From contig OX597831.1 of the NCBI GenBank assembly GCA_951406725.2, positions 70,618,001 to 70,682,000 on the forward strand: a stretch of 64,000 nt of DNA, read 5' to 3'. Numbering within the stretch: position 1 is the stretch's first letter; each line of letters begins with the position of its first letter. The stretch is from Octopus vulgaris. Taxonomy: Eukaryota. The notes below the pieces were generated by a model, which had not been told where the DNA came from, searched no databases, and saw only the letters and a program-made list of their open reading frames with translations. Positions 1 through 64,000 of the stretch are shown here, piece after piece. The position numbers and the translations under genes are program-made.

Positions 1-372
1 TTCCCAACCACATGGTTCTGGGTTCAGTCCCACTGCATGACACCTTGAGCAAGTATCTTCTACTATAACCTCAGGCTGACCAAAGACTTGTGAGTGGATT
101 TGGTAGACGGAAACTGAAAGAAGCCTGTCAAATATATATATTTTTTTATATGTGTGTGTGTGTGTTAATAATTGAGTGTCTGTTTGTCCTCCCCACCCAT
201 CGCTTGACAACTGATGTTGATGTGTTTACATCCCTGTAACCTAGCAGTTTGACAAAAGAGACCAATAGAATAAGTACTGGATTTACAAAGTATAAGTCCT
301 GGGGCTGATTTATTTGACTAAAGGTAGTGCTCCAGCATGGCAGTAGTCAATTTATTGAAACAAGTAAAAGAA
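1..372 (+). mobile_element. tRNA-derived SINE family A (CORE-like body), 5' end cut by window edge
   Basis: Same sequence as the full copies at 18119 and 62511: B-box-like GGTTCAGTCCC, CACCTTGAGCAAGT core, internal (TA)/(TG) tract and GAAACAAGTAAAAGA tail. Confidence 0.8.
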
Positions 373-739
373 TAATATATATGTGTATATGTATATATTT
401 ATGGATGGATAGATGTGTGTATGTATGTATGTATGGATGTATGTATGTATTTATGTATATATGTGTGTGCATGCATGTGTGTGTGGATGTGCTTGTGTCA
501 TCTAGTTTTGACATTGTACTGTAGCTGTAAACAAGTGTTACCACCATACAAGTGGTGTTTCCAACCTCACATGACAATGTGTCTGGGGATGGGGAAATAT
601 TCCCTTTCTACGAAACAGGCGAGGGTTTGCAACAGGAAGGGTTTCTAGCTGTAGAAAATCTGCCTGAGTGAATTTCATCGAATTCAAGGAAAAGTGGGTT
701 GTTAAAACGATGATGGTGATGATGATTAATTTTTTTAAT

Positions 740-776
740 GTATGAATGTGTATGTCCGTGTGTGTATATATGTATG

Positions 777-839
<63 letters not shown>

Positions 840-1259
840 ATATATATATGTATATATATATATATGTATATGTATATATATATATATGTATATATATATA
901 TGTGTATATATATATACACACACACACGCAAACTTATGTTTGTATGTGTGTGCTTGTGTATACGAGTGTAAATTGGTGTAAAAACATTGTGGTATTTAAC
1001 TCCATCAAAGAGATGTTACTTTGATAAATCTAACCATTCAATAAATAGAAATCAATAAAATTAATGGCAGACTAAATATAGGAGCCAATATAAATGACTG
1101 AAACTATTAAAACAAGTGCCCCAGCATTGCCAGTGTCCAATGTCTGAAACCAGTAAAACAACTGAAACAATGTTTGTATACACACATACATACATACATA
1201 CATACATACATACATACATACATACATACATGTTATACATACATACATATATACATACA

Positions 1260-1293
<34 letters not shown>

Positions 1294-1493
1294 CATCTAT
1301 ACATACATACACACACATATATATATATATATATAAATGTATGGATGTATGTATACTTTTACGTATGTGTTTATATGTGTGTATGTATGTAGATATATAT
1401 ATGTGTGTGTGTGTGTGTAAGTATAGTATATGTATGCTTGTGTATGTACAATTTGTATATATGTATGCATGTATCTCTGTATGTAAATGTATG

Positions 1494-1536
<43 letters not shown>

Positions 1537-1573
1537 ATATCTATGTATGTATATTTATGTATGTGTACATATC

Positions 1574-1612
<39 letters not shown>

Positions 1613-1715
1613 GCATGTGTGTATGTATATATATGTATGTGTGTATGTATATATATGTATATGTATGTATATATATATATGTGTGTGTATATATATATGT
1701 ATATGTAGGTATGTA

Positions 1716-1746
<31 letters not shown>

Positions 1747-1773
1747 GTACATCTCTGCGTGAATAGATACATA

Positions 1774-1850
<77 letters not shown>
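740..1850. repeat. Compound (TG)n/(TA)n/(TACA)n microsatellite field
   Basis: Directly visible simple repeats. They explain the YI/CV/HT-rich ORFs here. Confidence 0.95.
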
Positions 1851-1854
<4 letters not shown>

Positions 1855-2189
1855 GTTCATGCATACACAAACACGCACACACAGAGGAAGACAGAATTAC
1901 TCAAACAATGAGAAGGAGAAACAGAGCCGTACAAGTAAAGACAATTGAAATGTCAACACTGTAAATGGTAATGAGGAGAATTACAGACATGAGGGTGGAA
2001 GAACATAATTCACATAAAAGTCTGCACATAATATGTGTGTGTGTGTGTGTGTGTGTATCTATTTGGTAATTTTACAACTAATAGATTTTCATTATCATAT
2101 ATATACATTTTCGCATCATTTAAAATTTAAATTCTAATGTTATCAATTAATTTCATATGAACAAATATATGAATATTTGTATTTGTTCT

Positions 2190-2410
2190 CTTCTGTTTTT
2201 ATTTACTTGAAGTGTTCCTGTACAGAAGGAGCTGGTTTCTAACAAAGATTCACAGCTCCATCATTGGATTGTAGATGGCAAAAACATCAAATTTTGAAAT
2301 TAAGAGAAGTCTTGCGTAATTTTACTATTCAACTTACAGGCTTTACCAGATTATTGCTTAGAAATTTAGTCAGAAAACCAAGAGCACCAATTATTATTTG
2401 TATAAATATG
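2190..2410 (-). mobile_element. 3' end fragment of RLE-type (R4/NeSL-like) non-LTR retrotransposon
   Basis: Minus frame reads IFIQIIIGALGFLTKFLSNNL. The 3' flank GGAGCTGGTTTCTAACAAAGA is shared with the copy at about 40850. Confidence 0.5.
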
Positions 2411-2414
2411 TGCT

Positions 2415-2826
2415 TCTGTGCCGGTGGCACATGACCTGCTGTGCTTGAGGAGACCTATTGAGTCAAGTACATCAACATCAAAATGAATATCAAATGGAAA
2501 TAGTAGTTGTGATACCTGTGCCAGTGGCACGTAAAAAGCACCATCCAAACGTGGCTGATGCCAGCGCCGCCTTGACTGGCTTCTGTGCCAGTGGCATGTA
2601 AAAAGCACCAACCAATCGTGGCCACTGCCAGCCTCCCCTGGCATGTAAAAAGCACCCACTACACTCACGGAGTGGTTGGCATTAGGAAGGGCATCCAGCT
2701 GTAGAAACACTGCCAGATCAGACTGGAGCTTGGTGCAGCCTTCTGGGACTTCCCAGACCCTGGTCAAACCGTCCAACCCATGCTAGCACGGAAAACGGAC
2801 GTTAAACGATAATGATGATGATGATG
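2415..2826 (+). mobile_element. RTE-type LINE 3' UTR remnant with GTGGCAYGTAAAAAGCACC subrepeats and (GAT)n tail
   Basis: Same 3' sequence directly follows the RTE ORF end at 30290-30828. Many copies occur in the window. Confidence 0.7.
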
Positions 2827-2879
2827 AAGCTGCTATATAGGTGCAGAAGCAAAGGTTTCGATGTAGTTGTTTGTAGTTA

Positions 2880-3060
2880 TCTTTTTTCTCTTTGATTTGT
2901 GAAGAGGTATTTACGTGAGCAGGGCAGCTGGCTATTTTAATATCACATACTCAGTATGATTCCATTCTTTCAATATAGCCAACTGAGGGATCATTTTTGG
3001 CTACTTTATGACAATCAAATAAGTCTTTATTGAGTTAATAAGTCCACATGAAATAGATTT
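2880..3060 (-). mobile_element. Decayed N-terminal ORF fragment resembling R4/Dong-like LINEs
   Basis: Minus frame reads WTY*LNKDLFDCHKVAKNDPSVGYIERM, resembling the WT..N..L..C...P...GY..RM motif. It contains stops. Confidence 0.35.
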
Positions 3061-3137
3061 ATAATTGTGGCTCTTCTTATAACTACTTATAAAAATATTT
3101 TGTCTCCCATTTCTGGTATTTCTATATATATATATAT

Positions 3138-3447
3138 ATATTTATATATACCAATTAAGGACTGAACACGAAAAGTGGACAGTCAACATGCTAGATATAG
3201 ACGTCAAATCGTCATTCTCCACAAAAGATTATGTTCTCAGATCAAACTCAACACAAAAGTTTGATCTGAGAACATAATCTTTTGTGGAGAATGACGATTT
3301 GACGTCTATATCTAGCATGTTGACTGTCCACTTTTCGTGTTCAGTCCTTAATTGGTATATATAAATATTTTAATCTTCGGATTCTTTTTTAATATGCTAG
3401 ACCACTGGTCTTAATTGATAAATATCAATTTCTACCCTTAATTAATT
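3138..3447 (+). repeat. Perfect fold-back (111-bp arms, 9-nt loop) plus unpaired tail between (TA)n tracts; probable Penelope-type truncated insertion
   Basis: 3138-3248 is the exact reverse complement of 3258-3368. A tail at 3369-3447 follows, then (TA)n. Confidence 0.85.
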
Positions 3448-4405
3448 ATATATATATATATTTATATATGTATGGATGGATAGATGTGTGTATGTATGTA
3501 TGTATATATGTGTGTGCATGCATGTGTGTGTGTGTGGTGTGCTTGTGTCATCTAGTTTTGACATTGTACTGTAGCTGTAAACAAGTGTTACCACCATACA
3601 AGTGGTGTTTCCAACCTCACATGACAATGTGTCTGGGCATGGGTAAATATTTTTTTTCTACGAAACAGGCGAGGGACTGCAACAGGAAGGGTGACTTTGT
3701 TGATTTGTTTCTCATCTGTGATGTTTCGTTTTGGTAATTCTTCAGTGAAGCTGTGCCATTATTTCCAGTCATATCGTTTGTGGTAGATTCCTGCAAAGAG
3801 GATTCATGTTTGAGATGGACATCCTTACAGTTTTGATGAAATGTGGCATTAATGTTGGAAAGGTATTCATCAGATATTAAATGAATTGTCTCCTAACTAG
3901 ATAAATGACTGTCCTCAACTAGTAGTTTCTTGATGTGTTTGTTTGCATATTTGTTGTATGTATACATGTATGTATGTATGTCAGGTCACTTTCAAGTGCT
4001 ACTGGTAACATGTAACCCAGTACAACATGTTGCATGGTCGGGTCGTCGGCGACTAAACCGGCAATCCCACCAAGCTAGCTTGGTGAGGAAGGTGTTTATT
4101 GGACACCCTGCGGGATGAAAAACAAAACCCATCAAAGGGCGGAGGAACTCTTGAGAGTCAACGGCCATCCAATAAATGTCTTAAGGCTGTATCATGCACG
4201 GGGACATAGAAATAATTGGACCGAATACCCGATCGCGTGGTTAAACCATTGGGAGTGAAGAACTCCTAGCCTTTGTTAGGGCATCCTTCTAGGAGAAGGT
4301 AACTCAGGTAACTGGGATAACTCTAACATACTATTGTGACCACATGATCAAAGTTGGAGCCTGTTTGAATCATTTTTCTTTCTGGCTTTCTTTCTCAGTG
4401 TAAGC

Positions 4406-5310
4406 ATGGCCAATCCATTAGCAATGTGCACTAACGAAGAACAAAGAGCAGTGACCCAATTTCTCTGGTTGGAAGGTGTGTCTGGACGTCCGTCAATCTC
4501 CACCACTGATGAGAAGATTCAGCAAGCTTGAGAGATGGTAATGGTGAACCGGCAAGTTACCATCAGTGAGGTAGCTCATTCTCTGATATGCAGTCATGGT
4601 TCTGTTTATCAAGTTATCCACGATGAGCTCAGCCGCCATAAAGGCTGTGCAAGATGGATGGCAAGAGAGCTTGCTGCAGAGCAAAAGAGCAAACATCTTG
4701 AGGTCTGCCAATGTTTACTCGATCACTACAACAATGAGGGCAAGAAATGTTTTGCAGAATGGTCACTAGAGATGAGACATGGGTCCATCGTTATGAGGTA
4801 GAATGCAAAAGATAGAGTATGGAGTAGAAACATCCTGGTTTGCCAGCGATGAAGAATTTCAAAACTCAGTCTTCCACAGAAAATGTGATGCTAACCCTGG
4901 AAAAGCAGTGTACGATCAAGAGTGCAAGATACAGTGCTTTGTTGACCAACAAACTGAAACCAGCAATTCACACCAAATGCCAAAGCCTTTTGCTGAAGAA
5001 AGCTCTGTTGTTGCATGACAATGCACATCCACACAGGGCTACCAGACTGTTGAAACCATTAACCAATTGGATTTTGAGGTGCTGGAACTGCCTGCATAAG
5101 GCCCAGATCTTGCACCTTCCAGCTATTATATCTTTGGACCACTCAAAGATGGTTTAGAAGGTCGTTGGTGTCCGACGGATGAAGGTGTGAAGAAAGTGGT
5201 GCATAAAAGGTTGCATGACCAACCAAAGACCCTTTTATTGGAGGGAATATACAAGCTTGTGGACCCCTGGACCAAGTGCCTCGAAAAGGAAGGAGACTAA
5301 TTAGAAAAAC
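4406..5310 (+). pseudogene. Decayed mariner transposase
   Basis: Fragments MANPLAMCTNEEQRAVTQFLW, ARWMAREL, LLLHDNAHPH, PDLAPSSY, KCLEKEGD with frameshifts and stops. A probable right end lies near 5797 after a SINE insertion. Confidence 0.8.
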
Positions 5311-5343
5311 AATGTACTTATTTATCCCCTGCTTTTGTGTAAC

Positions 5344-5752
5344 TACTCTTTTACTCTTTTACTTGTTTCAGTCATTTGACTGCGGCCATGCTGGAGCACC
5401 GCCTTTAATCGAGCAACTCGACCCAGGCACTTTTTCTTTTGTAAGCCCAGTACTTATTCTGTCGGTCTCTTTTGCCGAACCGCTAAGTGACGGGGACGTA
5501 AACACACCAGCATCGGTTGTCAAGCAATGCTAGGGGGACAAACACAGACACACAAACACACACACGCATATATATATATATACATATATACGACAGGCTT
5601 CTTTCAGTTTCCGTCTACCAAATCCACTCACAAGGCTTTGGTTGGCCCGAGGCTATAGTAGAAGACACTTGCCCAAGATGCCACGCAGTTGGACTGAACC
5701 CGGAACCATGTGTTGGTAAACAAACTACTTACCACACAGCCACTCCTGCGCC
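5344..5752 (-). mobile_element. SINE family A, full length
   Basis: Reverse complement of 62511-62924. Head GGCGCAGGAGTGGCTGTGTGG is A-box like. Confidence 0.85.
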
Positions 5753-6083
5753 TACATTGAAAAACCAAGGGTGCATACATTTTTTGATTATCTCTCATAT
5801 ATATGTGTATACCATGTGTTTACATAACCATCTCAAATACTGATCTTCGTTAATTAGATTGTAAATAGTTAATTAGATTGTACGAATCAGTCTGCTCAGT
5901 TTTTGTCTTGAGTGCTTATCCCAGTATTTCCATATTTTTGTTGCGTTTTTTTTTTGTTATTTGTTTATGCTGATCCGTTATGTAGCCCAGCAGACCTATA
6001 ACAATAAGGGGAAATGAAAATCTATAGCCAAGATAAATGATCAGTAGATTTCTCATGAGTTCTTCGTAGATGTCCTTCTTTAC

Positions 6084-6173
6084 CTTAACTGACGATATTC
6101 TTGTCTGCCAGGCAGACTAATCTCTACAGTAGTACATGATTTTTGTTCACTGACCCATGCAACAATAACTGGC
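6084..6173 (-). CDS. Candidate host coding exon 3 (R)PVIVAWVSEQKSCTTVEISLPGRQEYRQL(R); product unknown
   Basis: ACAG acceptor, AG|GTAAAG donor, 90 nt open, phase 2-2. It is non-repetitive and in frame with the exon at 36464-36530. Confidence 0.55.
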
Positions 6174-6404
6174 CTGTTATACATACACACTATTACTGTT
6201 TTTATTGTATACATAAGCATACATACATAAATACACTCACATATACATACACAAATATATACACACACACACATATGCATACATGTACACACATGCACAC
6301 ACACATGAGAGGGTGTACAAACATACAAACATAAAAACGCATTATTTATGGGATGATCCAATATCTGCATATATATATATATATATATATATATGCATGT
6401 GTGT

Positions 6405-6456
<52 letters not shown>

Positions 6457-6495
6457 GTATGTAGGTATGTATGTATGTGTGTATGTATGTCTGAT

Positions 6496-6528
<33 letters not shown>

Positions 6529-6805
6529 GTGTATGTCTGTATGTATGTATGTATTATATATGTATTATGTATGTATGTATGTATGTATTTTATTACTATC
6601 TCTCATATATATGTGTATTCCATGTGTTTACAAAACCATCTCAAATACTGAAATAGTTGGTGTGGATCTATGTGTCTGCATGTGAATAAACTTACACCCA
6701 TAGTGGATCTGCATGTAATGCTTGTACGCAAGTATGTGTGTCTGTCATTAATAATAGCAATAATAATAATAATAAAATATATACATACAATATAAGATAT
6801 GTACT

Positions 6806-6837
<32 letters not shown>

Positions 6838-7043
6838 GAGACAAAGGCACAACATGAGCACCTACATCGTTAGAAATAGAAGTCAAAAATACTTCAGTAC
6901 CACAGAATAATCACAAATTTACTACAAGCATGGTAGGAAAAAATTCCAGTGAACATTAAAACAGTCTTACCTCTGCAAGCAATACTGGTCAACTTGGTAC
7001 TTCTATTCTTAGCACTGTAGGTGCTCATGTACTGCCTTCGTGC

Positions 7044-7080
<37 letters not shown>

Positions 7081-7085
<5 letters not shown>

Positions 7086-7214
7086 AAGTCAAAATAGAAA
7101 ATACTAAAATAATTTTATAAAGAACCTGAAATGTTCTTTATAAAATTATTTTAGCATTTTCTATTTTGACTTGTTTTTTCATATATATCAACTCGTGTGT
7201 TCCTTTTCACCCTT

Positions 7215-7216
<2 letters not shown>
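7081..7216 (+). repeat. (TA)n-flanked fold-back with about 45-bp arms plus tail
   Basis: AAAAGTCAAAATAGAAAATACTAAAATAATTTTATAAAGAAC is mirrored by GTTCTTTATAAAATTATTTTAGCATTTTCTATTTTGACTT. Confidence 0.75.
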
Positions 7217-7261
<45 letters not shown>

Positions 7262-7462
7262 ATTTATGATACAGATGAGGAAATAATTTTATTCTCAAAC
7301 ACAGGCTAATGCTAATAATATAGCATGAACGGGATAAACTACGTTTATGAATAAAATTATTTCTGTATCTGTATTTTTCTATACATCTCAAAGCTTCCAA
7401 AGCAAACTTTATTTGTTGATTTTCAACATAAGTTGAATTTTATATATGTGTATATATATATA

Positions 7463-7658
7463 TCATCAGCAGCAGCAGCATCGTTTAACGCCCGCTTTCC
7501 ATGCTAGCATGGGTTGGACGATTTGACTGAAGTCTGGTGAAACAGATGGCTGCACCAGGCTCCCCAGTCTGATCTGGCAGAGTTTCTATGGCTGGATGAC
7601 CTTCCTAGCGCCAACCATTCTGAGAGTGTAGTGGGTGCTTTTACGTGCCACCAGCATG
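7463..7658 (-). mobile_element. RTE-type LINE 3' UTR remnant
   Basis: CATCGTTTAACG..TTTCCATGCTAGCATGGGTTGGACG signature shared with the other copies. Confidence 0.7.
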
Positions 7659-7929
7659 AGTATTTATTTTATCAACCCCGATAGGATTAAAGGCAAAGGC
7701 AACCTCAATGGAATTTGAACTCAGAATATAAAGATGGGATGAAATGTTGCAAAGCATTCTACTTGGCATGTTAATGATTCTACCAGCTTGCACCTTTATT
7801 GACATCAAAAAGGCATCAAATCAGCAATTGGACTGTCTGGAACTTGTAGCCAATGAGCAATACTATAGGTTACCAAATGTGACTCATCTATGTGATATTG
7901 TATTTCTCATAACTCACTATATATATATG

Positions 7930-8021
<92 letters not shown>

Positions 8022-8059
8022 GATGGACGGATGGATGGATGGATGGGTAGGTAGGTAGG

Positions 8060-8118
<59 letters not shown>

Positions 8119-8130
8119 ATAAATAAATAT

Positions 8131-9019
8131 AAGGGGTGCAATGGATAAATTGCTGCCCTTTATATTTTTAATTTTATACATGTGCATTGTTTGTTTTTGA
8201 TTTTGCTGACTACATAGTATAGTAGGGTCAGTTGGGCACCATCTGTGAGAAAAACAGGGCCATGACACAATTCATTCTGCCAGAAATTTGGAAACAACTT
8301 GCTGTACTGCTTGGCACTTGCACTGGAAGCTCCAATACGAACATGTCAGAGTGTTTTCAGTGTCAATGTGAGGACAGTGCAATCTGAGGACATGTACCGA
8401 GAGTGATAAAAATCAAACATCCAGTCAGCATCATGGCATTTGGAGTGATCACTATTGATGATGAAGTTATGCCTCCATTCATCTTCCTACATGGCCTCAG
8501 ACTCAACATGAAGGCCTGCATCAAGTGCCTGGTGGAGGCAGTGCTGCCCTAGGTGAAGAGGGCAGCTGTTGGAAGACCCTATGTCTGGTAACAGGACTCT
8601 GCATCATGCCACACAAGCAGGAGAACCCAGTCATGGCTGTCAGACATTTTCTGCAAAATCACACCTAACATCTAACCACCTAACTCCCCAGACTGCAACC
8701 CTCTTGATTATTATGTGTAGGGTGCAGTTGAGCAAGAAACCAACAAAACTCCTTGTAATATAAAAGATTAACTAAAGGCAAAGATTATGGCAGCATTCAC
8801 TAATTTAAACAAAAAGTCTGTCCAGAAGATTTGCAGAAGATTCTGAAGTCGTCTGGTGACTGTAGTTGAAGCCAATGGCGATTTTATTGAACAAATTTAC
8901 TCTTTAGTATTCCAAGATATTTTTACATAATTTTGGCAAATATATCTGTTAAAATGAAATGTCAGTATTATTTTCATTTTTGTGTAATTTAGATGACAGA
9001 TTATTCACTGCACATTCTA
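8131..9019 (+). mobile_element. Internally deleted DD37D (maT-like) Tc1/mariner element
   Basis: Homologous to 35118-35972 and 42002-42813. Shows QDSASCH...SPDCNPLDYYV and degenerate TIRs in a TA context. Confidence 0.75.
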
Positions 9020-9036
9020 TATATGTATACATGTAC

Positions 9037-9092
<56 letters not shown>

Positions 9093-9554
9093 GTACATAT
9101 ATATATATGTGTATGTATGTATGTATGTATGTACACACACATGTTCATACACACACATAACACACATAGAAATATTTGTTTAAAATAAACTTAGTTTGTT
9201 TCGATTTTATGAATACATTTTCAGATATGAAATTAATTTCTGAAATTATTGGTTTACTCAGCTTTATACAAGAGAGAAAATATAATAATATAATTTATTT
9301 ACAAATGATCATTTTCATTTGTTAATTGAACAAAACTGTTAAATGTGATCCAATAATACCAGATTTCTGTTGTGATTCTTATTTAACAACAAGCTCAAAT
9401 TCTTAATTATCAAATTTCATAACTTCATAACTACTTCACTGTTTTTTATTTATTTCTTTTTATTTTTATTTGCTCTTATTTAAATCTCTTTCTAGAAATG
9501 CTGTCATTAGAAAAATTATATTTTAGTAGAGCAGCTTAATCAGCTTTTTGTTGC

Positions 9555-9960
9555 TGATTCAGCTGTGTGGTAAGATGCTTTATTCTCAACCACATGAGTT
9601 CAGGTTCAATCCCACTGTGGCATCTTATACATATGTCTTCTTCTATAGCCTCAGGCTGACCACAGCTTTGTGAGTGGATTTGGCAGATGGAAACTGAAAG
9701 AATCCCATTGTATATATGTATATCTACATATGTGTGTCTTTGCATCTGTGGTTGTCCCCTACCACTGCTTGACAATTGGCATTGCTGTGTTTACATCCCC
9801 ATAACTTAGTGGTTCAGCAAAAGAGACAGTTAGGATCAGTACCAAGCTTTAAAAAAAATGATAAAAGTACTGGAGTCCATTCATTCACATAAAAATGCTT
9901 CAAGGCAGTGCCCCAGCATGGCCACAGTCTAATGGCCGAAACAAGGAAAGGACTAAAGAT
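9555..9960 (+). mobile_element. SINE family A, diverged
   Basis: Head, core and tail are recognisable against the other copies. Confidence 0.7.
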
Positions 9961-10499
9961 AAAGATTATTTAGCTATAATGAAAGAAAGAAACATTTTTT
10001 TAATCTTTTTGTCACCCAATCAAGCAGGTTTTTGTATCTTATGAAGCACAAAACACAGTAACTGTACTGAAATGGTAACTTAATGTAAGGCTTTTGAGAA
10101 TGGTGTGGAAAACAAGGGAAAACACACCATTGATAATTACTGCAGTAGGAAGTAGCTAACAGCAATCAGAGACCTGATCCAAATGAGTGCAACAGAATAG
10201 ATATTATTAGTTTAAATGAGGATAGAATTACAGGAGTGCCTGACAAGATACCTTGAAGTATTTAGTCAAATTTCTTTTAATTTTGGTTTGGTCTCTGTAG
10301 CTGGATGCCCTTCCTAATGCCAACCACGTTACAGTGTGTGCTGGGTGCTTTTAATGTAGCACAGGCACAGAACTCTTGCAGGCCAATCTTCTTCAGCAAT
10401 GGGGAGTGGCCTTAACACTTCTGCTGTAGAGGACAGGTCTTCATGCATACAGCGAGATGCCAAGTATATCAACCCTTTTTCATCTTACCTGAAAGGTTC

Positions 10500-10770
10500 A
10501 GTGTCCTAAGTTTATCCTTCAGTACCCATCCCCATGTCTTCCTGGGTCTTCCTCTTCTATGAGTTCCATGACACTTCATCAAGGAATCCATCCACATCAC
10601 ATGACCAAACCAGTGCAGTCTTTTCTCTTGCACACTGCATCTTATTCCTCTATATTTAACTTCTCTCTCATTATACTAACACTCTGTTACATATGTACAC
10701 TTACTTTACACATCCACAGAGCATAGTAGCCTCGTTCCACTCTAGCCTTCACATGTCTTCTGCATCCAGG
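10500..10770 (-). mobile_element. RTE-type LINE ORF 3' fragment
   Basis: Minus frame reads GIRCSVQEKRLHWFGHVMWM...RRGRPRKTW. Confidence 0.7.
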
Positions 10771-10779
10771 GCCGTAATT

Positions 10780-11250
10780 CAGATAGCGAGTCTTCAATAG
10801 ATCTGGCTTTGTGGTAGTCACTAAAGGAGAAGAAACTCGAGTAATAATTGTTTATGACTGTCTCTATCACTTTTGAGTTATTGGAAGCCAGGATGATAGA
10901 TCAGTACTTAGCAAGGTCAAATAGGTTACCCTTTTCAGGAAACGGATTTACAGTTGTGAACTACAATCAATTAGGGCACATACTTGAGAGAGAATCGCTG
11001 AAGAGTTTATTCAAAATAGGAGATAGCTAAGGAGCAAATTAATTTATGGTTGAGAGAAATTGAGTGGAAAATATTTTGCACCCAATGAATGTATGTGCGA
11101 AGCCATTGAGGCAGATGTACTTGTGCACAAAATGAATTCAGATATTTTGTTGTGAATACAGAACAGAATTAGGAGAAAGGCAGGTAACAAACGTATGGCC
11201 TTTGTTGATAAGTGTACTGTTTACAGAGACAGATTAAATAACTACTTCGC
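10780..11250 (-). mobile_element. Decayed LINE RT N-terminal fragment (CR1/Jockey-like)
   Basis: LSPILNKLFSDSL...VNPFPEKGNLFDLAKY*SIILASNNSKVIETVI matches the P.PKKG...NYRPI.L.S..SKV.E motif. Confidence 0.6.
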
Positions 11251-11414
11251 TATTCCTGACTTTTATTACTATTGATGTCTAAAAGTTTTCATATTGCAAC
11301 TCAGCAGAGTCTAACAAACTCTCAACAAAATAATTTCATCTTTACTCATACACACACACACTCACACGCACGCACGCACACACGCACGCACGCACACACA
11401 AATACACACACATA

Positions 11415-12706
11415 CGAGGGGCGTTCAATAAGTAATGCCCCTGACCCACTTCCCATAGAAGTAGAGCAACGAAACGTGGCACAGTTATTAGTCTTTTTCT
11501 ACGTAGGAACCACCCAGAGTTACGCATTTCTCCCATCGTTTGATGCAGCTCTGGAGACCGTTTTTGTAGAAGACCCCAGCTTGGTCCTCCAACCACGACG
11601 GGACTTCAGAAATCAAGGCTGCATCATCTGGGAAACGCTTTCCTTTCAAAAACAACTTCATGGCTGGGAAGAGGTGAGAATCAGAGGGTGCAAGGTCCGG
11701 AGAGTAGGGGGGATGGGGGAGGAGTTCATAGCCGCACGCCTGTGCTTCTGATCTGGTGACACGCGAGTTGTGGACCGGAACGTTGTCCTGCAGGAGGAAG
11801 ATGCCTTTGCTGATCTTGCCCCGCCTCTTGATTTTGATAGCTACTCTTAATTTCCTCAAAAGTGAAGCATAATAGGCTCCTGTAATTATGGTACCTTTTG
11901 CCAGGAAATCTGTCATCACTACTCCGTCCTGGTCCCAGAAGACTGTGAGCATGACCTTGCCAGCGGAGGGTTGCACCCTTGCCTTCTTTGGAGGCGGTGA
12001 GTCATGGTGCTTCCACTGCATTGACTGGGCTTTGGTCTCTGGATCATCGTGATGGACCCAGGTTTCATTCTGTGTAATCAGACTTTTGAAAAAATTTGAC
12101 TCATTTTCTTGGCACATCTCCAAATTCATCCTCAAGCACTCGACGCGTTCTTGCTTCTGAAAAGGTGTGAGCAACCTGGGAATCCATCTGGCAGACACCT
12201 TTTGCATATGCAAATGGACATGAATGACAGTTTCCACAGACCTGGTACTAATCTTGACTCATGGGCTATTTGGCGAATAGTTATGTGTCGATCTTCCAAA
12301 ATGGCAGCCTCAACTTGACAGACAGATACCTCATCAATGGCAGAAGGGGGGCGACCAGATCTGGGAGCTGTTTCCACAGAGTTCCGACCATGTTTGAATT
12401 CACGATGCCAGCGTTTTACAAGGTCATATGATGGGGCATCATCACCATAAGTTACTTTCATTTCATCAAAAGTCTCCCGTGGTGTGCGTCCTTTCAAATA
12501 CAAAAACCGGATCACTGCTCGACACTCAACAGGCTCCATTTCACACTTGACTCGGTTCAAACACCTGTAAATCAGAAACCACAATTAGTTCAGGGCTGTA
12601 ATTTATCACTTAATCTGTAGAGATATAAATAATTGCACATGCAAAATTTCAGCTGGATCAAACAACTGCAAGTGGGTCAGGGGCATTACTTATTGAACGT
12701 CCCTCG
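11415..12706 (-). mobile_element. Full-length mariner element (1292 bp) with 37-bp TIRs and TA target duplication
   Basis: TIRs at 11415-11451 and 12670-12706 differ at one base. TA flanks both sides and the insertion sits in a CA/TACA microsatellite. Confidence 0.95.
11488..12539 (-). pseudogene. Mariner DD34D transposase with one frameshift (about 12255) and first catalytic D changed to N
   Basis: MEPVECRAVIRFLYLKG HTH region, WIPRLL, ITQNETWVHH, LQDN-x34-D and YSPDLAPSD motifs, split over ORFs 12132..12584 and 11488..12237. Confidence 0.9.
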
Positions 12707-13062
12707 TACATACATACATACATACATACATACATACATACATACATACATACATACATACATACATACATACATACATACATACATTCATGCATACATA
12801 CATACATACATACGTACATGCATGCATATATACATACATACATACATACATAAATACATACATACATACATACATACATACATACATACATACATACATA
12901 CATACATACACATACACACACACATACATACATACATACATACATACATACATACATACATACATACATACATACATACATACATACATACATACATACA
13001 TACATACATACATACATACATACATACATACATACATACATACATACATACATACATACATT
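12707..13062. repeat. (TACA)n microsatellite
   Basis: Directly visible. Confidence 0.95.
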
Positions 13063-13626
13063 CATGAATACATGCATGCATGCATCAGAGATCAGCAAGA
13101 ATGTAAGGAAAAACATTTGTAATGTTTACCATGATTTGGAGAAGTTGTATATTCTCTTCATAGTGTTTTGAATGTGCTTTTGGTTCTGTTAAGGAGGCCA
13201 GGTTCTGATTTCCTCATTAGAGAATATTTACAAAGCTCTTTCAAAAACTTCATCAAGGAATATTTCCCTTGAAACAGCATTAAGTAGAGAAGTCAGAAAC
13301 TTGAAAGCATAACTGAACACTGAGGCACACCTTAACGAATGGGATGTGGAATCGAAAAGTTGCATTTGACATATTTTTTGCCCAACAAAATAATTTAACC
13401 CCACTCAGCCGATAGTATTAATATGTTATTTATCAACTTGATAAAAACCAATACTTTTACATCTTTGATTAAATATTGTTTTTTTCTTTTATATTTCATG
13501 TCTTGCTGAATCCTTTGAAACATTCAGGTGAGTAAATTACATTTCACTTTCTTTCTTAATTCTTACCACTGCAAGATTCACTTTCAGGATATACAAGCTT
13601 ACATGATACAGATTATATTTAGATAA

Positions 13627-13857
13627 AGGCGTCACCCTGGCAGAACCATTAGCATGCAGGGTGAAATGCGTAGCCGTATTTCATCTGCCATTACGTTCTG
13701 AGTTCAAATTCTGCCGAGGTCGACTTTGCCTTTCATCCTTTCGGGGTCGATAAATTAAGTACCAGTTACGCACTGGGGTCGATGTAATCGACTTAATTCG
13801 TTTGTCTTTCCTTGTTTGTCTCCTCTATGTTTAGCCCCTTGTGGGTAATAAAGAAAC
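13627..13857 (+). mobile_element. tRNA-derived SINE family B
   Basis: TGGCAGAA A box, GAGTTCAAATTC B box and GAGGTCGACTTTGCCTTTCATCC body. Imperfect TSD ATATTTA(G/C)ATAAA. Confidence 0.8.
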
Positions 13858-14319
13858 ATATTTACATAAAATATTTTAGTAAGACAAATATTTTGTTGAC
13901 AGATTGTCGGAATCGTAAGAGCATCAGATAATATTCCTTGCAATATTTAGGTTACAATTCTTATAACCCTGAGTGCATAGGTCAGCTTTACTTTATGTCC
14001 TTCTAGGGTCAATGATATAAAGTAGAAGTGAAGATCTAGGGTTAGTATTAGTGACTGTTCTCTTCACCAAATTCCCAACTTTGTACTGATGTAAGAAATT
14101 ATTAGTTTAAATGATGATAGAATTGCAGGTGTGTCAGACAAGATACCTTGCAGTATTTAGTTAAATTTCTTTTAATTCTGAATTGAAATGTTCACCAGGG
14201 TTTACCCTAACTTTCATCTTTCTAATAGGAAACGACAAAATTATCATGAGGGCTCACAGAAGAGAGGGAAAATTACTAAGTCAGAGAAGTAATTGTCAGA
14301 AATAGTCATGGGGTATTTA

Positions 14320-15186
14320 CAGTGACCTTTGAACTGCATTTTCATCTTGGGGAAGAGGTGGAAGTCCATGGGGTATAAATCTGGGGAATAGAGTGGGTGT
14401 GGAAGTGATATCATGTTGTTTTTGGAGAGAAACTCACAAGAGAGGAGAACTTGGTGACAGGGTGCATCGTCATTATGAAGGATCCAATTCTTCACCCTCC
14501 ACAGATCCAGTCACTTCTGCCAAATGTCCTCCTTCAAAATGCTGCAGTAGAACTTTCAATTGATGGTCTGGCCTTGAAGGACGAATTTTCGATGCATAAT
14601 ACCACAGATGTCGAAAAAAACGATGAATGAGCTGCAGCTCTGTTGTGCCTTCTTTGGTTGGGGAGATGACAACTGCTGCTTCACCTCAGGGTCGTACCCG
14701 TGGACCCAACTCTCATCACCAGTGATGATCCTTGACATGAAGGGTGGGTCATCAGCGGCACACTGATGGAAATCTTGACAGACTTCAATGCGATGTTCTT
14801 TCTGCTCAGTGGTAAGCAGGTAGGGGGCAAACTTGGCAAAGATATGTCGGATATTCACCTTGTGCCCATGCCACTCAAAACATTCTGTACGATCCATTGC
14901 CTTGTTGTCATAAGCTTGCCAAAACATGCTCAATGTCTCTGTAGCAGACTTCCAAAGTTTAAGGTAAAACTTCATGTTCGCTCTTTGTTTCAGCTTCCTG
15001 TCCATGACAAAATCGCATACAAGTGAGCACAAAACGCAAATTTCACAACTTGTGAAGTAAATACAGTGGTGTCAGTCAGCACATTGCCTCATGAAAGTCA
15101 CTGTTAGCTCTCACTGTGCACATATCTGTGCTGCCATCTGTTGGCATGCTCCAGAACTTGTCCAGGAACTTTCTGATCCCACCTCG
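14320..15186 (-). mobile_element. Decayed mariner element (third family), one TIR retained
   Basis: KQRANMKFYLKL, IITGDESWVHGYDPE, WILHNDDAPCH and YSPDLYPMDFHLFPKMK. The end reads TA-CGAGGTGGGATCAGAAAGTT on minus. Confidence 0.85.
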
Positions 15187-16960
15187 TATGCACTAATATT
15201 GGTTTCAAATTTTAGCACAAGGCCAGCAATTTGGGGGAGGAGGTAAGTCCATTGCACCAACCCTAGTTCTCAACTGGTGCTTATTTTACCAGCCCCAAAA
15301 GGAGGAAAGGCAAAGTTGACCTTGGCAGAATTTGAACTCAGAATGTAAAGACGGATGAAGAACTGCTAAGCATTTTACCTGTTGACGGTTCTGCCAGTTT
15401 GCTGTGTTAACATATACACTAATATGCAACCGTTAGATGGGACCTATAAGCATACAGTTGTGTATTTCAGGCAGCTTGTGGTTGTTTCCTATTTCCCAAA
15501 ATATATGTCAATAATTTTTTTATACCGATTCAAATGTAGATTGTTACCAGGAATATCATTGTTTTAACCAGAGTTCTTATAGTTGGTTAATTTATAAGAT
15601 ATGGCCGGGGGTAGAGTTTCTGATTGAGTTTCCATCAAAATAAAAAGAGAATAATAATTTTCGCAGTCCTTCTTCATTGTGTTTTGTGAACTTCAAGTAT
15701 TCGTTTCAATTGTATCATCATAGTTATTGTCGTCATCTTTGTCTTCATCAATGCTATCCTCACAACTGCCATCATCATCATCTTTCCTTTTGTCATCATC
15801 ATCATTCTCAGCAGCAGCAGCAGCAACACTACACCAAAAAACACCACCGACCCTACCGTCAGTACCGTGTTTGGAAATCTTTGTGTCCTGGATAGGAGTA
15901 ATCAGACCAATGCTAAGAGCTTCTTTAGATATTGAAGAGATAATCAATCCTACTTCATACTAATCATTCTACTGAATGAAAATTTTAAATAAATATCTTT
16001 TGCTAAAGGCAAACAAACCAGTAGTAGTAGTAGTAGTAGCACTAGCAGCAGCAGCCGCAATGATTTCTTGTTTTAACTGCAAGTGCAATGAAGACAACAC
16101 AAACATTACAAGTAAATTTCATTAAACAAATATGAATATAAAATAGGCTATAATGTATTTATATCAACACAAATGATTTGACAAATATTTATTTTTTCTG
16201 ATAGGGGGGTTGGTTAGCTGGGAAAGCACCTCTATTCACCTGTCAAATCTGCTGTCATTCCCACGAGAACAAGTAGTTATTGATAAGCCCTCAACAATTT
16301 GTCCTTTGTCTTTAGACACTCTGTTACAGGTATCTTCTGCCACCCACTCAATTCAAGTTTCACTCAACAGGTGTTGCACAATACATGATTAGCAGAACAA
16401 ATGTGTCCTGATCATATTTTCAATGCTCAAAAATCACAGCAACCTAGTATCTCATATCAAACTTCATAGATAGAATTCTTATGATCTACAGCATGTTGAA
16501 TTGCTTTGTTTTAGAGTAAAAAATGGGCTAACAGCAAATATTCTGCTCAATACCACAGATTTGCTTGTCAGTTGTTTGACCTTAACCAGTTGACCATGTC
16601 CCTGGGGTGGCTGACGATATGTGCATCTCTGATCACAAGCAGAAGTAGTGGGGGAGCATCATAGCCATGTGTTGAGAGGGATTATTTGGGGTTTGGATAA
16701 TTCACCTCTAGAAACATGGGAGTTTCTTTCAACCTTCTTAAACAACTCTTATTCAGGGACCTTTTGAGTGGGATGGGCTACTCATCCAAAAGAAAATTCT
16801 AACTGGGCTCCGCCTGCAAGGTCATTCCATTTATCTTGATATGAGATGATCATGTCATGCACATATGGTTGTGACACATGTGCTGCTCTCTCACTCAATA
16901 ATAATAATAACAACAATAATAATAATAAAAATAATAATAATAATAACAACAACATAATCA

Positions 16961-17196
16961 TCATCCTCATCATCGTTTAACGTCCGCTTTCCATGCTGGC
17001 ATGGGTTGGACGGTTCAACTGGGGTCTGGGAAGCCAAAAGGCAGTCTGATCTGGCAGTGTTTCTACAGCTGGATGCCCTTCCTAACGCCAACCACTCCGT
17101 GAGTGTAATGGGTGTTTTTATGTGCCACCGGCACAGGTGCCAGACGAGGCTGGCAAACAGCCACGATCGGATGGTGCTTTTTACGTGCCACCTGCA
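16961..17196 (-). mobile_element. RTE-type LINE 3' UTR remnant
   Basis: Matches 2415-2826 and 54480-54917 in reverse. Confidence 0.7.
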
Positions 17197-18118
17197 CAAT
17201 AATAATAATAATAATAATAATAAGAAGAAGAAGAAGAAGAAGAAGAAAAAAAAACACATTACTTAGCTGGTACCTTATCACCCCAAAACAAATGATGTCA
17301 ACCTCAGTGGGATACAAGTGAACAGCACAAGGCATTTTCTTCGATGCTTTACTAATTCTGTCAAGCTATCATTCTCTAAGATGCACACATAAGGCCAACT
17401 TCTAAAGGTGGGGGTAGAGTGGGCTGTCGTAAAAATAATGACAATAATCTTATCCTTACAAACAAAATATATAGCACTAATAACATGTAACACATTGGAG
17501 ACAATTACTATGAAAGAATGAAATTACTCTATCCCAAGATGCACTGGACTGGTATTGATTTTGTGGTAACAACACAACTGCAGGAATAAGACTACAAGTA
17601 ATAATAACAGTTTTTATTCAGCTAGATATTGAACATTTACTTTTTTTTTTATACTGCATATAATAACACCATCAGTATGTTTAATTATTCTTAGATTTTA
17701 AAGGTCAGACCGATTAATTCCCTTTATTAATATTCTCATTCTCCTCTGGCATCAAATTCCACCACACATAATTATTTAATTGATTTAAATTTTCTTATAA
17801 TTTTCTTCTCACTGCTAAATTTTTCCAATTTGGCAGATAATTTCTTTACTACTTTCATTCACAGATTTCAAGTGAATTTGTTGATTGTTCTCTGATGAAT
17901 ATCAAAGAACAATATTGCCTTTCGTTTTTTTTTTTGTGTTTTTTTTTTGTTTTTTTTTTTTGAAAATTTTTAAAATATGTGACAGAGAGAAAGAGAAAGA
18001 GAAAAATTATTTTGCAGAAGAGCAAAGTTCTTAGAGTGAATATAGCTATTATTGATGGAGACATGTTACTTGTATAAGATTAGTTTAGAATCTTCTAATT
18101 AAAATCTATACTACTAGA

Positions 18119-18527
18119 GGCATAGGAGTGGCTGTGTGGTAAGTAGCTTGTTTACCAACCACATGGTTCCGGGTTCAGTCCCACTGCGTGGCACCTTGGG
18201 CAAGTGTCTTCTGCTATAGCCTCGGGCCGACCAAAGCCTTGTGAGTGGATTTGGTAGACGGAAACTGAAAGAAGCCCGTCGTATATATATATATATATAT
18301 GCGTGTGTGTCTTTGTGTGTCTGTGTTTGTCCCCCTAGCATTGCTTGACAACCGATGCTGGTGTGTTTATGTCCCCCGTTACTTAGCGGTTCGGCAAAAG
18401 AGACCGATAGAATAAGTACTGGGCTTACAAAAGAATAAGTCCTGGGGTCGAGTTGCTTGATTAAAGGCGGTGCTCCAGCATGGCCACAATCAAATGACTG
18501 AAACTAGTAAAAGAGTAAAAGAGAGAG
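18119..18527 (+). mobile_element. SINE family A, full length
   Basis: Near-identical to 62511-62924. Confidence 0.85.
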
Positions 18528-19279
18528 TACAATAAGTAAACTTTAACAATCTCAAATTTGAAATTTCCTGCTCTTTGCATTTTAAGTTCAAATCCCACCA
18601 CAGTCAATTTTGCTTTCCATTCTTCCACGATCAGTAAAATAAAATGCCAGTCAAATATTTAAGCCAGTTTAACTGGATTACACTTCCCCTCCAATTTCTG
18701 GTCCTGTACCTATATTATAGACATTATTATTATTACCGATTTCAAATTTTGGCACAAAGCCATCAAGTCTGTGGGAGGTGTAAGTGGATTACATTGACCC
18801 CAGTGTTTAACTGGTACTTATTTTATCAACACCAAAAGGATGAGAGGCAAAGTCAACCCAAGTGGCATTTGAACCCAGAATGTAAAGACAGATGAATCAC
18901 CACTAGGCATTTTGTCTGGCATGCTAACAATTCTGCCAGTTTGCAACCTTAGACATTATTATTATTAATTATCGGAATTATTAGTATGTCAGACAAAATA
19001 CTTTGCAATATTTCATTACATTCTGAGTTCAGATCCCATCACTGTCAAACTTTACCTTTCGACCTTTCAGGATTAATTAAATGAAATACCAGTCAAGTAA
19101 ATCGTATCCACTAGCCCCTTCTCCCAGATTTCAGGTTTTGTGCCTATATTAGAAAGATTTATAATTACCATTGTTCTTGTTTAGCATAGCACCTTTCCTG
19201 GGAGATATAGAGAGGTAACAAATGTCAGCTGTTCACAATCAGTGGACTAAAGTAACACTGCATTCAGATTTTGAGAACT

Positions 19280-19800
19280 TTGCTGAAGATTCTTGAAGTT
19301 CTAAGCAAAGCTATTTTTCTGTAGATGCTCTATTTTCACATTTATTTCTATCGTTTTTGTGAACTTGGTACTTATAATTCCCAAGGCCTCATCAGCAACA
19401 GACTCAATGCTCACCTTCTTAAAATCTTCTTTTATATCCCACTTCAAATTATATCTGACCAGTTTCATCTTTTCTCTTTCTAATACTTTGTCATCACCAA
19501 CGCTTGCAATATCTATTATTAAACAGGTTTTTTGCATCTTTATTCAAAGCCACTATATATCTGGCTTCTGATGTTCAATTTCATGACCCCATTGAATCAT
19601 TATATCCCTTAGTATCTCTACCTTGTCATTCTCAATTGGCCACACAACATCTTTATTCTGTCCAGTCCATGCTTGCCACACACCGCCCCATAAAATATTC
19701 TTGCTACATTATCACATCGTCTTTGTGTTCATTTTGGGACAGCTTTTTGCTTTCATCCACAATATGCTAAACTGTATCATTTTTGTGACTAATCACTTCC
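19280..19800 (-). mobile_element. Decayed RLE endonuclease region of a non-LTR retrotransposon
   Basis: KTCLIIDIASVGDDKVLEREKMKLVRYNLKWDIK resembles the IID...D......E.EK..KY RLE motif. Confidence 0.65.
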
Positions 19801-20150
19801 TGCTGTGACACAGGACAACAAATGGCCAGAGGATGGTTTATTTTTGTCCTTTTACATTCTTAGTTCAAATACTACTTTACTTTCCATTCTTTCAGGTTCT
19901 CTCAGACAGTACCAGTCAAATATTAGAAGTAATTTGGTCAATTGTTCTTTCTCCAAATGTTTGTATCCAAGCGAATGTTGGAAACAATGATTATTATGGT
20001 GGAAGGTAGTATGTAAGACATCTTATTCATGGAAAGCATTCATTTCAAATCTTTAATTATGCTGAGGGTAAAAATGTCTCATTAAAACAATAAGAGCAAA
20101 ATAATACATTTTGTTGAACTCACTACTTCAATAAACCATGTGTGTGTGCA

Positions 20151-20183
<33 letters not shown>

Positions 20184-20655
20184 TAGAGAGACCGTGAGAG
20201 AGAGAGAGAGAGAGAGACCGAGAGAGAGAGAGAGAGAGGGTAAGCAACTGTAATTGGTATTCCACGACTTAGAGAAAACCTTCAAAAGATTCCTTCACTC
20301 TTTGGCCTGGAGGTCAAAGCAGAAGCTAAGAATAGATGAATGGTCTGTGAAAGTTTTACAAGCTATACAAAGAGTTGTTGTCATTAAAGTGAGAGTTAGC
20401 AAAGAGTACAGCAATGAATTTAGACTAAATCTAGGAGTTTACGAAGACTCAGTTCTCAATCCTCTCCCAGTCATCATATTCCTCCTGACTGAAAAAGAGG
20501 AGAGTAAGCAGAAAAACAGACAAGACACTACTCCTTTCAGTAACATGGATCTACTCAATAAGAAGAAGAGGTGTGTAGATGGATACTAGTTACTTGGTGC
20601 AAACGATGTCCACACAAGATGTGCAGTGGAATCATAGGAAGATTAACCGAGAAAG

Positions 20656-21234
20656 ATAAACCACTTCCACCTCAGGTGTCTTTGGAACCTCCTTCACATC
20701 TGCTGGCAGGACAAAGTCCCAGACACGGAAGTTCTGAAGCAGGCAGATCTCCCTAGCACCATCACGATCATGCGCAAGGCCCAGCTGAGATGGGCAGGCC
20801 ACGTCTCCCGCATGTCCGACACTCGCATCCCAAAACAGCTCTTCTACGGTGAACTCAGCCAGGGCAAATGCAAAGTCGGAGAGCAGAAGAAGCGCTTCAA
20901 GGACAGTCTCAAAGTCTCTCTCAAAGACTTCTCCATCGGCACAGAGACTTGGGAGACACTTGCTGCCGACTGCTCATCCTGGCGCATCGCAATCACCACA
21001 GGAGCAAAGACAGCCGAGGGGAGACGGATTCAGTCAGCAGAACAGAAACGCCAGATGCGGAAAGCCAGAGCCACCTGCACTAATAGCACAGCCCCTACCC
21101 ACTTCTGCCCCACTTGTGGTAGCGGCTTTTTTGCCCGGATTGGCCTCACCAGCCACCTCCGGTCTCATAGCAGCAATTCCACCAAATGATGTCAATGGTC
21201 ATCTTCGAACCCGAAGGACGAACATTATTATTAC
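20656..21234 (+). mobile_element. 5'-truncated RTE LINE with C-terminal C2H2-like finger, 11-bp TSD
   Basis: ORF 20770..21189 has LRWAGHVSRM..RIPKQLFYGEL..CPTCG..IGLTSHLRSH. TSD AACCGAGAAAG at 20645-20655 and 21235-21245. Confidence 0.9.
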
Positions 21235-21486
21235 AACCGAGAAAGTAGACTTTGCATGTGGCAGATATGCAGGAATGATAAATACTAAAAACACAAAGGG
21301 AATAGACTTTCTTGCATGTTCAGGAAGATAACTTCAGGTTGTAGAAATGTTTTGTTACATTAGTAATCGAATTAGAAGAGATGGATGATCTGAAGGTATA
21401 GATGCTAAAATAAGAACTAACTGAAAAAATTTCAGAGAACAATTACTCTTGATGGTAAAAGCAGAAGGAAAGGTAAATCGTATGAT

Positions 21487-21912
21487 CAGGGCTGGATTAG
21501 GACCCATCGAAACCCTAAGCCCTTAAAAGATTTTGGTGTCCCCCATAAAAGATTATGTAATTCAAAATATAAACAATAACAAACCATAAAATAAAATTTT
21601 ATTTTTCGAGATGAAACAAAACAGTAAGAGGGAAAATAATGTTTATTTTTGTCTACTTCCACTTAATTTATATTTGAAAAGTTTTCTCTTACTTTTTTGA
21701 ATTGCAAAGTCTTTGATCAGATCCTCAAAATTAATCTTAAGTAACACATCTACATCTATCTTTAGTAGAGATAAAGGTATCCCGAATATTATTTTAGCAA
21801 GTTTAAAGTGATTTATTCTGTGCCATAAACCATTTACCATTACTGTGGTGCCCCCTCCTTCCCTTGATGCCCTAAGCACGTGCTTGTTTTACTTAATGGT
21901 TAATCCAGTGAT
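21487..21912 (-). mobile_element. Non-autonomous hAT derivative
   Basis: Ends CAGGGCTGGATTA / TAATCCAG. Minus frame LSLLKIDVDVLLKINFEDLIKDFAIQKSKR resembles a hAT transposase C-terminus. Confidence 0.65.
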
Positions 21913-22685
21913 GCTTGTGTACCAACAACAGACAGAATACATGTGAAAACTTGAAAGAAACTAAGCTAGCTTGTATTGTTTGCATTATCAGTAGGCATGT
22001 ACAGCGAAGTGCAAATGTGTTAAGAGAAAAACTAGGCATAAGTGGAACTGGATGTGGTGTGCAAAAGAGAAGACTGTGCTAGTATGGTCATGTGATTTAT
22101 ATGAATGAAAAAGCTGCATAAAGAGATGCTGATTTCTAAATGTTTATGAAACCTGCAGGAGAGGGAGACTCAGGAAGAAGCAGGACAAAGCAGTGAAGAC
22201 TAACCTCAGAATGTGAAGTCTTGTGAAAATGATAAAGTTCTGAGATCATTGATGATTCACTGTGCTTGAGAAGATCCACACATCACAGCAAGAGTGAGGT
22301 CCCATATGCATTCATCATCATCATCATCATTTAGCGTCCGTTTTCCATGCTAGCATGGGTTGGACGGTTCTGCTGGGGTCTGTGAAGCCAGAAGGCTTCA
22401 TCAGGCCCAGTCAAATCTGGCAGTGTTTCTACGGCTAGCTGGCATTATGCTTATATTTATATATACTGAGCCCTGACCCTGTACCCAGTCTGTCCCTCTC
22501 AAGCCTTCTTCACTTCTCATCTTCTTAACATCCATCCCTCTATCATGCTTCTAATAACAGTACTATTTAGCTCCTGTATTTATTTGCAAGCAAAACTACA
22601 CTTACTTCATCCACTTCTGTGCTACCAGTAATCCCTCTTCTTTGGAACCATTTCCTTTTCACATCAACCCTTCATTCTTCATATC

Positions 22686-22918
22686 TATTTCTTTACTACC
22701 CACAAGGGGCTAAACACAGAGGGGACAAACAAGGACAGACAAAGAGACTGAGTCGATTACATCGACCCCTGTGCGTAACTGGTACTTATTTAATCGACCC
22801 CGAAAGGATGAAAGGCAAAGTCGACCTCGTCGGAATTCGAACTCAGAACGTAACGGCAGACGAAATACTGCTAAGCATTTCGTCCGGTGTGCTAACGTTT
22901 CTGCCAGCTCGCCACCTC
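22686..22918 (-). mobile_element. SINE family B with 13-bp TSD
   Basis: TSD CATTCTTCATATC at 22673-22685 and 22919-22931. Confidence 0.85.
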
Positions 22919-24077
22919 CATTCTTCATATCATCCCTTCCCACTATATTTTCTATTAATCACCCACTTTGTGCCACCAGTTATCACTCTCTTTCCCCTGA
23001 GCTACATCTTATGACTTCCCATAGCTCATTCATAACACCCTATCACATCAGCTCTCATTCTCAATACCTTCTCTTCTTGATGATTGATAGCCCACCATCA
23101 CCTTTGTCTGCCACCCTCTATATCCAACCCTACACAATTCCGACCTTCACCCCTGTTACTATACATCACCACCCACTCACTGCATATCTTCTTCCTGTTT
23201 TCTGATCTATCTACAATTTTCTTATACTGCTCCTTTCTACCCACTTTGTACTGCTACCTACCACCTCCTCATTTCCTGAATCTCTAACATCTTCTTTCAT
23301 CTACCCCAACCATACATACACTCTTCTTCACCATCCACTACACACACCTCTACCCCATTTCTAACCACCTGTCACTCTTTTTTCACACTCTTATGAACTT
23401 TACCATCCATCCTACACAATCCTCTATCTGTATTCTCTCTTAAGCTCACCATTTTGTACCTTGAGTGTGTACTCAGGTACCTTTCCACTTGCATCGTTAT
23501 TTCTCTTTTCAGTTACTCCTAGCCATCCTTATATAATGCAGGGTCACTCTGAATCTTCTCTTCTGAAAGACACCTGCTGCCCTACATTACTTCTTGCTCA
23601 ACTACATCTCTAATCAGTCAAGGGAGCTTTTTTTTTATATGCAAATTACTCTGCAACTTCACTCATATTAGTGTCATGAAGATAAAGCACTCACTACACA
23701 CTACAATGTGGTTAGTATCAGGATGGGCATTCAGTGATAGAAATCATGCCAAAACAGACATTGGCAATTTATGCAGTCTTGCAGCTCATTGGATCCTGTA
23801 GAACTGTCCAACTCACACAAGCATGAAAAGTAGACTTTAAATAACTATGATGAAGATGATGATGCCAGTGGCAGTATATATATATATATATCGAAATACA
23901 AGAGTAGAAAAACAGCCAACAACTGATGAAGGGTCGTTCTTTATGTTGTTTGTCTTGTTTTCCCTTTGTGTCTTTTGTTGTTCAAAATAGTTCATATTCC
24001 ATGTACTCATACTTCACATTTTTTGTTGTACATGTTTCATGATGTCCTGTGCCCACATTTACATATATATATATATA

Positions 24078-24590
24078 CTAGCAGTATCACCCGGCGTTGC
24101 TTGGCTTTGTAAGGGAAATAACTATATAAGCATTTTTAGAGATTTACTTCCCTTATAGATGCCAATTCGGGCTTTCTTAACCATTTCTGTTTTGGTGTCT
24201 TCAAGCCATGAAGTCGTTGTTCTAAAAGAACGCTGGTCTCCTTGACAACGCTTTACGACGTTGATTTCCTTACACTCCCTTCCCCACAGCTTCACGAGGG
24301 AGGGAATAAGGGGAAGAAGCAAACAGGTGCAGGTGTGACCATGGACGCCAACTCTGCCGCCATCGACACACGAAAAATTATGCATTAAAATGGAATAAAA
24401 AATGATGTTAAATTATTTTTAAAATCGTAGACTCATCGTAGACGCGCGCTAATATTCAGACAGGCTCGATATGAATCACGACTATAAGATACCCAAATTT
24501 AGTTAAACTGCATCGCAAAATGTGGGAGTAGTTAGGAATCTAAATCGAAGGGGACAGACACTCACACAACTACAGTTTTATATATATAGA
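24078..24590 (-). mobile_element. Non-autonomous Helitron-like element
   Basis: Minus strand starts TCTATATATATAAAA and ends with a GC-rich hairpin (GCAACGCCGGG) plus CTAG. It is inserted between A and T with no TSD. Confidence 0.7.
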
Positions 24591-24671
24591 TATATATATA
24601 TATATGTACCGATGTAAGTATGTACATACACGTATGTATATATGCATATATATATATGTATATAGATATAT

Positions 24672-24930
24672 ATATATTAATGGGGAAGGTCGATTTATGG
24701 GATTGCTGTGACTTTCCCATCCATAAAGAGTTTAGCTTTATGACATATCATTAGACCCCAAAACCTGCTGGCTCACAGGTTTTGGGGTCTGACGATATGC
24801 TATTAAGCTAAACCCATTATGGATGGGAAACCCATGGCAATCTCATAAACCTGCCTTCCCCATTAATATATAATCTGCTCTACATCTTAGAGTGTGCTTC
24901 TTCTCAGGATTTATGTTTTATACAAACGAT
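24672..24930 (+). repeat. (TA)n-flanked imperfect fold-back with about 96-bp arms plus tail
   Basis: 24672-24767 pairs with 24776-24871, with an 8-nt loop. Confidence 0.8.
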
Positions 24931-24940
24931 ATATATATAT

Positions 24941-25479
24941 TAGAAATATTGAATTTCTAAATGTCTCAGAGAGACATAAGCGGTGGTGGAACGATATAGT
25001 GGTCATATACTGTCAACTCAATGTGACAGTCCCATAAGGGAATTATACCACCACCATTTAGCCCTAGGAAACATCAATGTCTCCTGTCGGCTTTGACACA
25101 TTTTCTCTGCCCTTATATTTGCAAAGGGGAGGCAATCACCCCCGCAAGCCGGGACAAGGCACCTGAAGACATATGTTTCTGAGTGTATTGCTCATCGTCA
25201 GTTCAGGGTAGCCAGTCTCGCTCGCTGAGATGACTGCAACCTCTCTGTAAATATATCATATTATCAGTAAAATTTAGTTACTGATCACCGAAATTAGAAA
25301 TATAAGAAGACAGAATATAAGAACAAATATAAAGCAAATATAAGGACACAAAAAATAAGGTAAATATAAGGACACAGAAAATGTGTCAAAGCCGACAGGA
25401 GACGTTGATGTTTCCTAGGGCTATATAGCGGTGGTGTAATTCCCTTACGGGACTGTCACATTGAGTTGACTGTATATAC

Positions 25480-25485
<6 letters not shown>
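24941..25485 (-). mobile_element. Penelope-like truncated insertion with inverted arm and hammerhead
   Basis: About 24995-25120 is inverted at about 25360-25485. It has (TA)n flanks and an internal HHR motif. Confidence 0.75.
25162..25207 (-). ncRNA. Minimal type I hammerhead ribozyme, intact core
   Basis: ccugaa CUGACGA ugag-caauaca-cuca GAAAC auau GUC^ uucagg. Stems I and II pair fully and stem III is palindromic. Confidence 0.85.
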
Positions 25486-25518
<33 letters not shown>

Positions 25519-26488
25519 CATACATACACTAGTTTCAAGAATTTGTCAGTAAACATTATCTGTCCATGAACGCACAGACTTACTAATGAAGACACCAAGG
25601 TCAACTTTGCTTTTCATCCTTTCAGATCGATAAATTAAGTACCAATTGCATACTGGGGTCGATCTAATCGACTGGTCCCCTCTCCCAAAAATTTCGGTCC
25701 TTGTGCCTAGAGTAGAAAATATATATATATATAAATTTAAGTGTATTTTGTATTCTTTGTGAGTGTGTGTGTGTGTGTATACACACATACACTTTCAGCT
25801 TCCTTTCATGTGTGTGTGTGTAAATAGTGCAATATATAGATTCATAAAATCCTATGGTAACTGAAATTATTACATGCTTATGGTTGTGAAAAGACTGGCA
25901 TCCTACGGATATCAAGAGGTTAAATAAATATATTCACCTCTTATATCTCCTGACTTATGATCTCTCTCTCTCTCACTCTCTCTCTCTCTGTATATATGTA
26001 TATATATACATTCCAATGTACATTATCAATCAAAAGTCTATAGTACACAGAAGATATCTATTTTTTTTTTTAGTTTTTCTAAAACAATATTTTTGTTGAA
26101 ATTAAACAATTTGTTGTATTCAAGCTTTTTAAAAATCGATGTAATTCCTCTATCCATAGACAAAATATAGTAATAAATTCTAGCATGATTATCTTGAACA
26201 TTCTTTAAATCCTTCACATACCATTAGCAAGCTTTTCTGACTGTAAGAACTCCAAATTGCTCGTATTCTTCCTGAATTGCTGTAATTAAAGATAACTTGG
26301 TTTAAAAAATTTCTTGAAATTCAGCTCTGATTTAATGATCGATCATAAATATTTAGTAGGTTCATGTCTGGAGTCTGTCCATGTGAATGAAATTATCAAT
26401 TTCATGATTTTCAAGAAATTATTTCTCTTACTCAGCAGAATGAACAGGAGTATTATCCTGTTGTTATATGGCCTGTCTGGAAGGTTTG

Positions 26489-26875
26489 TGTAGGCGCAAT
26501 GGCCCAGTGGTTAGGGCAGCGGACTCGCGGTCATAGGATCGCGGTTTCGATTCCCAGACCAGGCATTGTGTGTGTTTATTGAGCGCAAACACCTAAAGCT
26601 CCACGAGGCTCCGGCAGGGGATGGTGGTGATCCCTGCTGTACTCTTTCACCACAACTTTCTCTCACCCTTACTTCCTGTTTCTGTTGTACCTGTATTTCA
26701 AAGGGCCGGCCTTGTCACTCTCTGTGTCACGCTGAATATCCCCGAGAACTACGTTAAGGGTGCACGTGTCTGTGGAGTGCTCAGCCACTTATACGTAAAT
26801 TTCACGAGCAGGCTGTTCCGTTGATTCGGATCAACCAGAACCCTCGTCGTCATAACCGACGGAGTGCTTCCATTA
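26489..26875 (+). mobile_element. tRNA-derived SINE family C with 14-bp TSD
   Basis: A box TGGCCCAGTGG and B box GGTTTCGATTCC. TSD GTCTGGAAGGTTTG at 26475-26488 and 26876-26889. Confidence 0.9.
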
Positions 26876-27146
26876 GTCTGGAAGGTTTGAATCGGTGAAT
26901 AAAAGGAAGAGGCTACTCTTGTAAAATATCTTTTTTTTTGTATATAATGTATAGGGACACTTTCATCCCCAGGGTCAGTAAACCAATACTTTTACTGATG
27001 AATTACCTCTATACCATTTTAGCAACAGCCCTGACTCTTATCAGTCAGAGGCAATCATCTCTACACAGTTTCTTTGATTTTCTCAGACATACTTAAAGTT
27101 CACTAGGACGCTTGATCCATTTCAGAAAATGGTATTTGGAAGAAAC

Positions 27147-27561
27147 GGCGACGAGCTGGCAGAAACGTTAACATGCCAGGTGAAATGCTTAGTGGTATTT
27201 TGTCTGTCTTTACATTCTGAGTTCAAATTCTGCCGAGGTCGACTTTACCTTTCATTCTTTCAGGGTCGATTAAATACGTGCCAGTTACATACTGGCGTCG
27301 ATATAATCGACTTAATCCATTTGTCTGTCCTTGTTTTTCTTCTCTGTGTTTAGCCCCTTGTGGGTAGTAAAGAAATAGGTATTTCGTCTGTCTTTACATT
27401 CTGAGTTCAAATTCTGCCGAGGTCGACTTTACCTTTCATTCTTTCAGGGTCGATTAAATGCGTACCAGTTACATACTGGGGTCGATATAATCGACTTAAT
27501 CCGTTTGTCTGTCCTTGTTTTTCCTCTCTGTGTTTAGCCCCTTGTGGGTAGTAAAGAAATA
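27147..27561 (+). mobile_element. SINE family B with internal 184-bp tandem duplication and 16-bp TSD
   Basis: TSD GGTATTTGGAAGAAAC at 27131-27146 and 27562-27577. Repeat units start at 27194 and 27378. Confidence 0.9.
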
Positions 27562-28332
27562 GGTATTTGGAAGAAACTGAGGTCCTTTCAGTATGTTGTT
27601 CTTTGTCAACAATTCTAAAAGACCAAAGTTTTCAAGCACAAGCTTTAAGACAATTTCTAAATCATTTTAGAGATCTTCTGATTGTGTTTCTGGAGGGAAA
27701 TATTTTGCTATTAAGAAGTTATATTGTTCTGCTTTTGTATTCGGGGCTAATTTATCTCTATTTTCCTGGCAGCTTATCTTTTAATATGTCTATTAGAGAT
27801 ATGAAGAAAGCACTTTCTTCATAATGTGAACAAATCCTTTATAAGTTTATAAAGTTTGCTTTTTTAGTGACAGTTATTAAATGAACACTAACTCTGATTC
27901 CTTAGAGCCTACAAGAATAGTTTGCTTGTCATTCAACTGTGGTCTCTTGCTCATGAGAATTTTGGCCAAATCTTGACATAAGCATTACCTTCACTCTGAT
28001 ATATTATGGGAAGATATAGCTAAGTTGCCTACATAAGTTCTATAGCAATCTCACATCTCTTGAAGTGGAAGCTCCATGTCAGAATGTATTATTATTGCAT
28101 GGCTTTTTGTAAACCCACCCATCCAGAATGTGGTGATTGTCTCAACTCTTCTTCCATATTTTAATGACTTACTTTCTGTCTCTTTTCTCCTCTGTAGAAG
28201 CTACAATTACTCACTACTCCCTAACTTTCCACACACATTAATCTTATTTTAGTTCAGCCTCAACAGTTCACCCCTATGCCTGATTTTAACTTCTATGTAC
28301 AAAGACCTTACAAACCCTTCAATTAATGTATA

Positions 28333-28567
28333 TATTTCTTTACTACCCACAAGGGGCTAAACACAGAGGGGACAAACAAGGACAGACAAATGGATTAAGT
28401 CGTTTACATCGACCCCAGTGCATAACTGGTACTTAATTTATCGACCCCCCCGAAAGGATGAAAGGCAAAGTCGACCTCGGCGGAATTTGAACTCAGAACG
28501 TAACAGCAGACGAAATACGGTGACGCATTTCGCCCGGCGTGCTAACGTTTCTGCCAGCTCGCTGCCT
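28333..28567 (-). mobile_element. SINE family B
   Basis: Near-identical to 22686-22918. Confidence 0.85.
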
Positions 28568-29228
28568 TAAGGTATAACAAGCTTGTTTTTTGTTTGTCTT
28601 TTTCCGCAATCACAAAGACACTCTTCTGGCACACATCAGGGTAACAGATTTGTAGCCCAGTCGCTTTAAGCATGATCATTATTGTGTCTCTAAGTATGAT
28701 TGGTAAGAGAAAAAATAACATTTGTCACTTACATTATTTGTTGTCTGCTGGAAGATAGTAGAGGTTTGCTCACCTTCTGGTAAAATATATGTACAGAGTG
28801 CAGGCTGCACCTACAACCAGCTGGTGGAAGATCTGCCTGGGGTTAATCTTGTAGTAACATTGAACAGCTATATTGATGTGGCAAGTAACTTTACTTGTTA
28901 CTATAGTTACCACTCTCTTCTCTTATTGAGATTTTACAACTAGTTACTTTGCTCATGTGTGTGCGTGTGTATTTATGTATGTGTGTCTTTGTGTCTGTGT
29001 TTGTCCCCCCACCACCACCACCACCATTGCTTGACAACCAATGTTGTTGTGTTTCATCTCTGTAACTTAGCAGTTCAGCAAAAGAGACTGAAATAATTAG
29101 TACTAGGCTTACAAAGAATAAGTCCTGGTGATGATTTATTCAACTATAACTATTCAAGGCAGTGCTTCAGCATGGCTGCAATCAAATAAATGAGACAAGT
29201 AAAAGAATAAAACAAGATATTTATATAA

Positions 29229-29264
<36 letters not shown>

Positions 29265-30053
29265 ATATGTAAAAAAATACAAACTGGGACAAGAACGCAA
29301 AACATTTAGAAGACAATACAAAAAACACGGACGGGACATTCGAAGCCTTCAATCTTCAGTCAAGAACCAGATCATCCTCGCAATTTCGGCTGATTAATCT
29401 TCAGATTGCTCCAACCTGGCCAGCCCCAAAGGAAAATCTAAGCCAAGCGCATTAGATTCCTTGGAAGAAAGCCTCAAATGTATGGTTAGATACCTATATT
29501 TGTTTATTTTTTATGCATGCCTATATATATTTCCATGTATACAAATAGGGAAATATTTGGACATAGTTTTTCAGTTACCAATAACAGCTATTGTTATTTT
29601 GGAGCAATTTGATCTCTGAACTAGAACTAGCATGTTCCTAAAATTTAATCTCTCTGTCAGTATTAATTAAGTCCTGTTATTGAAACCAGTATAAAGTTCA
29701 TCCCTAATAATTTAATTTTCTTCAAATAATTTCATTTAACTCTATTGTCAATGCAAACGTGAGTAAAATAAAGGATTGTACCAAGTCTTTCATGCATACA
29801 CACATCTTAAGAATAACTTTCTGTTACAAACTTCCATCCTAAAGTTCACAGGCACTTATCAGTAATTTCAGTCATCAATCCTAAGATAAGCGCACTTTTC
29901 TATACACAGTAAGCAATTTTCTCTGCCCCACAGTTGGGATCAACTCAGAATTTAATTCTAAGTAGACTGTCAATTTTGGATAGAATCTACCCATTTATAT
30001 CAGATAATATTTGCATTATGTAAAGTATATTTTTAATATAATTTACACCCCTT

Positions 30054-30090
<37 letters not shown>

Positions 30091-30289
30091 TCATGCATGT
30101 GTGTGCGTGTATCTGTTCCAGCTTTTGTGTATTATCATTTCGAATCCTGCTTTCTCATTGTAAAGTGGTAACACATCTGGTGGAAGATGTGGCGGCTAGC
30201 ATCAATTTCAAAAACAAGTAGAAGCAGTTTCCTTTATTTGATTGGAAGCTTAGCTGTTACAAATCGTAACTGCATCAAGAAAGGCCATT

Positions 30290-30828
30290 TCTCTAATTGT
30301 AGAAGGAATGTGCAGATGGGGTAGACCCAGGAAGATGCGGGACAAATTGGTGAGAAAGGATCTTCAGAATTTTAGCTTCACAGAAGATAAGACAAGGTAC
30401 TGAGACTTTTGGTGGTTTGCTGCGCTTGAAAAGACATGTCAAGCTGAGCAAAACCATGGCCATCCATGAATACAAGCATGTCCTCTACATCTGTCTCTCA
30501 GCCAAGTGGTCCTAGTCTTGTGGACTCATGGGTGCAGGTGTCAGTGCCAGTGTCACATAAAAGCACCTATGCCAGTGCCACATGGGAGCAATTGTGCTGG
30601 TGTCACATAAAAGTGCCTATGCAGGAGTCATGTAAAAGCATCCAGGTTGGTGCCACGTTAAAAGCACCCAGCACACTCTGTAAAGTGGTTGGCATTAGGA
30701 AGGGCATCCAGCTGTAGAAACGATGCCAAACAGATCAATGGAGCCTGGGAGCTTTCCAGTTGGTCAGCTCCTGTCTAATCATCCAATCCATGCCAGCATG
30801 GAAAACAGACATTAGACGATGATGATGT
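30290..30828 (+). mobile_element. RTE-type LINE 3' end (ORF terminus, subrepeats, (GAT)n tail)
   Basis: VEGMCRWGRPRKMRDKLVRKDL followed by GTGCCAC.TAAAAGCACC repeats and the shared tail. Confidence 0.7.
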
Positions 30829-31089
30829 TACTGTCACGCCCCATCACTTGTGTACAACATGTGTGTATCATATATGTATGCACTGGTGGTCAAAAGTCTG
30901 AAAACACTGATAAAAATAAGGTTTTATACTGCAATTGATAATGTAGATGACAAATAAAGATGGTATTTTATGATAAAATTCACAGATAACATTCAAATAT
31001 CAATGTTATATTACTTACACTAAAGATTCCCTCCAAACTTAGAAGCTGAGTTGTGTATGATAGCCAGGTATTGAATTTGGTTGTCAGAG

Positions 31090-31370
31090 GCTGTTTGAGA
31101 AGCATTTCTTTGTTGTAGGTGCTTATCCCTGCTATATCTTCTCGGCTTATCGAAGGAGAGGGGCTTTCTCCATTCAGGTTGCGGATCCGTGGAATAAGCT
31201 GCCAGACAAGATAATGAAGATGCTGACGACTGCTCGGTTCAAAGTCTCTCTTGACCAGAAATGGCCTGAACTCATTGCATGAACACCCTCCCTGTACGTA
31301 ACTCCATGTTCCCCTACATGGCCTTGCTTTTTGCTTTTTGAGCCAAAAAATTAACTTAACTTAACTAATT
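31090..31370 (+). mobile_element. CR1-like LINE 3' end
   Basis: FSIQVADPWNKLPDKIMKM..FKVSLDQKW followed by an (AACTT)n tail. Confidence 0.65.
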
Positions 31371-31389
31371 AGGACGATTACCAACCACA

Positions 31390-31970
31390 GCTGTGAGATG
31401 GAGGTTTATTAGATGTTCCCATACCTTGTCACCACCATCAAGGACAACCTCTTTCTAGATTTTGATATTAACAGGCATTTTGAAAGAACATATTCCACAA
31501 TAGCCAGATCGGTAACACAAGCCTGGAAAGCACTGCGCTAATGTTGCACACTAAGGTTGCATTCTGCAATGCTTGTGTCTTCACTGCACTGCTTTATGGC
31601 AGTGAGAGCTGGTGCTTCTACTCAAGGCAAGAGCAGAATCTCAACTCTTTCCACCGTCACAGCCTGAGATAAATCCTGGCCATCAAGTGGACTTAATTAT
31701 CAACAATGAGATCCTGGCTCTTGCTCAGGCACCCTTTCTCTTCTTCCAAAGACAAGAACGATGCCTCTTCTATCTGGGCTGTTTACATTGCATGACAGAT
31801 AGGAGGATCCTAAGACAGCCATATGGAGAGAACAGGCCTCCAGCAGAGGTGACTCCATTTTCGTTTCAAGGAAGTCTGCAAGAGAGACATGAAGTCTCTT
31901 TACATAAACACTGAAAGATGGGAAGACAGGAACTTGACAATACAAGCATTGAAAAGATGAATGAAGCGGC
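31390..31970 (+). mobile_element. Decayed RTE LINE fragment
   Basis: LEVY..FPYL, CVFTALLYGSESW and MTDRRILRQPYGE remnants. Confidence 0.6.
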
Positions 31971-32159
31971 AGATTGTATATTTGGATTCAGGTGTCGCAG
32001 CCAGGACTGTCACTCGCATGAGCATCTCTGTAGTTCACAGCAGACTATTTGCTGCCAAGAACACCAAAGCAGGACTTTCTTGTAAGATTAAACATATTCT
32101 TATCTCTCTCCCTCCCCCACTCTCTCTCCTTCTTCCCTCTTCCCCTCTCTCTCTCTCTT

Positions 32160-32243
<84 letters not shown>

Positions 32244-32753
32244 TTGTTTAGCATCTGCCTTACATATATATTTGTGTGTGTGTGTAAAATGGATGAAAAT
32301 ACACAGTAGAATTAAAAGAACTGTGATCTTATTTTAGAAAAATTAAAAGATAAAGTACAAATGTAATATTTAATTTAGATATATCAAATATTCTTAACCT
32401 ACATTTTAACTGGTTTTATCTATTCAAAGGAACTTATCAAAGGAAAATGCTGTTGTGACTACAGTATTTGAAGTATATAGTGTTGAAATTGTTGCAGCTA
32501 GACAGAGAACTAGGGTGTCAGGTGAGAAGACAAAAAATGTTCACTAAAAAATTTGAGGGAAAGTATATGATTTTTAAACAGTATGTGTATATCTTTATGC
32601 CCATGTTTGTCTCTCCAGCATCGCCTGACAATCAATGCTGATGTGTTTACGTCACTGTAACTTAGTTCAGCAAAAGAGACAGACAGAATAAGTTCTAGGC
32701 TTACAAATGTTAGTCCTGGGGTTGATTTCTTCAACTACAAAAATATCTTTTAA

Positions 32754-33141
32754 CCCTTTCGTTACTGTATTTATTTTGAAATGCTCTGTATTTCTTTCGA
32801 TTACTTTAAATATAACAAAGAATTTAGTAAAATAACTTGGTTATCATTCAGCTAGTGTTAGGAACATAAATTGTGACTAAGGTTTGGTGGAAGATTTTAA
32901 TTCAAAACTTATGAAAATAAGACATTTATACTCAGAGCCAGAGGCGGTTTCAGCCAGGTTGGTATCAAAAGGGTTAAATATAACAAAGAATTTAGTAAAA
33001 TAACTTAGTTATCATTCAGTTAGTGTCAGGAACATAAATTGTGACTAAGTTTTGGTGGAAGATTTTAATTCAAAACTTATGAAAATAAGACATTTGTACT
33101 CAGAGCCAAAGCTGGTTTCAGTCAGGTTGGTAACAAAAGGG
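32754..33141. mobile_element. piggyBac-type MITE (220 bp) with 168-bp partial tandem duplication, inserted in a SINE A copy
   Basis: TTAA-CCCTTT...AAAGGG-TTAA at 32750-32977. The segment from the internal TTAA (32806) is repeated to 33141. Confidence 0.8.
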
Positions 33142-33249
33142 CTAAGGTGGTGCTTCAATATGGTGGCAGCCAAATGACAGAAACAAGTAAAAGAAAAGTA
33201 AAAGAATAAAATATCTGAAAATGTTGAGACATTTTAGGCTACAAATATT

Positions 33250-33900
33250 TTGATCTTTCCATGCATTCTCTCCAGCATCCAGATCAGGGATGATCTGTGC
33301 CGTTACCCATTTTAGCAGTATCATAAGCTTTAAGTCAAGTTTCATACATTTTGCAGAGTGCAGTATGTGTCATCCTGTTGGAATGTGATGCGGCATTGGG
33401 CGATATAAGGTGGCGAGCTGGCAGAATCGTTAGCATGCCGGGCGAAATGCTTAGCGGTATTTCGTCTGCGTTACGTTGTGAGTTCGAATTCCGCCGAGGT
33501 CGACTTTGCCTTTCATCCTTTCGTCGATAAATTAAGTACCAGTTACGCACTGGGGTCGATGTAATCGACTTAATACCTATGTCTGTCCTTGTTTGTCCCC
33601 TCTGTGTTTAGCCCCTTGTGGGTAATAAAGAAATAGGTATTGGGCGATCATATGAGCAGACAGTTTCTTATTCAAAATATCCAGGTGGGGTTTAGAATGC
33701 ATCATTTTTACCTTGAGGCATTCTCTAATATCCAGCTGCCCCTTTTGCTGGAATTACATCAATTCATAATGAACAGGCATTGCTTGAATCTTGCAAATGA
33801 GTCCCTGATTTTGTATGTGGAGTTTGATAGACAATAATGCGAAGGAGTATTAGATGTAAACTGCTTAACAGATGTTTTATTGCTAAATGTGATCAGTCAG
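33250..33900 (-). pseudogene. Decayed Tc1-like transposase fragment
   Basis: Minus fragments ITFQQDD and ILLKWVTAQIIPDLDAGENAW (compare W.AQSPDLNPIENAW). Confidence 0.5.
33405..33635 (+). mobile_element. SINE family B with 13-bp TSD (one mismatch)
   Basis: GG(C/T)ATTGGGCGAT at 33392-33404 and 33636-33648. Confidence 0.85.
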
Positions 33901-34211
33901 TCCTTTGTAATTCAATTTTTATGTGAAATGGTATAAAATTCTTGATATAATAGTGTTTTTTTCATTCAATGTCATGCAACTAGATGGCAGTCTTCCAGTG
34001 ATCAATGACCTTCTGTCATATTGCTGCATTTTGCTTCACTGGCAAATGGACTGATGAAATACTGCTAGATGAGAAAGGGGATAGAAAAGAAGGGCAATGA
34101 ATCATTTCATTGGTCTGCAAACTAATGACACAATATCAGCCTGATCTGTCAAATGAATTGCATCTACCTACCAGACGAAGTTGTAACCAACCTTTCTGGA
34201 CAGCACTATCA

Positions 34212-34585
34212 AGTGGAGGTGCAATAGCCCAATGACTAGGGCAGCGGACTTGCAGTCGGAGGATCATGGTTTCGATTCCCAGACCGGGCGTTGTGTGTGT
34301 TTATTGAGCGAAAACACCTAAAGCTCCACGAGGCGGAGGCAGGGGGTGGTGGCGACCCCTGTTGTACTCTTTCGCTCCAACTTTCTCTCACCCTTTCTTC
34401 CTGTTTCTTGTCCCCGACTTTCTACGCAATCCCTGCGCCTGGATGCGCATTCATCCATCCGTCGATGCTCTCGGTGTCGGGGGTTGACCTGCTTTCTCTT
34501 CTGCAGGTCTTACGAATAGCAAAGGACCACGTTTCGGACTTCTAGGAAGAAGACCACTTCGCTCAACAAACAAACAAACAAACAA
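34212..34585 (+). mobile_element. SINE family C, alternative 3' half and (CAAA)n tail, 12-bp TSD
   Basis: Head shared with 26489. TSD ACAGCACTATCA at 34200-34211 and 34586-34597. Confidence 0.85.
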
Positions 34586-35008
34586 ACAGCACTATCAGAA
34601 ATTGTAGCAGAACATGTATCCATGGCTATGTAAAATAAAACTTTTGGTCCTTTTTCTTATTCAGATGACAATTCTATAGATTTATAGGAAACAAGTTGTT
34701 TTCAATGTTAGATACAAGATATAATTCTAAAATAACATTTCATCAGTCCTCTATTATTAATACTCAGTATAAATTAATTAACTTTGTTATTTGCAAATAT
34801 TTTACAAGATAATTAGGTTTTATCTTTATATCAAAATATATTTGGAAAAATAGTAAATGTCATCTCTATATACTAACTCTTGACTAGAAAATTACGTTTA
34901 TATGTGTGTGTTTGAATGTCTGAAACATACATATATATATCAACTGCTATCTCTCTCTCTATATATATATATATAATATATATATATATTTATATATATA
35001 TATATATC

Positions 35009-35044
<36 letters not shown>

Positions 35045-35068
35045 TGATTCATACACACACACACGCAC

Positions 35069-35117
<49 letters not shown>

Positions 35118-35123
<6 letters not shown>

Positions 35124-35969
35124 GTGATGAATAAATTGTCATCTAAATTATGCAAAAATGAAAATAAAACTGACGTCTCATTTTAAAATATATATTTACC
35201 AAAATTTCATTAAAATATCCTGAAATACTAGATAGTAAATTTATTCAATAAAATCACCACAACCACCAAACAACTTTGGAATAATCTGCAACTCTTCTGG
35301 ACAATCTCCTTGTTTAAGTTTGTGAATGCTGCCATAATCCTTGCCTTCAGTTCATCTTTGGTGTTACAAGGAGTTTTGTTGGTCTCTTGCTCAACTGTGC
35401 CTCACACATAATAATCCATGGGTTTGCAGTCTGGGGAGTTAGGTAGTCAGATGCCATTACAGAAATTGTCTGACAACCATCACTGGGTTCTCCTGCTTAT
35501 GTAGCATGGTGCAGAGTCTTGTTGCCAGGCGTAAGGTCTTCCAGCAGCCAACCTCTTGACCCAGGGCAGCACTACCTCCTCTAGACATGTGATGTTGACC
35601 TCTCTGTTGATTCTGAGATGGTGTAGGAAGATGAATGGAGGTATAAAGTCATCATCACTAGTGATCACTCCAAACACCATGATGTTGACTGGATGTTTGA
35701 TTTTTATCACTCTCAATACATGTTCATATTGGTACATGTTTGTATTGAAACTTCCAACGCTTTGTAATGGAGCTTCTGGAATGAATGCCAAGCAGTACAG
35801 CATGTCGTTTCCAAATTTCTGGGTGAGTGAATTGCATCATGGTGCTGTTTTTCTCACAGACAGTGCCCAACTGGCCTTACTATACTGTGTAGTCGACAAA
35901 ATCAAAAACCAAACAATATGCATGTGTGAAATTAGAAATATAAAATGGTGACAATTTATCCATTGCACC

Positions 35970-35972
<3 letters not shown>
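35118..35972 (-). mobile_element. Internally deleted DD37D (maT-like) element
   Basis: TIRs (C/T)AGGGTGYRATGRATAAATTGTCA in (TA)n. KHPVNIMVFGVITSD...WQQDSAPC motifs. Confidence 0.8.
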
Positions 35973-36019
<47 letters not shown>

Positions 36020-36463
36020 GAAGCATGACCTTCGAACATTGGACCTCACAGAGGCAATAATGGGAGATCGAGACCTTTGAAGATATGCTGTGATTAAGAA
36101 GACCCAGCAACTAAAGTGAAATTGCAGACATGGCTGATGCCATTATTGCATTTCTGGCCCATTTAAGAATACCCTTGATGCATCGGGCAATATGATATGC
36201 TTGGGGAGACCTGTTGAGTCAAGTAAAACCAAAATCGTAGCTGTGGCCAGTGCTCCCTGACTGTGGCCAGTGGCACATAAAATGCACCATCCGATAGTGG
36301 TCAATGCCAGTGCCTGATAAAGGACCTGAAATACCTGGTAGCAGGGCATGCAAGAAATAGCAGCCAAATCTCTCCTTTTGGGGGAAAAGGAGTTGTTATA
36401 GGCATGATCTCAATATTACATTCATTGAAAACATGCGAAATAACATGGAAAAAAAAGAAAAAC

Positions 36464-36530
36464 CTGCGAAACAAAACTATATTGCTGGGAAACTCAGACT
36501 TCCCTGGTGACCCAATGGGTCGTAGGTAGT
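36464..36530 (-). CDS. Candidate host coding exon 2 (D)YLRPIGSPGKSEFPSNIVLFR(R); product unknown
   Basis: Strong acceptor TTTTATTTATTACCAG and weak donor CAG|GTTTTT. It is 67 nt, phase 1-2, and compatible with both neighbouring candidate exons. Confidence 0.5.
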
Positions 36531-37719
36531 CTGGTAATAAATAAAAGCAAGATTTCTTTTTACAGTTTTTCTCAAATGTGAATGACATAATATGTAATAG
36601 CTCTTAATATATTAGATTTTAAAATCCATTGACTACAAAACCAACCACAGGACTAAAATCATGTATCAGCTAGAATACATATGGTCGTGATACTATTACA
36701 CTGAAGTAACTCTCTGACTTCCAACCCCTGAAATCACAGACTGCAATCTTGCAAACAAGAAAAGGCATTGTTTTACATTTAAAAGATAATTTTAGATGCA
36801 TTGGCATATATTACAGAGAAATGAATGCATACATATGCACACGCACAACATCATCATCATCATCATCATCATTTAACGTCTGTTTTCCGTGCTGGCATGA
36901 GTTGGATGGTTTGACAGGTGCTGGCTAGGCAGAAGGCTGCATTAGGCTTCACTGTTTGTTTTGGTGGGGTTTTTACAGCTGGATCCCCTTTCTAACACCA
37001 ACCACTTTACAGTGTGGACTGGATGCACCAGCATTAGTGGGGTCACCAAGTAACTTGTAAGATAAAGATCCTTTGAAAGGGGGATGGGGAGGAGGCATTG
37101 AAGGAGTTAGTCTTGTGTCAGCTGATGAGAGGTTAGAGCGTGGCAGAGAGAAAGAAACAAGTGTCTTGCTGTTGAGGAGACACGTGGTTATCCAGTCAGA
37201 GGGAGAGAGCAAGAGAAAGATGGAGAGAGTGAGTGAGTGATCAAGAATGTGGGAGAGAAAGCGAGTGAGAGTGCAAGGGAGAGCAGAAGTGAGATGGTTG
37301 TGAAGTGCTAGGGCATGCACTTACAGTACAGTGATCAGAATATAGATGGGATGGTAGAGTATTGCCCAGGGAGTAGGGACTTCACATGAATCAAAGAAGA
37401 GTGTGGGAGAGGGGAAAGCACTGACTGGTGACATGTGGGTAAATATACATATAATTTTGTATACATACACACACACACACACATACACACACACACACAC
37501 ACATACACACACACATATATATATATATATGTATGTATATATATAATGTATGTATAGAACGTATACAAGGAGTTTTCAACTGAAATTTTGTGTTATGAGT
37601 GTTCAGTCTGGTTTACCACTAAAACTCCAGCTTGAACTGCAACTGAAAAAGTAGTGTTGAGACTGCCTAGGGAAAGCGGCAAGAAGTGGTATATATGGAT
37701 GTGTGTGTCTCATTAGGCT

Positions 37720-38445
37720 ATTCCTGCTTGACATGTTAGGAAGAGCCTTTCCTGGTGTATATTTTGCTATTTATAGGGACGATACTTGAACTTTAGCTAA
37801 GAATAACAATGGACCAATGCAAGATCAGTTAAGGAAAGGTATTATCCATCTTATGAAAACATTCGATCTTAACATAACAATACATCAATTTCCTTGATGT
37901 ATCTCAAGATTTACAAAAGAATATTTACAAACCCTAGAGAAAGCCCAACGATAGACTTAGTTATATTAATGTAGGTTCCTGCCACCCCATTATAGTGTTT
38001 AAAAATTTAGTTTAGAATATTAGTAGGAGAATCTCTAGCCTCTCCTCCAACATAAACGTATATTATAATACTGCCCCACTATATAACAATGCCCTTAAAG
38101 CTGGTGGATTTAAAGAGGAAACGGATTACAAACCTACTATTAAACCAGAAATAAAGAAAAGGAAACAGGCACAGGAAAACTATCTGGTTCACACTCCCTT
38201 ACTCACTCAAAGTGACCTTTAATATAGGTAAATATTTCTTGTCACTTATAGATTAGACATTTTCCAATACATTTCTCTTTTTTTCTTTTTTATCTATTAA
38301 ATTAACTTCCCTTTTATTCAACGGTTTTTTCATAGTATCTGTTGCCATTAATAGCCAACAAGAATGTATCGCAGCTCTTAGTTCCAAGATTCGAAACCCT
38401 GAGTACTATAATGACAAACTTTTTCTGTTTGTTCTAAATTATAAC
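37720..38445 (+). mobile_element. Penelope-like element remnant: RT C-terminal half, deleted endonuclease, 3' terminal repeat abutting (TA)n
   Basis: IYRDD, INFLDVS..YKP*RKPND..YINVGSCHP..ISRRISSLSSN..YNNALKAGGF..RKTIWF.LPYS..NIGKYFL are characteristic of Penelope RT and linker. Confidence 0.85.
38351..38409 (+). ncRNA. Degenerate hammerhead remnant in Penelope 3' region
   Basis: auag CCAACAA gaau...auuc GAAAC ccuga GUA cuau. Stems are intact but the CUGANGA box is decayed, consistent with CpG loss from CCGACGA. Confidence 0.5.
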
Positions 38446-38456
38446 CTATATATATG

Positions 38457-38511
<55 letters not shown>

Positions 38512-38517
38512 ATATAT

Positions 38518-38609
<92 letters not shown>

Positions 38610-39014
38610 TATAGAGAGAGAGATATATGCATATACATATATATATGGATGTGTGTGTATATGCATATATAAATCTACAGGAATTTCCATCAGTAATTGG
38701 TTCCAAGACATGTAACTACTTGAAGAATGATGTAACACCACGAAAAATCATTTTAAAAACTTTATTAGATTTTATCTGTTTTAATAAATGGTTTGTACAT
38801 ATTTTCACATGTATTGTATTTGATTGCTTCTTCAGTATTGGTTTTTAGGCGTTTTTTGAAATTTTTATGATTTTAAACATGTTCATTGCGACTGACATAA
38901 AGTCAGATAATTCAGATGAAGTTCAGGTTTATTTTTTCCATCAATTTCTTTAAAAAATGAGGTGAAGTTCAAAAGACATAACTCAATATGATATAATTTG
39001 TAGTATACCTAATT

Positions 39015-39153
39015 ATGTATGTATGTATGTATGTATGTATGTATGTATGTGTGTGTGTATGTGTGTATGTACGTGTGTATGTGTGTATGTATGTATGTAT
39101 GTATGTATGTATGTGTGTATGTATGTGTGTATGTATGTATGTGTGTATGTGTG

Positions 39154-39186
<33 letters not shown>

Positions 39187-40177
39187 GTGTATTTATGTAT
39201 GTGTGTATGTGTGTATGTGTGTATGTATGTATGTATGTAAGTGTGTATGTGTGTATGTATGTATGTTTGTATGTGTGTATGTGTGTATGTATGTGTGTAT
39301 GTGTGTATGTATGTATTTATGTAGGTATATATGTGTGTATGTATGCATGTGTGTATGTGTGTATGTATGTATGTATGTATGTATATGTGTGTGTGTGTGT
39401 GTATGTGTGTATGTATGTGTGTATGTATGTATGTATGTGTGTATGTATGTATATATGTATGTATGTGTGTATGTGTGTATGTATGTATGTATGTGTGTGT
39501 ATGTGTCTATGTACGTGTGTATGTGTGTATGTGTGTATGTATGTATGTATGTATGTGTGTATGTATGTGTGTATGTATGTATGTGTGTGTGTGTGTGTAT
39601 GTTTGTATGTATGTGTGTATGTATGTATGTGTGTATTTATGTATGTGTGTATGTATGTGTGTATGTGTGTATGTGTGTATGTATGTATGTATGTATGTAT
39701 GTAAGTGTGTATGTGTGTATGTATGTATGTTTGTATGTGTGTATGTGTGTATGTATGTATGTATGTATGTGTGTATGTGTGTATGTATGTATGTATGTAT
39801 GTATATATGTGTGTATGTATGTGTGTATGTGTGTGTGTATGTATGTATGTGTGTATGTGTGTATGTATGTATGTATATACGTGTGTATGTGTGTATGTGT
39901 GTATGTATGTATGTATGTGTGTATGTATGTATGTATGTATGTATGTGTGTATGTATGTATATATGTATGTATGTGTGTATGTATGTATGTATGTATGTGT
40001 GTATGTATGTATGTATGTGTGTATGTATGTATGTATGCATGTGTGTATGTATGTATATATGTATGTATGTGTGTGTGTATGTATGTACATATGCATGTAT
40101 CATCCTTATTATCATCGTTGTTGTCATCATCGTCAACATCATCATCGTCATCATCATCATCGTCATCATCATCGTCG

Positions 40178-40215
<38 letters not shown>

Positions 40216-40255
40216 GTCATCATCATCATACCATCATCATTATACCATCATCATT
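39015..40255. repeat. About 1.1-kb compound (TATG)n/(TG)n microsatellite followed by (CAT)n
   Basis: Directly visible. It is the source of the 400-aa spurious ORFs. Confidence 0.95.
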
Positions 40256-40479
40256 TTTTAATTGTCACATTTGTTGAGGCAGATTTTCTACTGCCAGATG
40301 CTCTTCCTGTCACTAATCCTAAACTGCTTCCAACCAAGATAATCTTTCCTGATAGCCAGACATGTCTGCAAAGAAGATTAGAAAACAGAGGAATCTATTT
40401 GTATGATGGGACACTTGTTTATAACTATCGAGTGTTGCCAAGACGAGAGAGACATAAACACACACACACTTATGCACAT

Positions 40480-40536
<57 letters not shown>

Positions 40537-40569
40537 CATGCATACTTGTAGCACTCTCAGTTGACCTTG

Positions 40570-40612
<43 letters not shown>

Positions 40613-40829
40613 CTTCTCTCTCTCTTGCTTTCTCCCTCTCTAACACACACCCATGCATACATATATATACATACATACATACATACAAATATATACATTA
40701 GCATAGCTAGGAGGGGTCGGTAGGAGCAGCACTTTTAAAGAGGGGGGGGGTTCTGGGCACAGAAAATGGAACAGCTGCCCCGGGTTGCACGCACTCTAGC
40801 TACACTAGTGAGTATATATACTTTTTGAA

Positions 40830-41900
40830 TTATTATACATCTTCTACTGTGGAGGGAGCTGGTTTCCAACAAAGAGACAAGGCTCCATCTTTGGAATGTA
40901 GCTAACACAGACAAATTCACTTTTGGAACTTGAGAAATGTCTTGCATATTTTTACTGTTCCACTCACAGATTGGACTTGTAATGTATGAATTAGCCAGTC
41001 AATTTCTCTTTCTGAAAATCCCAGTTTATCCAGATTGTCCTTTAAGCATTTACTAACAAAACCTAGGGCTCCAATTATTATTGGTATGAATATGAATTCA
41101 ATTTAGAAGCTGGAGGTTTCGAAATAGTTTTCCATAGATATCCTCTTTTTCTTTGATTTTCAGAGAGATTTATATCTGCAGGGCAACTGACCTCTATGAT
41201 GGTTACTTTTGCCCCTCTATCCCAAACGACAATATCTGGCCTGTTCTGTTAACAGTCGACAGAGGTTTTGATGGGAACATTCCACCAGTATTCCTTGAAT
41301 TGGTATCTATGAATGTATTCCATAACAGAGGGATTTTCCAAGTTTATTTCAAACAGTCTTTCTTGCGGATGGCATTGTAAATTGTTTTAGTGGTATTATG
41401 CTGAATAGGGAGGTAGTACCATGACAACATTTTAGAACAGCTGCTAATTACATGTGTGATGTCTTCCACATAATCATGACATAACCTATACATGTGATTG
41501 CACCTTGGGATTACAAGAGCATCGTTGTCTCTCTTGTTCACCAGGTATTTTGAGGCAGTCTCCTGTTCCTGGATTGCAAATGCATAGCCTTCAAAGTGTG
41601 ATGTAATGTAGTGGTCTTGTGTCCAAGAAAGGCTGTGCTTTGTGTCAATTCTACTGTCTTCCAGGCAACATACGCGTGCATAGTCATATTTTTGTATGCT
41701 GAGTGCTTTCCATCCAGATCTTCTCTGAGGTAAGAGAGCCCAGCTATTATGGGGCTGTAGAGGCGATCATTAGGAAGAGAGTGTTTCTTGAGGAGTTCAC
41801 TGCCAACTCGTACAATGTTGCTCACTTCACTTTTCTGCACTGCATTTATATATTTATTTTTGCTGTTGTTGCTCAGCAGATGCTGCCTGAGTGATACAAT
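40830..41900 (-). mobile_element. 3' portion of RLE-type non-LTR retrotransposon
   Basis: CCHC-like knuckle RLCHDYVEDITHVISSC, then RPDIVVWD and FIPIIIGALGFVSKCL on minus. Confidence 0.75.
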
Positions 41901-42001
41901 ATGCCATATATGTATGCATATATGAGTATATCTATTTATAGATATAAATGTGTATATTTGTGTGGGTGTGAACAAGAATTTTTTCTAAGCATGTATACAC
42001 T

Positions 42002-42813
42002 CAGGGGTGGTGAATGGATTGTCTAAATTATGCAAAAATGAAAATAACACTGACATCTCATTTTAAAATATATATTTATAAAAATTACTTTAAAATATCT
42101 TGAAATACTAAAGAGTAAATTTGTTCAATAAAATCACCATTGGCCTCCAGATGACTTCAGAATTTCCTGCAACTCTTCTGGACAATCTCCTTGTTTAAGT
42201 TTGTGAATGCTGCCATAATCCTTACCTTCAGTCCATCTTTGATGTTACAAGGAATTTTGCTGGTCTCTTGCTCAACTGTGCCTCACACATAATAACCAAG
42301 GGGTTGCAGTGTGGGGAGTCAGATGGCCAGATGTTAGGGGTGGTGTGGCTGCAGAAATTGTCTGACAGCCATGACTGGATTCTCCTGCTTGTGTGGCATG
42401 GTGCAGGATCCTGTTGCCAAACATAGGGTCTTCCATCAGCCACCCTCTTGACCAAGGGCAGTACTACCTCCTCCAGGCACTTGATGGAGGCTTCCGTGTT
42501 GAGTCTGAGACTGTGCTGAAAGACAAATGGAAGCATAATGTCACCATCACTAGTGATCACTCCAAACACCATGATGTTGACTGGATGTTTGATTTTTATC
42601 ACTCTTGGTACATGTTTGTAGCAGATCTTCTGGCGCTTTGTATTGGAACTTCCAGCATGAATGCCAAGCAGTACAGCATGTCGTTTCCAAATTTCTGGCA
42701 GAGTGGCACAGTGCCCAACTGACCCTACTATACTGTATAGTCGACAAAATCAAAAACAAACAATGCACGAAATTAGAAATATAAAATGGTGACAATTTAC
42801 CCATCGTCCCCTG
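42002..42813 (-). mobile_element. Internally deleted DD37D (maT-like) element
   Basis: ORF 42228..42602 has WQQD followed by 37 residues to the NPL(D) position. TIR-like ends are present. Confidence 0.8.
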
Positions 42814-42862
42814 TATATGTATATGTGTAACTTCATGTAGTCTATTATTATCATCATCATCA

Positions 42863-42896
<34 letters not shown>

Positions 42897-43038
42897 CATC
42901 ATCATCATTATTATTATTATTATTATTATTCAGTAGTTTTATTTTTATAGCGTGCTTTCACTTCACTACCGAGCGCAGCTCTGTGTGCCTTGGGTATGTG
43001 CTGTGATTTGTTGTGATGCTCTGATGGTTATTGTATGG

Positions 43039-43092
<54 letters not shown>

Positions 43093-45417
43093 ATTATTAT
43101 TAGTAGTAGTATTATTATTATTACTATTATTATTATTACTGCTGCTGTTGCATCTGTTGTAATTGCTTTGTCATTACATTTGTTATTATTGCTGAATTGC
43201 ATTGTGAAATATGTTCTGAAAATTGTACTGTTTAGTTTTATTATACTTATTTTCTCATATGATTTATCATTTTTTTTTTATTTATTGTTCATACATCTAG
43301 GAAGACGTAGAGAGCAAAGCTGTTATTCAAATGTTCTCATTTAGGGAGGAGAATATATCTTATTTCTTATTTTCCTACCTGAAAAACTGAAGTGCATTTT
43401 CAATAATGCCTGCAGGAGTGTTTTTTTTTTTTCATAACAATGGTAGTCACATTCCTCTCATACTTTGCAGGAGAGATAAACAAAATATTTGGAATAATTA
43501 CTCCAGTAATGGTGGTAATACACACATTTACAGCCGCAGTAACAAGAACATTATTGCAAGAACAATGAGAAGAAGAACAAGAAGACAGCCTAATGTGACA
43601 ATAACAATAGCAAAAACATTAATAACCATAACAATTGCAGCATCAACAATAACAGCAACAAGCACTTTGATAGTAAGGAAAAGAACAGCAGATACAGAAA
43701 TACCTTTGTAGGTGTTGTTGCTATGGAGAAAATATACCTGTCCTAAAAATGTTATTGAATACACGGGTATGTGTCAGCAGCAGAAAAGACATATTCCCAG
43801 AAACATGGAGAAAAAAAGAAAGTAGGTAGATATATCGTCAAATAAAGTTGGTACTGATGCGGATGTACTCAGGGTTGGTTTTGAGCTAATTAAATTTGTT
43901 CGAATTGGATCCCCACTCCTAGGCACATGCTTGTGTGGAGGATGCTATAATGAATTTTTAGTATATCATCGTGACTAATGGTGGAAACTCAAGCCCTCAA
44001 CATGTTTTGGCTGGGACTAACATAGTCCACAAAGCATAAAACATCGATCTTCCATTTTTGTAGAGTAGAGGATCCTACTGACAATGCTTTGATTGGGCCC
44101 CATACTTCCTAGTGCCAGCCCTGATGTATGGAATCACATGTATAAAATATTCTTAATTGAAATTTATCTTTCAGTTGGAGAAAATATAGAAATATAGAAT
44201 ATGGTACATCTCCCATCATATGGGAGATGTACCATGACAAGATGTGAAATTATACATAATCATTGTAAGATGGAACCCTTATTTGAGTTAAATGAGTGCA
44301 TGCAGATCTGAATCACAGGTCTTCCCTCATCTCAGACAGTCCTGGCTGGTGGATTTCCTTGTCTGCAAAGCCTGTCAATAGGGCTACCAGGTCAAGAATT
44401 TACATATGTTACCAGCACAGGAGCTTTTTATGTGGCACCAGTACATGGAAGCAAGAAACCGGTATATGACCCTTTTGATGCTTTTGATGCTTTAAGAGTC
44501 ATATGGTACCTTGTGTGGGAGTTTTCTCTTTGAATTACCCTCAGTAATCCATAGTTTCCACCTGAAAGTCTTCTGTAATAGACCTATCAATTGATTTTGA
44601 TCTTTGCCCAGAATGCTCCTGATCACATAATCCAATGGGTCCTTCCCTTTTGTAAAAGTCACTTACGTATGTTTTGAAGGAATATTTGGCTACTATTTCT
44701 GACACAGCAAATGACTATGCAGATCAAAGGTTCTTGACCTTTTCACTACCCAAGAACTGTTTAGTTTAAATTAATTTTTCCCCACAAACCCCAGGCTTCT
44801 GAAAGGTTTGTTATCTTACTGACATGTTCACATTTTCGTTTGAATGAATGAGGATCATTATGATTTAAAATCTGCTTTCCATGCTAGCATAGGTTGGACA
44901 GTTTAACAAGAGCTGCACGAGTTTCCATATTCTATTTTGGCATGGTTTCTATGGCTTGAGTGATTTACATGTGGAATCAGAATGGGTGCATTATATGTGG
45001 GACCAGCATGTGTGTTTTATACATGCACCAGCACAGATGCTTTATACATGGTACTAGCATGGGTACTTTACACATGGCACCAGCACATGTACTTTTTATG
45101 TGGCATTAGTACATGGAGGCAAGAAACCAGCATATGGCCCTTTTGATCCTTTAAGAGTCATATGGTACATTGTATGGAAGTTTTCCCTTTGAATTACTCT
45201 CAGTATACCACTATATGACCCCCCCCCCATATTCACTGAGGACATCCTGAATTCCCTAATATATGTAATGATATTATAGCTTTTATAGATCAGCCTTGAT
45301 TTAGCAGACTTCTACAAGTTAAAATTCAAAAATTTCTAAAGACATTAACAGGCTGCTTTTATGTGTATCCATGTGGTTTAGTCTCAAAACAGTTCGAGTT
45401 AAATATACTTGACTCAC

Positions 45418-45424
45418 CTGACAT
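45418..45424 (-). CDS. Candidate first coding segment ATG TCA G of host gene (exon probably starts at 45464)
   Basis: AAAAATG context, strong donor CAG|GTGAGT and upstream acceptor GTTTTAG. Phase 1 joins exon 36530 to give MSDYLRP. Confidence 0.45.
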
Positions 45425-45778
45425 TTTTTTTATTTCATATGATATAATCTAGGCTTTCCTTTTTCTAAAACAGCCAAATCTGATTTGTGAAAGATTTCAT
45501 CGCTTTGCAAGAAGATCAAATGACCATTTAGAAGTCCCACTTCAGCTTGGCTTTTGTGTCAATGCATGTGTGTATGTTTCTATGTATTTGCATGTATGCC
45601 AATGTGTATGTATATATGATGTATTCAAATAAACATTGTTCTGTGTGTGTGTATGTGTGTGAGTATATGTGAGTGTGTGTGTGTGTGTGTGCATGCAGCA
45701 ATCTACATATGTAAGTAGATACGTATATATGTATGCATGTAAATACACACACACACACACACTCATATATGTATATAT

Positions 45779-46178
45779 ACTCTTTAGTTGTTTCAGTCAT
45801 TTGACTGTGGCCATGCTGGAGCACCGCCTTTAGTCAAGCAAATCGACCCCGGGACTTATTCTTTGTAAGCCCAGTACTTATTCTATCGGTCTCTTTTGCC
45901 GAACCGCTAAGTGACTGGGACGTAAACACACCAGCATCGGTTGTCAAGCAATGCTAGGAGGACAAACACACACACACAAACACACACACATACACACATA
46001 TATATATACATATATATACGACAGGCTTCTTTCAGTTTCTGTCTACCAAATCCACTCACAAGGCATTGGTCGGCCCGAGGCTATAGCAGAAGACACTTGC
46101 CCAAGGTGCCACGCAGTGGGACTGAACCCGGAACCATGTGGTTGGTTAGCAAGCTACTTACCACACAGCCACTCCTGC
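45779..46178 (-). mobile_element. SINE family A, full length
   Basis: Reverse complement of 62511-62924. Confidence 0.85.
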
Positions 46179-46197
46179 ACACACATATATGTATATG

Positions 46198-46267
<70 letters not shown>

Positions 46268-46270
<3 letters not shown>

Positions 46271-46510
46271 AATATTAGGGAATAAATCCAAATTTACAGG
46301 GAAAAAATCAGATTTAGGATTAAATCCAATTTTATAGTAAAATATTATATAATATTAATTCGAGACAAAACCACTATTTTGCAAAACAAACAAGGAAAGA
46401 CTTAATCAATACATAAAATTTTAATATAAAGTTAATAAATTATATTAAAATTTTATGTATTGATTAAGTCTTTCCTTGTTTGTTTTGCAAAATAGTGGTT
46501 TTGTCTCGAA

Positions 46511-46523
<13 letters not shown>
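46268..46523 (-). mobile_element. Short fold-back copy (perfect 84-bp arms) of the element at 47370-48873
   Basis: 46346-46429 pairs with 46440-46523. The tail at 46268-46345 is homologous to 47370-47460. Confidence 0.85.
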
Positions 46524-46556
<33 letters not shown>

Positions 46557-46712
46557 ATATATATATGTATATATATGTGTATATATATATGTATATGAAT
46601 ATATATGTGTATATATATATACATATGTGTGTGCATGTATCTATAGCCACCTATATTATAATGCATCTAATATATCATAATATATTAATTTACTACACTA
46701 TCTCATTGTATT

Positions 46713-46784
<72 letters not shown>

Positions 46785-46787
<3 letters not shown>

Positions 46788-47070
46788 GGTATGCATAGCT
46801 TAATGGTTATGGTGTTGCACTCATGATTGCATGATTGCGATTCCAATTCCTAGCCCAGGCGGGGCAAAGCACTTCATCTCACATCGCTCTGTGATCACGT
46901 CAACTCCTGAAGCATGGCACACAGTGCACCTGTTCAGACAATGTCGATTTGATGGAGAGAGTGTACTGAGGTACAGCATGAACATTTGATTCCTATAGAC
47001 AAATTAACTGTGCAGGTTGTTTGACAAAAGCTGAATGCTCATTCGTCATCTTCAATGGAAGAGTACATCA
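46785..47070 (+). mobile_element. Diverged tRNA-derived SINE
   Basis: A-box-like TAGCTTAATGG, B-box-like GATTCCAATTCC and GGGCAAAGCACTTCATCTC core. Confidence 0.55.
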
Positions 47071-47561
47071 TATATATATATATGCTCACACACATACACA
47101 TATATGCATGTATATATATGATTGATTCTAGTTTCAGCTCATGAGCTGTGGCCATGCTGGGGCACCGCCATTTATATATATATAATATCAAAATAAGCAA
47201 CAAGAATAACTCTGGTAAATTGTTGTTTATTCTTGTTCCTTATTTTGATTATAATCACCCCACGGATTCATATAGATAACACCATACAGAATTCTGGTGC
47301 ATCTAACTTAAGTACCATATTCATTTGAATCTAAATTTTACTGAACTTATATATATATATATATATATAATAATAAATATTAGGGAATAAATACAAATTT
47401 ACAGGGAAAAATCAGATTTAGGATTGAATCCAAATTTATAGTAAAATATTATATTATATTAAATTAGAGACAAAACCACTATTATGCAAATCAAACAAAG
47501 AAAGACTTAAGCCAATACATAAAATAATTTATATAAATTTAGAAATTTAACAATTATAAAT

Positions 47562-47622
47562 AACCACTACGATCGTTTCATGTCTTATTTCAGCACATCT
47601 TTGAGACATTCTTCAGGTGGTT
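47562..47622 (-). ncRNA. Type I hammerhead ribozyme, intact core
   Basis: aaccac CUGAAGA augucu-loop-agacau GAAAC gauc GUA^ gugguu. Confidence 0.85.
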
Positions 47623-48708
47623 TCAAAACCTAAAATATAATCACGCGCAAAGAATTTATCAAAAATTTATTCTATTTTTTGCTTATAACGTAATTCTATG
47701 AGTTTCTCTTAAACACTGTTTGTGATTCAAATTAGTTCATAGTTTAAAACTCGCCAAGAAGGTACGTATCTTTTAAGATCTCCAAATGTTAATTTTCAAT
47801 ATTGTATAAGCCTTAGGAGTAATAATATTCTCTTTATGTTAATATGCTGTTTATGTAATGATCTATTTATCGTAATTTTCTATGTTATTAGTTATTAAAT
47901 AATTTAGATAAACTTTGATAAATTAGATAGGTTTCGACTTAAGATGGTTTAGGCCATGTCTAATATAATAGCATAATTTATATTAGATAATATTCCCATT
48001 CATAATTTTGTTTATAGTACTTATAGTATTTTTTAATACTATATTACTAAGTATGGAATATTCCTATAAGTATGTGGCTGAGTATCTGTGGCTACTGGAT
48101 GTTGTTTCTCCTCTGTGTTAGTGTCTTGCAGTGTGCATACGTTAATGATTGAGTGATTGTATGTGTGTGTGTGCGAGTATGCATAATTCATGTGTAGAAA
48201 TATAGGGCTGCATTATAAAATATCCGTGTCTATATGTATTTGTGTATGTATAGATATATATATGTGTGTGTGTTTGTTTACGTATTTATATATGTTTATT
48301 ACATACATATAGTATATAGTATTTATTTAATACTATTTTACTAAGAATAAATATTTCTATAAGTATGTGGTTGAGTATCTGCGGTTACTGGATATTATTT
48401 CTCCTCTGTGTTAGTGTATTGCTGAGAGTATATGTTTATGAATGAGTGATTGTATGTGTGTGTGTGCGAGTATGCATAAGTAAGGTGTAGAAGTATAGTG
48501 CTGCATTATAATATCTATATAAGTAGATATAGACTAAAATGGATATTAGAATATGGATTTCTACCTTATAAATTAAAGTTAATATTTAACATTATAGTCG
48601 ATTTCGATATAATCATATTTAATAATAGAGTTTATTGTAAGTAAATTTTTTATTTAGATTATATAGATTATTTATATCTTAAATATATTGATTATTTTTA
48701 GGTTTTGA

Positions 48709-48769
48709 AACCACGTGAAGAATGTCTCAAAGATGTGCTGAAATAAGACATGAAACGATCGTAGTGGTT
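48709..48769 (+). ncRNA. Hammerhead copy with C3-to-G core substitution (likely inactive)
   Basis: Identical to 47562-47622 except GUGAAGA. Confidence 0.7.
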
Positions 48770-48867
48770 ATTTATAATTGTTAAATTTCTAAATAATTTA
48801 TATAAATTATTTTAGGTATTGGCTTAAGTCTTTCTTTGTTTGATTTGCATAATAGTGGTTTTTTCTC

Positions 48868-48918
<51 letters not shown>

Positions 48919-49204
48919 GTATATATAGATGGTTGTGAATTGTAAAACATAACTGACACCACTACCACATCAACCTGAAGATTGCATACTTTAATGCATG
49001 AAAGTACTAGTTCAATCAGAATGGATCATTTAATATACTATCATTTTATTATATTATCTTATATTAACTTACATTATATTATTATAAGATTGTAAATAAA
49101 ACATAAAAATCAAAGTTGGAATTTCTTTGAGTAATATATATATATGATAGATCGCTAGGCACTAAACCTTTTTCTATTTTCTCTCCTTGTTTATTTCTAT
49201 GTTC

Positions 49205-49240
49205 CTTTCTGTCAAAGAGTTTAGGCTCAAAACGTTAAAG
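49205..49240 (+). ncRNA. Degenerate minimal hammerhead in a (TA)n-flanked insert
   Basis: cuuu CUGUCAA agag-uuuagg-cuc AAAACGUU aaag. Same layout as 58121-58155 with core mutations. Confidence 0.45.
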
Positions 49241-49330
49241 ACTTTCTCACTTCCTGACCATTAAACTAATACATCTGTTTGTTGTTTAAACACCCGTCTT
49301 CGTCTTTTGTTTTTTTTTGTAAATTCCCAC

Positions 49331-49360
<30 letters not shown>

Positions 49361-49361
<1 letters not shown>

Positions 49362-50228
49362 TTGTTGGCAATTATTTTTGTCTCGGAAGACAATGATGTT
49401 GCGCATAAAATAATCTAGTCCGGCTTTTACATTTCATGTCCTAATACATCTCCTGCTGTGGCTGTGTAGTCCTATCCTGGACAAACACTCCCTCTGGCAG
49501 GTGCCGCAAATATAGCAAAGACTTTGCCTGGCTGGTTGTAATGTCATAGTTTCTTGTTGACATCTTTTCTTGTCTTTCCATTTCTCCTCTCTCCCTCTGT
49601 CATTCCTTTGTATTCCCTCTTTTACGGTATGTTGCCAATCTCCACAGTTGCTGGCAACTTCTTCCCAGTTGCTAATATTGATGTTGCAGGCCTTCATGTC
49701 CCTTTTGCAAACATCTTTGTATCGTAAGAATGGTTTTCCTACAGACCTGGTGCCCCTAGCAAGCTCCCCATAGAGTATGTCCTTGGGGATTCTGCCATCT
49801 TCCATACGGCTAACATGTCCAAGCCATCTCATACGTCTTTGTGTGAGGAGTGCAAACATGCTTGGTATTCCTGCTTGCTTGAGGACATCTTTGTTGAGGA
49901 CATGATTCTGCCATTTGATGCCAAGGATTTTCCGGAGGCAGCGTGTGTATGGCGTCCAAGTCTCACTTCCATACAGTAGAGTGCTAAGTACACATGCCTG
50001 GTAAATCTTCATTTTTGTGGTCTTAGTCAGCTTATTATTGTGCCATGCGAAGACCAAAATCAGAAGCGTCCTGATCAAGGAGATGTTATTTGCTGATGCT
50101 GCTGCTCTGGTATCAAACACAGAAGAAGCCCTGCAAAGGCTCATCAACTGTTTTGAGCTAGCGTGTTGTGACTTTGGCTTAGTTATTAGCCTCAAGAAGA
50201 CCAACATCATGGGCCAGGTTACATCGGA
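49361..50228 (-). mobile_element. RTE LINE insertion with 5' inversion
   Basis: Minus 50045-49434 reads IYQACVLSTLLYGSETW..RWLGHVSRMEDGRIPK..CGTC..IGLHSH. Plus 50044-50228 reads MLFADAAALV..FGLVISLKKTNIM, which is the upstream RT part inverted. Confidence 0.9.
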
Positions 50229-50357
50229 CATATATATATATTGTTATATATTGTTATATTTAAGGATGAGCTTTTATTTCTTTTGCCTTTTCACCACATA
50301 CACTATATACCTGTTCTTCAGTTCAGCTTTATTATTTTTCCTATTTTAGCGTCGTTT

Positions 50358-50400
50358 GTCTGAAATGTTTCATCACACATCCTGTGACCTCTTCAGCAAC
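50358..50400 (-). ncRNA. Hammerhead-like motif with weak stem I
   Basis: guug CUGAAGA g gucaca-ggaug-ugugau GAAACAUUUC agac, inside a (TA)-flanked insert at about 50240-50425. Confidence 0.45.
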
Positions 50401-50509
50401 TCTCCATTCCACATGTCTCCTCCAGTATATAGATATATGCATGTATATGTAATCATACTGTGAGATTTAGATTCAGATTGCATAAAAAAAACAGTATCTA
50501 AAACTCTAT

Positions 50510-50893
50510 GAGCATGTGTGGCTGTGCGGTAAGAAGCTGGTTCAGTCCCATTGCATGGCACCTTGGGCAAGTGTCTTCTACTATAGCCTTGGGCTGACCA
50601 AAGTTTTGTGAATGGATTTGATAGACAGAAACTGAAAGAAATCTATTGTATATAAATATATGTATATATTTTTTGGTGTGTGCATATGTTTGTCCACCCA
50701 CCATTGCTTGACAACTGATGCTGGTGTGTTTATATCCCCATAACTTAGTGGTGCAGCAAAAGAGACCAATGGAGTAAGTACTAGGCTTACAAAGAATAAG
50801 TCCTAGGGCCAATTTCTTCAACTAACACTCTTTAAGGTGGTGCCCCAGCATGGCCACAGTCAAATGACTGAAACAAGTAAAAGAATAAAAGAA
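50510..50893 (+). mobile_element. SINE family A
   Basis: Homology to the other copies. Confidence 0.8.
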
Positions 50894-51243
50894 TTCTTAT
50901 ATATATTTCCAAAGAAAATAATCATGTCGTTCACTTGATTTGTAGTCTGAATTTCCTTTGATTGGTCCAGAGTAAAAAAATAAGCGAAACAAACAGATGA
51001 GTTTACTATGGTCATTGATAATGTAACACCATCTGCAGTCCAGTATAAATTTTAAAGATCACTAGTGAAAGTAGGGCAATCTCTGAAGGTTTGACAATGC
51101 AATCAGCTTAGAAGATTTTCTTCATAAAACAGATTATTTTTATTGTTAATGAAACATGGATTAGATGATGATACAACTAAATAATTTCTGAATAAACTCT
51201 CCAACTGCATTTTGTTATTTCTATGCCTGTATATGTGTGTGTG

Positions 51244-51275
<32 letters not shown>

Positions 51276-51279
51276 TATA

Positions 51280-51318
<39 letters not shown>

Positions 51319-51490
51319 ATACATACATACATATATATATATATATCATATATGTGTTGATATGTTCATATGTGTGTGTGTTTGTGTATATATATGTATA
51401 TATGTTTATATATGTATGTATATATGGAGGTATGAATGCGTGTATATATATATATACATATATATATACATACATATGTATGTATGTATA

Positions 51491-51524
<34 letters not shown>

Positions 51525-51857
51525 CATATGTATATATATATATACATACATATGTATGTATGTGTGTATGCATATATACATATACATGTGTATACATGAT
51601 CATATGTATGTTTGTGTTTATGTTCTTCTCCATATTACACCTGCATATATTCAGGATGAGATTGTTGAATGTATGTACACTAACATACACATGCACAATC
51701 ACACATACTTATACATACATGCATGCATGCTTTCACAAGCAGGCACACACACACACAGGAAGTATTTGCTACTTATAATGTGGGTATGTACGTGTTTCGA
51801 GTGTATGATTACATAATATAGTTGATGTACATGTTAGTTAATGAATCTGTAATTCTG

Positions 51858-51888
<31 letters not shown>

Positions 51889-51999
51889 CTGTGTCTGTGT
51901 GTGTTGTGTGTGCGTGCGTGTTCATTTGAGCTTTTCATGTATTTCCACTTTTTCCAACTGTCACTCAGAGTGGCTGGATTTCTTTTGATCTTGTTCTTT

Positions 52000-52217
52000 C
52001 ATTCTGATTTCTTCTCTCTTTTCTTCTCTGTCACTTCCACCTTTCACCCCCCCCCACCTCATTTCCTTTTCTGACTTCTAATTCCACCCCCTCTTTCTCT
52101 CTCTCTTCCTTCCTTCTACTGTCATTCTCCCCTCTTTCTTTCTCATTTCCTTAATTTACATCACTCTCCTTTCTTTCTCTTTCTCTACTTCTATCCAATC
52201 CTATTCTCTCACTTTCT

Positions 52218-52262
<45 letters not shown>

Positions 52263-52600
52263 TCTCTCTCAGTCTCTCTCTACTTCTCTCCATTTCATTC
52301 TCCTCACATTTCTCAGTTTTTTCTTACCATTACTCTGCCTCTCTCACTCACTCTCTCTCTCTTTTTCCATTTCATTCTCTCTTTTCTCGCTCCCCACCTT
52401 TCTCTCACCTCACCTCTTTTCTTCTCACTCTCACTCTCACCTTACTTTCTCTCTCTTTCTCATTCCATTCTCTCCGCTCTCATTTCTCCCTCTCTTCTCT
52501 TTACTCTTACTCTTTCCATTTCAATCTCTCTTCACATTCTTTCGTCACTTCCCTCTTTCTATCACTCTACCTTTCCCCTTTCTCTCCTCTCTCTAATTTT
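52000..52600. repeat. Long polypyrimidine/(CT)n low-complexity tract
   Basis: Directly visible strand-biased composition. Confidence 0.85.
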
Positions 52601-54479
52601 ATTATATCCTGAGGAGAAATTCTTTTCCATTAGTCAGCTCTTTCATTTCCATAGCTTCCAGCAAACATTCACTCATTGATAGCTGTTGCGTCTCTCAGTG
52701 TTTCATTTCTCTACTTAATACTGGCCACTCCAGCTGTGACTCTTGTCCAAGCTGGTTATAAATTCTCAGTACACGGTTCTCAGACATCCTCATCACAAAA
52801 GTCCACACCACATCATTAGAATTAATTTAAGTAGAATGTAATTCTTGATGAGAAAGATATAAAACATTCATAATAGTGCTTTCTTCTAACTAAAAAGTAA
52901 TTGTTCTCTTTATACATTAGCAGTGAAGCAAATTAGTTTCTCTGCCATACTTTCCAATACAATGTGATCCAAGGCAACAGAACAGCTTCTAAGTGGTAAT
53001 TCACCGTGCTAGAAATAGCAGTCAAAATTTCTAAAAATCACACCGTTTTTTTTCTCTTGAAAAGTAAAGGATATGCTAGATAAAAATAGAATGGCCATGG
53101 TTGGATAATCTTGACCTAGATACACTATGTCCAAAATGAACAGGCAGCATGGTCATAACTAACAAAGCTTTTACTTATTGCAAAAATTGATGCTACTGTT
53201 ACACATTCATATCTATGTGTATACGTAGGTATACGTGTGTAGAATACATCCCCACTTTTGGCTCTATTTTGTTAGTAAACAGTACGATCTGTGTCTAAAG
53301 TATATATGTATCACTACGCTGAATGTTGACAGTTCGCTTAACATGTAAAGTAAATAAACACGTAAAGCAATAGCAATGCCTTCATTTGAGTTGTCTATCA
53401 CCCATCGAGAACGAAACTACACATAACAACTACAATCAAATATTTGACTTCATTTAATTAGTTAAACTCTTTCTCTCCATTTTTGTGGTCTTATTATTTT
53501 GGTTATCGCTAACTAAGCGATGACTTGACTGAACCAGATTAAATATCTTGCAGTATTCAGTTTTGTCTTTCATCTTTCTGAAGTCAATGGACTAGCATAT
53601 TTGTTAGAGCGTCAGATGGGTTGCCTTGCCTTGCAGTATCCCATCTGTTTTCTGACTTTTTGCATTCTGGTAAGAACATCTGTGGTGGCACTGCTATCCT
53701 GCTGCCATCAGCCTTGTCTTTCCTATAGACGTTGGTGGCACAGAGAAGAGAAACCTCCAACTGCTGGTATTCCATTGCCCAAGTCTAAGAGATGAAATTT
53801 CCAGGTACATCTCCATAGTCCCATAAAACTACCATCTGTCAGTGAAACGAGTGGAAAAAAATGTAGGATCATGAAACTGGCATTTTCTTATTTTATCTTT
53901 CTGTAATCTTGTGTACAAAGCCTGCCAGAGTTGATTCTGTATTTTATTCTTCTAGTGAGGATTAATAAATTAAATTTCTATAATAATGGAATAACTTGAA
54001 AATTTCTTGCTTTGTCAGTTCAAAAAGTTAGTACATTCTTTTCTTCTTATGAAAGATTCTGCTCAAAATGTTAATGATTTCTCCATCTCAAGAATTTAAC
54101 ACATCCCAATTCAAGCTGAAGAGGAGGAGCAGACTTCTAAGAAGTCATTTGACCTCCAAGAAATAACATCTATTTCCTCATTGCATTACACCCTGCTATC
54201 TCTAAAATAGCTTGAATATTGTAGTCTTAGATACATTATGTCTGGAAACAAGTTGGAATGGTCACCGTTGCACAGTCTTTGACCATAGATCTGTTCAATC
54301 AGGGTTGGCCTGATGAAACAAGCCTCAATATTACAGCTACAAATACCAGGTTTTATTTCTGCTTTTTAGTGTATCAATTCTTGCTAGGCAACTAAACATG
54401 AGCAGCTCAAGGTTCCCAAAATACTTAACAATTAAAGTGAACAGCTGAACTCAAGGAAACCCATAATTTATCATTTTCA

Positions 54480-54917
54480 GGCAACGAGCATGATCGTTGC
54501 CAGAGCAACAAGCTGGCCTCCGTGCCGATGGCACATAGAAAAGCACCAGTCGAGTGTGATTGTTACCTACACCATCTTACTGGCACTTGTGCTGGTGGCA
54601 TGTGAAAAAACATTCGAATGAGGTCATTGCCAGTGCCGCTGGACTGGCTCCTGTGCAGGTGGCACATAAAAAGCACCATTGAGTGTGCCCGCTGCCAGTA
54701 CCACCTGACTGGCCCTCGTGCCGGTGGCATGTAAAAGCACCCACTACACTCTCGGAGTGGTTGGCGTTAGGAAGGGCATCCAGCCATAGAAACTCTGCCA
54801 GATCAGATTGGAGTCTGGTGCAGGCATCTGGTTCTCCAAACCTCAGTGAAAAACGTCCAACCCATGCTAGTATGGAAAGCGGACGTTAAACAATGATGAT
54901 GATGATGATGATGATGA
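54480..54917 (+). mobile_element. RTE-type LINE 3' UTR remnant with subrepeats and (GAT)n tail
   Basis: Homology to 2415-2826 and 57448-57740. Confidence 0.7.
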
Positions 54918-55619
54918 CATTCATTTTTAACAGTAACTTTAATAGATTCAGGTTTCATAGCAGGATTCGGCTCAAAATGTTTTGCATGATTTCTGCAACT
55001 TTTTGATGCTTGATGTTAGTATTGTCATCTTGTTGCAGTTTGGGCATCCACACTGAATCTTTTAAATACTGTCATGTTTTAATTACACAGCAGTTAAACC
55101 TCAGAATAAAAACAATGTTAGTTCCCTTAGGAATAAGACATGGCAAGAAATACAACATAGACTGTTTTTTAATAATCATAAAATTTTAGACTCACTGTGA
55201 AAATAAAGAAAACAGTTACACCGCAGGGTTTTATCTTACCATTTGTACAAAAATTTGGTTCATATGATTAGTTTCTAGAGAAATAATAGCCATCTCTTGC
55301 CTAGAGTGAGATTAATAGCTTATAGATGTTTACAGCTGGTGGGGTACTATAAATTTCATGTGATTGTATAAAACAGTAATGATGAATACATGCGTGTGTA
55401 CATACACATATAAAAACACAAATATATATAGAACAAGTAAAAAGATATATTTTCAACACATTTACTGTTCAGGATTTATGTGTTGAAAATATCTTTCTAC
55501 TTATTCTACAATACATTTCAACGCTTCAAAAAAACAAAAAAAAACTTAGGTTTGTTTACATATGACATTACAAATATATTTGTCTGTGTGTGTACACACA
55601 CACATATACATTATATATG

Positions 55620-56090
55620 TCTTGCAAATAACTTGCACATGCAAGTGCTACCAGTCAATAACTCTGTATACCGGAAGCCAGCAAGTGTATGGGGTCATCA
55701 GGAGAGAATGCGCGCCGTTTCGGGGCCTACCTCTCGACGGCATCAATGCGCACCGGCCGCCCCTCACTGATATGAGTCCCCGCTTGCTAGATCAGCTGGT
55801 TATCAAATAAAGCTCAATATCCTTCTAGCCATCGCTCATCGTCTCTTTTTAACCAAATCCAGTGGCTAGCCTTCTCCACTGTAGATTGGATATCGGTCAT
55901 GGTGGTATTGACTTTACGATGAGTTAGGCCTAGCGATAACAACAGTCGTCTCACACTGTGTCCAACGAACCCTCTACATCCGACTTCGATTGGAAAATGT
56001 TCTGCTTTCCAGCCTGCATCTTCACATTCCTCGGGGAGGTTTACATAACGGTTAAATTTTCGAGCCCAAACGGCGTCCATATTATCTTCA
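55620..56090 (-). mobile_element. 5'-truncated RLE-type (HERO/NeSL-like) non-LTR retrotransposon: ORF end and GC-rich 3' UTR
   Basis: ARKFNRYVNL.EECEDAGWKAEHFPIEVGCRGFVG...EKASHWIWLKR* is open to the stop at 55814. Confidence 0.8.
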
Positions 56091-56646
56091 TGTTTGTATG
56101 TATATGAGTGTGTGTTTTTGCATGTGTGTGTCTGCATGCTTAATTGATAGTGGATCCAGATTACCATGAACATTTCTTTGTAATTATTCTTTAATTATGA
56201 AATAAAGTAATATTTTGCTTGTTTTAGATATTTTGTAATTACTTCTCTTTCTTATGCTTTTCTTTTAACCTCTTCAAGTAGATAAACACTCAAAACTGCA
56301 TATTGCCCTTACTCTTTCAATTTATCCCCCTCTCATCCTTTTATTTCCTTCTCTTCTTCTTTCTTTTCTGTCCTTACTTCTTTGTTTTCTCTCAGATCAT
56401 TGAGATTTCCTTTGAACTTAATCTGGACATACGTATCTCAGATGATTTATGATACTCTGTGCTAGATACACAGGTTGAATGCAGTTCTATATTTAAGAGA
56501 CTAGGAATTATGTACATTATTTACATTTGATGGATATTTGTACTCATCTTGTTTGTTATTAACACAATATTCCAACTGATATACCCTTTAATTTATTCAT
56601 ATAGGTGATGATGAAATGACAACAGCTTTCCATTATATAATGAATC

Positions 56647-57087
56647 TCTATATATATATAATGGCGGTGCCCCAGCATGGACACAGCTTGTGAGCTGAAA
56701 CTAAATAAAATTTAAAAAATAATAATATAAACGGCAAAATGTCTGTCTGTGTGTGTGTGTGTCCTTTATAGAAATCCACAATTTTTCAGTTAGAGGGTTC
56801 GCACTTTCTATGGTCATTTAAAACCGTCCAAGGGTGGTCGTGCACATCTTTAAATTTCCCCAGTCACCCAAAAAAGCCATTAAAAAATCATTAGAAGTGA
56901 CTTTTTTGTGAAATTTCTATCCAAAACCCAATCAAAATGCCCGAAACTTGATACGCCAATTGAATGCCAGCTAGCTGTATGTGATTGGTTGGAGATTTGG
57001 ACAGTACTCGCGTGTATGTGTGCACGCACGCGGCTGTATATGCATGCACTAGCACTATGACTCAGTGTTGCCGGGTCATAGTGTTAG
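56647..57087 (+). mobile_element. Non-autonomous Helitron-like element
   Basis: TC(TA)n start, GTCTGTCTGTGTG tract, 3' hairpin and (C/T)TAG-T end. A short SINE-tail piece is inserted near the 5' end. Confidence 0.55.
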
Positions 57088-57447
57088 TACTCCATAATCA
57101 ATGCTATATAATCATTCAAAATGTTGAAACAGTTGTAACCAAGGAATAAATACACTATACCGATACCTTCATTCTTTGCTTGTTATATATTTATGTATGA
57201 ATGAATTGGTGGATGGATGACTGGATGGATGCATTGAGGAAAGTTTAGTACCTAACAGAAGATAGTTTACTCCTAAACAGGTATTTTTTGGTCTGAGGGT
57301 TTCCGCTCAAGATGAAATTACTAGTCATACTGGCATTGAATTTTCAACAGCTGAAATAAAATAGTTAGATTGAGTGAATCAACTGGAACACTCATCATTG
57401 TAACTGACAGAGAGCGAGATAGATATATACACATATATATATACTTA

Positions 57448-57740
57448 CGCTCGAGCGAGGTCATTGCCAGTGCCGCTGGACTGGCTCTTGAGCAGGTGGC
57501 ATGTAAAAAACCCCATTTGAGCATGGCCGTTGGTAGTACCACCTGACTGGCCCTCGTGCGGGTGGCATGTAAAAGCACCCACTACCCTCTCAGAGTGGTT
57601 CACATTAGGAAGGTCATCCAGCTGTAGAAACTCTGCCAGATCAGATTGGAGCCTGGTGCAGCCATCTGGTTCACCAGTCTTCAGTAAAATCGTCTAACCC
57701 ATGCTAGCATGGAAAGCAGATGTTAAACGATGAAGATGAG
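57448..57740 (+). mobile_element. RTE-type LINE 3' UTR remnant
   Basis: Homology to 54480-54917. Confidence 0.7.
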
Positions 57741-57979
57741 GATATAGCATACACACATACACACACACACACGTGTTTTCATCCTTGTCTTGACATGGCA
57801 TAAGGGCTGTAGACAAGCATCACCATCCCTGTCTTCTGTGCAAAACATGTTGGGCCATGCTTGGGAAAAGGTGATGGTAGTTTACAGAAAGGGCAACCAG
57901 CCTTAGAAAATCTGCTTCAATGAATTCTATCTGACGTATACAAGCATGGAAAAGTGGACATTAAATTGATGATGAGGGC

Positions 57980-58023
<44 letters not shown>

Positions 58024-58120
58024 ATCCAAACCTGAAATCACAAAGAGAAAACACAACAACGCGAGGACGTGGAAGAAGTATAGTATTATTGGACGCTCAG
58101 GAAAGAAGAAATGAAGGAGG

Positions 58121-58155
58121 GTTTAACGTTTCAAGCTGAGCTCTTCGTCAGAAAC
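58121..58155 (-). ncRNA. Minimal type I hammerhead ribozyme (loopless palindromic stem III)
   Basis: guuu CUGACGA a gagc-uca-gcuu GAAAC GUU^ aaac, within an insert of about 200 bp (58020-58222) adjoining (TA)n. Confidence 0.7.
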
Positions 58156-58290
58156 ATAGGAAAAGGAAAAATCCAAAGAAGGGAAGATGGAGGAAAAAAA
58201 TTCACCAGCGGTACACATGCAGTCACACACACACGCACACACACACACACACGCATATATATATATATATAGATATATATATATATAGAT

Positions 58291-58353
<63 letters not shown>

Positions 58354-59102
58354 TAGGTATGTGTGTGTAGGTGTGGGGTATGGTTATGTATGAAACTTCT
58401 TGATCTCTCATTCACACACACACACATGTACAATTATATATGTATGTATATTTGATTGGTGTGTCAGCTAGAAAGAAGCTTGAAGTAATGAAAAAGTTGT
58501 CAAATTTACCTAAAATACATGTATATACATGTGTGTGCTAGTGTGTATATATGTGTACTGAAGTTTTGACCATCATTTACGTGATTCTGTCAAAAGAAAA
58601 GCGTGTACCTCAGTATATAAGCAAGTTGATAGGGGGGAGTATATTGGAGATATTGAATAACACTAAATGAACCGTATTTTTTTTATTGCAAAGTATATCC
58701 CAATAGGGATGATATTATAACATGACCTCAACCAGAGAAGACAAGTATAGCTCATTAGCCTTCATTTTTAGATGTTCGTCAATAATATTTTAAAATACCC
58801 AGAATTAAAGACAATTATTCAAACATCAATGTTTATATGTATAAGTGTATGTATGTCAACAAATATATGTGTGTATCTATGCATGTGTATATGTATACAC
58901 ATAAAACATGTGTGCCCACATTCCTAAATGTGTTCACATATACATATGTGTGTGTGTGTGTGCGTGTGTGTGTATTGATAGATAGATATGCATTCATATA
59001 TATATATATATATATAGAAATATATATATTTATATTATACATATATATATGTGTGTGTGTGTGTATGTATAGAGAGAGATACATATCATTTATATGTTTA
59101 TA

Positions 59103-59151
<49 letters not shown>

Positions 59152-59314
59152 ATTTGCTTCCCAACCACATGGTTCTGTGTTCAGTCCTACTGTATAGCAT
59201 TTTGGGCAAGCGTTTCCTAGTATAGCTTCCAGCTGACCAAAGATTTGTAAGTAAATTTGAGAGATTGAAAGTGTAAGAAGCTTGTCATATGTACATACAT
59301 ACATATATATATTT

Positions 59315-59347
<33 letters not shown>

Positions 59348-59989
59348 CATGCATATGTATATGTGTATATATATACATGTATATGTGTATATATGTGTAT
59401 AAAAAACATGCCTGAAACAGCTGTAGTGATGAACCACTATTCATCTGTTGTTATTTATTTCATTCACCTAACTCAGAACCTGCAATTAGCATAGACCTGC
59501 AGTCTATCGAGTGCAGTACAACTGGTGCAGTGTTTATACTCAGGTACAGTATGGAGACGTGATATATTCTGTCAGATACTTATGATCGTACATGCAACTG
59601 GAGTATTAATCTGTCTTTACTTCAGTATGTATGTATATGTTCCTCTAATGTTGTTTTGTACATGATAGCAATCTCATTGACCCGACCTTGGTGCTTTATT
59701 ATTTGAGGATCTGATTCACTCAAATCCTGAACATGTATATATATACATACATATATATGCAGCACGGATTTTTGTCAGTGAACAGGTCGCCGTCTTAAAG
59801 CGACGAAAATATTTTGATAAATTAAACTTAAATGTTGAAGTGAATCGAACGGCTTTTGTGTGTTTCTTAAATGGCTTACAAACACCTTCCACGCTGCAAT
59901 TGTTTTCGTTTCAGCACACGATCTCAGATCAAATCACTTGCTATGCAAGTACATCTCCGTAATATATATATATGTATATATCCATTTAT

Positions 59990-60400
59990 TCTTTTATTCT
60001 TTTACATGATTCAGTAATTGGACTCTAGCCATGCTGGAGCATCGCTTTTAGTCAAACATAATGACCCTAGGACTTATTCTTTGTAAGCCTTGTATTTATT
60101 CTATCAGTCTCTTTTTCCAAACAGCTAAGTTTCGAGGATGTAAACACACCAGCATTGGAAGTCAAGTGATGGTGGTGGTGGGGGGGGACCAAACCCAGAC
60201 ACAAAGGCACACATACATAAATATATATATACATATTTATATACACAATGGGCTTCTTTCAGTTTCCATCTACCAAATCCATTCACAAGGCTTTGGTCAG
60301 CCTGGGACTCCAGTACAAGACACTCGCCCAAGGTGTCATGCAGTGGAACTGAACCTGGAACCATATGGTTGGGAAGCAAGCTTTTTACCACACAGCCATA
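59990..60400 (-). mobile_element. SINE family A, diverged
   Basis: Homology to the other copies. Confidence 0.75.
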
Positions 60401-60699
60401 TATCTGTGTGTCATTGTGTCTGTGTTTCTCTCCCACCACCACTTGACAACTGGTGTTGGTTTGTTTACATTCTCATAACATAGTAATTCAGTAAAAGGGA
60501 CCATTAGAATAAATATCAGACTTAAAAATGTCCTGGGGTGAATTCATTCAACTAAAATTTTCCCAGGTTGTGCCCCAGCACTGCCATAGTGTAGTAAATG
60601 AAACAAATCAAAAATAAAAGACATATAAATACACACACACTCACACATATTTACATATCTCTCTCCACCTCTCTCTCCCTCTCTAACTATATTTCTCTT

Positions 60700-60797
<98 letters not shown>

Positions 60798-60834
60798 TAT
60801 ATATATAAATATACATATATATATATATATATAT

Positions 60835-61122
60835 CACGTGATCACGTGACCGACCAGACCATCAGATGTTTTACACATCGCTGGTCACAATGCATTCGCA
60901 TTGTTTTAGCCTTCGAATGACGCCACCCCACTGGCTAAGTGAGCAGGCCAACAGTAGAAAGAGTGAGAGAAAGAGTGGTGAAAGAGTACAGCAGGGATCA
61001 CCTTCCACTGCCAGAGCATCGTGGAGCTTTTAGGTGTTTTCGCTCAATAAACACTCACAACGCCCGGTCTGGGAATTGAAACCGCGAGTCCGCTGCCCTA
61101 ACCACTAGGCCATTGCGCCTCC
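60835..61122 (-). mobile_element. SINE family C, third 3' variant
   Basis: Head GGAGGCGCAATGGCCTAGTGGTTAGGGCAGCGG and body are shared with 26489 and 34212, but the tail differs. Confidence 0.8.
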
Positions 61123-61625
61123 ACATATATATATATATGTATATATACATACATGCATACATATATATGTGTGTGTGTGTGTGTATATATATACATATCT
61201 ATACGTATATATATATATATATGTACACACACACACACATATATGTATGTGTGTATGTGTGTGTATATACAAACATACTTGCATGTATATATATATATAT
61301 ATACATAATACATAAACACACACAAACAATATAAAACATTTTTACTGGAATAATTTGTGATTTCTTCCTTTTTATATTATTATCCTGTTGACTCACTCGA
61401 TTAAATTGCTTTAATAAATTTCTGTATTGGCTGAAAATCAAATGTTGTAACACTAATTCAAAAAATGCTAATAAAAAAAATTAGGGTAAAATTTTATATA
61501 ATAATATCACATTTAAGAGTAACTTCAAATATTGTATCATAATCAACATCATCATCATCATCATGAACACCACTACCATCACTACCATTACCACCACCAT
61601 CATCAACAGCCTCGTCATTGTTTAA

Positions 61626-61845
61626 CCCTTTCATTACCATATTTATTTCGAGATGTTCTGGGTTTCTTTCAATTATTTTAGACGTAACAAAGAATTTAGT
61701 GAAATAACTTGGTTATCATTAAGCTAGTGTTAGGAACATAAATTGTGACTAAGGTTTGTTGGAAGATTTTAATTCAAAATTTATGAAAACAAGACATTTG
61801 TACTCGGAGCCAGAGGTGGTTTCAGCAAGGTTGGTAATGAAAGGG
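61626..61845. mobile_element. piggyBac-type MITE
   Basis: Perfect 14-bp TIR CCCTTTCATTACCA with TTAA on both sides. Same family as 32754. Confidence 0.9.
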
Positions 61846-62510
61846 TTAATGTCCATTTTCCATGCTGGTTTGACAGAATCTGGAGAGCCACACGGTTTCA
61901 TCAAGCTCCAATGTCACCTTCACCCTGGTTTTTTAGGTCGGATTCCCATTCTAATGCCAATCATGTTATAATGATTATTGTCTATGGATGGATAAGCTAC
62001 AGAACACTAGATTTTCCTTGTATACTTCTTTCTTATTTATATATATTCTTGATCAATGATTCTCAAACTTATTTTGTTATATTATATCTATTGGTATTCC
62101 CAAAGATCACGGAACCCATCTATGATATTCTGAAATATTTTAGAACTTATATCTACATTTTCTGACAACTCTTGCTTTCCTGATTTTAGAAAGATATTAG
62201 ACGAAAGAAAAATTTTTCTTGGAAAACTACTATTTTCTTAAAAAGCATACAACTTTCTATTTTGAGAATAATGAATACTATTATCTTATCAAATCAATTT
62301 CTTAATGAAATTTTATTAAAATTTTGGCACAGAATTTTGGGTTTCTTTGGCACCCACTTTCAGAGACACTGGTCTTAATCATTCACATTTCCTAGACACA
62401 ATAACCATCTCAAACAGAGGCTGTTCACTCATTTGGCTGAGATAAATGATGTGTCTAAATCCTATTAACAAGGCTACGAAAAACAATATTTTCTACAAGA
62501 AAACCAAGCA

Positions 62511-62924
62511 GGCGCAGGAGTGGCTGTGTGGTAAGTAGCTTGTCTACCAACCGCATGGTTCCAGTTTCAGTCCCACTGCGTGGCACGTTGGGCAAGTGTC
62601 TTCTGCTATAGCCCCAGGCCGACCAAAGCCTTGTGAATGGATTTGGTAGACGGAAACTGAAAGAAGCCCGTCGTATATATGTATATATATATATATATAT
62701 GCGTGTGTGTGTTTGTGTGTCTGTGTTTGTCCCCCTAGCATTGCTTGACAACCGATGCTGGTGTGTTTATGTCCCCGTTACATAGCGGTTCGGCAAAAAG
62801 AGACTGATAGAATAAGTACTGGGCTTACAAAAGAATAAGTCCCGGGGTCAAGTTGCTCGATTAAAGGCGGTGCTCCAGCATGGCCGCAGTCAAATGACTG
62901 AAACAAGTAAAAGAGTAAAGAGTA
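62511..62924 (+). mobile_element. SINE family A, full length
   Basis: A box TGGCTGTGTGG, B-box-like GTTTCAGTCCC and (AGTAAAAG) tail. Confidence 0.85.
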
Positions 62925-64000
62925 ATACTTTTTCATCAACATTGATAAATTGATTTATTTTTGTGGGGTGTAACTGTATTTATTTAGGCCAATGTCATAT
63001 CGTTTTCATTATGTTTGATATCAAAACAGATAAACTTATGTTGTTCTTTTAAATATGAAATAGATATTTTTTTTTATTTCTTATTATATGATGTTATTTA
63101 TGTGATTCTGTTATTGTTCTGATCCCCATTATTACATTCTATTGTATATTTTTGCATCATGTTATATCATTTTATGGTGCTGTATTGCCATAATGCATGT
63201 TAGGTATCTTATATGTGTATTATTGTAATATTCAGTTTAACAATACATGTTATCCAATTTAATCTGATATGTTGCCATTCTACGCATGCTTTCCATCTTA
63301 ATGTCAAAAGTATATCCAAGTTGTAAATGGGATTGTAACTTCAATAACAACAAATAATGTTGTCTTTAGAAATATGGCAATAAATATTTCAAGTGTGGGA
63401 AGAGAGAGGGAGACATTTAGCATTCATGACGACCCTAATGGCATCTGAAGAAGTGAAACCATGTTAGATATATTTAGGAATCACTCTTACTTGAAACTTG
63501 CTCATTGCTCTAACACAAAAATTACTTTGCATAGCTTGGGTAAGAGCGAAAAATCAGAACTTACTGTATCTCCTCCCCTTTAAAATAGTGTTATTTGTAT
63601 GTCCACTGAAAAGTATGCATAAATGAGGAAACGTGTTTCAATGAAATATTTAAGCTACTTCGTTATATGAAGCAGAGAACAAAATACAGGGAATAAAGTA
63701 ATGTCTACATGTGTATTTACCTCCAAATTGTCCTCAAATTACACCTACCAGCTTCCCCCGCAAAAGAAAACAAAGAGAGAGAATGGACAGATTAGCTAGT
63801 GTGGTCTGACTTCTTCACAGCTGGAATATCTTTAGCTCCATAGACAGAGCTGACCTGGTTTTAAACAAAATATAACAACAGCCAAACATATTTTGAATTA
63901 ACAATATTCCACATATGGCTTCTACTAAAATTCCAATAAAATTTCACAGTCCAAACTAAAATGAGAGAATTAGGAAGAACATGAGAAAATAAGATATATC

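Follow-up and report, generated by a model that had tools for sequence, protein, structure and literature searches.

Two-armed insertions at (TA)n in an Octopus vulgaris locus: truncated 3' ends of Penelope-like elements and related ORF-less units, probably primed at two fixed sites

It has been described for EN+ Penelope-like elements (PLEs) that the inserted unit forms partial tandems with an inverted, 5'-truncated copy at the 5' end, carries a tail on one side only, prefers (TA)n and contains a hammerhead in the pLTR (Craig et al. 2021, PMC8557442; Arkhipova et al. 2013, PMC3846280). The same papers ascribe the tail to resolution by the endonuclease and the inversion to self-priming. The anole Poseidon protein PAc, a predicted dimer, was found to cut and extend both strands in vitro; two adjacent internal start sites of reverse transcription bound its tail downstream of the hammerhead, and the target is AT-rich (Frangieh et al. 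2024, PMC11167929). Metazoan non-LTR retrozymes lack an ORF, are poor in GC and are arranged head to tail, each unit with a single type I hammerhead (Cervera and de la Pena 2020, PMC7229834); MRC1 and other non-autonomous elements of Chlamys are likewise ORF-less hammerhead units (PMC8557442). Mobilisation of retrozymes by PLEs has been proposed, the case made there consisting of co-occurrence and pLTR similarity (PMC7229834; Li, Clavereau and Pollet 2026, 10.64898/2026.07.22.740005).

In the 64-kb window, the whole stretch of Octopus vulgaris DNA analysed here, all eight two-armed inserts named in an initial annotation were located, each with the layout attributed to it, namely (TA)n, an inverted arm, a direct arm and an unpaired tail (27 to ~98 nt). 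They sort into seven families (Table 1). Beyond the inserts of that annotation an additional family was found at 59758, whose other copies are head-to-head pairs with a tail of ~60 nt. Inverted arms are rare in the 58121 family, and a link to an ORF, sought for the 58121, 49205 and 50358 families, was not found.

Table 1. Insertions in the 64-kb window (positions within the window)
Feature	Position	Strand	Structure
F2 insertion	3138-3446	+	inverted arm 3138-3258, ending at inner site; direct arm 3258-3446; tail 78 nt
Neptune-type pLTR stub (7081 family)	7070-7215	+	inverted arm 7070-7125; direct arm 7126-7215
7262-family stub (306-nt tandem unit)	7268-7443	+	inverted arm 7268-7341; direct arm 7343-7443; tail ~68 nt
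F3 Hydra-type pLTR stub	24671-24929	+	inverted arm 24671-24772; direct arm 24775-24929; tail ~58 nt
F4, one complete 354-nt ORF-less unit	24941-25487	-	direct arm 24941-25294; inverted arm 25362-25487
Hydra-type RT remnant (37720)	37697-38446	+	broken, internal deletion; joined to family 3' end, then (TA)n
F1 short stub	46265-46528	-	direct arm 46265-46442; inverted arm 46437-46528; tail 76 nt
47187-family Hydra-type pLTR stub	47182-47350	+	inverted arm 47182-47222; direct arm 47227-47350; tail ~98 nt
F1 long copy	47370-48890	-	tail-bearing arm 47370-47643; tail-less inverted arm 47641-48890; tail 76 nt
Single-arm stub, 49205 family	49151-49331	+	flanked by (TA)n runs; family core variant CUGU-N-GA
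Single-arm stub, 50358 family (old)	50239-50430	-	hammerhead core and stem II; 3' part non-canonical
Single-arm stub, 58121 family	58020-58227	-	intact minimal hammerhead at 58151
Single-arm stub, additional family	59758-59962	+	hammerhead with G3-C8 core at 59778

The arms proved to be multi-copy. First-look candidates numbered 1352 for F2, 1225 for the 7081 family, 278-1710 for the 7262 family, 1703 for F3, 2234 for F4, 1386 for F1 and 2202 for the 47187 family; these totals (roughly 1,200-2,200 for most families) are not to be read as copy numbers. Contigs from independent sequencing runs likewise have loose TA ends at the two termini of the 3138 family (inner in three of four runs, outer in three of four), which are therefore not an assembly artefact. 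At the 3138 locus no empty allele was seen, as contigs break off at its (TA)n. The TA flanks and the palindromic appearance would also suit DNA-transposon MITEs that duplicate a TA target, or artefacts of assembly, a reading that is hardly credible given the asymmetric ends, the variable arm lengths, the hammerheads, the linkage to RT/GIY-YIG frames and the identical termini in independent runs. Symmetric TIRs of fixed length, looked for as the mark of class II elements, were absent, and all families have an asymmetric tail and variable arms. Thus neither single-copy or artefactual arms nor symmetric TIRs without PLE ORFs, the outcomes that the initial annotation held to speak against it, were encountered.

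Frames for RT and GIY-YIG were linked to four families which, judged by sequence, are the 3' ends of ORF-bearing Penelope-like elements, F1, F3 and the 47187 family being of Hydra type and the 7081 family of Neptune type. The Penelope-like origin and the multiplicity of families postulated at first were borne out, whereas a separate mini-element system was not: most inserts are 5'-truncated ends of elements of at least 2.6 kb, and three families are tandem units.

A young autonomous Hydra-type family was found in more than 100 near-identical copies (~99.5% identity) with clear pLTRs containing a hammerhead. Its 2589-nt unit has a single 717-aa open frame, RT followed by a C-terminal GIY-YIG, with RWK, DKG changed to DKT, a CxCX5C linker, no CCHH, and CxxC and CxH around a conserved E and N, as in the Hydra clade (PMC8557442, section 11). 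TA flanked 21 of 23 head-to-head copies on both sides, in line with the (TA)n preference claimed earlier. Since Pfam, like PDB, gave no match for the 717-aa frame, the Hydra-type domain calls rest on the reading of motifs; in a relative Pfam GIY-YIG reached E 0.0011, below the cut-off. By these motifs the young family, the relatives upstream of F1, F3 and the 47187 family, and the 37720 remnant would all be placed in the Hydra clade. In one longer F1 copy the upstream sequence runs into a Hydra-type endonuclease frame, which also has the CxCX5C linker, CxxC and CxH; with a non-coding 3' part of ~2.5 kb, the F1 element would exceed the 3 kb below which Hydra elements lie. RT/EN frames were also present in longer copies of the 47187 family. 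The Hydra clade, including Hydra-1_Obim of Octopus bimaculoides, shares RWK, DKT, CxCX5C, CxxC, CxH, a length below 3 kb and (TA)n with the elements described here (PMC8557442); compared by description only, Hydra-1_Obim is listed there without a pLTR, in contrast to the young family with its clear pLTRs.

Longer copies of the 7081 family have RT and GIY-YIG frames upstream, with a CX2-5CxxC linker before GIY-YIG (read in L288 and L355). The RT domain (RVT_1, E 5.8e-8), the linker and the short tail of 27-35 nt would together assign it to the Neptune clade; in the window copy the tail is 27 nt, or ~35 if the shared TA run is counted. The Penelope RT remnant at 37720, said at first to end like the inserts, is real (37697-38253 is 58-79% identical to a Hydra-type protein) and does end in (TA)n, at 38446, with a decayed hammerhead-like motif in its 3' end, but it has no inverted arm.

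A hammerhead scan had been proposed as a check on the initial annotation. Rfam showed no hammerhead among the matches listed for the window (150 of 339) or among those listed for the F2 and F4 units, and a strict custom scan was therefore used, which detected three intact hammerheads in the window (25201, 47616 and 58151) and none in each of 30 shuffles. Thus, the earlier statement that hammerheads occur in the longer inserts and in relatives holds for these three, but the motif at 24789 (in F3, an older family of ~85% identity) and the 49205 window copy are decayed, that of 50358 is non-canonical, and the 7262 family has none. Similarly, the minimal type I form claimed for them applies to 58151, whereas most intact hammerheads have a short helix III. 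The canonical type I hammerhead of the F4 copy has a helix I of 6, a helix II of 4 and a palindromic helix III; that of the young autonomous family is a U4-to-C variant (helix I 6 bp, helix II 4 bp). Longer copies carry a hammerhead with U3-A8 in the 7081 family and one with a long stem II in the 47187 family.

In every family two termini, an outer and an inner one, were found 27-100 nt apart. The inner site is fixed within a family, in support of the initial suggestion that the inverted arm begins at a set point which marks a priming site. Among 122 head-to-head insertions of seven families, 100 combined an outer with an inner terminus, one had two inner and none two outer termini, and 21 were unassignable; the segmental-duplicate pairs L277/L278 and L079/L089 are each counted twice in these tallies. 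F1 was left out of the 122 and counted apart: an inner-site arm was present in 28 of its 38 outer-site copies, an outer-site arm in none. In the autonomous family, whose copies were retrieved by protein query and are thus unbiased for ends, 20 of 21 assignable pairs were of the outer-inner type. The exceptions to the pairing were L257 (inner with inner) and, in five further Neptune-type pairs, L355 (outer with outer).

The two arms were truncated independently, and the tail-less one is often the longer, so that the term fold-back, used initially, is mostly a misnomer. None of 20 junctions in the autonomous family was within 20 nt of symmetry, and in seven of the 20 the tail-less arm reached further. 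The same was seen in the long F1 copy, where the tail-bearing arm, with the hammerhead at 47616, measures 274 nt and its tail-less partner, made up of non-coding 3' sequence, 1250 nt. An overlap of at least 2 nt was present at 8 of 18 junctions, as compared to 18% in simulations. The tails had no common fold (hairpin z -3.3 to +0.7).

An alternative that we regard as improbable is that the outer-primed cDNA turns back on itself as its own template and then switches to the target at the inner site by way of TA-like microhomology; self-priming on an antisense template has been proposed for rotifer head-to-head copies (PMC3846280). Such a snap-back would make the identity of the arms automatic, as in the 3138 insert (perfect over 111 nt), and would agree with the palindromic junction of L265 at unit position 31. 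Short TA runs of 3-8 nt, common at inner sites, also speak for it, although their rank (top 5-53% of positions) is a weak and partly circular test. Junctions within 20 nt of symmetry, also compatible with snap-back, were numerous in short stubs (11/15 in the 7081 family, 11/16 in F3, 7/14 in the 47187 family, 5/10 in F2), copies of this kind being favoured by the queries. Snap-back cannot, however, yield a tail-less arm that extends further upstream, as at 47370, or junctions hundreds of nucleotides apart, as in the autonomous family, and the inner site was also used by single-arm copies (4 of 11 in the autonomous family, 2 of 13 in F2, 9 of 19 in the 7262 family).

Diagnostic mismatches between the two arms of an insertion numbered 0/373 in the autonomous family, as compared to 6386/32944 (19%) between insertions; a looser earlier tally had given 4/217 and 2441/9034. 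The corresponding values were 7/196 and 3550/15009 in F1, 1/35 and 481/1857 in the 7081 family, and 8/83 and 2859/7181 in the 47187 family. Sharing was weak in old families (within/between: F3 0.27/0.37, 7262 family 0.26/0.31, F4 0.21/0.39), and in F2 it rests on one site. Sharing of variants between arms fits one RNA molecule, two RNAs from one source locus, or gene conversion alike. It is very unlikely that two independent primings on different RNAs were made alike by gene conversion or by one dominant germ-cell source locus. The residual differences between paired arms (45 of 33,711 aligned sites) and the small excess of sharing in old families would agree with this, but the absence of mismatches in the autonomous family, over spans of up to 2.5 kb and at ~99.5% identity, would require near-instant and complete conversion, and the value for the Neptune-type family argues in the same direction.

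Because of the two termini, their one-of-each pairing, the independent truncation of the arms, the shared arm variants and the RT/GIY-YIG linkage, we consider it probable that the inserts are truncated 3' ends of PLEs and of ORF-less units likely mobilised by PLEs, the two-armed form likely arising when the same RNA is copied from both target ends, each starting at its own fixed site. The endonuclease would cut both strands of (TA)n, leaving one 3'-OH to prime at the outer site and one at the inner, probably within a protein dimer. Both cDNAs would be extended until they stall, pair via a few bases or a palindrome, and be filled in. The tail would correspond to the stretch between the two start sites, and priming by one end only would give a single-arm copy with or without tail. 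L1 twin priming likewise uses a single RNA as template for both target ends, the cDNAs being joined by microhomology; there each cDNA covers a different part of the RNA. In contrast, the cDNAs here would overlap, start at fixed sites less than 100 nt apart and give a palindrome.

The F2 unit (505 nt, 33% GC, arrays of up to ~6.5 units) and the F4 unit (354-355 nt, 45% GC) are ORF-less and carry a type I hammerhead in each unit, which in F2 is intact in 47 of 50 spanning copies. The insert at 3138-3446 is a stub of the young F2 unit, the ribozyme lying upstream of the retained part; the F4 window copy has a 53-nt tail at 24941-24993. Both families may be classed as retrozyme-like tandem hammerhead units, with F2 above the 150-450 bp range of retrozymes (PMC7229834), and both have, beyond the retrozymes described there, the two-site ends and inverted arms of PLEs. 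PLE protein matches were obtained near F2/F4 units at two of 66 loci, neither continuous with the unit. Among the runs listed as containing F2 or F4 sequence, none is recorded as RNA. Two runs, one presumed RNA and one of unspecified kind, contained a contig of 535 nt, the size that a closed 505-nt cycle would give; it fits a circle and a tandem array equally and was not counted as evidence.

The 7262 family also lies outside the retrozyme description, having a tRNA-Thr(CGT)-like part in its 306-nt ORF-less unit and no hammerhead: its majority sequence lacks GAAA on the sense strand and a core on the opposite strand (other ribozyme classes were checked via Rfam). ARAGORN reported tRNA-Thr(cgt) at a relaxed threshold, and Rfam tRNA scored 26.4 bits (E 0.0016), below the gathering score of 29. 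As in SINEs, there is a tRNA-related region with A and B boxes; a monomer starting at the tRNA 5' end and closing with a LINE-type tail was not seen, the tRNA part being internal. The copies are tandem, variably shortened and often inverted, with two fixed ends. PLE frames occurred near 7262 loci (five matches at 56 loci), and the two inspected belong to neighbouring insertions.

By their ends and arms, the ORF-less tandem units were likely mobilised by Penelope-like elements. Since some copies exceed one unit in length, the template would have been circular or multimeric rather than a ribozyme-cut linear monomer. Tentatively, PLE retrotransposition could be bipolar, with a dimeric enzyme, a single and probably circular RNA, and two sites that suffice for passengers; the 306-nt unit could then be a SINE-like passenger mobilised by PLEs, its unit-length RNA being released by tRNA processing instead of a hammerhead.

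As the inverted 5'-truncated copy, the tail and (TA)n targeting are already published for PLEs (PMC8557442, PMC3846280, PMC11167929), what is new relative to that layout is the pairing rule, the independent truncation and the arm identity over many copies; the PLE descriptions of PMC8557442 and PMC3846280 compared here do not include the first two or an arm haplotype test. Both have in common the partial tandems, an inverted copy that lies 5' and is itself 5'-truncated, the one-sided tail, (TA)n preference and the pLTR hammerhead. The tails are 53-100 nt in the Hydra-type and tandem families and 27-35 nt in the Neptune type, as compared to 30-40 nt in EN+ PLEs (PMC8557442, PMC3846280). PAc shares with the families here two start sites bounding the tail and an AT-rich target; its start site shares no homology with the target, whereas short TA runs are frequent at those here (weak evidence), and its two sites were not tied to two inverted arms in that account, whereas here the arms pair outer with inner (PMC11167929).

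The origin of inverted-plus-tail insertions is an open question in the PLE literature considered here. For the existing in vitro assay, sharp predictions follow from the pairing rule, the independent truncation and the identity of the arms; the young intact Hydra-type family, whose (TA)n target is defined, could be used for such tests directly. Stubs of this kind are easily mis-annotated as MITEs or SINEs. The PLE footprint on ORF-less hammerhead units provides junction-level support for the mobilisation of animal retrozymes by PLEs.

All eight fold-back inserts listed in the initial annotation were confirmed, each made up of (TA)n, two arms (one inverted, one direct) and a tail. The inserts at 46268 and 47370 belong to a single family (F1), so the eight inserts make seven families, designated here F1 to F4 or by start position (see the table). 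A search of the 2.8-Gb assembly (227 contigs) returned hundreds to thousands of first-look candidates per family, which are not copy numbers. Beyond the family ends, TA-rich sequence is far more frequent than the background of 12-14% (counts for four families in the table); the bias was weaker in F4 and 7262, where TA was present on both sides of 5/13 and 8/27 head-to-head copies (inverted plus direct arm), respectively. At two F4 loci (L087 and L070) copies lie outside (TA)n and have apparent target duplications of ~7-10 nt. Around the nested insertions in the window the (TA)n runs grow longer.

Every family terminates at either of two sites, the outer, which bears the tail, and the inner, which lacks it, the tail being the stretch between them. 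The inner site is also where some single-arm copies end. That the inverted arm has a fixed start, as had been proposed, is borne out by these two-site ends in each family. This agrees with the in vitro behaviour of an anole element, whose reverse transcription begins at a pair of neighbouring internal positions with the tail between them (PMC11167929).

Head-to-head insertions made up 122 of the 234 resolved clusters in seven families, F1 being counted separately. They paired outer with inner ends in 100 cases and inner with inner in one; one end was unassigned in 21, and outer + outer pairs numbered zero even though the DNA queries included the tail, which biases toward such pairs, not against their detection. 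Five additional Neptune-type pairs comprised four outer + inner and one outer + outer, and in F1 an inner-site arm was present in 28/38 outer-site copies. In the young autonomous family, subfamily variants gave 0/373 arm mismatches within insertions vs 19% between them; similar contrasts were seen in F1, 7081 and 47187, whereas the contrast was weak in old families and, coming from one site, uninformative in F2. Overlaps of 2-5 nt were found at 8/18 junctions (three not scorable owing to SNPs), and small insertions at three.

The simplest model for the inversion is twin target-primed reverse transcription, in which both ends of the cut (TA)n would act as primers on a single shared template, one end using the outer site and the other the inner site, the two cDNAs then being joined into an inverted insertion. 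Snap-back is a possible source of short symmetric stubs, but it could not yield longer tail-less arms or asymmetric junctions: in the autonomous family symmetric junctions were 0/20 and the tail-less arm reached further in seven, and in the F1 copy at 47370 the tail-less arm has 1250 bases vs 274 in the tail-bearing one. As to the template of twin priming, arrays run through the hammerhead cut (up to ~6.5 units in F2, more than 2 in the autonomous family), and we infer from these DNA arrays that it was circular or multimeric.

A strict scan found three intact hammerheads in the window vs none in 30 shuffles; a relaxed one found four, where 20 shuffles averaged 0.4. Most short stubs have no ribozyme because they are truncated downstream of it. 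The hammerhead cut coincides with neither family terminus; in the five references passing the scan it is upstream of the outer site by 90-249 nt. An additional family with two-site ends has a G3-C8 core, kept in 6/10 other distinct copies; this swap is a rescue mutant used in laboratory hammerhead work. A very common stub family, also present in the flanks of many loci, has a CUGU-N-GA core, complete in 12/35 spanning copies. Many copies of the 58121 family (also at L211-L240) start near one 5' point adjoining (TA)n, and, unlike in Hydra-type families, only ~3/60 ends are at a second site. The 7081 hammerhead is a U3-A8 variant, a type already described in PMC4209133.

The reverse transcriptase remnant at 37720 led to the autonomous family, which gave 127 scored matches, mostly of equal score, with 717-aa ORFs in several. 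Its 2589-nt unit has pLTRs (the pseudo-LTRs of PLEs, the Penelope-like elements), a variant hammerhead and all motifs listed for the Hydra clade. More distant Hydra-type frames lie upstream or downstream of F1 (one locus, L261), F3 (L270, L271) and 47187 (L269, L273), and 7081 continues into Neptune-type reverse transcriptase and endonuclease frames. The non-coding 3' part of F1 at L261 contains microsatellites and an internal duplication of ~210 nt. F2 and F4 are ORF-less head-to-tail units with hammerheads, of 505 nt (copies 99-100% identical) and 354 nt. In the 7262 family the tandem unit measures 306 nt; no hammerhead was found in it, and its tRNA-Thr(CGT)-like part lies within a predicted long stem. 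The 228-nt element of the window is plain MITE-like, in contrast to the asymmetric Penelope-type inserts.

Features of the window and of two genome loci, with family statistics
Position	Feature	Outer-inner offset (nt)	TA-rich beyond ends	Intact hammerhead, longer members
46268, 47370	F1	76	64/71	32/49
3138	F2	78		47/50
24672	F3	57-65	39/54	
24941	F4	53		
7081	7081 family	27	41/42	14/22
7262	7262 family	~65-76		
47187	47187 family	98-102	42/50	7/26
	Autonomous family	63		
58020-58227	58121 stub family			25/58
49151-49331	CUGU-N-GA stub family			
59758-59962 (+)	G3-C8 family			
7047-7463	Different families nested in same (TA)n run			
24579-25526	Same			
46200-48920	Same			
4400-5310	Decayed transposase frame, presumably Tc1/mariner-like			
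11488-12584	Same			
14556-15071	Same			
35480-35951	Same			
42228-42749	Same			
20647-21189	LINE 3' fragment, presumably RTE-like			
49434-50243	Same			
61622-61849	228-nt element, symmetric terminal inverted repeats			
32806	Tandem pair related to 228-nt element, 168 nt			
27194	Same, 184 nt			
L261:6523-9516	F1 with ~2.5 kb non-coding 3' sequence between endonuclease frame and hammerhead			
L273:3860-5596 (-)	47187-family Hydra-type frame with long Asn-rich inserts			

The Asn-rich inserts resemble those described for rotifer Penelope elements (PMC3846280), and Octopus bimaculoides already has a listed Hydra element (PMC8557442). PMC8557442 and PMC3846280 already report the inverted copy, a 30-40-nt tail, a preference for (TA)n and non-autonomous derivatives arranged head to tail; outside the Neptune-type family, the tails here are longer than those. 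PLE mobilisation of retrozymes has been proposed on co-occurrence and pLTR similarity (PMC7229834; bioRxiv 10.64898/2026.07.22.740005); the latter does not use the word 'tail'. One Octopus vulgaris repeat annotation reports 30 recently active Penelope families and, in its available text, uses neither 'retrozyme' nor 'ribozyme' (PMC13282606). A mostly title-level survey of the accessible papers yielded no published account of the pairing rule or arm identity, and none of a PLE passenger with a tRNA part but no ribozyme.

The inserts are a real feature of an already described kind, set apart by longer tails, by useful statistics on the mechanism and by a single odd passenger family, and the (TA)n repeat acts as a landing pad common to several families.
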